This document shows, in pieces, positions 1 through 64,000 of a stretch of 64,000 nucleotides of DNA. The stretch lies in contig NMRA01000321.1 of NCBI GenBank assembly GCA_002633005.1, positions 182,724 to 246,723 of the forward strand. Direction: 5' to 3'. The notes below the pieces were generated by a model that saw only the letters and a list, made by a program, of their open reading frames with translations, ran no database searches and was not told where the DNA came from. Numbering within the stretch: the stretch's first letter is position 1; the number at the start of each line of letters is the position of its first letter. The translations under genes and the position numbers were made by a program. This DNA comes from Phoronis australis. Lineage: Eukaryota > Animalia > Phoronida.

Positions 1-2152
1 GCATTTTGGAAACGAACATTTGACTGCCAAGACCGCAATGGCTCACCTTTGGCCTATTTAAAGATTGAGGTCATGAATTGGAGCGTGCGCAGTATAAAAA
101 AGTTGAGTTCACGATTTTGGGAACTGAAATAGGGACTGCTCGAAGAAAAAGTTTCATAACGGGAGTATTTGTTCGAGTTGGAAGGAATTAAACACATCGA
201 CAACCTCCTAAGGTGTTCCTCTATGCGCAAAAGGTATTTGTAACAACGTGACTTTGATGGTTTAGTCGGTGCGAGGCATAATTCGCCGAAAAGCTTCCGG
301 CGTACAGAGCGCCTATAGCCTCTACATCGCCTCTGCTTCGGGCGAACAGAGGCGATGGTCATCATTGCCTAGTCACAAAGATGATGTCAATACACCAGTT
401 AACTGTGATAGGTCAAGAAACTGAATGGGGGTTTCTGATGGGGGCACATAATGTGGGGGGCATAAAATGTGTAGTAATTAAAGTGGTTGTGTGGCCATAA
501 ATGAATCAAAGATATATTACACAATAAAGTACATGCATTGAACATATCTAATAGGCAGTTTGCTCATTTTACGCCGTCTTTAAGTGAAATTCATCTAACA
601 GCATTGATACCCGCACAGAGTGAGGCAAAATAATCACTGACTTGTAAACTGCTTACCTTTGCTAGTGACAAGTTGCAAGGAGCGAGCGAGAGGTGTTACA
701 ATGATTTTCATTGGCTACCAAAGATATTCTACTCAGACCTTGGCTCACCTCACGCTTCTGCATTGTTTTATTTTTACAGTCTTGGTCTGGACACATGTCA
801 TGTTTAATACTCTGAGGATTTAGGCTCGCCAGCTGAAAGTATACTCCAACAACATTCACCTCACCACCATCTTTCCTTGATCCCAATGAATTGTCCAGGT
901 TGTGAATGGTGAATTGGGGTTACAGAATTTCCAAAGCAAACACAAAACCCTGAATTCAAGGAGGCTTAATAGTTGACATGGCGGATTTCACCTGTGCTTT
1001 CTCTTGTACGCCTGTCGAAGGTAAAATATTGAGTTTGTGCAAGCAACCCCTGTGACAAAATCAAGAAATTCGTCTGCACTTAAGACTTCCATTTACGTAT
1101 AATTTACTTCAACTTATAGATCATTTTAATTATCACTTACTAGTAACATAGAATGGGAATGCAAGATTTAACCTATCTTGTGTTTGATCTTGACTTTGTG
1201 GACTACTCTTGTTTGAAGTACAATGAACACTTGGCTTTGGTGGAAATTTCTGTTGTCAGACCATACATTTAGTTGCAGGAAATTAGGTATCGGCAACTGC
1301 CGGTTTTCGCAGTAACATGAGGAGAATTTCTCGCTTACACTGGTCACAGCGCTGATCGCCTAAGCCCCAGTCAATTTTATGATGCCTATTCAGCACGCTT
1401 TTTGTATTGATGTACATCTGAGCTTATGAAGTGGAAAGGTAATAGTGAGCACTTCTTTCTTTACAATGGTGGTTGCTATTACACCCAAATTGTTTTTTTT
1501 TTCTGATATTTGCACTGAGATGAGATGAAGCCTGCACTGTGGAGAGTAGTTTTAACTTGGTACATTTTAAATATAACAAAAGACTAAAAAATTAATTTGC
1601 GGTGATCTTGACAAAGGGCCACTTCCCAAAGTAACGTTGGTTTTGAATATGTTTCATGCCTGTTTCCATTACTTTATTTATAATACTCCTGTCTACTCGT
1701 TTTTTTTTCTTACAGATTATTGTTGGTCTTTTTTTGTTTTTAAAAGAAGTATCAAAACAACTCATATAAGTCGGTTAATTGTGAACCCATCCCTGAATTT
1801 TCCAGATTACAGCTACACCAAACAAGTCGCAGCAAACAAAACTACACGTGTCATTAGTTCAATTTCAACCTTTATTAGAACTCGAATCATAAAATATATA
1901 CATAAGTGCAAATATGGTGATACCCAAACTGAAGATTTGGAACCTCTGGACAATTTTGGTTGCAGTAACTATATAACTATTCTAGCTTTTTCTCAGTCAT
2001 AGAAAATGTAATCACAGCTCTTGCCCACCGACCAACCTCATCCACTGCCCGCTTTCGTTGACTACAAAGCATGCTATGAACATTCCCACTAAATAAAATT
2101 GGTTCTAACCCCGGTGTTTAAGGTAAACGGCGGGGTATGGAAAATTGAACTA

Positions 2153-3519
2153 GACCGTATTTATCCACCTTGGCTGAGACGCGCTCGGCTCATGCTCAAA
2201 GGGATGCCGCCAAGCTGCTCTATTCATCGAGTCACGAGCGAGGATAATTGACTTCGCTCATGCGGATATGATCAGCTGATTACAGTCTAGCCTAACAACT
2301 GTACTTTTTATGGAGAGAATTTTACGTAGTTTTTACTGTAATATTTGAAAAGAGGAGCGAAAACAAATACGAATACAACTTTGAATTTTTCAAATCGGCC
2401 CAGGATAAGAGATTTTGCAACACAGAAACACTCACGATTACTTTCATTCGGCGCGCACGAATACAAAAATATAGGACCCAAGTTAGGATTGTATAAATGT
2501 AGAACTACTCCGTGTGTTATTTAGGTTTTGGAAAAAATGCATTTTAATACTCAAAATACGTTTTGTATAGCTATTACAAGCTCTAAAACGACTTTGTGTA
2601 ATTTCATTGAGATCGTTCTTTGTCATCCGTCAAACCGGAAACTTCCGAGATGTGACTCTGCGAGCGCACTCACCTTGCACGTTACAGCCGTTTAAGTGAA
2701 AAACAATCTAGTAAACGCCATTTTCTTGCATAATCCTCCGCCTTTTGTAACAAAAAAGTCTATCGTCGATGACCCGCACACGCACGCTCACTCACTCTCA
2801 TACGCAGACGACCTTCAAAACAAACGTCACGTGACAACAACATGTGTGTTCATCCAGAGATTTTTCTCGTGTTGTGGAGTACGATGTAGCGCACATTTGG
2901 ACTTAATCGCAATTAATCTGGACTCCACAGGAACTTTAAAAATTGTAAAACATCAGGAAGATTTCAGGTAATTTGTTGAGTCGAAACTATATTTTTATTC
3001 AAGAGTACAAGTTTTCCTATTGACGATCGCGATTCAGCGACGCATCAGTCGGCAAGTTTTCGCCCTGTGATGAGCACAATTTTTTGAAAAATTATCGTAA
3101 TTTAACAACGGAAGTTGATAGCAATGCACCACAATTTTGTAGAAAGGCTGTCATAGGCTACAAATACGTCACAGAGCGTAAATTTGATGAATCCTAGCTT
3201 CCGATTTTACCCGTTTGGGAAACCGGGTTTCAACTGCCGTAGGCTCACTACAATAAGCGTCCCCTCCCCGTGAAATGAATTTTTCTAAGCGTTTGTTTGA
3301 GCCAATACAGTATACAGCTTTCCACCAAGGCTAGGTGATGCAAGACATTATTACTTGTTCTTTGTTGCATTATAGTAACTGGTCTTGGCTAATTATCATT
3401 TTATGGCCTGGTCATCCATTCAGCCCAAAGTAGTTCCAAAGGTGGCTTATCAGCCAATTATTCACGCATGCTGACTCACAATAGAAGCCTGATAAGAGTG
3501 AAGGTGGATAAATGCGGTG
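2153..3519. mobile_element. Non-autonomous DNA transposon with ~100-bp imperfect terminal inverted repeats (superfamily unassigned)
   Basis: accgtatttatccacctt (from 2154) is the reverse complement of aaggtggataaatgcggt (3501-3518) with 1 mismatch. Weaker inverted similarity continues inward (ctctatt..gagtca..ataattg). No TSD recognisable. Confidence 0.5.
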
Positions 3520-4249
3520 TTCCTACAGTTTCTTGTTTTAGTGGATGTGTTCACGACATGAGCTAGCCATCTTCTTGTCGTCACACGTGTTCCATTACAA
3601 CTACAAGTTAACTATCGAAATTGGCGCATTTCCGCGAATATCAATTTTCCGGTTAGTGTACTACACCTGAGTAAATTAAGTAGTTCGGCATGCACTGGGC
3701 CATAAGCGATGTCTTAAAAGTTATAAGTTATTGACATCTAATTTAGTCACTGTGTGTTGTTTATAGATGTATCAATTTAGCTTAGTCGCATATTAAAAGA
3801 ATAATCCACGTGATATTGTTAACTATGATCAGCTTTTGTAAATCCACCGATTATATCATGCGCACAGTCGTTTATCTTCAATCGTACCCTAAGTTCGTAG
3901 TTTTTAGAAATCGAAAATCAAACTTGGTTGTTTTTTCCATCTGAATACCGCTGTGGTATTAGTTTTTAACGAAAACTGTTGGTTAATGCATTTTGAAAAT
4001 TCGCCAGTATCTGCAGAGAAGTTTACTGCTGTTTAGAATCGGGTAATTACACTTAAATGGGCCTTGCTTGCATCGGACAATGCGGTCATCGCAACCGAGT
4101 CCGACTCTGGCGCCGGGCTGTCTTTGATCCTGGTAAAAGCCGATCAGAGGGACGAGCGATGAAAAGTCACGCATATCTTTAGAAATGCGTGACTTTCGTG
4201 TAAGAGTGTTTTTCACGGCATGATCATAAGTTAGTGATTCTTCGGTTTT

Positions 4250-5756
4250 AAACAAGGTTATTTTACAAACTCAGAGTTTAAATACATTCATACCGAAATT
4301 AAATTATGTTAAGGGCACTCAATAGCTTTCGTAGGCGGGCTAAAACAGAGCTTCGGAATTGCTTCTGTACTGTCTACGAGAAATCCGGATGTGTACGAAA
4401 GTCGTCTACCATGAACGTCAAAAAATAACCTTGATGGGTTTCAACATTTTTGTTTGCAAATCACCACTCGAAGGTAGTTTAATGTGAAAAAGTGAAAGAA
4501 GGTATTCAAAAATTTGTTTGGTGCTGATTATATTAAGTTCCATGCACATTTTATTTTATAATGTAGCGTAGCGAGTGACGTCAGTGGTGATTGAGGAACA
4601 GATAAACTCAAATGTCTGGTTTATATTTGCCGGTTTCGCGCCAGCATGACTCTATTTGACTTCTTTAAAGTATGATAACGAAAGAATACTTCTCTCTAAG
4701 CAATTGAAAGTAACTGCTGAGCATCAGTTTTCATGAAACACCTGCTAGTAGAGAAAGATTGAGAACATTGCGAGGCTGAGACACAGACCCTAGCGGTGTA
4801 TGCCTTGGGGGGTTCCTCTTTGATTGAATTTTTTGTTTATTTGCGTAACTCTTTTTAGGGCTTTCTCCGTAAAATAAGTTAAGTACACAGAGTTTACATG
4901 GTTGTTCTAGGGATCAAGCGGAGTTAAAAGTTTGCTTCTGCAACCCGTTTATCCCATGCAAAGTTGCTTTGCTTAAGTTTGAATTCGAACCCCGAAACTG
5001 TTGTGCTGTGGGGCTTTAAAGATGGTTATGAACCTTCATATGTTTATTATATGCCCATTTTACATGTTCAATCTAATTTTAGTTGTTTCACAACGAAAAT
5101 CCATACGCCCAAATATCAAAATCCAAAACAATGCGGGCTATTGGTGATCTTACGATAGTAAACAATCCCTGTTTTGTTGCTATGTTTACTTCTTTGACAA
5201 CATTGCTGACCTTGTACACGCGCGACATCGTGCAATTTAAGAAGCACTCAGCCTCGTCTCCTAGCCTCAAGATGGTGTTGATCAGTTAAGTCATTTGAGG
5301 CTTCGTAATGCCAAAGATTTTATAGTTATTTTATAGTATCTTTGCTAATGCGGGGAAATAACATGAACAAGAACCTTTTCTTCTTGTAAGTCACAGCTGC
5401 ACATGCAATAGGATTGGAATGACCAACAAAGCGAAGGTTCTAGGAGTTAAAAACCTGAAGCATTGAAAAAAACAAACCTGTTGTTTCGTTATACCCACAA
5501 ACAGCATCAATGGCCCTGTGCATGGCCAACAGTCTGTCAATACTGGCACTTTATAGGGCCGAAACCGGTTTTTGGTTTATAGGGCCAGTAATGACCTGGT
5601 ACTGGCCCTTTACTGGTCCGAAATCGCAATCTTATACCGGCCCAATACCCAGCGGGTGTGCAAAATGTTATTGAGCCACTACTGGCCTACATCACTGGGT
5701 CAATACAGAAGACAGTTCGGGGCCAGTATTGGCCCAGTACCTGCATGTTTACAGGG
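4250..5756 (+). mobile_element. Partial (right-hand) copy of the CACTA/EnSpm-like element at 52957-56940
   Basis: 4250-5310 aligns by eye with 54525-55610. 5366-5400 matches 56629-56663. 5506-5756 matches 56686-56940 and ends in the same terminus (catgtttacaggg). Confidence 0.8.
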
Positions 5757-7018
5757 AAGACTAAGTTAAAATCCTCATGGTTTATTTCCCCTCAGACGTG
5801 AACTATGGGTTGAACTCGTGCAATCTTGGTGAACCTTATGGGTTAGTGCACATTGAGGCACACGGTAAAAATACGCTTGCTTGGAGATTTTACTAATGTG
5901 CATATCAGCTTTTGAAATGTAGTGACTAGTGAACTGAATTTATTTTATTCGTGAAATTTGATTTTCTAGTTTTTCGTGCAACGTGTATCGTTAATACTGT
6001 ATGGCACAAGTTGAACACAATTTCAGGGTTTGACGCGTATCACGACTGACATAATACGGCGTTATTAACGCCTTGGACTCTTGTGCCCAGTTTCATGAAA
6101 CAGTCCCAAACAGTAAGGTCCTTAAATCTAATGTGGACTTGTGAAAACACTGATGGTCCTTTCTTATGCTGTTTAGTTTCATTACTAAGTCACCTTTTGA
6201 CTTTGATACAAAGCGATGGAGAATTCTACGTTGAATTCTCAATATTATTGAATATTCATTATTTATTTTAGTGCATCGCAGCATAAACTAAACTAAACAC
6301 GCAACACTGACATCCTTGGTCTTGGTTGAACGTGCTGGATGAGATAACTGCGGTCGTAAACCTACACGCAAAGTCAAAAACCAAACAATACGTCAGGCAG
6401 GAGACCAACATGACTATTTTTAAATTTGAAAAGTGATCATTATAGTCGTCTTTGAAAGTTTAAAATCGATGCGAGAAATTCAATAGATTTTCTTCAGAAT
6501 CACGGCTAAGCAACGAGCATTAATCGATTAGAACGGGTTAGTCACAGTTTGGCTTGGGTTCGCTGAGACGTTGACTTAAACAAATCCCCAAAAGGTAGAG
6601 TAGGGTTTGCCTCCCTCCCTCAATATTCCGGCTGTTAATAAGTATAGATACTTGTAATTATCGGGAATTTCCGAAAACAGACCCAGTCAAAAGTACGCTT
6701 ATCAATTGAGTTTCAGCAGTTTCTGCTAACCTTGCGTGATCTTGTTTCCCTATATGCCACTATTGGCGCTGTCAGTACTCTAACTCGCAAAGCTCCTACT
6801 AATCTTGCTATCATAAACATCACATCAGCATTTTAATGTCTATGCTCGCTATTGGTTATTACAATCGTAGAATATCAGCGCTTCTGCTAACCTTGTGTGA
6901 TCTTGTTTAGCCTATTTGCCAATACTTGTAGTGGCGCCAAATAACCTAGCACTATTTAGCGGTACAAAATCGCTGGGGGAAGATTCGACAGTATGTTAGC
7001 GCGGTCATCACAAACCTT

Positions 7019-7273
7019 GGGCCCGTTCAAAGAAAACTGACTTAGAATAGCTAACGGACAAATCTTAAATGTCATCCAATTTCATGATAAAACTTAAATT
7101 TGTCTTAGGTCCGGTTCAAGTAAGAGATCTTACGTGTGATTTACTTTTTTACTTAAGTTTTGTCTTAATTTTGGCAAAACTTACGGGATATGGAAGTTTC
7201 AAGGTTTGGAAGTTCAGACAAATCTTAGACTTAAGTAAAAATGAGCTTAAGTCAGTTTTTTTGGAACGGGTCT
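7019..7273. mobile_element. MITE, PIF/Harbinger-like
   Basis: TIRs ggcccgttcaaagaaaactgactta and taagtcagtttttttggaacgggtc; ~250 bp, non-coding. Confidence 0.65.
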
Positions 7274-8959
7274 CTTATACCTAAAATTACCATTCTTGGT
7301 GTCTAAATTGTTAACCCGGCTAAGTAAAGCCAATCTTGCGCCCGGCCATGGGTGAGCGTTGGTAATCCTCATTGGTATACTGTCAATTTCTGTAGCTGTA
7401 GCCCTGTGGATAGCTTTCGACTCAAATAAACTGAAAACCAGAAAGCCCAACAAAAAGGTCCCTTGCCTAGTATATGTTTGTCTGATCAACCCGTGCCAAG
7501 TTTGTCATGAGACAAATTACCCTGGTGTGATCAGTTCAGTGGGAAGTTTGGAGTATCATGGGATATCAAAAAGCGTGAGAACAGCATTTCTTTCAAGTCC
7601 ACAACTAACTAGTGCCACCTGGCGATAGATATCGTAACAGCATTTAAAAGCTGCTACTAACTCGCATTTATTTCGTACTGAAATAATAAATTTTCATTTA
7701 TACGACTTTGGGCCCAGAAATATGAAAGACGAACCAGTCATGGACACTCTAATTATCTTACACTCACCGTGACCATACAACACCATAGGCGTAGGAAGCG
7801 GAGGGCTGACTAGCGATCGTACCATAGTTGGTCCGACTACGTAAGCTCAATGCGAAAGTTTGCCGTCCTAACTTATCTCCCCAATTCACGTGAGTGCGGA
7901 GTTCTTTCCGTCAGGGTATTAGCCAGGATGATTGATACCGCCCGTCGAAAATCCGGAGATTTGTCAGGCGCATGATTTGCGAGGCACGCAGTGTGGAGTG
8001 AGGGGAGGTCGGAGGATCCATCCTGCCTAGGTAACTTTTGATTTTTGTCGTTGAAAGGTAGCATTTTTCTTGACTTATGTGGAATAAATTTGCTAATTTT
8101 GCTTGTTAGTATGTTTTGTTGAACGCAACACCCTAACTTTGCAACTATATTGCGTTTCCGACGTTTTTTTGTTTTGTTTTTTTTACAGTGCACTTGTGGA
8201 TCGAGGGATATAAACAGTCTTCTGAAATACTCTGTTCACATCGGATCCGCCGGCGTGAAAAAGACCACTCTTGCACAGGGCTCGACGGTTGCCTGGGCCC
8301 GACACTGAGCAGGTATCTGCACCCGGACGAGTGAAAGTTCAAGTTACTTGCCCAGCCGTCAAGTTGCATAAAAGTTTTGTTTGGAATTTTTGCATGACTC
8401 CCTTTGAACATAATTTTTCGTTTATTAAGCAGTAGCGGTTCAATTGGGGAGTGCGCGTTAATAATGACTAAGCCGGAGATTTTATAAATTACTTGATTTA
8501 AATCAACATTTTGCCTTAAAAGCATCACTTCCTAATTTCAGAATTGGATAGGAACTTCAAAACTATTAAAATGTATTTTGTAAGTTTAATCAATGTGACT
8601 AAAAAGTAGGAATACAGGTTTCTTGGTTTTAAATTTAATATTAATACGAAAAAACACTATTTGGTCAGTTTTTCTAAAAACAGAGTGTACGAAAAAAGCA
8701 AGCAGTCAAAATTTCATTCTACTTGAATTCAACCAGAACATAAGCTCAATCAAGCAGCCAATACAGATAATTTGTTGAACTTTCTGTTAAATAGTTTCAC
8801 AAAATTGGTAATTTACCGAAATTTTACCCAAATTATTTTCGTAGTTTTAAAAATTTTTGAGCACTGCTGGGTACCTGATTGAGTTTAGTATTTTCTGACA
8901 CTACTTTCATGAAAATATATGCTTCTCTCATGCACCTATGTTTTTAAACTTCATCAAAA

Positions 8960-9520
8960 TCGTCATCATCATCATCTCTACCATCTAATGTCAGTGGGAC
9001 CACTGCTATCGCAGTTACAACACCTATACAGATCCGAGCATGGCAGATTTGAGACAAAACATTGGCAGGGGTTTACTGAGCCGTAATTGGGTTGTTTTAC
9101 ATGAGCATACCACTGACTTGATAACACAATTGGGTAGTGAATCTGCAGACATCCAAACATACTAGGTCGTCATCAACCTTCCAACAATGACCATCTGGTG
9201 AGGGAGCATACATGAATGGAGTTGGAGACAAGCGGTGCACCCTCTCTTAGTAGTTGCAGACTTTTATATGATGCAAGTGGTAAGTTTTCTCAGATGAAGG
9301 TAAAACACAAAAATGTATCTCGCTTCATTGACACTGTGGTAATTCTGGCCGTACAATTTGCACACAAATAATTCCAGAGAAGGGGAGGGACTTTTGAAAA
9401 GCTGGAATACAGCACCCAGCTCTTGGAATGCTTTCAGAAAATTCGAATCTGATAAAGCCAGCTGCAACACCTTCTTTTCCCCTTACCAAAGAATGCACTA
9501 GTGCTGTCACAACCTGTAAA
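8960..9520 (-). pseudogene. Academ-type transposase C-terminal remnant (XPG-like nuclease plus Cys-rich tail), frameshifted
   Basis: Minus-strand fragments in order: FTGCDSTSAFFGKGK, LELFVCKLYG..SVNEARYIF, GHCWKVDD, CQCFVSNLPCSDLYRCCNC. These match the GCDxxSxFxGKGK motif and C-terminal Cys cluster of Academ proteins. Confidence 0.7.
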
Positions 9521-10212
9521 TAAAATCATCGCATCACTTTCAGTGTCGATTTGAAGGGGCGCTAAATTCACTCTTGAAGATTGAATTCAAAACCCGTTTT
9601 GGAACGGCACCTGAGTTAATTTAAGTAAATGGATGATAAAAACTACAACGCGCTTCCAAAAATTCCTCATTGTGTCTTAAAAGGAATTCCCAATGATTGA
9701 AGCAGACAGACTTAGTCGTAACTCAGCCAAAAATGTGTGTTAAAGAAATTTTCAGTGGCGAAACCGAGTTTAGTGCCCTAAGTACTTTAGTTTTTACAAT
9801 AAAATGTAATGTATATAAATATTTAGTGTGTACATGTCGAAGCAAAGTGTTTAAAATATTATTGATAAAGCGGCCAGCAACAAATAATAAACAAGTTTGC
9901 ATATATTGAAATTTCCTTTTCTCAGTTTTAATTCTATCAAAACCGATTTAGAGTATATCACATGGATTTCATTGAATTTAAAATAACCCTTACCTGTAAA
10001 TACATGCAAGCCAGTGACTGCTAAACAGATGTCTGATGACAAATTGTAACCGCTTCCTCGACATCAATTATTCTACACTTACTCTTCGTAACAGTACTGA
10101 AGAATAACTTGCATAGGACTTTGTCTTGAAGATACAGAGCTCTTATTTCCACATACTTATCCACGAATAGTGACGCTTACATGCGAATGTCTAGTATGAA
10201 AAGCATTGAGAT

Positions 10213-10312
10213 ACATTCTGGTGTCAGATTCTTCGTAGTCAGAGGCCAGTTCGTCAACATTCTGGTGTCAGCTTCTTCATGTCAGAGGCCAGTTCGTCAA
10301 CATTCTGGTGTC
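10213..10312. repeat. Tandem repeat, ~43-44 bp x2.3
   Basis: Unit acattctggtgtcag(a/c)ttcttc..gtcagaggccagttcgtca. Confidence 0.8.
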
Positions 10313-10457
10313 GGCTCACAATGCTTGGATTCCAGACTACTTTAACATTTACTTTTGAAATCACCTTTGAAAATACGTTAAAATGCGCTAAACAGTTGTC
10401 CCTTCCTGGTTATCTCTTCCTGGTAATATGTAATTTTATGTTGACAATCCATATTTT

Positions 10458-10660
10458 CAGATTGGCAATTCGTAATAAAGGATTGGCAATCGGTAATTAC
10501 AGAATGTCAATCCGTTTAACTGATTGGAAATCTGTAATAACAGGCTAGCAATTCGTAATTAGATTGGCAATCCGTATTAACAAACTGAAAATTCGCAACG
10601 ACAGATTTGCAACCCGTAATAACAAATTGGCAATGCGTATAGTTACAGGTTGACAATTCG
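10458..10660. repeat. ~21-bp minisatellite (about 10 diverged units), probably a subterminal array of a MITE
   Basis: Consensus approximately agattggcaatccgtaataac, contiguous with no spacers. Confidence 0.75.
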
Positions 10661-12127
10661 ATCTTGTAGTGTGGTAATCTGCAATAGAAGATTCGTTTTT
10701 CTTGGCACACCCTCGTAAATGGGCCCTCGTTGGGTTATGAGAAATTGCCAAACGTTATGCTTCCCAACACAGTCTAAGCTGCCCTAAAATAATTATGGGA
10801 GGCCTCGCTTTACGTGACTGAACGGCGTGCAGTGAAACCTCAGATGATCGTCATTCTATATAATCTTTTAAACAACCCACATCCCAAAAAATGCGTAATA
10901 TTTCATATTGCTACCTTGGCCTGAAATTTCCAGACAAGAACGCTTAAACTTGGTATATTTTAGTTCATCATAAAGTAACGCCTTTATTTAAGCTTTTATC
11001 GCTTGTGACAATGTATTTCGTGAAAGTTGAAAGCCTATAAAAGTTGGTTTTTAACCATTTTGCCAACTACTGGGTCAGCCGTGACATTTGTTGAACCTTC
11101 ATGCAAAGGTGGAACAATTTACACAAACCATAAGAACAGATTGGGGAGTGATTCATAAGCCAATTTTCACATGGATTCAACCATAGGCGAATTTAGGGAG
11201 GTAGGGGGCACGAGGCAAGGGTAAGAGCATCAAGAGCATGAGGAAATATTTAGTTTATTAATTAACCCCTGGTTATTCATATCATACGGCTGAAATAAGA
11301 TTTACAACGCGTGCAGTTTTAGTTTGTGTGTGCGTGTGTGTGTACATGTACATGTATGAGTGAGAGCTAGGGTGGGTCTCAGACATGATTTCAAGTGTCC
11401 GATTCAGACATCCGGCGCAATCGTAACGGAACTAAGGCTAAGTAATTGTGCTCCCGGTTAATGCGCGCGTGATATCCCAGGTGAGTGACAGTGGCGCTCC
11501 ACACTACCATTCTGTTTCTCTCGTCTGCTCCGGTGTGAGCACTAGGAAGAATATTTCATTTTTTTCAAAGAAAACGAAAACTGAGTAACGATGAAGAAAC
11601 AGAAGCTGCTGGTAATATGTAAATTTTTATCGAAGCCTAAGTGAATCACTTAGAAACCTGCAAGTCTGTCTTTGTCATACATTAAACTAAGAGGGTATTC
11701 TAAGCAACCGTGTGGTTAATGCCAATACAACGCAAACATGGATTTGGTGTTTTGGGCAACTGCAGACAATTTTAATCACAACAACTTTTGCGACAAATTG
11801 GGTGCACAAAATATAAAGCGTGCAATAAGCACTACAGAAAGAACTAGGTTCGTGCGCAAACGCTGAGGACCATAAACAAGTACACAGCATGTCTCGTGAA
11901 ATTGCATGTTGAAGCGTGGTGGCGCAGGGGTAGACTACGTGCGCACTCGCAGAAAGGTCGTAAGTTCAATTCGGTGGCATTTACAAAGTTTTCAGTGGTG
12001 TTTTCTTTTTTCTTTGATAATACTTCAGAAATCACGGAAATGCTTGTTTTTAAAAGCAAAAACAAAATTTTCGCTGATTTCCCCCCATTTCGTTCTATGC
12101 GCCTCTACAGCCGTGCTTTGCACGATT

Positions 12128-12371
12128 ATATAATAAAAATAATTGCAGGCGGTCTGATACACGTTGTATCATACGTGCGCAGGCCTCGCATGTGGGCCCA
12201 TTGCACTGATCACCTGGAAATATGTTTATGCTTTATTGATATATGGTTAAAACCGAGCTGAGGAGCTAGAAACCTGGCTCAAGTGTTTAGCAGTGTGACC
12301 TGGTGGGATTTGAACCCACGACCTCGAGTAAAGAAAGCGGGCACTTATCAACGAGGCCACACTGCCTCCTC
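12128..12371 (-). mobile_element. tRNA-derived SINE, full length
   Basis: Minus strand has an A-box-like tggcctcgttga, B-box ggttcaaatcc, a structured 3' domain and an A/T tail. It is flanked by the 12-bp TSD ctttgcacgatt (12116-12127, 12372-12383). Related copies at 42716-42905 and 53652-53759. Confidence 0.85.
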
Positions 12372-13868
12372 CTTTGCACGATTGTTCACGAGACAAACTT
12401 TTGGGCCCCCTTTATGATATCCTAGATCCGCCATTTTCCACCAGTCATTTCTGATCAGTTTCCGAAGTTGACCGAATCTGGAATTATTCTATCGCCGTAC
12501 ACACAGGTATAACCTTACGGGCATCACTCAAGAAACAACCCCCTGTAGAAACAAGAAGTGAAGCTGACCACGTCCCGATCCCAGAATTTCACAGCGCGAC
12601 AGAATTGTATATCAGGTGACCTTAACATCACCCACCTCATCTGAACCAACCGCACGGCTGGGTGGAAATTTCATGTGCATATGGAAGCCTACCCGGCCCC
12701 TGCCAGTGTGCACTAAATGGAACCAAATATAACACATTCAAACAAACGCTCAACCTAGAAAATTTTCGGACTAGTGGCCTCTCGGAATAGTCAACCCTGG
12801 AACAATGAACCTTGGGAGTAGAGAAATTTCGGACGCGGGACTGACGAATGCTAAAATTATTACTATCGGCCATTGTTGCAATTGTTTGATGTTTCCCAAG
12901 AAGACACTATGTGGCGGAAAATGCTACTCCACGATTCATTTGATGTGCCTGTGTTTGAATGTTGATACTGTCGGATTTCGTGATGTTGCTGAGGGATTTC
13001 TAGAACTTGTCAGGTAGCGCACTACAGGGTTGGTGCTAATGTTGTCATTGGTGTTCGGGTGACAAAACCGATCGAGAAAGACTTTAAGCTTTGAAAGCAC
13101 GCACGTGCACTGAGTACATAATACTTCACAACTAACCAGAACGATAATCGTTCTGTTTCGATGAAATTAGAAAACCATTTTTCTAGCGTCGAGTCACATA
13201 CATGTAACTTAAAAAACAGACAACAATATTTGGTTCACATTTCTGTAGTTTTGGGTTAATCAGAAATCTATAACGTTTTATCATATACATTGCAAATTTT
13301 ATAGCTTGTAATCATCACGATATCTCTAATGATACAGTGTAGGATTATGGAATCCCGTGCGAACATTTTAATCAAACTTAGGAACAAGCACGAATGAGGC
13401 CATGAGCATTACAACCTCTTGGGAAAGTTCGGAGCAAAGGTGGGGATTAAAAAACTCAGTCATTGAAAGATCCTGAAAACACATCTGTAGAGTTGATGAA
13501 GTCAGGTCCCCATCAACAATGTGTAGATGCGCACTACTCTACGCTAACGCCATTTTATAGTAAACCACTGTCTGATAATCAACAGTTGACTTCTGATGAG
13601 GCCAAGGGAGATCAAAAGTCAATTTACCCCGCGCATTTCAAAAATTGACTAAAGTTAATTAATTACAATTATGCAGTTTAAAATTCACTTCAAAGGTGAT
13701 CATTGTCCAACAACAAATTGAAATCGACCAGGCGTTGATTTTTAAGGCTTTAAAAAGCTGCAGCAATTAACGGCAGTAATGTAATAAAGAGTTGGCTCAT
13801 CATTTGCGCTATTTGGCATGTTTAAAACTACGCGTCTTGCCCCACTCTCAACGTGATTGTGATTTCAG

Positions 13869-13990
13869 ACTGTGCTGAGTCGTACCACGCTGGGATGACA
13901 TCTAGCGGCGTCTACAATATTTACCCACGTGACGGCGGCCACAAAGTGTCAGTGTTCTGTGACATGGATACAGACGGGGGCGGCTGGACG
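13869..13990 (+). CDS. Fibrinogen-related domain (FReD) protein, first identified exon
   Basis: tttcag|..|gtaagc boundaries; encodes (D)CAESYHAGMTSSGVYNIYPRDGGHKVSVFCDMDTDGGGWT, the canonical FReD N-terminus; phase 1 to phase 0. Not present in the ORF track. Confidence 0.93.
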
Positions 13991-14763
13991 GTAAGCACTT
14001 GAACAGTTTAAACGCAATATACACAACCACACATGCAAGGTTTTTCAGGGTTCCATATTTCTGTAGTTATTGGAAACGTAAGTTCGAAACGTTAGTTGTT
14101 TGTACTCGGATAAAAGTTCGTCATTGAGGTCGATACTTCACAAACATAAGTTCGAAAATAACAGCTCATAATTCGTAGCCCTTTCAAGCGTCCCAAAATA
14201 TTCTCAAACAATCAGCGTAAAGTGGTTCATATGATATCATCGTGACCACGAAATTGCTTGGAAGCCACACTGCATACATGTAACAGCTGAGTGCAATTTC
14301 TTGAACGTTCTTCATTAGTCGATCTGACTCGTCATGTGCCGTGCGACAAAAATCCCGATCAGCAAGAACTGTTCTAGACTAGGTGCAAAGCTGTAAACCA
14401 TCTACAGCTTTGCACCGATGTGGGTAAAATCTTACCCCATAGTATTGTCAGTAAAAGCTACACCGCTCTTCTTTGAGTGAACCAAATTATTTACCACTGT
14501 TGGAAAAATTGGAGTTCTACCGCTCATTTACTGATCAAATTGAAGTGCTCTCTTTTGAGTCGGCTTTTGACGATTACGTCACCTGACCTGAACAATTTCT
14601 TTCCCCCCAGTACTTTGTGCTTCTATCAACTGCTCTTCACTGCCACGAGGTTCTGTACATGTAAAAACAAATTGTCGGAACTGGTTTCATTTCGTTACCT
14701 TTTTAGTATTTTTAAGACCAGCAAAACGAATTTTAGAACAAACTTTGCTGCTGCGAAGTTTAA

Positions 14764-16425
14764 AGGAGCATGTCACCCAAAAACAACCTAATTTGTATCA
14801 ATTTAGATCGAGTAGTTCTACTCCATAACGGAACGTACGGTTGCGTTACTTGACACCTGCCAGCAGACGGAGGTGTTGAAATTATCCAATGACGTAATTG
14901 GTTTCACACGCAATCTGTTTAGCAGTTCACAACACGGGTAACTGGTGTCAGCTTATCGCTTGAATTTATCATTTAACACCAATAAGTCATCAAACTTCGA
15001 TGTAAAACCCTTAAAAATAAACCGAGTTCTTATAAAAACGTGTTGTTTTATTTCGCTGTTACGAATTTATTGGTATTTGGACACACCGTAGCCCGGAAGT
15101 TCGGCAGGCCAATAAGGTCCGTAGCAGGAGTTTGGGTTCTGATCGGAGACAAATTCGAAATATTTTCCGTGAGATACAGACAGAATAAACCAGACCTGTG
15201 TTGTTTAGACTTGTGATTTTTTGAGTTCTAAACACAAAAAACGCTTGTTATCCTGACCAATGGCTCCGAGCCGGATTGACTCGTTAACCCGGCTAGTGGA
15301 TCGGAAACTGATCAGACATCACGAGCATAAACCAGCCAAAGTTGGAAACTAAACTTCCAGTCAAGAAAATACTATACTAGTGAGCCAAAGTAATGCGCAC
15401 GTGATTATGTTGGCGAATTACCCACGAAACTGCAAATCTACTTACCCGTCGGGAGCCGCGAATTTAGGTTCCGCTTTGGCCACGTGCACCGTCAGAAGTT
15501 GTACAATGACAATCATTATTTTAATAATGTAAATGTGAACAAAAAGTCGCCTAACACCAGGCCGTGGGGTGGAAATCGACTGAGTTGTTTCACAACAGTT
15601 TCTGTCAGCAAACACTAAATTAGCATGAGCTCACATGGCCTCCGGTGTCCCGTCAATTAGTTTTATTGCACGTAAAGCCGGTAACGCAGTTATTTATTCG
15701 TTGCTGGCTTGTCAAATCATTTGCACTCACGAAAACTTCAAAGGCATTACAAATTTCTTCTAATGAGGCACACTTTTTTCATTTTATATAAGTATTGGTT
15801 AGGGTGAGAATAATTCATTTTGAAACAGAACGCTCAGTAATAAACATCAACATGGCAACTCGCAATCCCGACTTAGACGAGAGCTCATCAGTCGATCCCT
15901 ACGAAGACTTCGCAGGTGGATCGTTGAATTTCACAGGCTATCAATTCGAACAGGAATAGAGTGATGAAGAAATATTAGAGAGGCGCCGTGAACAAGCTCA
16001 GATAACGGAACATATGGATTGGATAATTATTTGGTAAGCCGGCATTCGTCAGGCACTCACTCGGCTGCCGACGACTGCAGGCCACAGACACGGAGATTTT
16101 TCACGGCCTCATACTTGCTATTTACAGCGTACTTTTCATTCTTCACTACCAAGAGCAACTTACTAAGCATTTCAGAAGTCGAAAAAAAACGATATACCCG
16201 TTTTTCTCGCAGCTGCATAGTTCGGACAAGCGGGTACGATACACTGCAACATAGCGGCATTCACTCTGCAGATGAGCCACTGACGTCACTAGCGTCGTTT
16301 CTCACCTTCCTCACAGGTTAACGCGACACCTCTTGGCAAGGTGAAGTCGACCGTATGCGAGGTGATGTGGATATAGACCGATCAAGATGGCAAAAAAGAC
16401 TAATTAAATCGAGTGGCATTCTCCT
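14764..16425. mobile_element. Non-autonomous Kolobok transposon, copy 1 (inside FReD intron)
   Basis: TTAA on both sides (14760-63, 16426-29). Termini AGGAGcatgtcacc and gagtggcattCTCCT. Carries a minus-strand THAP remnant (~16010-16260) and a plus-strand acidic GYQFE.E.SDEEILERRR ORF start (15852-16020). Confidence 0.85.
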
Positions 16426-16650
16426 TTAAAGCCGTCACAATGTCCCAAGAGACGTATTGCAAAAATTTAGGACGGCGCGAGGGCGTGAAGCGAGCGTACT
16501 GTTTTCAAAATGATGGCAGACTTTCTTTGTTACAAAACTAACTTTTATTAGATTCTTAGATTGTTAAATGACTAGCAACTGGCAAGGCCAGTGTCGGAAT
16601 TGCCTCCCAGATTTTGTATGCACCCGGGCGGTCATTGGATCTGCGATATA

Positions 16651-17911
16651 TGAGGGTTAAATAAGTTCTCGGCCTCACCAAGAAAACAGGGACGTAGATT
16701 AATTTTGTTCACCCCATAGCAAAATTTCATCTTTAATAAAAGTACTGCGTTTGGGCTAAATTAGGTGGCGCTGCTTCAAAAAAGCAAACGACAACACATT
16801 TAGCAGAATGCAGATAACGGAGACGAGAGCTGTCATAAAGTTCTTGGTTAAGAAAGGAATGAAACCAACAGATATTCATGACGAGGTGCAAAAAACACTC
16901 GGAACAGACTTCCCGAGCTACTCCACACTAAAAAAGTGGGCAGCTTGTTTCAAGAGGGGTAGAGAAAGCGTTGAAGGTGACCCTCGTCCAGGAGGTACAA
17001 AATCGTCGACCTCCAGTTAAAATGTACAGAAAAATCCTGCAATGGTTATAAAAGACAGGCGAATGACTGTTCAACAATTGACAAACACTTTTCGTATCAA
17101 CAATAGGTACGTCTCTATAATTTTGAGTGAAGATTTAGGCATGAATAAGCTGAGTGCACGATGGGTGCCAAGAACGTTTATTCGGGATCAGAAAATGAGC
17201 AGAATGCAAGTTTCAAAGGAACTTTTAGGAAGATTCCAAGCAGACCCTGCCAAATTTTCCAAAATACTCGTAACCCAGGACTGGGATGAGATATGGGTCC
17301 ACCACTTTGACCCAGAATCAAAACAACAAGTAAAAAAAGGAAGCACGTGGGTTCCCCAAGCCCGAGAAAGTTCAAGTTGGGTGCCTCTGCGAAGTTATGG
17401 CCTCTGTGTTCTGGGACATCGAAGGTATTCTGAAGATTGACTACTTGCAACGAGGACACGCTGTTACTGGGGATTACTATGCATCACTTCTGGAAAAACA
17501 AAAAAGCAACCAAAGAAAAAAGACGCGGGAAGTTTCGGGGTGGAGTGCTGTTGCTTCAAGACAACGCACCTGTTCATTCTGCCCAAGTTGCGGTGGTTGA
17601 AGCAACTAGATGTGGCTTTGAAATCTTTCCGCACCCCGCCTATTCTCCAGACCTGGCCCCGTCCGATTTTTATTTGTTTCCACACTTGAAGGCCTACCTG
17701 CGTGGACGCCAGTATGTGAGCGGTGATGACGTCATGAGTGCAGTGAAGGGGCTCGACAAAAGTTTTTTTTACGAAGGCATTGCAAAACTGGAGCACAGAT
17801 GGAAGAAATGCATTGATGTAACGGGAGATTATACTGAAAAAGTAAAAGTCAAAATTAATTGTTATCGCATTGTTTTCTGGGTGAGGCCGAGAACTAATTG
17901 AACGACCCTCG
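16651..17911 (+). mobile_element. Mariner element (DD34D, irritans-like), full length, inactivated
   Basis: TA at 16649-50 and 17912-13. TIRs tgagggtt..aataagttctcggcctcacca and ggtgaggccgagaactaattgaacgaccctcg. Length 1261 bp. Confidence 0.93.
16808..17850 (+). pseudogene. Mariner transposase, frameshifted
   Basis: N-terminal HTH region, WVPR, VTQD..E.W, LLQDNAPVH and YSPDLAPSDFYLF, with exactly 34 residues between the last two catalytic Asp; split over four ORFs. Confidence 0.93.
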
Positions 17912-17935
17912 TAAGTTTCACGACGAGGTGAATAA

Positions 17936-18235
17936 CAGGGGCGGATCCAGGATTTTGAGTTAGGGGGGCAGGGCACAGGAATAACTGGAATTCCACCAAT
18001 GCGCGAGCCCAGCCTAAAATGTAGGGATGTAGGAGGTCTTGACTTTTTGGGTTTGTGGACCTTGTTACTAAAAACGGGTTTTGTGCAAGGCCTATGCATT
18101 GTGCATTCGCCCCCGAGCTCCCCTGGCTGCGGGGATATGCTAGTCAGCAATTCGCACCTCAAACTGCCACCGTGAAACTAGTAGAATTTTAGGTGGGCCC
18201 ATGCTTCTCTTGGCCCCTCCCTAAATCCGCCACTG
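17936..18235. mobile_element. GC-ended MITE (hAT-like CAG(G/T)GGCGGA termini)
   Basis: Starts caggggcggatccagg and ends ctaaatccgccactg. An inverted relative lies at 61666-61822 (shared ctaactcaaaatcctg) and a fragment near 29917-29949. No TSD seen. Confidence 0.6.
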
Positions 18236-18243
18236 AATCATAC

Positions 18244-18480
18244 CCGGCCTGTATGGAATTTCGTTTTATAACGGATATCAACTCACAGTGTTACCTAGCC
18301 ATATTTTGCGATAGTCTCCAAAAAGCTACATGTAGCTGATAGGCTACAATTAAGATCTGCAGTGCGCACTTCGACGTTTCGTGTTACTGTTCCGGCCCTG
18401 CGTTTAGGGAATCCAGCACAAAACGGAATATTCTGATGTGGGTCGTTCCCGTAGGCCTAACGGAATTCTCATACTGGCGG
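18244..18480. mobile_element. MITE with ~22-bp imperfect TIRs
   Basis: ccggcctgtatggaatttcgtt and aacggaattctcatactggcgg. Confidence 0.5.
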
Positions 18481-21400
18481 CCCATATCGGAATATATTTT
18501 TTATTGGCTTTAAAGCTTTTAATTGATTACAAATCCTTATAATTCGGTATGTTTCCGTTCAATCCAGACTTTATTTCATAGTTTTAATTTATTACAGATA
18601 TTCAAAACGTTGTGTTGCTATACAATTTTCGATTTTTTGAGGCTGATCGAGTCAAAATGGCGGCGACTACGGGTTGCAGGATTTCAACGCGAATTATTTT
18701 GAAAATTAAGTTTCTAATATAAAACTTTTAATGAATTTAAATATAATTGCTTTGTAGGAAAATATCAATCAAGCATGCGTTGTAACGTTTCCACGTACAT
18801 GTATTTTAACGGCCTATTGTCGCCGAGACCCTAATGCTGGACACACACTCGACAGCAGCCACACAGCGTTCACACTTCGGCTTCAAGAAGACATGAACGC
18901 AAAGTTCCTAGCATCCAAGTTTCTGTATCAAGCAAACTACACCTTATAATAAACATTGTGAAATTGCCTGAAAACAATTTGGACCAAGCGTCTTGTTTTT
19001 TCCGGCTGTTTGGGCGACCCCAGTTACCCTCGCTGTGGATTCCCGTACGGGCTCGTATTAGAATGTGTGTTAATATTAATTGACATGAAGTGAACAATTA
19101 ACGAATTTCCACGTATTTGCACTAAATTAAACGACCAGTCATTGATTCCAATACGATGGAGACACGGTAAAAGCCAAATTCGTTGTCACGATGATGTCGT
19201 AGACTTCGATTGGTGCAAGCGCCATCTAAAGTTTTTTTTGGCGATAAAAGGTGCTCGTGATGGGGTTGCTGTATTGTAAAAGGCCACTTTAATTGACGTC
19301 GTGTGTTGATGTTTTTCATCAATACACTAATTTAGATAGAGAAAAAAGTAGGTCTACTCTGCATCCACAGCTGTCAAGACGTTTCTCACAATATCGTTAA
19401 GGCTGAACATGGGAACCCCTTTTTAAAGTTAGTCAACAAATTCGACAAATACACTGGTCATTTACACAAGAATAAGCACCGACCGAGGGCCCTTGGTGGA
19501 TGCCCGGAGTAGTTTGGCCTCTGATGTCTTTTGTGGTCCAGTCGTTGAACCACTTTCGACAAGCTATCATGCTACTGTACATGTCAGGAATTTTTCAAAA
19601 AGACATTTTAAGTGTTAAAATAGGGATTCAGAATTTTACCGAAAGAAATTACATTTGGCCTAAATGAAAAGTTTAGGCCCTAAAACAGGTCTGTTTATGT
19701 AGCTTTTGAAAAATTACTCATGGTGTACATGTATGTAAGTTTGTCTGTGTTTAAGTGTTCGTGTTTTAGTGCGTGTTCCTGCGCGTGTGTGTATGTGAGT
19801 ATTACTACTGTTTCCAATAATAATTCAATTGTGCCAATGTTTACCGGTTGCCCGGATGCCATTTTTCGATAACTAGGTCTCTGAAAAGTTAAGCCGAGAG
19901 GTATCTTCTGCATTTACGTATACCCGTGAAATTAAATTTTAAAAATCGAACAGTTTACCCTGTAAAACAAACCCGGTCCAGTACTTCGTGTTGCTGACAG
20001 CGTACAGTGCATTTCCCAATTGTCCCGTTCTTGACGGACTGTAGCACTTTTTTGATTTTTTCAGCCATCCTGCCTCACCATCTAAATGTTCCGCTATTTG
20101 ACAAACGGCCCAATTGACAAATCATCATATACACTGTACTGTTTTTATTTCCCAAGCCACGTAGGCATATTTGTGCGTTCGACTAAAACGACAAAACGGG
20201 ATATTTCAAAGTTGTTTTCGGCACTCGTAATTTCCCATTCAATTAAAACACACTACAAAAATCACTCTCGGACATTTTGGGTGTTACATCTGCGGTTCGA
20301 CAATAACGCTGTCGGTACGCGTTCGTGAGTTGCAGCGAACATTTCACCCTTGTCCCGCTTTTTAATCCAGTTGTACCGTTTTTTCGTTCTTGAATGTTGA
20401 CCTACCACTTTCCAAAGAGTTACTGAAACCATTCATCACCGGGTACCAAATTCCCGAAGTCTAGTGTACATATTTTTACCAATATTTTATTGCATATCTT
20501 CGGATAAAAAACCCAAACTTAACGCTTAAGAGGAATTCAATTCCAGATATCAAACACATCCAAAATCGCTAAACTCTAAATGTCACATGTGAATTTATTT
20601 TAGCTGGTGTTTCTTACCGCTAAGCCATCACTAAGTCGGTATTTGATTTACTAATAGGGCGTCTTGGCGACTGCAGCAATCGTAAATATCTGTTGGCGAG
20701 GTACAAGGTGACGTGAAAGGGGCGGTGCTGGTGTTCTCTGCACATATTTTTGCATCCGTTATACGTTGTTTCCGGACCGACAATGTAGACATCGAAATTG
20801 GAACTCCGGTGTAAAACAGATATTCTAAAGACGAAAACAGACTCTCGTACTTTCAAAACTGCTAACCAGCCCAAAGAACAAGAATTCCGACCTTGAAAAC
20901 ATGAACATAACACGCTGGGACTAAAACAACACTCCTGCACGTTCTGTCAAAACACCGTTTATCTCAAGAAAATAGTACTTGTACGACATTTACCGATTTC
21001 ACATTTTGGTGACAAAATAAATATTTCTACTTTAAATATTGATATATTTTGTTTTTCTGCATGAGAATTTTAGACAACTTACGACCGATTAGCGTACAGC
21101 TCCTTATTCTCCTGCTAAAGTTGTGGTGCGATCTTTTGCGTCACGTTTTGGCCGAGTTTCTTTTGCCCCAATTCTTCAATCAACTGGTTTTCTTCCACGA
21201 GGTTGCGTACATTTCACAAATTATTGGAACTGGTTTCATTTCTTTTCAATATTTTTGTGTTTCAACCCCAGAAAACCAAATTTCAGTTCGAATTTCGTAA
21301 CAATGTTCCGCCAAAAAGAGCGTAAACGCGTTGAGTTCTGAAATTATGATTCCAATTTCCATTTTAATGATTGACGAGAAGTTAAAGTGCACTTTTTTGA

Positions 21401-22001
21401 AGGCAAAAGCGATGGAACTGTTAACGGTTCATGACTTTTGAGTGATTAATTCTTGCAGTCCATTTCAAAACTCGGAAACACGACTGTACAGGAATTAATG
21501 CACTATCGAGAAGTGAATCGATGTGGCCTATTGACAAGATGTTTAAAGCAATTCATCAATTATGACACTCGAAAGTCCAAATAATATTTTTGTTTCTGAT
21601 TTTGAAAACATTTTGGCCAAAGTATCTGAAAATAACTAAATATTCACCGAGATAACAACGTGTTGAGAGTATAGATTATGTTGACGTTCGCCAGCAGACC
21701 AAAAAAAATCAAATAAAAAAGTCAATATTTTACGTTAATAAGTTACGTTAACTTTTCGATGATATTTAAAAAACAAATGCAGAAAACAACTAGAAAGTAC
21801 TTGAATATGGTTAAACTTAAAGTTTCTGGCTACTGACATCGTCTCAGAATGATGCCGTCTCGGGAAATTTTAAAAACTGTCCGGATTTCTCGTTTAATCC
21901 CCGGAACATGTACCCTGTACATGCATATTTCCCACAACTGGCGTTTCCGCTGCGTACATGTAGAAACACGTGTGGGCTTCACTAGCACGTTATCACTGCA
22001 G

Positions 22002-22098
22002 GTTATTCAAAAACGCTACGACGGATCGCAGGACTTCAAATTAACCTGGGCGGAGTACAAGGAAGGTTTTGGTTCACCCTACAGGGAATATTGGCTTG
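22002..22098 (+). CDS. FReD protein, second identified exon
   Basis: ctgcag|..|gtaagt; [32 protein letters not shown](G); phase 0 to phase 1. Confidence 0.95.
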
Positions 22099-23108
22099 GT
22101 AAGTTAAGTAACAAGGCTTAAAATTGCTCTGTAATAGCAGGTTCATGGATTGACGGTTGTGCCAATGTGTGGTGCAGCTCACAGTTCTACTGGGTCCAGG
22201 TGTTTTTTGTTGAACAAAAGGACTCCGAGCTTTGCATGAGCTGGTGTCTTTCACACTCGAAAATAGCGAAGTGAAGCTCACCATGGACGACAGGACTGAG
22301 TTTTTGTAACTCTACTAGACGGAGATCAGCAGCTGGACGGGGAATCAGCACACGCCGTGCGTGGATCATAAAGCGATTCACCCCTTCACCCCTGTTCGTC
22401 CCCTCGTAGAGTTACTCCTAGTCAGTTTTACTGTTTTAATCGTTTTGTAGTGAGCCACCAACAGTAATACTGCTCATAGCTACATGTAGTTAAAAAACGG
22501 ATTATCAACTTTGTTGATCCCTCCATGCAATTCACAAAGTTTTCGCGTCTTAATTTGTAGTTGTACATTACCTTAATTTGGGAAATGATTTGAATGAAAA
22601 AACCATGAAACCGATGTTGCACTCGAAATTTCAATTATATCGAATTTTGGGTCCTCTTTTGGAAAGCATGGGGACCAAAACCAAGGAATGTGCAACTTAA
22701 GACCCCCTTGACTTCAATGGTAGGTACGCAGTCACTAAAATCGTTTACACCCCAAAGCGTGATTAAAGACCTGCTGCCTCTCCAGCTAGGTAGTTCACTT
22801 CCACCAGATGTTTAATGTACATGTACAGTACAATCCGGATGGCATTTCACAGAAACTGTTACCGCATGAAGCCACAAAGGACCCAAAGGGAAGTCAGTGG
22901 CACACACAATCTATGCCACGCAATAAGCAATTTCCTCGACAATTGTCTGTACATGTATATGGTTTACCTACGTGACAATGCCCCAAGTATCGTACGTTCA
23001 CCATCAGTCTTTGTAGGAACCGTCGGTCCCTTTATGTGTTTTTGCACGCTGATGGACGTGTAGGAAGAATACAATAAACTAGGCCTAACTCAAATTATGA
23101 CCTTTCAG

Positions 23109-23282
23109 GTAACGACAATATTCATGACATCGTAAATGGGAAGACCATTTACGAGTTGCGTGTTGACTTGGAAGACTTCAGTAACATCAGCGTGTTTGCA
23201 CAGTATTCAACATTCCAACTTTCCGACGAGAGAGATAAGTACAAACTGACATTGGGCAGTTACAACATCAATAGTACAGCGG
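23109..23282 (+). CDS. FReD protein, third identified exon
   Basis: tttcag|..|gtaggc; (G)NDNIHDIVNGKTIYELRVDLEDFSNISVFAQYSTFQLSDERDKYKLTLGSYNINSTA(G); phase 1 to phase 1. Confidence 0.95.
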
Positions 23283-23960
23283 GTAGGCACCTACATGTAC
23301 ATAGATATGAGGTGTTAGAAACCTGGGATCAATATGTATATTACTCCCAGTTGGAAACCTAAGTTTAATAGCAGAGTACTTGTCGCATAGGGGTTACAAA
23401 TTGTGAAGGGTTGCAGTATCTAAATTACATGAACGTCTTCGGAATAATCCCATCACGGACTCCAGGGCGGGAACAATCGAGTAGATCGTAAAATACAATG
23501 TAGTCGAAGTTTTTTTGTATCAGGAACATTCACCTGTCGTACTGAATTTTGCTGCCGACAATACCCCATCCTTAGATATAAACAAGGGGTCTATGGGATA
23601 CAAGGAGATCTTTCTGCAGACGACGATTTTAAACGTTTCCCCAAGCTCATAGGAAATGATTATCAAAACTGCAAAATGTTCAACCAGTGGAGACGATCAA
23701 AAACGACACCACTCCTTTTGGGTTCTATATTTGTGCGCAAGATACAGTAGTGATACGAGCCCTCGTGTACTCATCCTACGTAAGCTTGAGTTCGACTTTT
23801 TAGTCTCTAACTGGTTTGTACGCTTCGGGTTTATCTGCAGAAAGAATCGGTAAACGACGTTCAACCCAGTGAATATCGTGAAATTACTCCATTATCCATA
23901 AATATCGTTATTACACGAGATTACTCTTGTACATATGCGCGTTTCATGTTGTCGTTTCAG

Positions 23961-24226
23961 GAGATTCCTTAAGCCAACACGACAGAGGTTATTTTAGTAC
24001 CACTGATGTGGACAATGACGCTGCAGTCAACGCAAGCTGCGCCGTAAGGTTCAAAGGCGCATGGTGGTATAAGTCCTGTCACAGTTCCAACCTGAACGGT
24101 TTATATCTTGGGGGAAAACACGCTTCATACGCAGATGGCATTGAGTGGTACACATTTCGCGGACACTACTACTCCGTCAAACGATCTGAGATGAAAATAA
24201 GGCCGGCAAGCTTCTTCGAAGGATAA
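23961..24226 (+). CDS. FReD protein, terminal exon (FIBCD1/ficolin/tachylectin-5-like ligand-binding region)
   Basis: tttcag| then (G)DSLSQH..FSTTDVDND..CAVRFKGAWWYKSCHSSNLNGLY..HASYADGIEW..SEMKIRP, ending at TAA. Confidence 0.95.
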
Positions 24227-24264
24227 TCAAACCGCTTGTCATAGACAAGAATTGGAGCAGCTCC

Positions 24265-24405
24265 CTAGTCCAAAAATGCACTAGTCCAAAGGTAACTAGT
24301 TCAAAGGTGCACTAGTCCCAATGATCACTAGTACGAAGGTGAGTTAGTCCTAAGGTGCACTAGTGCAAAGGTGTGCTTGTCAAAGGATGCACTAGTCCGA
24401 AGGTC
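24265..24405. repeat. ~16-bp minisatellite (about 9 units) just 3' of the FReD stop codon
   Basis: Consensus ctagtccgaaggtgca; a related inverted degenerate array lies near 12765-12835. Confidence 0.8.
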
Positions 24406-24439
24406 TGCTCACTAATAAGGCGGAAGAGAGCCGTAAAAA

Positions 24440-24445
24440 AATAAA
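24440..24445 (+). promoter_or_regulatory. Candidate polyadenylation signal of the FReD gene
   Basis: First AATAAA seen after the stop codon, ~215 nt downstream. Confidence 0.4.
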
Positions 24446-24866
24446 ATGCATATTTGTGGGCATTCTACGAACCTCACTGATACATTGTAGCAAGTGTAGC
24501 GCTGCTCTTGAATGGCACTGACCTTTGGAATGTTGGACCCTTACTCAAAACATGCTTTAACAATGGTGCATTGGGAGAGACAAGGGAGCCAAGGCTCCAC
24601 TAAAATTTTTCCAAATTGCATTTGGTAGTTCGGTAATGCGAAGTTCTGGTCTCATCACGTGACCTGTATCCCGCCAGATGTGCGTTTGAAATTGTGCTGA
24701 AGATTTCTCAGTTAATTTTCTAATTTGCGTATTTAAGTTTTAAAGTATCTCATATTTCACCCATGATGAGTGCTGCCGAATCATGAAAGAGGTATGCAAG
24801 CAAAGATAGTGCATCCTTAAACGATAGAGCAGAAAACTGTCTCAGACAACTCTCGACTTCCGTCAG

Positions 24867-25480
24867 GTGGACCCGCCCCTATGTGAATCGGACTCAAATG
24901 TGGACATTGTAAAGCTCGAAAAAGAGCTGACTTCGCCCCAAGTTATTAAAACACTCCGTGATCAACTGTTCCAGCCTGCCCTTGATGATATAAAGGCTTA
25001 CAACCAGTCAATCATTAACCAGAAAAACAAAGAAATACAGCTGCTGAATAAGCAAGTCAACAAATTGTCAGTAAATCTAGACAACTTAGAGCAATACTAA
25101 AGACGTAATAATATAGTTATCTATGGATTCAAAGAATCTTTAAATGGAAAACCTGGAGCCAAAGACAATATTGCGATTGATTCCAAGGGACGCAAACTGG
25201 GTCTTAAAATTAACCCCCAGCAAATCAGGAAATCTCACAGACTGGGGCCCAAACATGGAGCTGGAGATTTGCGAAAAGATCGTCCTGTAATCTGTATATT
25301 TATGTCATACATGTACAATACCAGAGCTGCTTTCCTTCACAACAGAAGTTAACTCCGCAAACTGAATTTATCATGCCCGATCTGCCTCAGTGAAAATCTC
25401 ACGAAACAACGGTCCCTTCTGTAAGGCAGTTGTCGCCGCCTCGTGCAATCCAAAACCATCGCTAAAGTTGCATATTTTTG
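24867..25480 (+). pseudogene. LINE ORF1 remnant (coiled coil plus L1-type RRM; CR1/L2 group)
   Basis: Heptad-rich stretch, then LDNLEQY*RRNNIVIYGFKE, ..IRKSHRLGPK, RPVICIFMSY..NTR; stops and frameshifts present. Confidence 0.8.
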
Positions 25481-26899
25481 AGAAATTTGAGGTTGAAGTT
25501 ACCTAATAATCACCAAAGAGCTTACTGAACTAATACATGTAAAAACAACAATTTTCCCATTTTTCTGTAAAACAAGTATTATGGCTCCATCAATGTCATT
25601 GTATTGAACGATAACACACTCACATTACATGTTTCACTATTGTAGGCTATAATTGTAAGCATTGAAATGTAAAAAAGTGTAACGTGAAACCTAGTGGCAG
25701 AAATACGAACTAAGTTGGAATGTTACTAGGAGGTTATTCTGGCAATGTGTGGCCACAAATAACACACAACACATGAGACTGGGCAAAATTTGTGCCTCAA
25801 TGACTGATCCATTGACCAGTGGTGTAAAACGTAGCTTGTTTGCATAATACACCAGAAGTATGTTATACAAAAACAATATAGTTGAATGATCTCTGCGAAT
25901 GTGCGCACAGACAACAAAAATAATAAATAATTATGACAGCGTTTAGGAAGCAGTATGAAACAAATACATAGAAATGATCAAACTATGTAGTTTCTATGAC
26001 TAATTCAACAAATAAAATTCATAGTTGATGCGACTGAAAGTAAGTCAGCTGATATACCAGTTAAGTGATTGAAATTCAATTTTTTTAATCAGATGCTCAT
26101 ACTCTAGTAAATCGATTTAAACTTAATGTATTTAAATGGACAAGGGCATCCCCTGTCCTCGATTTACGGGGGGACGCTGGCCAGTTAGGCACTTCAATTT
26201 AATTACCATTGCTGCCACCTAAGTAATTAAAGTTGACGAAAAATTGAGAGGAGGTCCCACTTGTCCAAGTATTACGGCAGGGGATGACGGCCACTTGGGC
26301 ATCTTGATTGCAAGCATCACCTCTATTTAACCTTTTCATAAAATTTTGACTTAAAGTTCTTTAAATCACACACACAGTATAACGCCTTCTTATCCCTTGG
26401 CGCAAACAGTTTTGGTTTGGGCAAATGAAGGACGGAGTGTTCGAAAAACAGGATTGCAGGAGTATTTCTTTAAACTGGGAACAAATAAAAACATTAAGAG
26501 CCTCCTAAGTCATTGATCCTCTATGCAAAAGAGGTACTTCTAAACTTATAGCAACATGACTGATGGTTTAATCAGTGTGATGTATAATTTGCCAAAAAGC
26601 ATCCGGCACATGGAGGACCCATGGTATGATTGCAATCTCTACTGGGCCAGCGGTACTGTCTAAGGCCTGGGCAGCCACGGTCTGAACAAATTAGAAAACA
26701 TTACTGATGATAATACTGAACACACTTGGAAAACACGGAAATGTAAATCGCAAAAACACGTACCTGTTTTTCAAACCTATAAAGTTGTTACTTCTTTCTC
26801 TTTTTGGAAATGTGCTTGATAATATACTTTTCATTCTCACAAATAATGTACTCATGTATCAGAATGTTCCTATCATGTTCAGGTTAATTTGGTGTTTCA

Positions 26900-27433
26900 G
26901 ATTTCGCAAGTATAATTGATTATCTGGGAATTCTTGGATAGCATCTGTGTCACTTTCACCAGCTTCAGCTTTACTGCTTACTGCTGGTATCTTGAATTGT
27001 TGCTATGCGTTTCTATGTCTTTTCAATTTTTGATCCAATACTTGGTTTTCTACAGCCCAGCCACAGGACATGTACTTGTAAGATAGGCCAGTTGGGCAAT
27101 GCAGTTGTTTTCTGCACAAACGTTTGTGACAACTCTTCGTTTTTTCGATCTACTAACCCACAGAGTTCCACAGTCCACCAGCTTTCGCCAGGATGCCTCT
27201 CAAAGCTTCTTCAAGTTCTGGTTCTCACGATGTTGTGCTGTTTGATAAACCTTGAATTATACAGGCATCACACTCCCTGGGAGCTGCCATATTGATTTTA
27301 CAAAGCACAGTACGATTTGGCTCTCTGATTGGTCAATTTAATAGAAAAGTGAAACCAAGTGACAGGAATGTGCACAATATTTATTGCAACAAAAACACCT
27401 TTTTTAATAAAAATGTGCAAGTGTAGACGTGGC
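26900..27433 (-). mobile_element. PIF/Harbinger-like fragment with a decayed Myb/SANT-like ORF, inserted between LINE ORF1 and ORF2
   Basis: Terminus-like gtgtagacgtggca at 27421-27434. Minus-strand fragments from the ATG near 27290 include E.ELEEALRGILA..GGLW and QVLDQKLKRHRNA*QQFK..G..EFP. The other end was not found. Confidence 0.4.
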
Positions 27434-27498
27434 ATTTGATTTATAGGTTGTTATCTAGCCACATAGAAAGAACTAGGTTGCCCTCCAAAGTACTATGA

Positions 27499-29400
27499 GA
27501 TCTGACCCACCGCCTAATTGGTATGTGCCTACTTTTAGCTGGCGATGTTGAAGAAAATCCTGGGCCTCAAAGACAATACTACCTTTAATATCTTATTTTG
27601 AAATATTAATAGCATCAAATCCACCAGCTTCTCCAGATTCGATCTTTTAAAAAACTGTGTTCTGTCTAACGATTATATGATTGTCGCTCTTTGTGAAACT
27701 TGTAATTTTACCGAAGACGATTTTGATAATGAACTAATCATTCCTGGTTACATTGTAGTCTATCACAGTAACAGTGGCAGTGGCATCATCATAATTACTA
27801 AAAATACACTCACATTTAAATTGTGTCCTAACTTAACCTGTTCTCAGTTATGCAACTGCTGGATCGAAATTTATTTTGGTAACAGAAAAAATACTATGCC
27901 TTGTTTTATCGATAACCTTCTCAGTCACCAACTGAAAGAAAACACAACTTCAAAGCCCTAGCTGATCAGTTAGCGGAAAGTAACAAATTGTGATTTTAAT
28001 GTCCAAAACTCTACATGGTATCATGATGGCCATGACAATACGGCTACAATATGACTACAATTGTTTGACATCTTATTGTCTAATGACTGCATACAGCTCA
28101 TTAATGAAATACATTTTTCAGCTTGGTATATACCCGTGTTCTTGGAAACATGGAATCATGGTCCCTAGACAAAAAAGACTCCAAAACTGAAATTTCAAAT
28201 TATCGCCCAAAAAGTTCACTTAACACCCTATCCAAAATCTTCAAGAAGATCATTTCTTAACCTATTCTTACATTTCTCAAACAAAACAATTTTATCTATC
28301 ATCGTCAATTTGTTTTTTTTTGCGTGGGAGCAGCACCGTGGCGCAACTTGTTGAAATAGCACATGAGATTCAATTACGTTTTGAGAAGGGTGAAAGTGTC
28401 TGGTCCATTTTTCTAGATGTAATATCTGCTTTCGAATGTGTCCCTCACGACCTTCTACCCCACAAACTTCGATCCTATGGCATTACTGGGAATCTTTTAA
28501 ACGTGATCACCTCATTTCTCTCAGGTCGTGCATACAGTGTTCGTGTGGTCTGTGTTCTTTCAACTTCACCCCTTCATGGTTTTGTAAACGCACAGGTGTA
28601 CCGCAGTGTAGCGTATTGGGCTTTCTTCTCTTCTTGCTCTATATTAATTACCTTCCAGATAACATGTCATGTAGCGCGTACCTTTATGTGGATGACACGG
28701 CGCTTTTTTACCCCTTGGAAGGGAGCAGCCCTGAAAGTTCTTTGCAGCTTCAATACGACTTGAACAAACTCAGCTATTGACCACAAGAATGGAGAATGAA
28801 TTTTACACAGAAAAAAATCTGTGAATGCTATCTTACTTGTTGACAAGTCATATGACCTTAAAGTTAATGACGAAGTCATTCCTAGAAAACAGTCGCACAG
28901 ACATCTTAGTATACTGTTAGATGAAAAACTCTCATTCACACATCACGTTCGGGAGCTCGTACAAAAATCTCAGAAACTAATTAACCCACTTAAGCTTGTT
29001 TATGGTCATCTGAATTCTACACATTTAGAAGTTCTTTTCAAATCCTTTACACTCCCACATGTCGATTGGTGTGATCTTATATTATTCTACCAGTCTGCCA
29101 ATACTGGTGCACTCCAGCATTTGGAAAAATTACAGTATCAAGCTGCCTTACTCATAACTGGAGCGTAAAGGGGATCCAGTAGTGTTAAGGTTTTGTATAG
29201 TCTCAAGAGGCCCAAACTGTCTACTCGACGCAACCTTCACATGACCACATTTACTTTCAAAGTAATAAACAACGTCGACAACGCCTCTGTCAAAAAATTA
29301 TTTGATCTATATACGAAATAAAGCCATGCTTATGGTTTGATATCCTCCGCTCCATATGCAATTCCTCCGTCGTTCAGTCAGGCATTCAGAAGGTCTGTTG
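27499..29400 (+). pseudogene. LINE ORF2 remnant (AP endonuclease plus reverse transcriptase; CR1/L2 group), internally deleted
   Basis: APE motifs FNILF*NINSIK, IVALCET and ELIIPGY. RT motifs IFLDVISAFECVPH, GVPQCSVLG.LLFLLYIN and YVDDTALF. Many stops and frameshifts. Confidence 0.9.
27523..27567 (+). other. 2A-like (StopGo) ribosome-skipping peptide at the LINE ORF2 N-terminus
   Basis: Translates MCLLLAGDVEENPGP, a perfect GD(V/I)ExNPGP motif with an upstream leucine run. Confidence 0.9.
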
Positions 29401-30859
29401 TGCATCTACAACCGGAATTCTCTTCTTGTTTTTGTTAAGGAAAGCAACTCTTTTATGAGTATAAACATAAATTTAGAACTGCTTTTCATAATTTTGATAA
29501 CCCAACAACCCTGACTCAATTCTCCCTTCCCCACGAAAACAAAATAGCATTGTACATTGTCTTTTCCTCAACTCCAACAAGTTTAGGCACAACTTTAGTA
29601 ATGACTCTCAATTAATTCCTCCCAAACAACGTTGGCAAATTTTTATGTATCGGTTATAAATATTATTGCTTCTGATTTCCATACATGTATCTGTACATGT
29701 TTTTGTTTTTTATTTGTTCATATTAGCATATATGCATATTGGAATACTTATGTTAGATATTACTTAAATGTATATACCTCTATGTATATTACTTTTACAA
29801 CCCAGATACAATGCTTCGCGATTTCTTGGTTTGTAATTATGTTTTTGTATGTTCTGTTTATTGTTCAATAATTATATATCACCTTAAAAATCTGACTGGT
29901 CAATACCCTGCCCTGGCCCACTAACTCAAAATCTTGGAAATGTCCCTGAGTCCAGTGCTTGAAACAAAAACAGAACAGCTGTTTAATATGTTAAAGAACA
30001 TTTCAAAATTGCGTTACTCGTTTATATATGTATGTGTTTTAGTTTTTTTAAATATGTAGTGTGGCATGAAATAGTTGTTTTTTATTATTCTACCCTAGGT
30101 TTTCATTATTTCAAATATACATACTACAGCTCTGATCATGCTATTTTGAACCTGAAGTACATCTCTTCATTGATTGGATTAAGTTTTCTTTCCTTGTCTC
30201 CTATTCACGAATTCGCCGTTAGTACTTGAAAACGAGGAGTTATGTCCTAACTACAATGGTTCTACATGTTTGTAACCCGCATACTTTCACGTTTGTATTC
30301 CTTTGTGTTTAGCATACATGTACCTTCCGGTGAAGCTAAATCCCCCATTTTTGAAACGTACCCCTATTGTCTAACTCAGAAATCATATTGGTAATCATTT
30401 CAGTTCAAGCAACTCCTTGATTGGTCAGTTTATTATTTGGCAAGCAATCTGATTGATCTACTGTATTTACCTCTTTGCTAGTTAGTTCATGTTCTCACTG
30501 TCACTGCCAGAAGTTCTTAATACAGGTACATCAGTCACTGTGATATCTCGAACCACTTTGAATTTTTCGATGTAACCCACAATCTGAAAAAATGTCATAT
30601 ACAACATCGAACATTAATGGCATTTCATCATGGAAAGACGATATTCGTGTGTGGTCAAATAGTATGTATGGTAACATTTAAACTGTTTGGTAGAATCGAA
30701 AGCAGTTGAGGACAATCGTTGAAAATTTTAGAAGTTTGAAATCATTCAATTATTCACAGATGTTGCGTTGAAAAGATTTTACGCTATAATTTGTAAAAGG
30801 ACATTGCCTATTAAGCGTAATCTCATGACATCAACAATGAGTGGAACTCGGTCTGCATA

Positions 30860-31100
30860 TTAAAAGCATTTGGTAAAATATTGTCTTGCAATTGGAAATG
30901 TATGGCCGGTTCATCAAAGACATGCAGTCACATTGGTGCTGTTTGGTGGAAAATTGAATACACTGTCGGAATGGGAATGGCGGGAACTAGCTGCACAGAC
31001 TTGTTAGCAAATTGGAATAAAGGAATCAAGCGGAATATTGAGGCAAAAATTCCTAGTAAAATAGCTTTCACAAACCCAATCTTACACCACAATATCGTTG
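30860..31100 (+). pseudogene. SWIM zinc-finger remnant of the kind found in ISL2EU-type accessory exonuclease proteins
   Basis: CNWKCMAGSSKTCSHIGAVWWKIE..SCTD..W fits CxCxAG..TCSHxxA..SCT..W. Confidence 0.6.
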
Positions 31101-31234
31101 AAGATTGTGATAATGCCAGTGCTAGAAGGGATGTGCCTATGTTTTCATCTCAACAGACTTTCCAAGAATATTGTAATAAGTCGTGCTGGCTTCCCTTATA
31201 CAGTTAAAAGGGACATTTATTGATAAACTATTCA

Positions 31235-31340
31235 ATAGAAAGCCATTTTATTTCCAACTACGTATTCCCCATTTAAACTTCCATCAGGGCTTGCTGCTAA
31301 CACGCTTTCTGAAGAATGAACTGAGAGCGCACCGTGTGTA
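31235..31340 (-). pseudogene. YqaJ/lambda-exonuclease-like fragment
   Basis: GALSVHSSESVLAASPDG, followed after a frameshift by LEIK. Confidence 0.55.
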
Positions 31341-31722
31341 GTAATGAATGACATACTGAGGCAGTCCAATTCTTTCCTTTCGTTCAGACTCTCACACCGT
31401 GTGAGCTGTCGAGGCAGTAATTGACCTAAATCGCAAGCTCCGCCCCATTGCGTAATGTCGACTAACAAACAATAAGTTTTACCCAGCAAAGTAAGGTTTG
31501 TCGAGTAAAGTGGCGGCTTGGAAACGAAGGTGTGTCACTAATGCTGCGTTCTAAATGGTCAGTTATAGACCGGGATCCCAGAGCTTTTTTGGGAATGAAA
31601 AGGTGACCAGTTTTGTTTGGTACCACAGTGGCCTCTGGGTATCCTCATGCTTGGAAATGGCCGTCTGGCAGGTTTGCTCTGGTGGGTGGGGTCAGGGGAG
31701 CCAAGAGAATGCAACTCAAAAC

Positions 31723-32420
31723 TTGAGCTAGATCAACTTTTCTGGTAACCACTTTAAACTGCCTTGGATACCTCCTACGTAATCCAACGTATCAAAATTT
31801 GTCACTGCCAGACAATTTCAGTGATGGGAATTTTCAGCCAAACGGTTATAAACAAGATAAAAAATTGAGCTAAACCAATCCAAGAAGTAACCAATTGAAA
31901 CCAGTTGCAAAATATTCACCCTGGGACCAGGTATCACGAATGGACACTGCCAGACAAATCTAGTGGTGGGTTAACCCTTTCAGATACGCCCAAATACCCG
32001 AGTTGAGCTAGATGAACCCACAAGGTAACCGTTTGAAACCAAGTGCACGATATTCAGCATCACTATACATGACACAACAGTTTGATGCCAAACAATTTTA
32101 GTGGTGGAATGTCCTGGCAGACGATTATCAACAAGAATTAAAAATTGAGCTACATCAACCCAAGAGGTAACCGGTTTAAACCAGTTGCAAAATATTCACC
32201 CTGAGCCCAGGTATCACGAATAAACTCTGCCAGATAAATCTAGCGGTGGGTTAGCCCCACCGGACACGCCCAAATACCTGAGTTGAGCTAGATCAACCCA
32301 TTAGGTAACCGTTTGAAAACAATTTCACGAAGTTCAGCATCACTGCACTTGGCACAAAAGTCAGATGCCAAACAATTTCAGCGGTGTGGTGCCCCGTCAG
32401 ACAAATTATAAGGAGCCGAA
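31723..32420 (+). repeat. ~140-bp tandem array with alternating A/B units
   Basis: ttgagcta anchors at about 31723, 31865, 32003, 32144 and 32283; alternate units are more similar to each other than neighbours are. Confidence 0.9.
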
Positions 32421-33504
32421 ACAAAATTGATTATAAGACCATTCACGCTGAATAAGCGTCACATTGGGATTGGGTAACCAGGCACTTCGATCTTTAATAA
32501 GGCCAGTGAGTCCGTACGACATAAGTCACCACATAAGATCAGAGATTTTTGTCCGCAAGTTTACGTCAGGTCATGAAAACAAGAAACATCGCTATATCAA
32601 CATTTCCCCGACAATGCTCGATGCATTTTTGCCCTGAACCGTCCAAACAATGGAAGAAGGGTAACATTTTGGGAATAACGAGTCCAGTTAATTTTCAGTT
32701 TAGTTAGATTGACAATCATTTCACTTTCACACAGATATGCGGACAATGGAACTGTTCGCTTTCTGTATTCTCAGTCATCGAGGCGATGGCCTCGGTCATC
32801 CACATTGGGGAAGGCAGTATCCAACTACTACATGTATGTATAATCTTTTTGGAAATCATGGCTGATTTGCAGTTGAATCAAATAATGATTCTAGTTTATG
32901 TTTCACTATTTTACTTTATTATTAACAGTAACATCCAGGAGGGTTCGGGGGCTTCAACCGAACCCCTCGTCCGCTGAAAAAGTCCAGTCCCAGCATATTC
33001 GTTAAACAGAGGATTCAAATGAACAACAAAAATAAAACTGTTGCAGCTACTGGTGCTACTAAGTACAATGGCAACTAAATTGGTAATAAATTTGAATTTG
33101 CTTCTGATTCAAAGCGCTTCACGTGGCATCGGGCCGTACTCGGCCACATTCGTCTGAGTGTCGCTGTTTGTGTAGATGACAAGGTCGTGCATACGATAAG
33201 AGGAGGCTTTATGTTATTCATAAACTATGCTCGTGGTGGCTACACCAAAGGGTAAAAAGGGAGTCTAGAAATGAATGTCTATAATCAAGCATGAAAGTCT
33301 AGCCCTACGACCTACATGTAAGTAAGCTACATGTACATAACAAAGAGAGAGCTCCCAAAAATGGTGTGGCGTGAATGCCTTAACCTCGGCCAAGAAACCA
33401 AACAGAAGAAAACTGCTATTTTGGTTTAATTGCAAGCGTATCATGGTAGAAGTGTAGGCGTTTTCAAATTTTGAATTGAACTGTGATCGGCATATACTGT
33501 ATGT

Positions 33505-33842
33505 TAGATTGGTCTAGCTCAACTCAGGTACTTGGGCGTGTCTGGCGGAGATAACCCACCGCTAGACTTGTCTGGCTGTGTTTTTCTTAATATCTGGGCT
33601 TACGACGAATATTTTGCAACTGGTTTCATGCGGTTACCGCTTGGGTTGATCTAGCTCAACTCAGGTATTTGGGCGTGTCTGGCGGGGCTAACCCACCACT
33701 AGATTTGTCTGTGCGTATTCGTGATACCTGGGCTTACGGTGAATATTTTGCAACTGGTTTTGAGCGGTTACCTTTTGGGTTGATCTAGCTCAGTTTTAAC
33801 CCTTTTTGATAATCGTCTGGCAGGGTCACACCACCACTGAAA
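33505..33842 (-). repeat. Inverted copy of the ~140-bp array (about 2.5 units)
   Basis: tagctca anchors at about 33515, 33652 and 33786. Confidence 0.88.
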
Positions 33843-33843
33843 T

Positions 33844-36800
33844 GGGGCTATTCGGAGAGTTCTCCTCGCGGTGTCGCTGCTGTACTAGTGGTGATTGAAT
33901 TGCGCATGTGTCGCTGTCTGCATGTAAACAGCTGCTAAAAGAGACGGATTTTTATCAAAATACGTCGTCGTGCTAAGCCTTATTATTGCTATTTTCCCTG
34001 ATGCAAGACTTCGACAGGTGGTCACAAATTCCCCAAAGACGTAAGATTACTACATTCGTGGAGAATTGCGGTCAAAAGGGTCAACCAACTGAGAAAAAGT
34101 GTGGGGATGACGAAGCCCCATTGAGAGACTACATAACGTTACTTAGTAAGTTTTCAGCAATCAAGTTTCTAACGACATCGTTCGGTGATGTTATTCCCAC
34201 CAGTTACGCCACTGAATAACGGATTTATTGAATGAAAATAAGTGTTTCTTTTCGGGAACTCACCCGGTACTCGGATGCCGAGTACGCTAGCAGCACATGT
34301 TTACATAATGTCCTGGGTGGGAATGCGCTCAATATAAGAGGTGTATGGTACGTGAAGAAGTCAGGGGTGACTTTTTCACAGCAGTTTCTCTTCAGAGCTA
34401 TGCTGTGTCCAATAAAATTATCTAGAAGAGTGAGTTCCCTTATTTTATAGCAGACCCCATCCCCAAGACTACCAGATTAGTTACCGAATTAAAGGAGCAT
34501 GCCACCCAAAAAACAACCTAATTTGTATCAATTTATATGGAGTAGTTCTACTCCATAACGACACCTACGGTTGCGTTACCTGACACCTGACGGCAGACGG
34601 AGGTGTTGAAATTATCCAATGACGCCATCGGCTTCACACGCAGTTTGTTCAGCAGTTCGCAACACGGGTTACTGGTGTCAGCTTATCGCTTGAAGTCATC
34701 GTTTAACGGCAATAAATCATCAAACTTCGATGTAAAACCCTTAAAAATACACCGAGTTTTTTTAAAAACTTGTTGTTTTATTTCGCTCTTACGGCTTTAT
34801 TGGTATTTGGACATTCCGTAGCCTACAAAGTTTGGCAGGCCAATAAGGTCCGTAGCAGGAATTTGGGGTCTGTTCGGAGATAATTTCGAAGTATTTTCCG
34901 TGAGATACAGACAGGAGAACACAGATCTGGGTTGTTTAGACTTGTAATGTTTTGATTTCTAAACACAAAACGCTTGTTATCCTGGCCAGTGGCTCGGAGC
35001 CCGATCAGGCCCGTCGCGGCCGGCCGGATTGACTCGTTATCCCGGCCAGTGGCTCGGAAACTGATCAGACATCACGAACATAAACCAGCCAAAGTTCATT
35101 GAAAACTAAACTTCCAGACAAGAAAATACTATACTAGTGAGCCAAAGTGATGTGCACCTGATTATGTTGGCGAATTAGGTACGAAACTGCAAATCTACTT
35201 ACTCGTCGGGGGCCACGAATTCAGGCTCCGCTTTGGCCACATCACCGTCAGGGCAGAAGTTGTACATTGACAATCATTATTTGAGTAATGTAAAAGGAAA
35301 TAAAGGTTCCCCTAACACCTAGCCATGGGATGGAAATCGAGTTGTTTCACAACTGTTTAAGCCAGCAAACACTAAATTAGCATGAGGTCACACGGCCTTG
35401 GTTTCCCGTCAATTAGTTTTATTGTACCAGAAGCCGGTAACGCAGTGATTTATCCATTGCTGGCTTCTGAAATAATTTGCACTCACGAACACTCCAAAGG
35501 CATTACAAATTGCATCTAATGAGACAGACTTTGCTTCATTTTTGTATAAATACATGTATTGGTCAGGGTGAGAATACTTCATTTTGAAACAGAACGCTCA
35601 GTAATAAACGTCAACATGGCAACTCGCAATCCCCGGACTTAGGACGAGCTAGAGCTCATCAGTCCCTACATCGCTGGTGGATCGTTAAGTTTTACAAGCT
35701 ATCAATTCGAACATGAATACATTGATGAAGAAATACTAGAAATCCGCCGTGAACAAGCTCAGACAACGGAACGTATGGAGTTATTTGATAAGCCGGCATT
35801 CGTCAGGCACTGTCGACGTCTGCAGGCCACAGACACGGAGATGTTTCACGGCCTCATACTTGCTATTTACAGCGTGAATTTCATTCTTCACTACCATGAG
35901 CCACTTCCTAAGCATTTCGGACTTTCGAGGAAGTAAAAAAACGATATACCCGCTTTTCTCGCAGCTGCTTAGTTCGGACAAGCGGGAACACTGCATCATA
36001 GCGGCATTCACTCTGCATATGAACCACTGACGTCGCTAGCGTCGTTTCTCACCTTCCTCACAGGTTAACGCGACACCTCTTGGCAAGGTATGGTCGACCG
36101 TATGCGAGGCGAAGTGGATATAGACCGATTAAGACGGCAAAAAAGACTAATTCAATCGGGTGGCATTCTCCTTTAACATGAATAAGCTATTCAGTAAACG
36201 TCGTAACATTGTATTGGAATAAAAATTGTCACCTGGAATGAATTTTACTTGAGGTCAGAAGCACATTTTTGGTGTCGTGAAAAATGCACATTGTTAAATC
36301 ACTTTTAGCCTGTTTCACATATTTTAATTCAGATCTTAAACAAGACATGGGTACAAAGGTTATTAATTTCTACATATAAACATGAAGATGAAACGTCAAG
36401 TATGTTCTGCCTGACTAAAGTAGTTTTGTCTTGTCTTTTCTTTTATACTTTGCTAGTATTTCTCTGACTATTCTGTTACAGGTGAGAGAAAACTATTGAA
36501 ACCATCCAGCTGTCCGTCTATTTCACCTTTGGACACATTGAAAAGCAATCCTTCATCAATAACTTGAGAGAATTGAATGTTATTCAGAAATTCATCACCT
36601 GATATGCCTGATTATGGACTCCCTCGTAATGTTGTTTCTTTCTGTGCTTTTTCAGTTTGCCATTTGTTTTTAAATACGCTGATAATTGTTTATTCTTGAA
36701 TCTTGTGCATAGCAGATTATTATCCAGCTAGCTTCAATTGAAAACATAATTTTCTTGCACCTGGAACTTTTGTTGCGGACAAGTTAACACAAAACTTAAA

Positions 36801-37710
36801 ATTGTTCAAAGGCCTTCATAAGAAAGCTCTAAAAATAATTACACACACAAACAAATCAAAATAATGCAAACAAATGGAATACTTCATTTTGATCGCTGCA
36901 CGTTTTTAGAGGTCAACAGGAAACTGACAATTCGCAAGCGTAATCGGTAATCATTACAGCTTTATAAAGAATAAGCACAACTGTACTGTGTGGGGCGTTA
37001 AAACTGAGGAAATATTGTGGTTTCAATAAGTAGTGACAAAATTGCCGGTTCATGAAAAAAATATTCGATCACCAAAGTGTAACATTAACGGGCTTTCTAC
37101 TGACAATCGATGGAGTCACTGAATATCATTTCCCATAATTTGTACCAAATTGAAAAGTTTTTACCACTACTATAATACCTTTCTTATGAAAGGAAAAAGT
37201 TACTCAGTGAGAAAGGAAAGGTATTTATACCAGATGCTTTTGGTTTTCATTTCACTGGGATCTAGTTTCAATGGCCTATAGAAGAGCTTGTAAAAAGGTC
37301 CAGTTTCGGCACCTGGCTTTCCTTCATGTAACCTGTTTCAGTCTCAATAACATCTACAATTAGATCCTTAAAGGTAAACACAACAGCATGTCACTTGATT
37401 CGTTTTGTGCCTAAAATCTGACCCTGAACTAGACTAGAGTGTCACTAGGTCTTCTTAGCTTCAATCCATCATGTTTCTTCCAGGAAAGAAAATAAGCTAT
37501 TGTCCGCACATGACTTATTGCCTATGAAAGGGCATCCTCACCAACGAGGCCGACTTGTGTAGCAGTCAAATATAGTTCCTCTTCATACACCAACAATCCA
37601 CTGGCACGTTGTCTTATGGCACCTTCGTACTGCGATTCACATTTCTCCAGAGCCACTGAATTTTACAGTGTGCCAAGCAGCACTGCTGGTGTGTGGAAAT
37701 GCTGCGGGAA
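33844..37710. mobile_element. Decayed THAP plus YqaJ element (ISL2EU-like), nested in the Academ-like element
   Basis: Plus-strand THAP start YYCYFP*CKTSTGGHKFPKDVRLLHSWRIAVKR (33981-34080) and THAP end ttacag|GERKLLKPSSCPSI (from 36482). Convergent minus-strand YqaJ pieces SGLLVYEEELYLTATQVGLVGED (~37530-37705) and AVVFTFKDLIVDVIE..PKLDLF (~37290-37420). The right end was not found. Confidence 0.55.
34493..36172. mobile_element. Non-autonomous Kolobok transposon, copy 2
   Basis: TTAA at 34489-92 and 36173-76; AGGAG..CTCCT termini; colinear with 14764-16425. Confidence 0.87.
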
Positions 37711-37813
37711 AAGAAAGGAGAAACAAAGCTTATCTATGTTGCGGCTTGAAGTGGCCTTAAAATATCACTGAACCTCGAACAAATATTGAATTAATATGAA
37801 TAATTAAGTACTA

Positions 37814-37900
37814 CAGGTTGGGTCAAAAATGGTACCCCTGTTTTTCAAAAATATGATATGTTGACTGCTCTACAATTTCACACAAAATTGAATAATTACT
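37814..37900 (+). mobile_element. Tc1/mariner-like terminal fragment
   Basis: TA followed by caggttgggtcaaaaat..cccc, a typical CAGG.TG start; no partner end found. Confidence 0.3.
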
Positions 37901-38699
37901 ATTTTCAGAAACCAAGGGTGTATATAATAAGTACTGTATAAAACTGCGTCATTATTTTTCATTCGTAGCCATAACAATTCTTTAAACGCATCCCTTGTCT
38001 GCAAAATATACAAGGTTTTTGAGACAACTTCAAACCTTTGTTACCCATTTTCAAGTCTTTTATCGTTGATACTTTCAGCAAGTTTAAACTCTGATTACAG
38101 ATTCATGGGTCAGTCAAACATACTTCTAGTCCAAGGCTGAGGGAACCGTTTCTGAGACTTTATTTTTCTTCTAATAGAAGATATGAAGACTTGGGTCATT
38201 TAAAAATGATGGATAAATGGATAATATTAATCTTTCTGTTGTTTAAGAGTAATTACAAATCATAAGGCGCCTTCAAAAATGCAATTTTCACAAAAAATGG
38301 CAGTCTTTTGAATTGATAAACGACTTGCAACATTTCAAGGCATGAGTTAAGACTATGGCAGTCACGGAGAATTCAGAAAATGTATTATGTTTTTATGAGT
38401 TTACAATTGAAATAAACTTGAAGGAACTTCATGAAGGTTGAGAAAAGTTGATCTAGCTCAAATTTTGAGTGTCATTCTCTTGGCTCCCATGACCATACCC
38501 ACCATAGCGAACCTGCCAGACGGCCATTTCATAGCATGAGGATACCCATAGACCACTGTGGTATCAAAGAAAATTGGTTATCTTTTCATGCCCAAAAAGC
38601 TCTGGGATCCCGTTCTATTAAGTCGCCACTCAAAATACTGGCGTACATGTAGGTCAATTGTTTTACCACGCTTTTGATGTTCGGTCGTCGTGCTGTACG

Positions 38700-39742
38700 G
38701 TTAATGCATACTGGGGTGTACTTGCTATCGTCTCACGAGCTCTTTGGGTATGCTGTTACATCGCTTTGCGAAAGATGACATAACTGAGAACTGCATTTTT
38801 GAAGCCAGAAGCCTCGCGAGTTTTGGCCTCTACAATGACTGGAGGCCCTTCATCTACAGTCACCTGTGTTTCCAAAGGTATCTCCTGAGCGTGCAATTCC
38901 GGGAACTAGAAGTCATTTGCCCTGTGCTGGTGTTGTCGCCAGACAAGAGCCTGCAAGCAGCCCTTCAGCGATGTTGAGTAGTTGGAGTGAATCATTGAGG
39001 TCCAGCTTACACCTGGTGAGGAGGATAGTTTGTTGTGTAATGAACAAGCCAGTGAGCCAGTGATCCAAACGTTGATTAGTTTATTGTGTACTTGACTAAA
39101 GTATTGGAGGTGCCAGAAGGTGCTAGGCGACGGAGTCACGCTTTATTATGTAAGCGCTTTGGGTGCTCATGTCACCGTCCAATGGGAATAGGATAGGCAT
39201 TCCATCGAGTTTGGTATAACAGTGCCTACCTTGTATTTGCACTAAGACTTCTCACCACGTCTGTCCCCAGTCTCTGACTCATACCTCTCATATCTGTCTG
39301 GACGTATTCTGCCTCCCTATAGTACGGCTGAAACATAAATCCACTCACTGACTGTTCGTGAAAAAAATCCTCATCAATATTGCTATGAACAACGTCTCCG
39401 TCACTGTGTCTGTGATATGGCTCGCCGGCTCCTGCCATTTCCAGGCTTACAAACTGAACGATTCTTAAATACAACGTAATTGAGTTATCTGACAACATAG
39501 CTTATTGTTGGATACTAGTTGTTGGGAAGTGATGATGACAATTTTGGAAACAACAGTGGAACAGATCCTCGAACTCAGTTTCAAAATGGCGGGAATTTAT
39601 TAAACCCTAAACGTCACTTCTATAGTCGTGCTCGCATAACCAACAAAATTACTGGAACCGGTAACTAACTAAGACATAAATCTGAGATAATTAACGAACC
39701 GTGTTTTCACTAAAAATGACATAAAAACGTTGTCTTCTCTTT
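38700..39742. mobile_element. Second Kolobok-like family, decayed
   Basis: Plus strand: THAP-like CILGCTC..LLHRFAKD (from 38705) and WRCQKV..LGAHVTVQWE (~39105-39190). Convergent minus-strand acidic ORF ..DEDFF..SGFMFQPYY.. (39230-39440). Ends tgtcttctctt|ttaa. Confidence 0.45.
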
Positions 39743-40699
39743 TAAAGATTTCCCACCATCTCCCTGTGTCTCAAAACTAATTTTATTATTCCATCTTTAC
39801 AGATTTAATAGCCTTTAGTACACCTGTTGTTACGAAACCAACCAAAAATTTTAAAAATATATTTTTCTGTTTGTTCGGAATGTGTGGAAGACCGCCTCCG
39901 CCGTTGTTGGTTTACCAGTGCGATACTGAGGAGTTGTGAAGAAAGTCCGCGGAGAGACGCCTTTTTCAGAGGTGCGTTTGTGGAAACTGTGGTAACAACA
40001 ACTTGACTGAGAACGTATCTGTGTTCAAATTTCCTAATTACGTGAAAGTTGCACAGAAATGGCATCGGTTTGTCATGGGCGGCGCACAATAGAGGGCTGG
40101 GGGAGGGCTATAGCCCCACGTTTTCGGTGCTAAGTCGCCCATGGTTTATAGGCGGGGCACCACAGGGGAGCTGGGGGGCTTTAGCCCCCACTTTTTTCAG
40201 TGCTGCGCCGCGAGTGAGGAGTGTCAGTGCGGAAGCCACACTTTGATCGACACATTTCAAAGAATCGTGTTTTGACCACACACATAAGCGGCGTTACAAT
40301 GAAGGACACGCCACCAAGTAAGTGCATTTCCAAGTTTTGTAAATAACGAACAAACTGCTTCCATTCTAGGGCGAGTAATGCCAGGTACTGGATCAAGTAG
40401 GCGTATGCACATTGTGTTTAGACGGTGCTCATTCCATCATGGCAATAGTGAATACAAGTAACCCAGGTTTACTGTGACCTTTTTCAGTAATTATTAAGTG
40501 TCTATTTTGTGAATATTGACCACCACTTGGTCGAGATGGTTGGTGCTCACATATGTCTCCGGCATTTCTCGTGCAAGCGGGTCGAGTTCATACGGCCAGA
40601 AAGCCCACGAAAGTTCGCGAAATGGGAAATTGAATTCAATGTTTGATTTGTCAAGTACTTAAGTGTGATGCCCGTATCCACTCTCCTTTCTGTCTTGCA

Positions 40700-42600
40700 T
40701 AATAATTGTCCAATTCTCGCCAAATATCGTCCTTGTCTTCTAACCTGCAGTGTTCCTACTTGCAAATGATTGTCAAGCGGCCAACCATCTTCCACCCATT
40801 GCATCATTTGGCGGGAAACTTAGAAATAAGTAATTTTTGTTCAAAATTAAAAGATTTGCGACTCTTTTGCATAAAAAGTGCCTATTTAGTAAGATGTTAT
40901 GGTATTCGATTCATAATAGCAAACTGAACCCTGAATAAGTAAGAAAATGCATGATGGGAACTCTTTAAGTTTCCTATTTTTAAGAGCATGTATGAAGCTT
41001 CGTCTACTTAACAAAAGACTACATAAGCCTCCTGATACAGACCATTTCCTGTTATTGTATCTAAGTGGACCTTTATCTACAAAATGCATTTACTTAATAG
41101 TCTCTTTTAGAAGTGGAACAAGCCTCTGCCCTGTTTCTTTCCCAGCTCAGAAGGCAATGCTGATCACTGGTTGGTTCCATCCTCCTTTGGATATTCGGAA
41201 TAATGCAATCCTTTGCTTGCGATGATCCAACTACGTGTAGTCCTCCTTCTAACGTTTGATATCGAAGCCTACCTAATTAGATAACCAGCTTGTTTTCGAA
41301 AAACAACAAGGCAATATATTTTGATTGGACACTGAACATTGAAAACACCCTGCTTTGGATTTCTGTAATAACGCAATCCTTTGTTTGTAATGCTCCAACT
41401 ACGTGTAGACCTTCATCTTAGGTTTGATATCGTAATTAGACAACCAACTCATTTTCAAAGAATAGGCAATACATTCTGTTAGGATCCCAAATCTTGAAAA
41501 CTGTAAGCTTCACCTAATACCTAAGTCGTTTTCCACGATTTCTCTAATAAAGCGTAAGTTCTCTTGTACTAGTATTTTCCCATGGATCGCCTCTGGCAAT
41601 TATTTTAGTTAAACAATCATGTATATGATACGTGCTATTTCTTGTACATACAACACATTTGGCTGGCGTGCTCGTTAAAGCAAATGTGCCGCGTCTCTCA
41701 GACAATATGGGTTTCAAGTTTTATCTTTCAACATTTGAAATCCTTGCAAGAGATTGAGAATAAATCCATCCATATACATGTACGTATTATTAGAATACCA
41801 ATAGACTTGTCTCGTTAGTTGTTTGTGAACGTACAATGTTTAGGATCTTACAGCAAAAATATACATCCTTATATATTACATGTATATTGTACCGTAGTTG
41901 CATTGTATATGGTTATACACTTTCGAAATATTGCATTTTTTCATCGACGAACCAATTAAACAACAAATTATTGGTTTGCTAACAGTTGTTCCACTGTATT
42001 TTATAAAAATCGTAACATGTATTTTCTAATGACAATTTCGATACCGGACAATTTTAAAGGACCCAGTGACGTAACAGTTGCAGTCACTGACACTGACTAC
42101 GACCGCAGTGAGAACGAAAGGGTAGGGATGTACAGGCGTGTAGCAAGTTGTCTTGAATAGAACGAATATTTCACGAGTTAAGGAGAATTGTTAGTGCACC
42201 ATTTAAACCTTCCTGGGTACCGGGGATGGCAGAAAAAAATACAACTGATCACGTGCATGTTTGAAACATGTGTTTGTTGCGGACATTCGATTTAAGCAAA
42301 TGCACATCAATCGATATCAATTATTCGAGTACGTGTACGTATCAGGAAACCACTGAAACAGTGTTTGCTCTATGGGAGGTTATATTTCGTGAATGCTTTT
42401 GAAGGGACCTTAACGACTATATGAGGATGATCGATTTCTGAGATCAGCTTCAGCCCAGCACCGACCCTATCGCCCTCTTGGCTGCATTCTACAACGTTTA
42501 GCTGTCGACGATATATAACACACCATTTTCATCTACATGCAATTAAACTATTTAAATCTCGGACCTTGATGTCAGCAAATAGCCCCGACGAATCATTTGA
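40700..42600 (+). pseudogene. Possible heavily decayed leucine-rich-repeat gene
   Basis: Scattered LRR-like words (IFHPLHHL, LDIRNNAI, LDFCNNAI, LNYLNL) and a ~168-bp tandem duplication at 41185-41460; many stops. Confidence 0.3.
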
Positions 42601-42715
42601 ACAACGAAGTCGGCAGGTCTATCTTTGCTTGCTCTGGACAAGCGCTCGACTCCAAATAGAAATAATATTACTGATTAGGTCAACAACCATCTCAGTATTG
42701 CTTGTCAGTAGAAAA

Positions 42716-42905
42716 GGCATTGTCGCCTAGTGTGATAGGTGCCCACATTTTTGCTCCTTGGTCCACTCCGCTAAGCCTTGAGTCCTTTTTCTAAGTCCTT
42801 AGCTGGGATTTAAACATATATTGGTAGCACGTGACCAGTGCAATAGGCCCACATGCGCGATCTGCGCACGTCTGGTACAACGTGTATTAGTCTGCCTGTA
42901 ATTAC
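42716..42905 (+). mobile_element. Degraded copy of the tRNA-SINE
   Basis: 3' domain gtgaccagtgcaataggcccacatgcg..gtctggtacaacgtgtattag, plus a degenerate head. Confidence 0.7.
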
Positions 42906-43389
42906 TTTCATACTGTGTGTCAGTTCATAGACAGAACGCTGAACCAATTACTGACGGCAGTGAGTATGACTTATACTTTTTTCAGGTTTCATAAACAAAC
43001 ATCTTAGATGCATACTATATTATGTCTTACATGATACATGTATTAGTATGAGATTAATCAGAAGGACCAAAACGTCTGAAAGTTGTACCTTGCTTTGTTG
43101 TCAATTGCAAAAGAGTGAAGCCAGTCCATTAGATTTGACATTTTCCCGGCTATACACTTGACGGTTGAATAGTCCCTAAGAAAAGAAAGACGTCTTCGCC
43201 GAGCGTTATCCAAATCACCTCACTCTTCTCTGACGAGTGAATTACATAACATTGAAAACAGAGTTTTGTAAGACACCATATTCTGGACGCAGCCGATAAT
43301 TTTTCCATCTTCAGTGCACAAATAAATAGTTCTTTCACAACTAATTTTGATACACCCAACTCAAAATGACCATTATGAAACGCTTTTAA

Positions 43390-45418
43390 TTACAGACTAT
43401 ATATTCTTTAAAGTAAAACTCAATTTAAAACTGTAAAGGAACCCCACAAAAGATAGTTGACGGAGTTAGCGGGTCACTTAGCAACCCATGTAAAAGGGTC
43501 ACACTTGCTGGAAAGATTCCTCTTAATTACATGTTCCTTCACCTTTCAATTTCAGAACTGACAAGTCATGCAACAGGCCTGTCCCAGATTACACAGCGTC
43601 ATTCGAATCTCGTTGTATGTACATGTATACAAAATGCCGCGAGCATCTGCCATGCAAGATTCCTGACTCGTTTTCGTGCGTTTGGAGTGTCACGTGCCAA
43701 CGAAGTACTACTGCTGTGCTGTCGGCTTCATCTCCGATTTGAGAAAGATCGATAAACTTGAGACAAATACCCGTTGATGCGTGACGTGAAATCCTTCGCC
43801 TTCCCGACGTCAACGAGAGACATTTAAATTTGCCTATGCCCGAAATGACATCACGAGCTTTCTTATCTGCGTTAGAAAGAAAAGTTCTATGCCTGTGAAA
43901 TCCAAAACGGTCATTGAATACATGTATATACCTTCACGTCGCTGCCGTGACTTCTCCAGAAAGGTTGCTAAGGAGAGAACATTCCTATAATCATTCCTAA
44001 GGAACTGTTCAACGTATCACGGCACATAACGATCAGCACACTAGTGCAAATCCCCACAGAAACCTTTTTCATTCTTAATCAGAATGACAGTTTGACCAAT
44101 TTTACTTCGTTTCTTCACATTCAATACCTTCAGAATCCGAAATTATTTACAATGTTGAAGCTTTGGTTGCAACATGGCAAAAGGTCAAAAGGACGGCTTC
44201 CCAAGAATGTCTGTCGAGCGTTTAAGGAGGTACATGTACATGTAGAAATAACGGGATTTCAAGAACAACGTGACTTGTTCCCTGGGGGGGCTTTCAGCAT
44301 ATGGTTGCTTTTTTCTAGTATATTTCATGCGCGCACCCAGACTTTAATATTTTAATATGGGGGGGGGCTCGAATTTCTGGCGATGTGGAACTTTTGCTGA
44401 CAAAAAACTGAGCGGGAGGACTAAAAAACGGGGTACCGCCTTCACTTTGCGTCTGCTCATTTTTAGTGGACTTTTGTCTCGTGTTCTCGGATTTTTTGTT
44501 TCTCTAAGGCGGACCTTTTTGCCCCCTTAGCCAAATGTGAGGGCCTGTTCGAGTTCCCGAGCCCCCCGGGTGCGCGCATATTATGAAATATTTTACAGAC
44601 TATTATTTAAAGTAAAATTCAATATTCAGGAATCCCCAAAGCGGTAGTTGACGGAGTTAGCAGGTTACATGTATTTAGCAACCTCTGCAAAAGGGTCACA
44701 CTTTTGGCACGATTCCCCTAAAATGCCATCACTTCATATTTTCAGGACTGAGAAGTCATTCTTACAAGGCTGTCCCAGATTACACAGCGAGCGACGTTTG
44801 TACCTCGCTCTACTTACCCACAATGCCGTAAACATCCGTCGGTCACATTTGCTCCCTCGTTTTCGTGTCATTGAGGTTTCACACGTTATTTGTTCGTATC
44901 TGATTATTTACAGTTTTTTTTTCTCGGTTGCTGCTCTGTCCGTACGTCCAATGCCAACGAAGTATTACGCAGGTGCTGTGGGCTGCACGACGTGAGAAAG
45001 TCTGATAAACTGGACAAAAATCCGTGGATGCGTGATGTGAAATTCTTCGTCATCTCGACATTAACGAAAGACACGAAAATGTGCCTGAGTTCCAAAATGA
45101 GGTGACGCACTTACATGTATCTCCGTGCTATCGCCGTATAATCCAGGACCGTCCTATTACCTTCACGTTGCCGCTGTGCTTTCTTCAGGCGGCTTGCTAA
45201 GTAGAAAATATTCCTATAACCGTTCCTAAGAAACTGTTCAAATTTTGCCACCACATCATAAAATGATCAGCATCCTCCAAAGTCCCAACGTGGCAGGTTT
45301 CATTCTCTAATCAAAGTCAGTTTGAGCAATTTTACCCTGTATCTTCACATTTCATACCTGCACATTGCAAAGGACTCCGAAATTACCTACAATTTTGAAG
45401 CGTTGGTTGCAACATGGT
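43390..45418 (+). repeat. Diverged ~800-bp tandem duplication (43390-44177 and 44593-45418), possibly decayed coding sequence
   Basis: Colinear shared blocks: tagttgacggagttagc, aaaagggtcacactt, tgtcccagattacacagcg, gatgcgtga.gtgaaat, ttggttgcaacatgg. Confidence 0.85.
44326..44580. mobile_element. MITE with CATG(C/G)GCGCACC termini
   Basis: catgcgcgcaccc..gggtgcgcgcata; a relative in opposite orientation lies at ~50455-50675. Confidence 0.6.
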
Positions 45419-47754
45419 ATCTCTTCCTGTAGGCTTGTCGGAGGCCTATCGACTTCAAAAGCATTGCGATAAATATAACTACAGTTGACAAAACGCGTGG
45501 ATTTCGTTGAGCGGAGTGGTCCGCCATCTTGCTGATGAACCATGTTTATCGAGATGTGTGTGTACTGTGTATTCTCTAGGAACTAATATTGGTAACAACA
45601 CGGGATTTCTAGTAAAAACTCATAGCTTTAATGTTAGGATCATCAAGTGCAAAGTAGGATTTTTAGAAAATCATCCAAGACAATCATTGGATACTTGAAC
45701 ACAGAATTAAAGGGTCTTTAAGTGTTAAAACACTTATCTTTAGTTACAGCAGAAAACATCAAAAATAAAGTTTGACTTCTGGTATTAGACCCATAATCGC
45801 TGATTTTTTGGTCTTTCGAAGCTTAAAAATTGAAACTGAAATAGAATGATTTTGTGAGTGAGAATACGATTTCAGAAACAATACTGTTCAACTTCATTTG
45901 GTCCCTAGAACACCCATTAAAGTCGAGTCGTTGTCTTTTACCTGACTTGTTCTTAGTCCGATGTGGAAATAATGACCTTGTGTTTTCTCCAAGATTTTTT
46001 TTTTCTAGAAACGAAGAAGCACCGAAACTCACTACAAGATTAATTTTTGGGAAGTTTTACAAAGTGAACACCAATTCGAAGATTCATTAAATATAGCCAG
46101 GTTATTGGGAACTGGGCAGGATCGAAGGAAGGGATACTGCAAGAATACTACACCCCACAATGCTAGTTTGGGACTGCAAATGTGTGGTTTCTGCTGATTT
46201 CACTGAGATGGGACAAATGTTATATAAACTGGCAAGCTATTAAAATCTGCAACTGTCTTGCTTGAGAAAAATCATCATTTTGATATTCTGTCCTCTTTAT
46301 GGTCTTCTGATTATCACAGTGTACATGTACATGTATCAATGCCTGGGTATGTAGGACAGGGCAGGTAGAGTTTACGACCATTGAGTTTTGTTATATATAA
46401 ATGTACTAGTAACATAAATGTGTGCCTGCAAATGTCAGATCCATCTGAATTGAGGGATTAAATTAGAGTAGGTTGAAATCTGACAGTTGGTTGAAATCTG
46501 ACATTTGCTGAAGTGAAGTGCATGTACCAGTACGGTACAGTAACTCTGTACCAACCAGACTTTTCCGACTGTCACGGTGTGATTTTACTGCGTGATGGTG
46601 ATATTTTTGAAATATGAATTAAATGTAAACTTAATTGTTTGAAAGGGTTACAGTATCTCATTGTGTTGTTTCTGTGTGGACATCTTTTGTTGTTCTTGTG
46701 TGTGCTTGTTATAAACAGAAAAAAATCTGCGATTCCGCACATTATGTGCAGATAAAATGGGCACATTGGTTGGTGTTGAAATAATACTCAAAAATTAATA
46801 ATGCGCACGTCTTTTGAAAACTGTAGTTCCTCTAAAATACATTGCAGCCGGCGTGTTGTTTTACAACAGAGACTATGACACATCTGTCTCAACTGTGAGA
46901 CCATGTCGTTTCAAACTGTACAAATTATCTGTTCACCAAGCCAAGATGAATTAGGTGCTAGGACAAGTAATACATAAGACAATTTAGCAAGAGCGTGGGG
47001 GAAATATTGAGTTTATTAACTAACCCCGGTAATTATCATGCGGCTGGAACAGTATTTAACATGGACAGTTGTAGTTTGTGTGTGGGTGTGTACGTGTGTG
47101 TGGGTGGATCAGACCCTATTGCAAGTGTCCGAGCCAGACCATCGTTTTCCCGTTTTTTTAGTCCTCCGTTTGTTTTTCAGTGAAAGGTTCACAATCTCAG
47201 AAATTTGAGCCCCCTATATTTTGGGCTGGATGACCGACACAGAGTGTTGCCCCCCCTTATCAGTGATATCCTAGATCTGCCACTGTAATACTAGATAGTT
47301 ACCAAAATTATCATTGAAGTAATGTTCCTTGAGACAACTCAGCACCCTTTACTTGCGTTTTATTTCTTTTTTGCATATTGATGTAATTGTTATTCCTTGG
47401 TACATGTATAAACTTGAAGTAGGCAATTCCAATCACCTTTCGAGAACGGGTTTGTGCAAATGCTAACTTCGGACCTCCGGCTTCGGCCGCTCAAGCAAAG
47501 GTGTTTTCAGGCACACGCGGCTAACCGATGTATATGTGCGTGTCTTACCAACCACTACAGGGTGTTTTTGGTGTCAGTGGTGCATTCTTCCTTTTTCATT
47601 GAAATACTTAATGTCAACTTATCAGTTTCTATAACTCTATCCTTTTACAAAATTTTGCTCCGAATTTTTATTCAAATTCACCTATGCCCTCAGTTCCGAA
47701 TGTGCACATGTACACAAATGACTGTACTTCGGGAGCAAGTTTTCTGTTATACAG

Positions 47755-49092
47755 AATTACTCCATTAAATGTCGTGAGGATTTTATTGACATTTTGCGCA
47801 CACAAGTGCCATCCCCCCACTACCAACCTATGTCGCTTGACGCTGAGTCTTTGTTCACCAACGTGCCGGTGGATGAGACCATTACTATCATTTTGGATAA
47901 TGTATACCGTCACCCACATTTAAAGCCACCCGACATTTCACCTACTCATTTGAGAGAGTTGTTAACCATCTGCACAACCAAAGTACCATTTCGCCATATA
48001 AATGGGAAATTGTTTTTGCAAAAAGATGGTGTGAGCATGGGCTCTCCTCTGGGTCCCACTTTCTCGGAATTTTATATGTCTGAAGTGGAAAAGAGGGCTA
48101 GCAATGTGATTGGTGGTATTCCTATCTATGTACGTTATGTAGATGATATTTTTGTTTATTGTGCCTTTGATGACTTGTTATCAGTACGTGATGAACTTGA
48201 GCGCCACTCTGTATTGAAGTTTACCCACGAGCTTCCTGTAAATGACAAGATTCCGTTTTTGGACGTTCTTGTGAACCATTCTCCGTCTGAATTTTCTACA
48301 TCAGTTTACCACAAGCCCACTGATAAAGGTTTCTGTCTCCACGCCAAAAGTGAGTGCCCTGAGCGGTATAAGGTCGCCGTTGTGGTCAACTTCCTAAAGA
48401 GGGCGTATTCGGTGTCGTCTAACTGGCTATTGTTCAATCAAGAGGTAGATCGCATAAGACAAACACTGGTGAATAATGGGTATACCAATGCTTTCGTGGA
48501 CTTCCATATTAAGCGATTTATGTCCAGAATTAGCTATGAAGTCCCTGCACGTCGGACTGGTGTCACCAAAAAGATATTTTACAAAAATGTCATGTCTAAT
48601 AATTACCTCCAGGACGAACACGCCATTAAGAAAATCATAAGGGACAACGTTAAAGTTTGTAAGCCTGATGATTACCTTGATGTTATTATTTATTATCGGA
48701 ATAGGAAGTCCTCCAACTTGGTCATGAAAAATAACATTTCTAAAGCGAAAGTCCGCCCCGTTGCACAGTGTAGTGTTGTTTATGAATTTGTATGCCCTAT
48801 GAATGAATGTCTTCGTTCAAACGTCAAACAATGTTACATTGGTCAAACGGTTTGCAGTCTTTCCCGTCGGTTATCCATGCATCTTCAAAATGGCGCCATT
48901 CAAGATCATTTTCTGCAATACCACGCACGTAAAATCACCCGTCAAGAAATTGTGGAAAACACGTCAATTCGCTACGTGGAGCAAGATGTGCTGCGTTTGA
49001 AAGTATTAGAGTCCCTTTTAATTGCTTTTGAGAAGCCTATTTTGAATGAGCAGCAAACAGGGTCGCGCCGCACGTTACACTTGTTTGCGTGA
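47755..49092 (+). CDS. Penelope-like retroelement (Naiad-like) RT plus C-terminal GIY-YIG endonuclease; 5'-truncated, uninterrupted frame
   Basis: RT motifs SLDAESLFTNVP, QKDGVSMGSPLGPTFSEFYM and YVRYVDD. Endonuclease VVYEFVCPMNEC..YIGQT..LSRRLSMH..H..LESLLI..KPILN. The frame extends upstream to NYSIKCREDFIDIL. Confidence 0.92.
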   Translation, partial: NYSIKCREDFIDILRTQVPSPHYQPMSLDAESLFTNVPVDETITIILDNVYRHPHLKPPDISPTHLRELLTICTTKVPFRHINGKLFLQKDGVSMGSPLGPTFSEFYMSEVEKRASNVIGGIPIYVRYVDDIFVYCAFDDLLSVRDELERHSVLKFTHELPVNDKIPFLDVLVNHSPSEFSTSVYHKPTDKGFCLHAKSECPERYKVAVVVNFLKRAYSVSSNWLLFNQEVDRIRQTLVNNGYTNAFVDFHIKRFMSRISYEVPARRTGVTKKIFYKNVMSNNYLQDEHAIKKIIRDNVKVCKPDDYLDVIIYYRNRKSSNLVMKNNISKAKVRPVAQCSVVYEFVCPMNECLRSNVKQCYIGQTVCSLSRRLSMHLQNGAIQDHFLQYHARKITRQEIVENTSIRYVEQDVLRLKVLESLLIAFEKPILNEQQTGSRRTLHLFA

Positions 49093-49208
49093 CTTTCCTG
49101 TTACCCTAATTCTTTAGTCATTCTTTGCAGTATTTCACACCCGCCGTGTCTCACTGTGTGTGTCGTCAGCTTATACTCTGTGGTGGCATTACTGCGTCAT
49201 TTTATCTT

Positions 49209-49246
49209 CACTTGAGAATGAAACAAGTATGTTTCGAAATATCGTG
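49209..49246 (+). ncRNA. Minimal type I hammerhead ribozyme (U3-A8 core variant) in the PLE 3' region
   Basis: cac-UUGAGAA-u-gaaac[aaguau]guuuc-GAAA-ua-UC-gug: short stem I, 5-bp stem II and palindromic AUAU in place of stem III. Confidence 0.7.
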
Positions 49247-50979
49247 TGTCTTTTTAATTATGTCGCTAGGTCAGTTACTGTATCTATGTTCAGTAGAGAG
49301 TAGAGTTTTGTTCAGAAAGTATGAACGCAACGGAATAAAGACCGTGAAAAATGAAAAGTGTCGTGTATTCAACAAATTCTGTATGTACACAAATATGTAC
49401 AGTTCCATTGCTTAATTGCTGCATACAATGACACGACTTCACATGCACGCATTCTGCGGTTTTTATGCTCATCGATTTCCATGGGTTTCTACTATTTTTT
49501 CTACCTAAAGTTCAAGTGTTTCTCACAAACGCATGCCTCGAATCTTTTCGTTAGAATAAATCATGTGGCGTCGGGTCAAGGAATTTTTAGACCCAAACTA
49601 AAAACTTGGGGAATACAGTATTGTAATGGCGCGCCGGAGGAGCGGCCCCTTTGACAGCTGATCGTCTTGTCGGTTTATAAACAATGAAAAATTCGTACTA
49701 TACAATTATAGCGACGAGAAATGTTAATCATGCAGGTGTATAATATCATTTTCTAAACTTTATACATTTCAGTGATTGTTTTATCGACTAAGCCGGCAAA
49801 ACCTACCAGGCCCTAACAGCACTCCTTGATAGTTTCAGCCAACGCCTTAGGAATTTTGTCTTTGCAATGGAAGGGTCAAATATTTACATTGCTCTATGTT
49901 ACCACAATTTTAAAACCTCGTTAGTATTTAAAGTTTCAAATTTTATTCTGAAAATTCCCTGGCTTCCATAAGGCCACCGTGCTTTTGTTTAGGGGAAAGT
50001 TACTAGTTCGTATCACTTAAGGATACACCTCTCTGTACGTCAGGCTGAATTAGCCCCGGAATCGGAAGCTGTCCCATAGCCATTAGTGGCTTCACACGAA
50101 CAACCACACAATGTGATTTAGAAGAACAATGATAATGCTTTAGCTGCAAATCTCGGTTATAGAAAAGTCGACAAAAGTACGATTCGCGTGACCGGTTTTC
50201 TAATTCGTGCCTGTCAGACATTGGAGTCGTATCAGTGCTACTATTAATAAGTATGGGTATTTTCAATCAAAGATGAACAAGGAGACAGTGCAAACAGTTA
50301 ATCCCTTTATTGGCAACATAGAAATACATGAGAACAAACAACGTTTCCATGTGACTCGGGATCATGTTTCGCGTATTTACATGTACTCAGACCCATTCCA
50401 TGACGGCGATAGTTGGCTTTGGGATACCAAATAGCTCAGAAAGAGCGTTATAGTCATGGGCGCACCAGGGGGAGGGTTCGGAGGGGTCGAACGAGACGAG
50501 ACAGAAGTCCACAAAATCCCACAGGAAGTCGGCACGGATACACATTTCGTGGGCCTGAACCTAGTAGTCCCGTTTTTTTTTTCTTTTAGTCCTCATTGAT
50601 TTATTTTATTAAAAGGTCGGCACACCGAAAAACTCGAGCCCCCATACTTTAGGCTACACTGTAGGTGCGCGCATGAAATAACAATCTTTCATCCAATAGC
50701 TTTGAGACAGTTTTGCATATCTTCCGATGTCCAAGACGAAGGCGTTGGCATTTGCCTGAAAACAAAAAAGGAAATGAGTATTAAGAAGCAAGAAAAACAA
50801 CACATTTGCCTATGCAGTATCTACTTTTATCACGTTTTGTGTATCGTACCTCTCGGTTACATTTTTCGTACCCCGGGTACCATACCCGGGACCTGTCGTA
50901 GTACAACACTCGTGACACGGACCTAGTTTCAAACACGAGGGTTGAATATGTTTGGCTCGCGACTTAGCAATTAAAAATC

Positions 50980-51875
50980 ACATTATTGGTGATTTTTATT
51001 TAAAGTTTAATAATTTGGAAATTGAAAGAGTTCGTTCTTTCAATTTACTTGGTGTTACCATCATCGAAAACTTGTTATGGAGTCCACACATAAACAATTT
51101 GTTGAGAAAGATAAGCAGATTCTGAAACTTTGAAAACTATATATAATGGCCTTGTCCTTCCTCATTTTAATTATGGCATTCTGCTATGGGGCGGTGAACA
51201 TCATAGAATATTCAAATTACAGAAAAAGGTTATTCGCACTATTACCTCTAGTTATTTTAATGCCCATGCAGATCCTTTATTTAAGACTACACAGTTACTC
51301 AAAATAAAGGACTTGTATGTTGTTGCTATTATTACTTTTTTCTACAAATATGTTCATAATTACTTTCCTTCATTTTTAACACGTTCAATTTAATAACTCG
51401 TGGGTCTGTTCATGAACATTACACTAGGCAACGACATCTTTTAGATACTCCCTGTTGTACTGAATCATTTGCTGAAGATTCGGTTCGAAATGCCCTACCT
51501 CATATCATTAATAACCTTCCTGAAAGTGTCTCCCAAAAACTTTTTACCCATTCGTTATCCTCTGTTACAAATTATTTTAAGAATGTTTGTTTTGAAATTT
51601 ATGAACTTGAGTGCACTATTCCCAACTGCTTTGTGTGTAACTATTTTCGATAATCTCTCCCAGTCTTTACACAAGTAGTTTTAAAGTACATTATCACCTA
51701 ACTTTTATAGTTCTGCTTATCTGTATCGCTGTATTTTTTCTTTCTTATTATCTGGTGGCTCCATGGTCAGCGGACCTTTCGGGTCCTTCCGGAGTCTCCA
51801 TAAGCGTAAATCTGTATCAACTGTATTTTTTGTTTTTTGGCCTAAAGTGAATAAAGTGTATTACTACTACAACTA
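50980..51875 (+). mobile_element. 3' fragment of a LINE (CR1/L2/Daphne group)
   Basis: IERVRSFNLLGVTI..W..HI and LKTIYNGLVLPHFNYGILLWG..LQKKVIR..H.DPLFK. 3' stem-loop at 51755-51800, AATAAA at 51850 and a (TAC)n-like tail. Confidence 0.85.
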
Positions 51876-52956
51876 TACAGACTGAGAATGAGCTACCAGA
51901 TGACACACCGGTTTACCCATTTGCTGTTCTTGTTGTCGTCTGATCACATTATTTAGGAGGGCTAAAATTTACATCAACATGTCGGGTCGTCTGCTCGACA
52001 TTTCGCTTTGTTTTCTGTTATCGCTATCTGAGGTCGCTAAATCACTCTTTTGGGTGGCGAGCAAACGTAATTTGTTGGGAAATAACGTGGCAGGAAAACG
52101 ATACCTGGTACGGAACCGGTAACTTTCTCCTACATAGCGTTCGTCATCAATATGGCAGACCGCGTGTCACGTGCTGTTTGGCTTGCGAGTACAGTCAAGC
52201 CCAACATACATGTATGTATGTAGCTCATTCCTCGCAAGAATCACTGGTAAACGTCTATTGAGGTAATCCTCAATAAAGGGTGGATTTCCGGAACAAAATC
52301 ACTCAAAATGTTGACTTGTTTCCCGGAAAATAGTTGGGTCCCCTTTTCTAGTATATTCTCTAAGTGGGTGGGTATCCAAAAATTCAGCTGCACGCCCGTG
52401 AAAATGCTATCACGTAACCTCCGTCTGTCACGCCAGTCTGATAGAGAAGCCATTTTGCTGAAATCACCACAGAAAAAGCATAAACACTTTGCTCAAGTTG
52501 CTAACGCTCTGCACATTATATTGGCTATGTGAACCTCTTATGTTGACACACAGTGTAATACTATCGCCGTTTTTAACCACGGAAATTTCATTATGATATC
52601 TATGGGAATACAAACTGTTATTGTTTTTCCCAAATCGTTACTTCTCAAACCATAAAACGAGGCAATGAATGAATAACACAGACTGCGAATTGGATAAATG
52701 TAGTAGGCAAGGTTTGAAACTTAGTGAGGTCGGCCATGCCAACTGCTGTTGTGTTAGAAGCGTGGTCATAGAAACATATTGGTCTCCAAAATTTAGTCAA
52801 TACAAGGGCGGATCCAGGGGGGTCTGGACATTGTTTTTAACCAGAGTGGTAAAACACGGGAACATCTTATTTTTAGTGAATTCCTGCAGACTCATTGCAT
52901 TTTTAACTTTCATGATGCCTAGTCTACGCTGGAGGCCAGAACGAGGCTAGATAGTT

Positions 52957-55900
52957 CCCAGTAAACATGAGAGTATTGGCCCAGTACTGGATTTCTGTTG
53001 CTTGATAACGCTTGTACCGTATACCGGTTTACGTTTCTGGGCCACGAATGGCCCAGTACCGTCCCCACGACACTAACCCAGTGAACTTTCCCTTAGCGGC
53101 TCGCCGGTATAGTATTGGACCGGTAAACACAGACTTGAACACAAGAGGACAGTTAGAGGTTTGCCCACAGGAAGGCTAAAACTTTTGACTTTTTTAAAAA
53201 AATCAGATGTGTGACAATAAAAACTTTTCAATTTTCATAAAAAAATTAATTACCAGCAGCTGTATTACAGTGTAATTTTATTTTTTAAAGAAAACTTTCC
53301 ACCAGATGACCTTCATGAAAAAAACCGCCATTTTGAAATTTCCGTTGAAGAACACTTGAGTTGTTTAGAGTTTGAAACCAACGTGTGTAACAGAATAGTG
53401 AAGGATTTTCACAGTGAACTTCAGATTTCAGGTAAGTTTCATATTTTTTCGCTTTGCATGCCATGCCAGTGTCTGTAAGAGTAAACAAAACATGATTTAT
53501 ACCACAGACGTTCTCAGCTTCTGATCGTCGCCAATGGCCAATACAAATTGGGCACACAATATACTACAAGATATGACACTCGGGATTCGCCCATATCAAA
53601 CACAAAACTCAATAAATGTACACAAAACAGGGGTCCAACAAACCACGAGCATAAATAAAAATATTTCCAGGTGATCAGTGCAATGGGCCCACATGCGAGG
53701 CCTGCGCACGTCTGGTACAACGTGTATCAGACCGCCTGCAATTATTTTATATTTATTATAAACCACGAGCAATATATCTTTCTCCTGGTAGTGAACCACC
53801 CGTGGGATTCCTTGTCCCGAGTGTCATACCTTGTGGTATTATATACAGAGGATGAGGACACCTTTGAATTGCTCATGGTTTGCCGAACCCTTGTTTTGTG
53901 TAAATTTATTGAGTTTCGCATTTGATATGGACGGCTGTAGTGACCCAGTGAAGCACACATGAAATTTTTAGTCCTGAGTGTCATACTGTGTGGTATATTT
54001 GTATAGTGTATTGGGTACGATCAGAAGCTGAGGACGTTTGAGTAAAACCACAGGCGTCATCAGCCTCTGAGTCTGACCGCCCCAAATACACTATAATACA
54101 AAAAGGTCGGACACTCGATTTTTGTGTGAAGTGAAGCACTCATGGAATTACTAGTTCCGAGTGTCATGCCTTGTGGTAGGCCTATTATTAACGATGATCA
54201 GAAGTTGAGGATGCCTGTGATTTACAACAGGGGGGGAGGAATTTCCCGATGACCCATAAGTTAACCATATTATAAACATAAAGGTTGGACACTGAAATTT
54301 TGCCAAGCCTAGGCTGCCAGCTTCAACTGTTCTAAATCCAAGTAAAATCTGTGTGCACCTCCCTCAGACTGGTATTGCATAAACAGGGCTATTCCTGACC
54401 ACATTTGAACCAGTGTCCTTTGGGTGCCCCTGATGATAAAAATTATGTCTTTTTCAAAAAGTTGTGTCTGGCAGACTTTGTGTAATTAAGTGGTAACATA
54501 CTGAGTTAGGGATTTTTTGGTTTTAAACAAGGTCATTTTATAAACCCAGAGTTAAAATACATTAAAAGCGAAATTAAATTATGTAAGCGACACTCAACCA
54601 GCATTTCGTGGGCGGACTAAAACAAGAGCTTTGGAATTGCTTCGGCACTGTTTATGAAAAATCCGGATTTGTATGACAGTGATCTGCCATGAACGTCAAA
54701 AAATAACCTTGATGGGCTTCAACATTTTTGTTTGTAAATCACCTCTCGAAGGCAGTTTTAATATGATAAAGTGAAAGAAGGTATTCAAAAAATTGTTTGG
54801 TGTTGATTTCGTTTAGTTCCATGCACATTTGAGTAGAAAATACTAAGCCAACCAATGTTTAAAGTCCAGCCTTTATGTTTTAATATGTAGCCCAGTGAGT
54901 GACCTCATTGGTGATCGAGGAACAGATAAACTGAAAACTGAAGTGTCTGGTTGATATTTGCCAGTTTCACGCCAGCATGACTCTATTTGACTTTTTTAAA
55001 GTATGATAACAAAGAATATTTCTGGCTAAGCAATTGAATGTAGCTCCTGAACATCAGTTTTCATGAAACACCTGCTAGTATAGAAAAATTGAGAACATTG
55101 CGGGGGGGCGGGTTCCTCTTTGATTGAATTTTTTGCTTATTTGCGTAACTCTTTTTAAGGATTTCTTCATAAAATTAGTTAAGTTCAGAGTTTACATAGC
55201 TGATCTAGGAATGAAGTGAACTTGAAAATTTGCTTCTGTAGCCAGTTTCTCCCATGCAAAGTTGCTTTTCTTAAGTTTGAATTCGACCTCCGAAACTGTG
55301 CTGTGGGGCTTTAAAGATGGTTATGAACCTCTATCTATTTTTATATGCCCATTTTACATGTTCTATCTCATTTTAGTTGTTTGAAAACGAAACTCCAAAT
55401 GCCCAAATATCAAAATCCAAAACAATGCAGGCTATTGGTTATATAATGAAACGTAAACAATCCCCGTTTTGTTGCTGTGTTTACTTCTTTGACAACATTG
55501 CTGACCTTGTGCATGCGCGGCATCGTTCAATAGAAGGGGCACTCAGCCTCATCTCCAAGCCTCAAGATGGTGCTGATCAGTTAAGCCATTTGAGGCTTGG
55601 TAATGGGAAATGAAATGTGTCAGAATTTTCACAGAAATTGTCGGAATGTCACAAGTAATTTGGAAATTTTCTGCAGTTTTATATAAAAATAAAACTAATG
55701 GTATATTGTAGCAATTTAGATCTAAATTATTGCAAAAATGATGTATTTTGTTTCAAAAACACATTAATACTATTCATAAATAAGAATTGAAAAATAAGTA
55801 CAACCTTTACTTCAGACAATAACTTAAACAATGCCTTCTGTCGCTTGAATGGCTGCAATGTGAAAATAATTACCATCGGTCTTTGTTCAATGACGTCAAG

Positions 55901-56940
55901 GCATCGGTCAATCATTGTGCAGAAAGTAATTCATATAACCAAGCCTCAAATGGCTAAACCCATAAGCGCCATCTTGAGGCTTGGGGACAAAGTTGAAAAG
56001 GTCACATCAGTGTCAATTGTGTGTAAACACAGAGCAAAACCATCAATTGATGCTCATAAGACTTTTTGTAAGATTGTGAAGTATTTTTTAGGAATTTAAA
56101 AATGGTAAAAAATAGACAATAGACATTTTGGGAAGAAATGGGATGAATAAAAAGTCGTTTCTGAAAATATTTATTACAAGAATCTGAAGTCCTACAACCA
56201 GCTGTAATACTTGTGTTAAGAAAGAGTGAAACATTTATATCTTGCAGATTATACATTGCAAATAAGTTTCTTGTTGGAATGATATGCAGTGTCTTTAGGT
56301 AATTCTTATTATGCATAACTTATCTGGAAAATGTATAGTGGAGTCTTTTAGTTTGTACTCAAAGATACTAAGCAGTTTTTGTTTTATTTCAGGGATTGTG
56401 GTCAAGGAGCACAGTAATGCTAATGCAAGCTTTATAGTAAAAGAGGCACCATGTTCCGAAACGCTGGAGACAGGGAGGGAGCGTGAAGACTGTGTGAAGC
56501 TGCCAGTCCACTAATAAGCCCGAGACAGTTTTGTTAAAAATAATTAGTTTCTTAGTTGTTATTTCTATAATTCATAATTTTTTGTAAGTATTTTACCTGA
56601 GCAGTTACATAGTAATAAAAGTATTAAAGAACAAGAGTCTTTTCTTCTTGTAAGTCACAGCTAGTGTACTGGCTTAATAGGAGCCCATCAATGGCCCTGT
56701 ACTGGGCCAACACAATCTGTCAATACTGGTCCTTTACAGGGCCGAAACGGGTTATTGGTGTACTGGCCCAGTAATGGCGTGGTACTGGTCCTTTACTGGC
56801 TCGATACCGCAATCTTGTATCGGGGCCAATACGGGGAAGGTGTGCAGAATGTTATTGGGCCAGTACTGGCCTACATCATTGGGCCAATACAGAAGACATT
56901 TCAGGGCCAGTATTGGCCCAGTACCTGCATGTTTACTGGG
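52957..56940. mobile_element. Non-autonomous CACTA/EnSpm-like element (~4 kb)
   Basis: Perfect 13-bp TIR CCCAGTAAACATG / CATGTTTACTGGG, TT on both sides, and many subterminal (t)actggccc/ggccagta repeats in both orientations. Confidence 0.75.
53652..53759 (+). mobile_element. 5'-truncated SINE (3' domain only)
   Basis: Near-identical to the reverse complement of 12129-12235; flanked by the 12-bp TSD aaaccacgagca (53640-51, 53760-71). Confidence 0.88.
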
Positions 56941-58651
56941 TTCCGTTGGCTTATTGGCATATATATACTGGTTGTATTCCGCGTTGCTCGAAACGGCTAG
57001 AAACACTACGGACACTCAACTGTCTGTTTTACAATGCCTAAAGACGTTAAGATGCGGAAGCGTACGTTCGGTCCTTGTAATACGCCGCGACGAAGGAAAA
57101 TAGGGCCGTGTAGAATTTATAAATGTTTTCGAAAAGTTAGATCATATTTTGTCGCACCTCGGTTGCCTAGCATCATAGCAACGCCCGGAGAATCTTCGGC
57201 CAGCCATGCTGTGTTCATGACTAGGGGTTGAAGCATGATGCATTTTTTCTTCCCACAAATGACAGGGCCCTCAATTCCTCGATTTTGGAACCGGATATTG
57301 GCCCTATTCCCAACTCAAAAATATTGAAAAATTCCCCGAAATTCCCTCCACGAGGCCTAAAAACTCCCCTAGTGATTGAAAACTTCTCTCTTAAGTTCAA
57401 ATCACCTGTAACCACACAGGTGGCAATTTGAAAAAGCAAAAAATGTTACTCGAGACAGAGGCTGTGAGACCTCGCTCATCGAAAACAAGGGTACAGGCAC
57501 CTTTCCCCTTGGATGAACGAGGCCCCTGAAAAAACATGATAACTTTTCTTACTAACTGAAATTGAGCTGTAAAACGAGGTTATTCTTTGGACGAACGAAT
57601 AAGGTGTTTTGATTTTAAAATTCACTGGTCCAGATTGATAGTTGAAACCTAACATATGAAATAGGATAGCATAATTGATGGTCAAATAATTACTTCAGAC
57701 TGGTAAATGTGTGCAAGAGAGTAAATGAGAACCTGCATATAATGCAAAAGCGATTGCTCGGGATGTCTAGTTTTTGATTTTTTTCAATTTAAAAAATGGT
57801 CAAATCTTTATTTACGAGCCTGGTTGTTATTTTAATAAAAATATATTTAATAACATCAGATATTCTTTCAGATGAATGACAAATCAACTGTTAGTCCCGG
57901 TAGTCTCTACCTCACCAAGACCAAGGCTATGCTTGATGTTAATATTCTTGAACAACAAATTAAACCTGTAATTGCACATAACAGCAAAATGCTGTAAGCC
58001 ACCAATGTCGAATTTATCTTCAACTCGTCAACAATACAAGCAGATGACTTGTAGAAAGCATTTTATCAACTATTTACAAGAAGAAACGTAACCTGCATTC
58101 TGCATAATACCTAATCCGTAACACTAGGATCGCCGTAGTTTGGTCATATTTACTTTTCATGTTTCGAACCTAGTTTTCTGAAAAAAAACTTACATCCTTT
58201 CGTCAGACAACATTTTGATGCATTGACTTGTTCTCTAATGTAATTTTTTACGTCTCTGAGGTTAGTTATCTACACATTTTTAAGATTTAATATCCAAGTA
58301 GGACTCTAAAGACCGGCCATTTAACTCACGCAATGTCAACTTCAGCTATCGCAGTTAGCCTCGCTTTGGATTTTAATGTACGCCGCGTGAATAAGGTCTA
58401 TGGGAATACCTGTTGCGTCGCTGAAGCACGATCGCGTATTACATTACTTTTAAGTCATCTTTTGACTTCAGCGACATCTATACTTCGACATTGTATACCG
58501 TGGGGGAATTTCTGCTGAAGTCAACAATTTCCAACCACGCAACGATTACGCCATTGATGGGGTCATAAAACAAAGACAATGAACACATTATATAAACAGA
58601 AAAAATCTGTATCTAGATACTTCCATTATTTTATTCTCAGTGAAGCCGTAA

Positions 58652-59828
58652 AGGAGAATGCCACCCGATTTAATTAGCCTTTTACCGTCTTAATCGCTCT
58701 GTATCCACATTGCCTCTTATACGGTCCACCACACCTTGCCGAGAGATGTCGCGTAACGTGTGAGGAAGGTGAGAAACGACGCAGCGACGTCGGTGGTTCG
58801 TCTGCAGACTGAATGCCGCTGTATTTCAGTGCATCGTTCCATCTTGTTCGAACTATGAAGCTGCGAAGAAAGTGTGTATACGTGTATCATTTTTTCGACT
58901 TCCTCGAGAGCCTGAAATGCTTAGGAAGTGGCTCGCGGTAGTGAAGAATGAAAGGTATGTTGTCAATAGCAAGTGTGAGGTCGTAAACCATCTCCGTGTC
59001 TGTGGCGGGTATTTCGTCGACAGTGATTTCTCTGACAAATTCCGGCTTACCAAAGAACAATCCATACGTTCAGTTGCCTATGCATGTTCACGGCGCCTCT
59101 CTAGTATTTCTAGATCAGTGTATTCCGGTTCGAACTGATAGCCTGTGAAGCCTAACGATCCGACCCGTGAAGTCTTCGTCGGATGAGCTCTTGACTAAGT
59201 CGGGTTTGGCGCCGGGCGAGTTGCCATGTAAACGTTTATTATTCTGCGTTGTGTGTCAAAATGTATTATTCTCACCCTAAAATGACCCTAACCGATGCTT
59301 ATATGAAACTGAAACAAGACCTGTCTTATTAGATACAAAAATGCCTTGGAGTGCTCGTGAGTGCAAATGTTTTGAGAGGCCAGCAATGAATAAACCACTT
59401 TCCGGCTTTTGACGGGGCACTGAGGCCGTGTGAGCGCATGCTAGAAAACTGTTGTGTAACAATTACTGGATTTTATATGCTATCGTCACATGTTAGGGGA
59501 ATCTTTATTTAGAAATACAAATACATTATTCAGGTCATAGTTACTGTTCAACCTTTGCCCTGACGGTCTGTGGAAGGGAACCCGACGTCGCGGCCCCCAC
59601 AGGCAAGTAAATTTTCAGTTTCGTGGCTAATTCACATAAATAATTACGTGCACATAATTTCTTTTGCTCACTATTATAGTCTTTTCGTGACTGGAGGTTT
59701 AGTTTCCAACTCAAGCTGGTTTATGTCTGTGCCAGTCCCGGCGGCCGCGACGGGCAAGATCGGGTTCCGAGCCACTGGACGGGATAACAAGCGTTTTGTG
59801 TGTTTAGAACCAAAAAATCACAAGTATA
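58652..59828. mobile_element. Non-autonomous Kolobok transposon, copy 3 (inverted, truncated)
   Basis: Starts gtaa|AGGAGAATGCCACCCG and is reverse-colinear with copies 1 and 2. Best-preserved THAP: VSFFRLPREPEMLRKWLAVVK..HLRVCGGYFVDSDF..RL (58872-59075). Confidence 0.85.
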
Positions 59829-61157
59829 AACTAGAAAAATTATTGTCACGGCGTGACAATAATGAACTCTGCGCGTGCGTATTAAAGGCATTGTTATGGG
59901 AAGTTACTGACAGCAACCCGCTTACCAATATGAAAAGGAATTCTATAAAATTATAGGAGTAATTACATGTTAATATTTTGATGATTTTTCCACTAACTGA
60001 CCTCATCCGGTGCACTGTGAACCCCGATGAGGGAATAATTGTAAAACCAATTTAAAGTGTGGTTGATGCTAAGAATCACAGAGGTTTTACTTTAAGCACT
60101 TAAGAATACAACATGAATGAATTGGTCAAACTTTCAGAAGAAAAATGCACCTAATGACCCAGAAATTAGAATTCAAACTCAATCGTATTTAGTAAACAGA
60201 TTTGTAATTTTGAAGTCTCTAACTCAAACTTTTCATTTTGTACTCAATGACCTTTGACCTATTTTTTTCTGATTGGTTAGGCCTATTGCGTAGTGAAGTA
60301 GGTTGTTCAATTGGCATGTTGACTTACACTAGTGTGCTGAAATTGAAAAGAATTCCGTGAAAAACGTAAGATATATAACATTTTGAACGTTAGATGACAT
60401 TTGCACCAATTGACCCTATCCGGTGTATTATAAGCGTTTTTAGGAGAATTATTGCAAAGCCCAATGAGAAATGTGTTTAATGCTGAGAATCACAGTTGTC
60501 TAACGGTTGACACATCAGTATACTTGGAGAATGAAAAGGTCAAATTTTCAGAAGAAAAATGCACATAATGACCCCATGTTTGCACTAAATGACCTGAAAC
60601 TTTGGATTCCAAATTGAATTACCTGTGCCAATCAGACCTATGAATTCTAAGTGTCTAGCTCAAAATTGTAGTTTGCACCTATTGACCTTTGACATGTTTA
60701 ACCTGATTGGATGATCCGATTACTTAGAAAAGTAATTTTTAAATTGCCTTTTTGACTTATACCTGTGTACCTATTTTGTAAAAATAGCTTTTAAAATAAA
60801 GAAGGAGTAGCATTTTGAAAATTACATGACCTTTGCACTAAATGACCTCTTCCGGTGCATTATGGTATATGATTATATAACGAATCAAAATTTATGTTCT
60901 GTCAAAACTCATATGCTGAATTTAGAGACTGTACCTGCACCCAATTTGGAGTTATTAAGCCTCAAAGTTGGTCGGAAAAAGAATAAGAAGAACTAGAAAT
61001 ATTATTGTCACGGCGTGACAATAACGGACTCTGCGCGTGCGTATTACTGGAATTATTATGGGAAGTTACTGACAGCAACCCATTTACCAATATGAAAAGC
61101 ATTTCTTTAAAATTGTAGGAGAAATTACACATTAATTTTGATGACCTTTCCACTTAC
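59829..61157 (+). mobile_element. Helentron/HINE-like element with internal ~420-bp repeats, followed head-to-tail by a second head
   Basis: ~165-bp head (aactagaaa plus palindrome attattgtcacg-g-cgtgacaataat) at 59829 and again at 60991. tgacc..tccggtg units at ~59998, 60411 and 60843; tgacctttgacc motifs; aagaataagaag just before the second head. Confidence 0.55.
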
Positions 61158-64000
61158 TTTCTGCATAGTAATTTTATCGAACTATTATGATACTGCGTGT
61201 CCGATGTTATGTATAGAAGTTGCTCAGGATAGGTGTCCCGTGTCAACGGGTCGTTAACCCACTGCAGGCGTTTCTGAATGAATCTCACTTCCAACTTTGC
61301 GAAAATTCGAAAATGACGAATTTGATGCGGATTATTGTGTAGGTTCTGATGGCTTTTTGACATGTTTAAATGTCCTAAGAACTGTTGAAATCAAGCGCAA
61401 CTAGGTATTTAGGTTATTTCCCTGTGACCTGCTTGAAAATGTCGTTTAGTTTATGTCCAGTTTTGATTAAATTTCGATTATCGCATCTCAGAAATCAGGC
61501 CCGTAGGAAGGCAAAATTATTGGGGGGGGGGGGGNGGCACAAACCATTTCGACGTTGCCAAACACCCCCAACCCCCATCGTCACCCCCTCCGCCACCCTC
61601 CCGTGTTCACCCGATGCCACCATATCTGTACATAATCTCCCACGTCCGCCCTATTGGTAGGGACACAGTGGCGGACTTAGAGGTAGCCCAGGGGCCATGG
61701 CACCCCTAAAATTTTCCAAGATTCTATTTGGCTGTTCGGGTGAGCGAATTTCTGATGGGTAAAACCCTGGCTAATACTCTGCCCTTCCACCCCTCTAACT
61801 CAAAATCCTGAATGCGGTCCTGAGACAATCCCGGGGATGGAGCCATCAAGAGTTGAGTAACCGTGAACCAATTCAGAGAGTAAGAATGGACCTAGGACCA
61901 GTACATTGACCAGTAGCGAGGAACTGCCTCAAGTAGCTACATTGTATAGCTGAGATCTAACAGCTTAAAAATACGAAATTCCTGATGATCTAAACCTAGT
62001 TGCTGGTCAGCACAGGTGTGATTCACTTGAGACAGGCAGCTCGTACCTGGCTGCTCTAAGGTCAAGATTCGTTTTTTTGTGATCCAGTTTCGAGAATTTT
62101 TTTTCATCATGATCATTCTTTGATGGAGTTCCTTGAAAAGACGAGGTCCCGAAGTCCCTTGGGGTTGTTTCAAAATGCTTAGTTGAAACATGACCGGTAG
62201 TCCAATTTCTGGCGCCTGGGGAAAAGGATAGCGTGTCCCAAAAAATGTACATACTTCCTGAACGCCCGGAATTCCCATTCAGTTGCCGTGGATCACTGAG
62301 ATTCTGCGCTGGCCTACTGCAAGGTCACATGATGTTTTTAACATGGTTACGTCAGTCATGGCGTGATAGCAATCAATTCAGTTTTGAAGAACAAAATTTC
62401 ATTACTACTGGAAACAAAAAACACCAAGGAACTGCGAAGACAACTTTTCCAAGAAATGGGTTTAATTTCATTTACTTAAGGATTTTTAAAACCCTTTTTA
62501 TCTACGGTTTGAGAGTCCAAATTTCATCAGTGTCTTTGAGAGTGATTTCAGATATGCAAAAATTGACGGGGATCGAATTATAGAGTTTTTCCAACTTCAG
62601 ACTGCAATTAAATTCACTAAGACATCATCATTTCGAACAAGATCAACTTCTTATTTTCAAAAACCATCTGTGAATCTATCGATTTTTGTAGATTCATGAA
62701 CAAGTAAATCAAAAGCAAACAAATTTGTTTATCAAAACGGAATGTTATAAACAATTTCCGCATACACAGGCCCGTAGGAAGGCTGAAATTAATCTATATT
62801 ATGGTAATGACCACGGATTTAGATTGTCTATATTTATGTAGCGAGCTACGACAATTAGTATAACCAAAAATAGGAATTAGAGCCTGTACTTCGTCTAGCA
62901 AGTAGGTGAGACGAACTCTTTATAGAATATTTTTCTAATTGGATTTGATATGTCTTACAACTTAAAGTTTGTAATGCACCAAGGCCATTCAATGAATGTA
63001 TATTGTGTTCATTGAAATATCTTTAGGCAATCATTAGTTTCATCAGAATGATTAAAATTTGACTTGCGACAATATTACGTAGCGTTTTAAGACACATGTT
63101 CATATTGACCTAATTCAGCATTTAATTCCAAAATTCAATGCGCCAACGCCACGGATATTTTTCAAGTTTGACATGTGTAACAACTAACTACACATGGTTT
63201 CTAGAACGTTCTAATGTTTCAATTTACGTTTAGCAACTGTAAGAGACGAAACTTGATGTAATTGCAGAAATTCAAAATCAGTAATAGAATGGCTGCAGGA
63301 CGGGATTGAACTGGAACCTTCTGGTACAACACTTCTGGGCGGCCGGTGGCACCAGTGGATTATTAATTAAAATGCGTTTGCCTGACTTACTTGAGTGAAT
63401 CTATGTAATATTTCTGATGTTAAAATGTTTAGTGCCGATCATCACGAATTGTTGTGTCGCCTCTCCCTCCCCCCCTCCTTCCCTCCGGAGAGGGTTCCGC
63501 ACGAGACAAATCTTCCTCCATCCTAGCTACATGTACGCCCCTCAGGATGTACTCAGAAGTCCGTGCCCTGACTGTTGCTTACTTCTGTATGCATTATGTT
63601 GTACATTGCTCCTTGCTAGTTCAAAGGCTTAGTTTCCCCCCTCATATTTACCGTCAGTCTTAATGAACTTGTACGTAATACAATAGACACTGTATACTGT
63701 TCGTCTTCTTCATATTTTCTAAACTTAGAATATGTACATGTAATGCTTGTGTAAAAATGTTGCACCTCCAATTTGGTTGATATGAATTCTGATGAGGCTG
63801 ATCATCGTTCACATATATCAGTCTGATTATCGTTTACATCATTATTCTTAGGATCATTTTGGTCAGTGACAAGAATTCGTATAAATTACTAGGGCCGATG
63901 AAAAAACTTATATCTTATATTACACCATTCGTTAATATTAATTCTTATCAACATGTTATAACATGTCATACCATTCGTAGAAATAGTCGAAACTAAACTA

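What the first reader, a model, noticed from the sequence alone, without database searches (positions are those of the whole stretch)
11343..63742. Pervasive TA to TACATGTA 6-bp micro-insertions across the whole window
Seen: the palindrome TACATGTA occurs about 38 times by eye (e.g. 13199, 14275, 18327, 22481, 25308, 33313, 35551, 41775, 47401, 52207, 63735). It includes tandem TACATGTACATGTA at 11343, 44231 and 46322. A rough base-composition estimate gives about 2. Paralogues show these are insertions at a TA. Kolobok copy 2 has aaa-TACATGTA-ttgg (35551) where copy 1 has aag-TA-ttgg (15793), and copy 3 also lacks it. In the tandem duplication, ct-TACATGTA-tct (45112) matches ct-TA-tct (43864), and 44666 and 43620 are likewise exact 6-bp extras. 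I saw none in the FReD exons, the mariner or the intact PLE ORF. Established: Tc1-family elements with CA..TG ends duplicate TA and can leave TA-CA-TG-TA when both 2-nt overhangs are kept on excision. Inference: a very active cut-and-paste element with unusually uniform repair, or an unknown process, has marked the genome about once per 1.7 kb and re-targets its own footprints.
Basis: partly seen in the sequence, partly recalled or inferred. Interest (0 to 1): 0.85.

Follow-up and report, generated by a model that had tools for sequence, protein, structure and literature searches.

The report
Six-letter transposon exit scars at TA
The eight-letter word TACATGTA occurs 38 times in this stretch of animal DNA, about 24 times more often than chance, and half of the sites that can be checked are clean six-letter additions, likely scars left when a Tc1-type jumping gene hopped out of a TA, although the jumping gene itself was not found.

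Summary
TACATGTA occurs 38 times at 35 loci against 1.6 expected. Of 8 loci with a paralogue or homologue, 4 are clean +6 bp: 35551, 43620, 44666 and 25308, a two-residue in-frame insertion in a LINE ORF1 relic absent from 8 of 8 homologues. Three are longer but not by a clean 6, and one (14656) is not +6. Flanks favour A-Y-R|TA (16 of 70 half-sites, 4.8 expected), close to the Tc1 target AYA-TA-TRT. Tc1 leaves this same scar in 24 of 103 in-frame worm germline revertants. An excision footprint is therefore the best reading (0.65).

Limits: no donor element was found, no whole genome is held, polymorphism is untested, and the sites cluster rather than covering the window. The usual +4 Tc1 scars are not enriched, so the repair uniformity is unexplained. 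This scan noted the same word earlier in bivalve-like, sea-urchin and other animal DNA (unchecked AI notes). Verdict: new variant of a known kind, interest 0.5.

The parts
11343..11356 (.). Tandem TACATGTACATGTA at the end of a (TG)n run
   Evidence: paralogue at about 47090 is 20 bp shorter, not a clean 12
13199..13206 (.). TACATGTA, no paralogue
   Evidence: bridged by a gap-free contig
14275..14282 (.). TACATGTA, no paralogue (FReD intron)
14656..14663 (.). TACATGTA that is NOT a clean +6 (net +3; paralogue at about 21210 shares TACAT)
18327..18334 (.). TACATGTA, untested
18796..18803 (.). TACATGTA, untested
19726..19733 (.). TACATGTA followed by TGTA (compound)
21955..21962 (.). TACATGTA in intron just upstream of a FReD exon
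22481..22488 (.). TACATGTA, FReD intron
22818..22825 (.). TACATGTA followed by CAGTA, FReD intron
22950..22957 (.). TACATGTA, FReD intron
23292..23299 (.). TACATGTA followed by CATA, about 10 bp into the intron after a FReD exon
25308..25315 (+). In-frame +6 (two extra residues, F-M-S-Y-M-Y-N-T-R) in a LINE ORF1-like relic
   Evidence: 8 of 8 aligned homologues lack exactly two residues here
25534..25541 (.). TACATGTA near the end of the ORF1 relic, untested
29682..29689 (.). TACATGTA in the 3' tail of the LINE relic, untested
30315..30322 (.). TACATGTA
32829..32836 (.). TACATGTA followed by TGTATA (compound)
33313..33320 (.). TACATGTA, 15 bp from the next site
33328..33335 (.). TACATGTA followed by CATA (compound)
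35551..35558 (.). Clean +6 in copy 2 of a TTAA-flanked TIR element; copies 1 (about 15793, reads TA) and 3 are short
38644..38651 (.). TACATGTA, untested
41775..41782 (.). TACATGTA, untested
41877..41884 (.). TACATGTA, untested
43035..43042 (.). TACATGTA
43528..43535 (.). One-mismatch copy TACATGTT, net +6 against the sister repeat (probable decayed scar; aligner splits it 4+2)
43620..43627 (.). Clean +6 against the sister repeat (about 44815, reads TA)
43919..43926 (.). TACATGTA inside a net +12 region against the sister repeat
44231..44244 (.). Tandem TACATGTACATGTA
44666..44673 (.). Clean +6 against the sister repeat (the empty site there reads CA, not TA)
45112..45119 (.). TACATGTA, ambiguous (net +2 against the sister repeat)
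46322..46335 (.). Tandem TACATGTACATGTA in a moderately repeated sequence; reads of other copies show 1-bp gaps here, not a 12-bp gap (inconclusive)
47401..47408 (.). TACATGTA upstream of the PLE ORF
50378..50385 (.). TACATGTA, untested
52207..52214 (.). TACATGTA followed by TGTATGTA (compound)
58879..58886 (-). One-mismatch copy TACACGTA in copy 3 of the TTAA-flanked element where copies 1 and 2 have TA (probable decayed scar; an adjacent A-run also varies)
63528..63535 (.). TACATGTA, untested
63735..63742 (.). TACATGTA preceded by TATG (compound)

Best explanation
The excess TACATGTA words are mostly six-base additions at TA sites, likely the excision footprints of a TA-targeting IS630/Tc1/pogo-type DNA transposon with CA...TG ends that was not found here. 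Steps: (1) SHOWN: the word is 24-fold enriched and 4 of 8 testable loci are clean +6. (2) INFERRED from Tc1 biochemistry: the element inserts at TA and duplicates it. (3) INFERRED: excision leaves a 2-nt 3' overhang on each flank, CA on one and the complement of TG on the other. (4) INFERRED: germline end-joining keeps both overhangs, giving TA-CA-TG-TA. In C. elegans this product does not need ligase 4 and falls sharply without polymerase theta. (5) INFERRED: the element hops on, so scars outnumber elements and none need be present in 64 kb. (6) PARTLY SHOWN: each scar offers two TAs that each have one preferred A-Y-R half-site, which would favour re-use and tandems. (7) ROUGH ESTIMATE: the small one-mismatch excess dates the scars to about 3-4% divergence, younger than the splits between the repeat copies they sit in.
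For: 38 vs 1.6 expected. Same fixed insert in unrelated flanks: clean +6 at 35551, 43620, 44666 and at 25308, where 8 of 8 homologues lack two residues. Two probable decayed +6 copies at 43528 and 58879. Flank bias: A at -3 in 36 of 70 (21.8 expected, p=3e-4), purine at -1 in 48 of 70 (35.2), AYR in 16 of 70 (4.8, p=2e-5). The bias survives removal of the 7 compound flanks (A-3 29 of 63, p=0.007; AYR 9 of 63, p=0.012) and is absent around other TA-NNNN-TA words. The Tc1 target consensus is CAYATATRTG / AYATATRT (PMC9635669 passages). Tc1 excision leaves non-complementary 2-nt 3' overhangs (PMC4490562 legend). The scar TACATGTA was 24 of 103 wild-type, 10 of 36 lig-4 and 3 of 39 polq-1 in-frame germline revertants (its Supplementary Data 3).
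Against: No TA-CA...TG-TA element with inverted repeats in the window above the shuffle level. The resident mariner ends in CG, and its predicted 2+2 scar TACGCGTA occurs 0 times. The commonest somatic Tc1 scars TACATA/TATGTA (78% in worm soma, PMC12632400 passage) are not enriched here (47 vs 40), nor are the Sleeping Beauty scars TACAGTA/TACTGTA (14 vs 11). The worm figures come from an in-frame selection that hides +4 products. Measured ZB and Passer footprints are 0-3 and 0-4 bp and mixed, and rice excisions are mostly messy (8 of 94 perfect). 14656 is not +6 and 3 loci are ambiguous. No 6- or 12-bp gap row appeared at any motif among the rows shown when reads were laid (12 of 354 rows, 12 of 16). 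Indel size alone shows no 6-bp peak. The flank model is estimated from only 35 loci.
Confidence: 0.65

Rival explanations
1. A host or unknown mutational process, with no full element ever present at the site, writes CATG plus a second TA into TA sites. Examples would be an abortive integration, or a domesticated transposase that cuts at TA and inserts only terminal bases.
For: No donor found here. Earlier unchecked notes on other animal genomes, one with a genome-wide count, also report no donor. The product is more uniform than any measured footprint spectrum I read.
Against: The insert equals a documented Tc1 scar and the flanks match a Tc1-like target. I recall no host enzyme that adds a fixed CATG. 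Absence of a donor in 64 kb is expected if elements are much rarer than scars (inference).
Confidence: 0.15
2. The donor is a TA-targeting element whose ends read CATG...CATG and are cut with a 4-nt stagger. The two overhangs would be self-complementary and re-ligate directly, which would explain the uniform scar.
For: It would explain why only the +6 form is enriched and the +4 and +5 forms are not. Sleeping Beauty's 3-nt overhangs anneal in an analogous way to give its fixed 7-bp footprints (bioRxiv 10.1101/659086 passages).
Against: No TA-CATG...CATG-TA element in the window. I recall no Tc1/mariner family with CATG termini. 7 of 70 flanks are TACA or TATG against 0.75 expected, which fits separate CA and TG halves, though target preference or slippage also fit.
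Confidence: 0.1
3. TACATGTA is a selected transcription-factor site, as proposed for Phytophthora (bound by PsMyb37) and for Irx homeodomain proteins.
For: The same word is abundant in Phytophthora promoters (PMC3520976 passages) and is bound by PsMyb37 (PMC11134190 passages).
Against: Here it arises as a length gain inside decayed transposons and in frame in a dead LINE ORF1. One-mismatch neighbours are barely enriched (44 vs 33-36). Later co-option of some scars is not excluded.
Confidence: 0.05
4. The words come from ordinary local mutation: slippage, template switching that perfects near-palindromes, CpG decay of the mariner scar TACGCGTA, or minimal 3' tails of a LINE.
For: 14656 looks like a change from a pre-existing TACAT. 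Tandems and TGTA runs could be slippage. Several sites lie in TG-rich tails.
Against: Control palindromes are mostly near expectation (exceptions are ATGTACAT, which overlaps the motif, and TTCATGAA at 9 vs 3). CpG-decay intermediates and sibling products are absent or rare: TACGCGTA 0, TATGCGTA 0, TACACATA 0, TATGCATA 2, TACGTGTA 4. The +6 sites have no pre-existing TACA to copy.
Confidence: 0.05

Closest known systems
Tc1 excision footprint TACATGTA of Caenorhabditis elegans (PMC4490562: passages and both parts of Supplementary Data 3 read; called rare in PMC3520976, passage)
   Same: Identical 8-mer, +6 at a TA; similar target flanks (AYR-TA-YRT here, AYA-TA-TRT for Tc1, PMC9635669 passages).
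   Different: In the worm it is one of 26 products (24 of 103 under in-frame selection), and the +4 scars dominate in soma. Here only the +6 form is enriched, it marks about 0.8% of TA sites in the window, and the donor is unknown.
Sleeping Beauty, ZB and Passer (pogo) footprints (10.1101/659086, PMC7913693, PMC9976928; passages read, figures not held)
   Same: TA target duplicated; terminal bases of the element left behind; palindromic target with A at -3.
   Different: SB leaves TACAGTA/TACTGTA, not enriched here (14 vs 11). ZB and Passer leave mixed 0-4 bp footprints. Passer's AAG-TA-CTT target has A at -2, which is depleted here (12 vs 22).
Phytophthora motif-1 / AM-20 TACATGTA (PMC3520976, PMC11134190; passages read)
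   Same: Same word, very abundant, with tandem forms.
   Different: Read there as a transcription-factor site, with the footprint idea raised and dismissed. Here length gain at TA is shown by paralogues and homologues.
Genome-wide DNA-transposon excision scars in rice (PMC4423477; abstract and passages read)
   Same: Excision treated as a genome-wide source of small indels.
   Different: Rice scars are heterogeneous (8 of 94 perfect); here one fixed scar dominates.

Membership tests
Tc1-type (IS630/Tc1/mariner/pogo) excision footprint | Derived length gain at a TA, with the TA duplicated | tested here: met
   4 of 8 testable loci clean +6; polarity from 2 of 3 copies at 35551 and 8 of 8 homologues at 25308; 3 ambiguous, 1 not +6
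Tc1-type (IS630/Tc1/mariner/pogo) excision footprint | Inner bases are fixed, independent of the flanks, and equal known element termini (CA...TG) | tested here: met
   Same CATG at 35 unrelated loci; identical to Tc1 product class L
Tc1-type (IS630/Tc1/mariner/pogo) excision footprint | Palindromic target preference with A at -3 and T at +3 | tested here: met
   36 of 70 vs 21.8; 29 of 63 vs 19.2 without compound flanks; control words flat; Tc1 consensus
Tc1-type (IS630/Tc1/mariner/pogo) excision footprint | A resident TA-flanked element with CA...TG termini | tested here: inconclusive
   None in the 64-kb window; no whole genome held; the resident mariner ends in CG
Tc1-type (IS630/Tc1/mariner/pogo) excision footprint | Same locus seen with the element, empty, and with the scar | not testable with these tools
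   Second sample laid at depth of roughly 1-8 in single-copy parts, and gap tables truncated
Tc1-type (IS630/Tc1/mariner/pogo) excision footprint | Accompanied by the +4 scars TACATA/TATGTA, as for C. elegans Tc1 in soma | tested here: not met
   47 observed vs 40 expected, p=0.16; so not filed as Tc1 proper, only as working like it
Sleeping Beauty-type 3-nt footprint | TACAGTA/TACTGTA enriched | tested here: not met
   7+7 vs 5.5+5.5
Transcription-factor binding motif (PsMyb37/Irx type) | Conserved, bound, placed in regulatory DNA | tested here: inconclusive
   Occurs inside decayed repeats and a dead ORF; binding and conservation not testable here

The most novel reading that the evidence does not exclude
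A widespread, undescribed mutational channel in marine invertebrate germlines writes one fixed six-base insertion into TA sites at roughly 1-2% of the point-substitution rate (about 0.55 scars per kb over about 3-4% divergence). It works either through a donor with self-complementary CATG ends or with no full element ever sitting at the site. The same channel may be the true origin of the abundant TACATGTA 'promoter motif' of Phytophthora, later co-opted by a transcription factor.
Probability: 0.22. Interest if true: 0.85.

Novelty: new variant of a known kind. Interest (0 to 1): 0.5.

Why it matters
The scar itself has been known for decades from worm genetics. What I could not find in print (searches, 62 of the open-access library only) is its build-up to about one per 1.8 kb of animal DNA as a single uniform product. 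If this holds genome-wide, the scars are a countable, datable record of past transposon hopping and of germline break repair. They would be a sizeable source of small, frame-preserving insertions, and a trap for motif discovery, since the same word is published as a transcription-factor site in Phytophthora.

Tried and rejected
No whole genome is held, so every count is window-only. A scan of metagenome contigs with a 20-base end of the high-copy TTAA element found 0 loci, so no more DNA of this species was obtained. A scan of viral contigs for a triple tandem gave 3 loci whose copies are local arrays, with no dispersed excess; uninformative. Laying reads at low likeness let repeat families swamp the tables. 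The second laying showed 12 of 16 gap rows, none a 6- or 12-bp gap at a motif; the 1-bp gaps at 46321 and 46326 cannot be read either way. Donor candidates rejected: the mariner at about 16650-17912 (CG ends); the CAGGGG...CACTG element at 17936-18235 (CA...TG ends, but its flanks are not TA here, and the loose-end consensus of 190-306 contigs does not end in TA); the TTAA-flanked element. A 44-bp DNA hit of 25308 to 29432-29475 (E=0.003) was set aside as likely chance. One of 9 ORF1 hits (P0124, short repeated matches) was left out of alignment A1. The FReD search gave 54-70% identity hits across many animal groups and did not place the organism beyond 'animal'. Pfam scans found no further coding relic over a motif. 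TACATGTT at 59964 and TAGGCCTA at 60278 are not +6 against their paralogues. Literature searches returned nothing. Footprint sequences in the ZB and Passer papers are in figures, which are not held.


Full report
Observation. The window is 64 kb of animal DNA at 40% GC. It holds an intron-split fibrinogen-domain gene, a decayed mariner, LINE relics, a PLE-like reverse-transcriptase ORF and several repeats. The protein search did not place the organism beyond 'animal'. TACATGTA occurs 38 times at the positions given, at 35 loci, three of them tandem. It is the commonest 8-mer. Expected is 1.6 under an order-3 model trained with the motif collapsed (p about 1e-38), and the next TA-NNNN-TA word of 136 reaches only p=8e-4. 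Sixteen of the 24 loci in the two stretches laid are bridged by listed gap-free short-read contigs, so it is not an assembly artefact, though those runs may be the assembly's own sample. The sites are clustered: none before 11343 or between 52215 and 63527 (dispersion p=0.016; two such gaps p=1e-4, post hoc), and one per 1.24 kb in between. Absence from the exons, the mariner and the PLE ORF carries no weight, with 1.4 expected.

Are they insertions? Eight loci could be tested. 35551 is +6 against two other copies of a TTAA-flanked element, 43620 and 44666 are +6 against the sister repeat, and each aligns without a gap at the site once six bases are removed. 25308 lies in frame in a LINE ORF1-like relic and reads F-M-S-Y-M-Y-N-T-R; all 8 aligned homologues (8 of 9 hits) lack exactly two residues there. 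This gives polarity that is independent of the DNA paralogues. Against a clean picture: 45112 is net +2, 43919 sits in a net +12, 11343 in a net +20 microsatellite, and 14656 is net +3 with TACAT already in the paralogue. Two one-mismatch words behave as older +6 scars: TACATGTT at 43528 and TACACGTA at 58879 (with an adjacent A-run also varying). Over 6,981 aligned paralogue columns there are 116 gaps; 7 are 6 bp, against 12 of 4 bp and 7 of 5 bp, and 3 of the 7 are motif-type. The signal is therefore in sequence, not in size. Laying reads gave no 6- or 12-bp gap row at a motif among the rows shown (12 of 354, 12 of 16), and single-copy depth in the second sample was too low, so polymorphism and present-day activity are untested.

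Anatomy. With both flanks read towards the TA, A at -3 is 36 of 70 (21.8 expected), pyrimidine at -2 is 43 (34.8), purine at -1 is 48 (35.2), and the joint AYR is 16 (4.8; p=2e-5). Without the 7 flanks that are TACA or TATG the bias remains (A-3 p=0.007, AYR p=0.012), and other TA-NNNN-TA words show none. The Tc1 consensus is CAYATATRTG (PMC9635669, passages), and ZB and SB prefer ATATATAT (PMC7913693, passage). The scar supplies an A-T-G half-site to each of its two TAs. Simulated re-use gives 0.34 tandems under uniform targeting (P of 3 or more = 0.003) and 1.07 with the flank bias (P=0.09); slippage is not excluded. One-mismatch neighbours number 44 against 33-36, a rough age of 3-4% divergence, less than the 12-31% between most repeat copies. 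TACATA/TATGTA (47 vs 40) and TACAGTA/TACTGTA (14 vs 11) are not enriched. CpG decay of a mariner scar is excluded as the main source by the missing intermediates.

Donor. No TA-CA...TG-TA element with inverted repeats stands above shuffles; the one high score is internal to a foldback. The mariner ends in CG. The element at 17936-18235 has CA...TG ends but not TA flanks. No genome is held, and a metagenome scan found no DNA of this species. A hopping element leaves many scars per copy, so absence from 64 kb is weak evidence (inference), but the donor remains the open step.

Mechanism. Tc1 excision leaves non-complementary 2-nt 3' overhangs (PMC4490562, passages). In that paper's Supplementary Data 3 (both parts read) the product TACA+TG+TA is 24 of 103 wild-type, 10 of 36 lig-4 and 3 of 39 polq-1 germline revertants, with total products falling more than 20-fold without polymerase theta. 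The scar is thus a real germline product that does not need ligase 4. That assay selects in-frame products and hides +4 scars, which make up 78% in soma (PMC12632400, passage). ZB and Passer leave mixed 0-4 bp footprints (passages), and rice excisions are mostly irregular (PMC4423477, passages). The uniformity here is therefore the real departure from what is known. Best reading (0.65): footprints of a CA...TG-ended Tc1/pogo-type element repaired with both overhangs kept. Rivals: a donor-less or host process (0.15), a CATG-ended element with self-complementary 4-nt ends (0.10), a selected binding site (0.05), ordinary local mutation (0.05).

Comparison and novelty. It works like the Tc1 footprint. 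It is not filed as Tc1 proper, because the +4 scars are not enriched and no element was found. The same word is published as a Phytophthora promoter motif, with the footprint idea raised and dismissed (PMC3520976, passages), and as a PsMyb37 site (PMC11134190, passages). Searches showed no paper on its genome-scale accumulation in animals; I saw listings only for most hits, and subscription journals are not covered. Earlier notes of this scan report the same word in bivalve-like, sea-urchin and other animal DNA, and analogous TA-GGCC-TA and TA-CCGG-TA words with resident donors. These are unchecked AI notes: they gave me the lead to PMC4490562 and a wording, and are not counted as evidence. 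Verdict: real, a new variant of a known kind, interest 0.5.

Noticed in passing
window 18452, 23080, 54177, 60278: TAGGCCTA occurs 4 times against 0.57 expected (p=0.003, not significant over 136 words).
   Followed up: partly
   Followed up: partly
window 16650-17912: Decayed mariner (HTH_48, Transposase_1) with TA-flanked CGAGGG...CCCTCG ends; left end C-to-T.
   Followed up: partly
window 17936-18235: High-copy 300-bp element with CAGGGGCGGAT...ATCCGCCACTG ends and non-TA flanks.
   Followed up: partly
window paralogue pairs, e.g. 14760-16429 vs 34489-36176 and 43372-44177 vs 44580-45417: 4-bp indels are the commonest class above 2 bp (12 of 116 gaps); several look like short direct duplications or palindromes (AGCT, TCGA, AGCG, TATA), perhaps scars of another kind.
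   Followed up: no
window about 13860-24226: Fibrinogen-domain gene with at least four exons and an 8-kb repeat-filled intron; 12 motif loci lie between 13199 and 25308.
   Followed up: partly
window 1-11342 and 52215-63527: Two 11-kb stretches with no TACATGTA despite normal base composition; unexplained (younger sequence, closed chromatin or local hopping).
   Followed up: no
L001:5001-5020, L002:5001-5020, L003:4955-5020: Three viral-collection contigs carry local (TACATG)n arrays without dispersed copies.
   Followed up: partly
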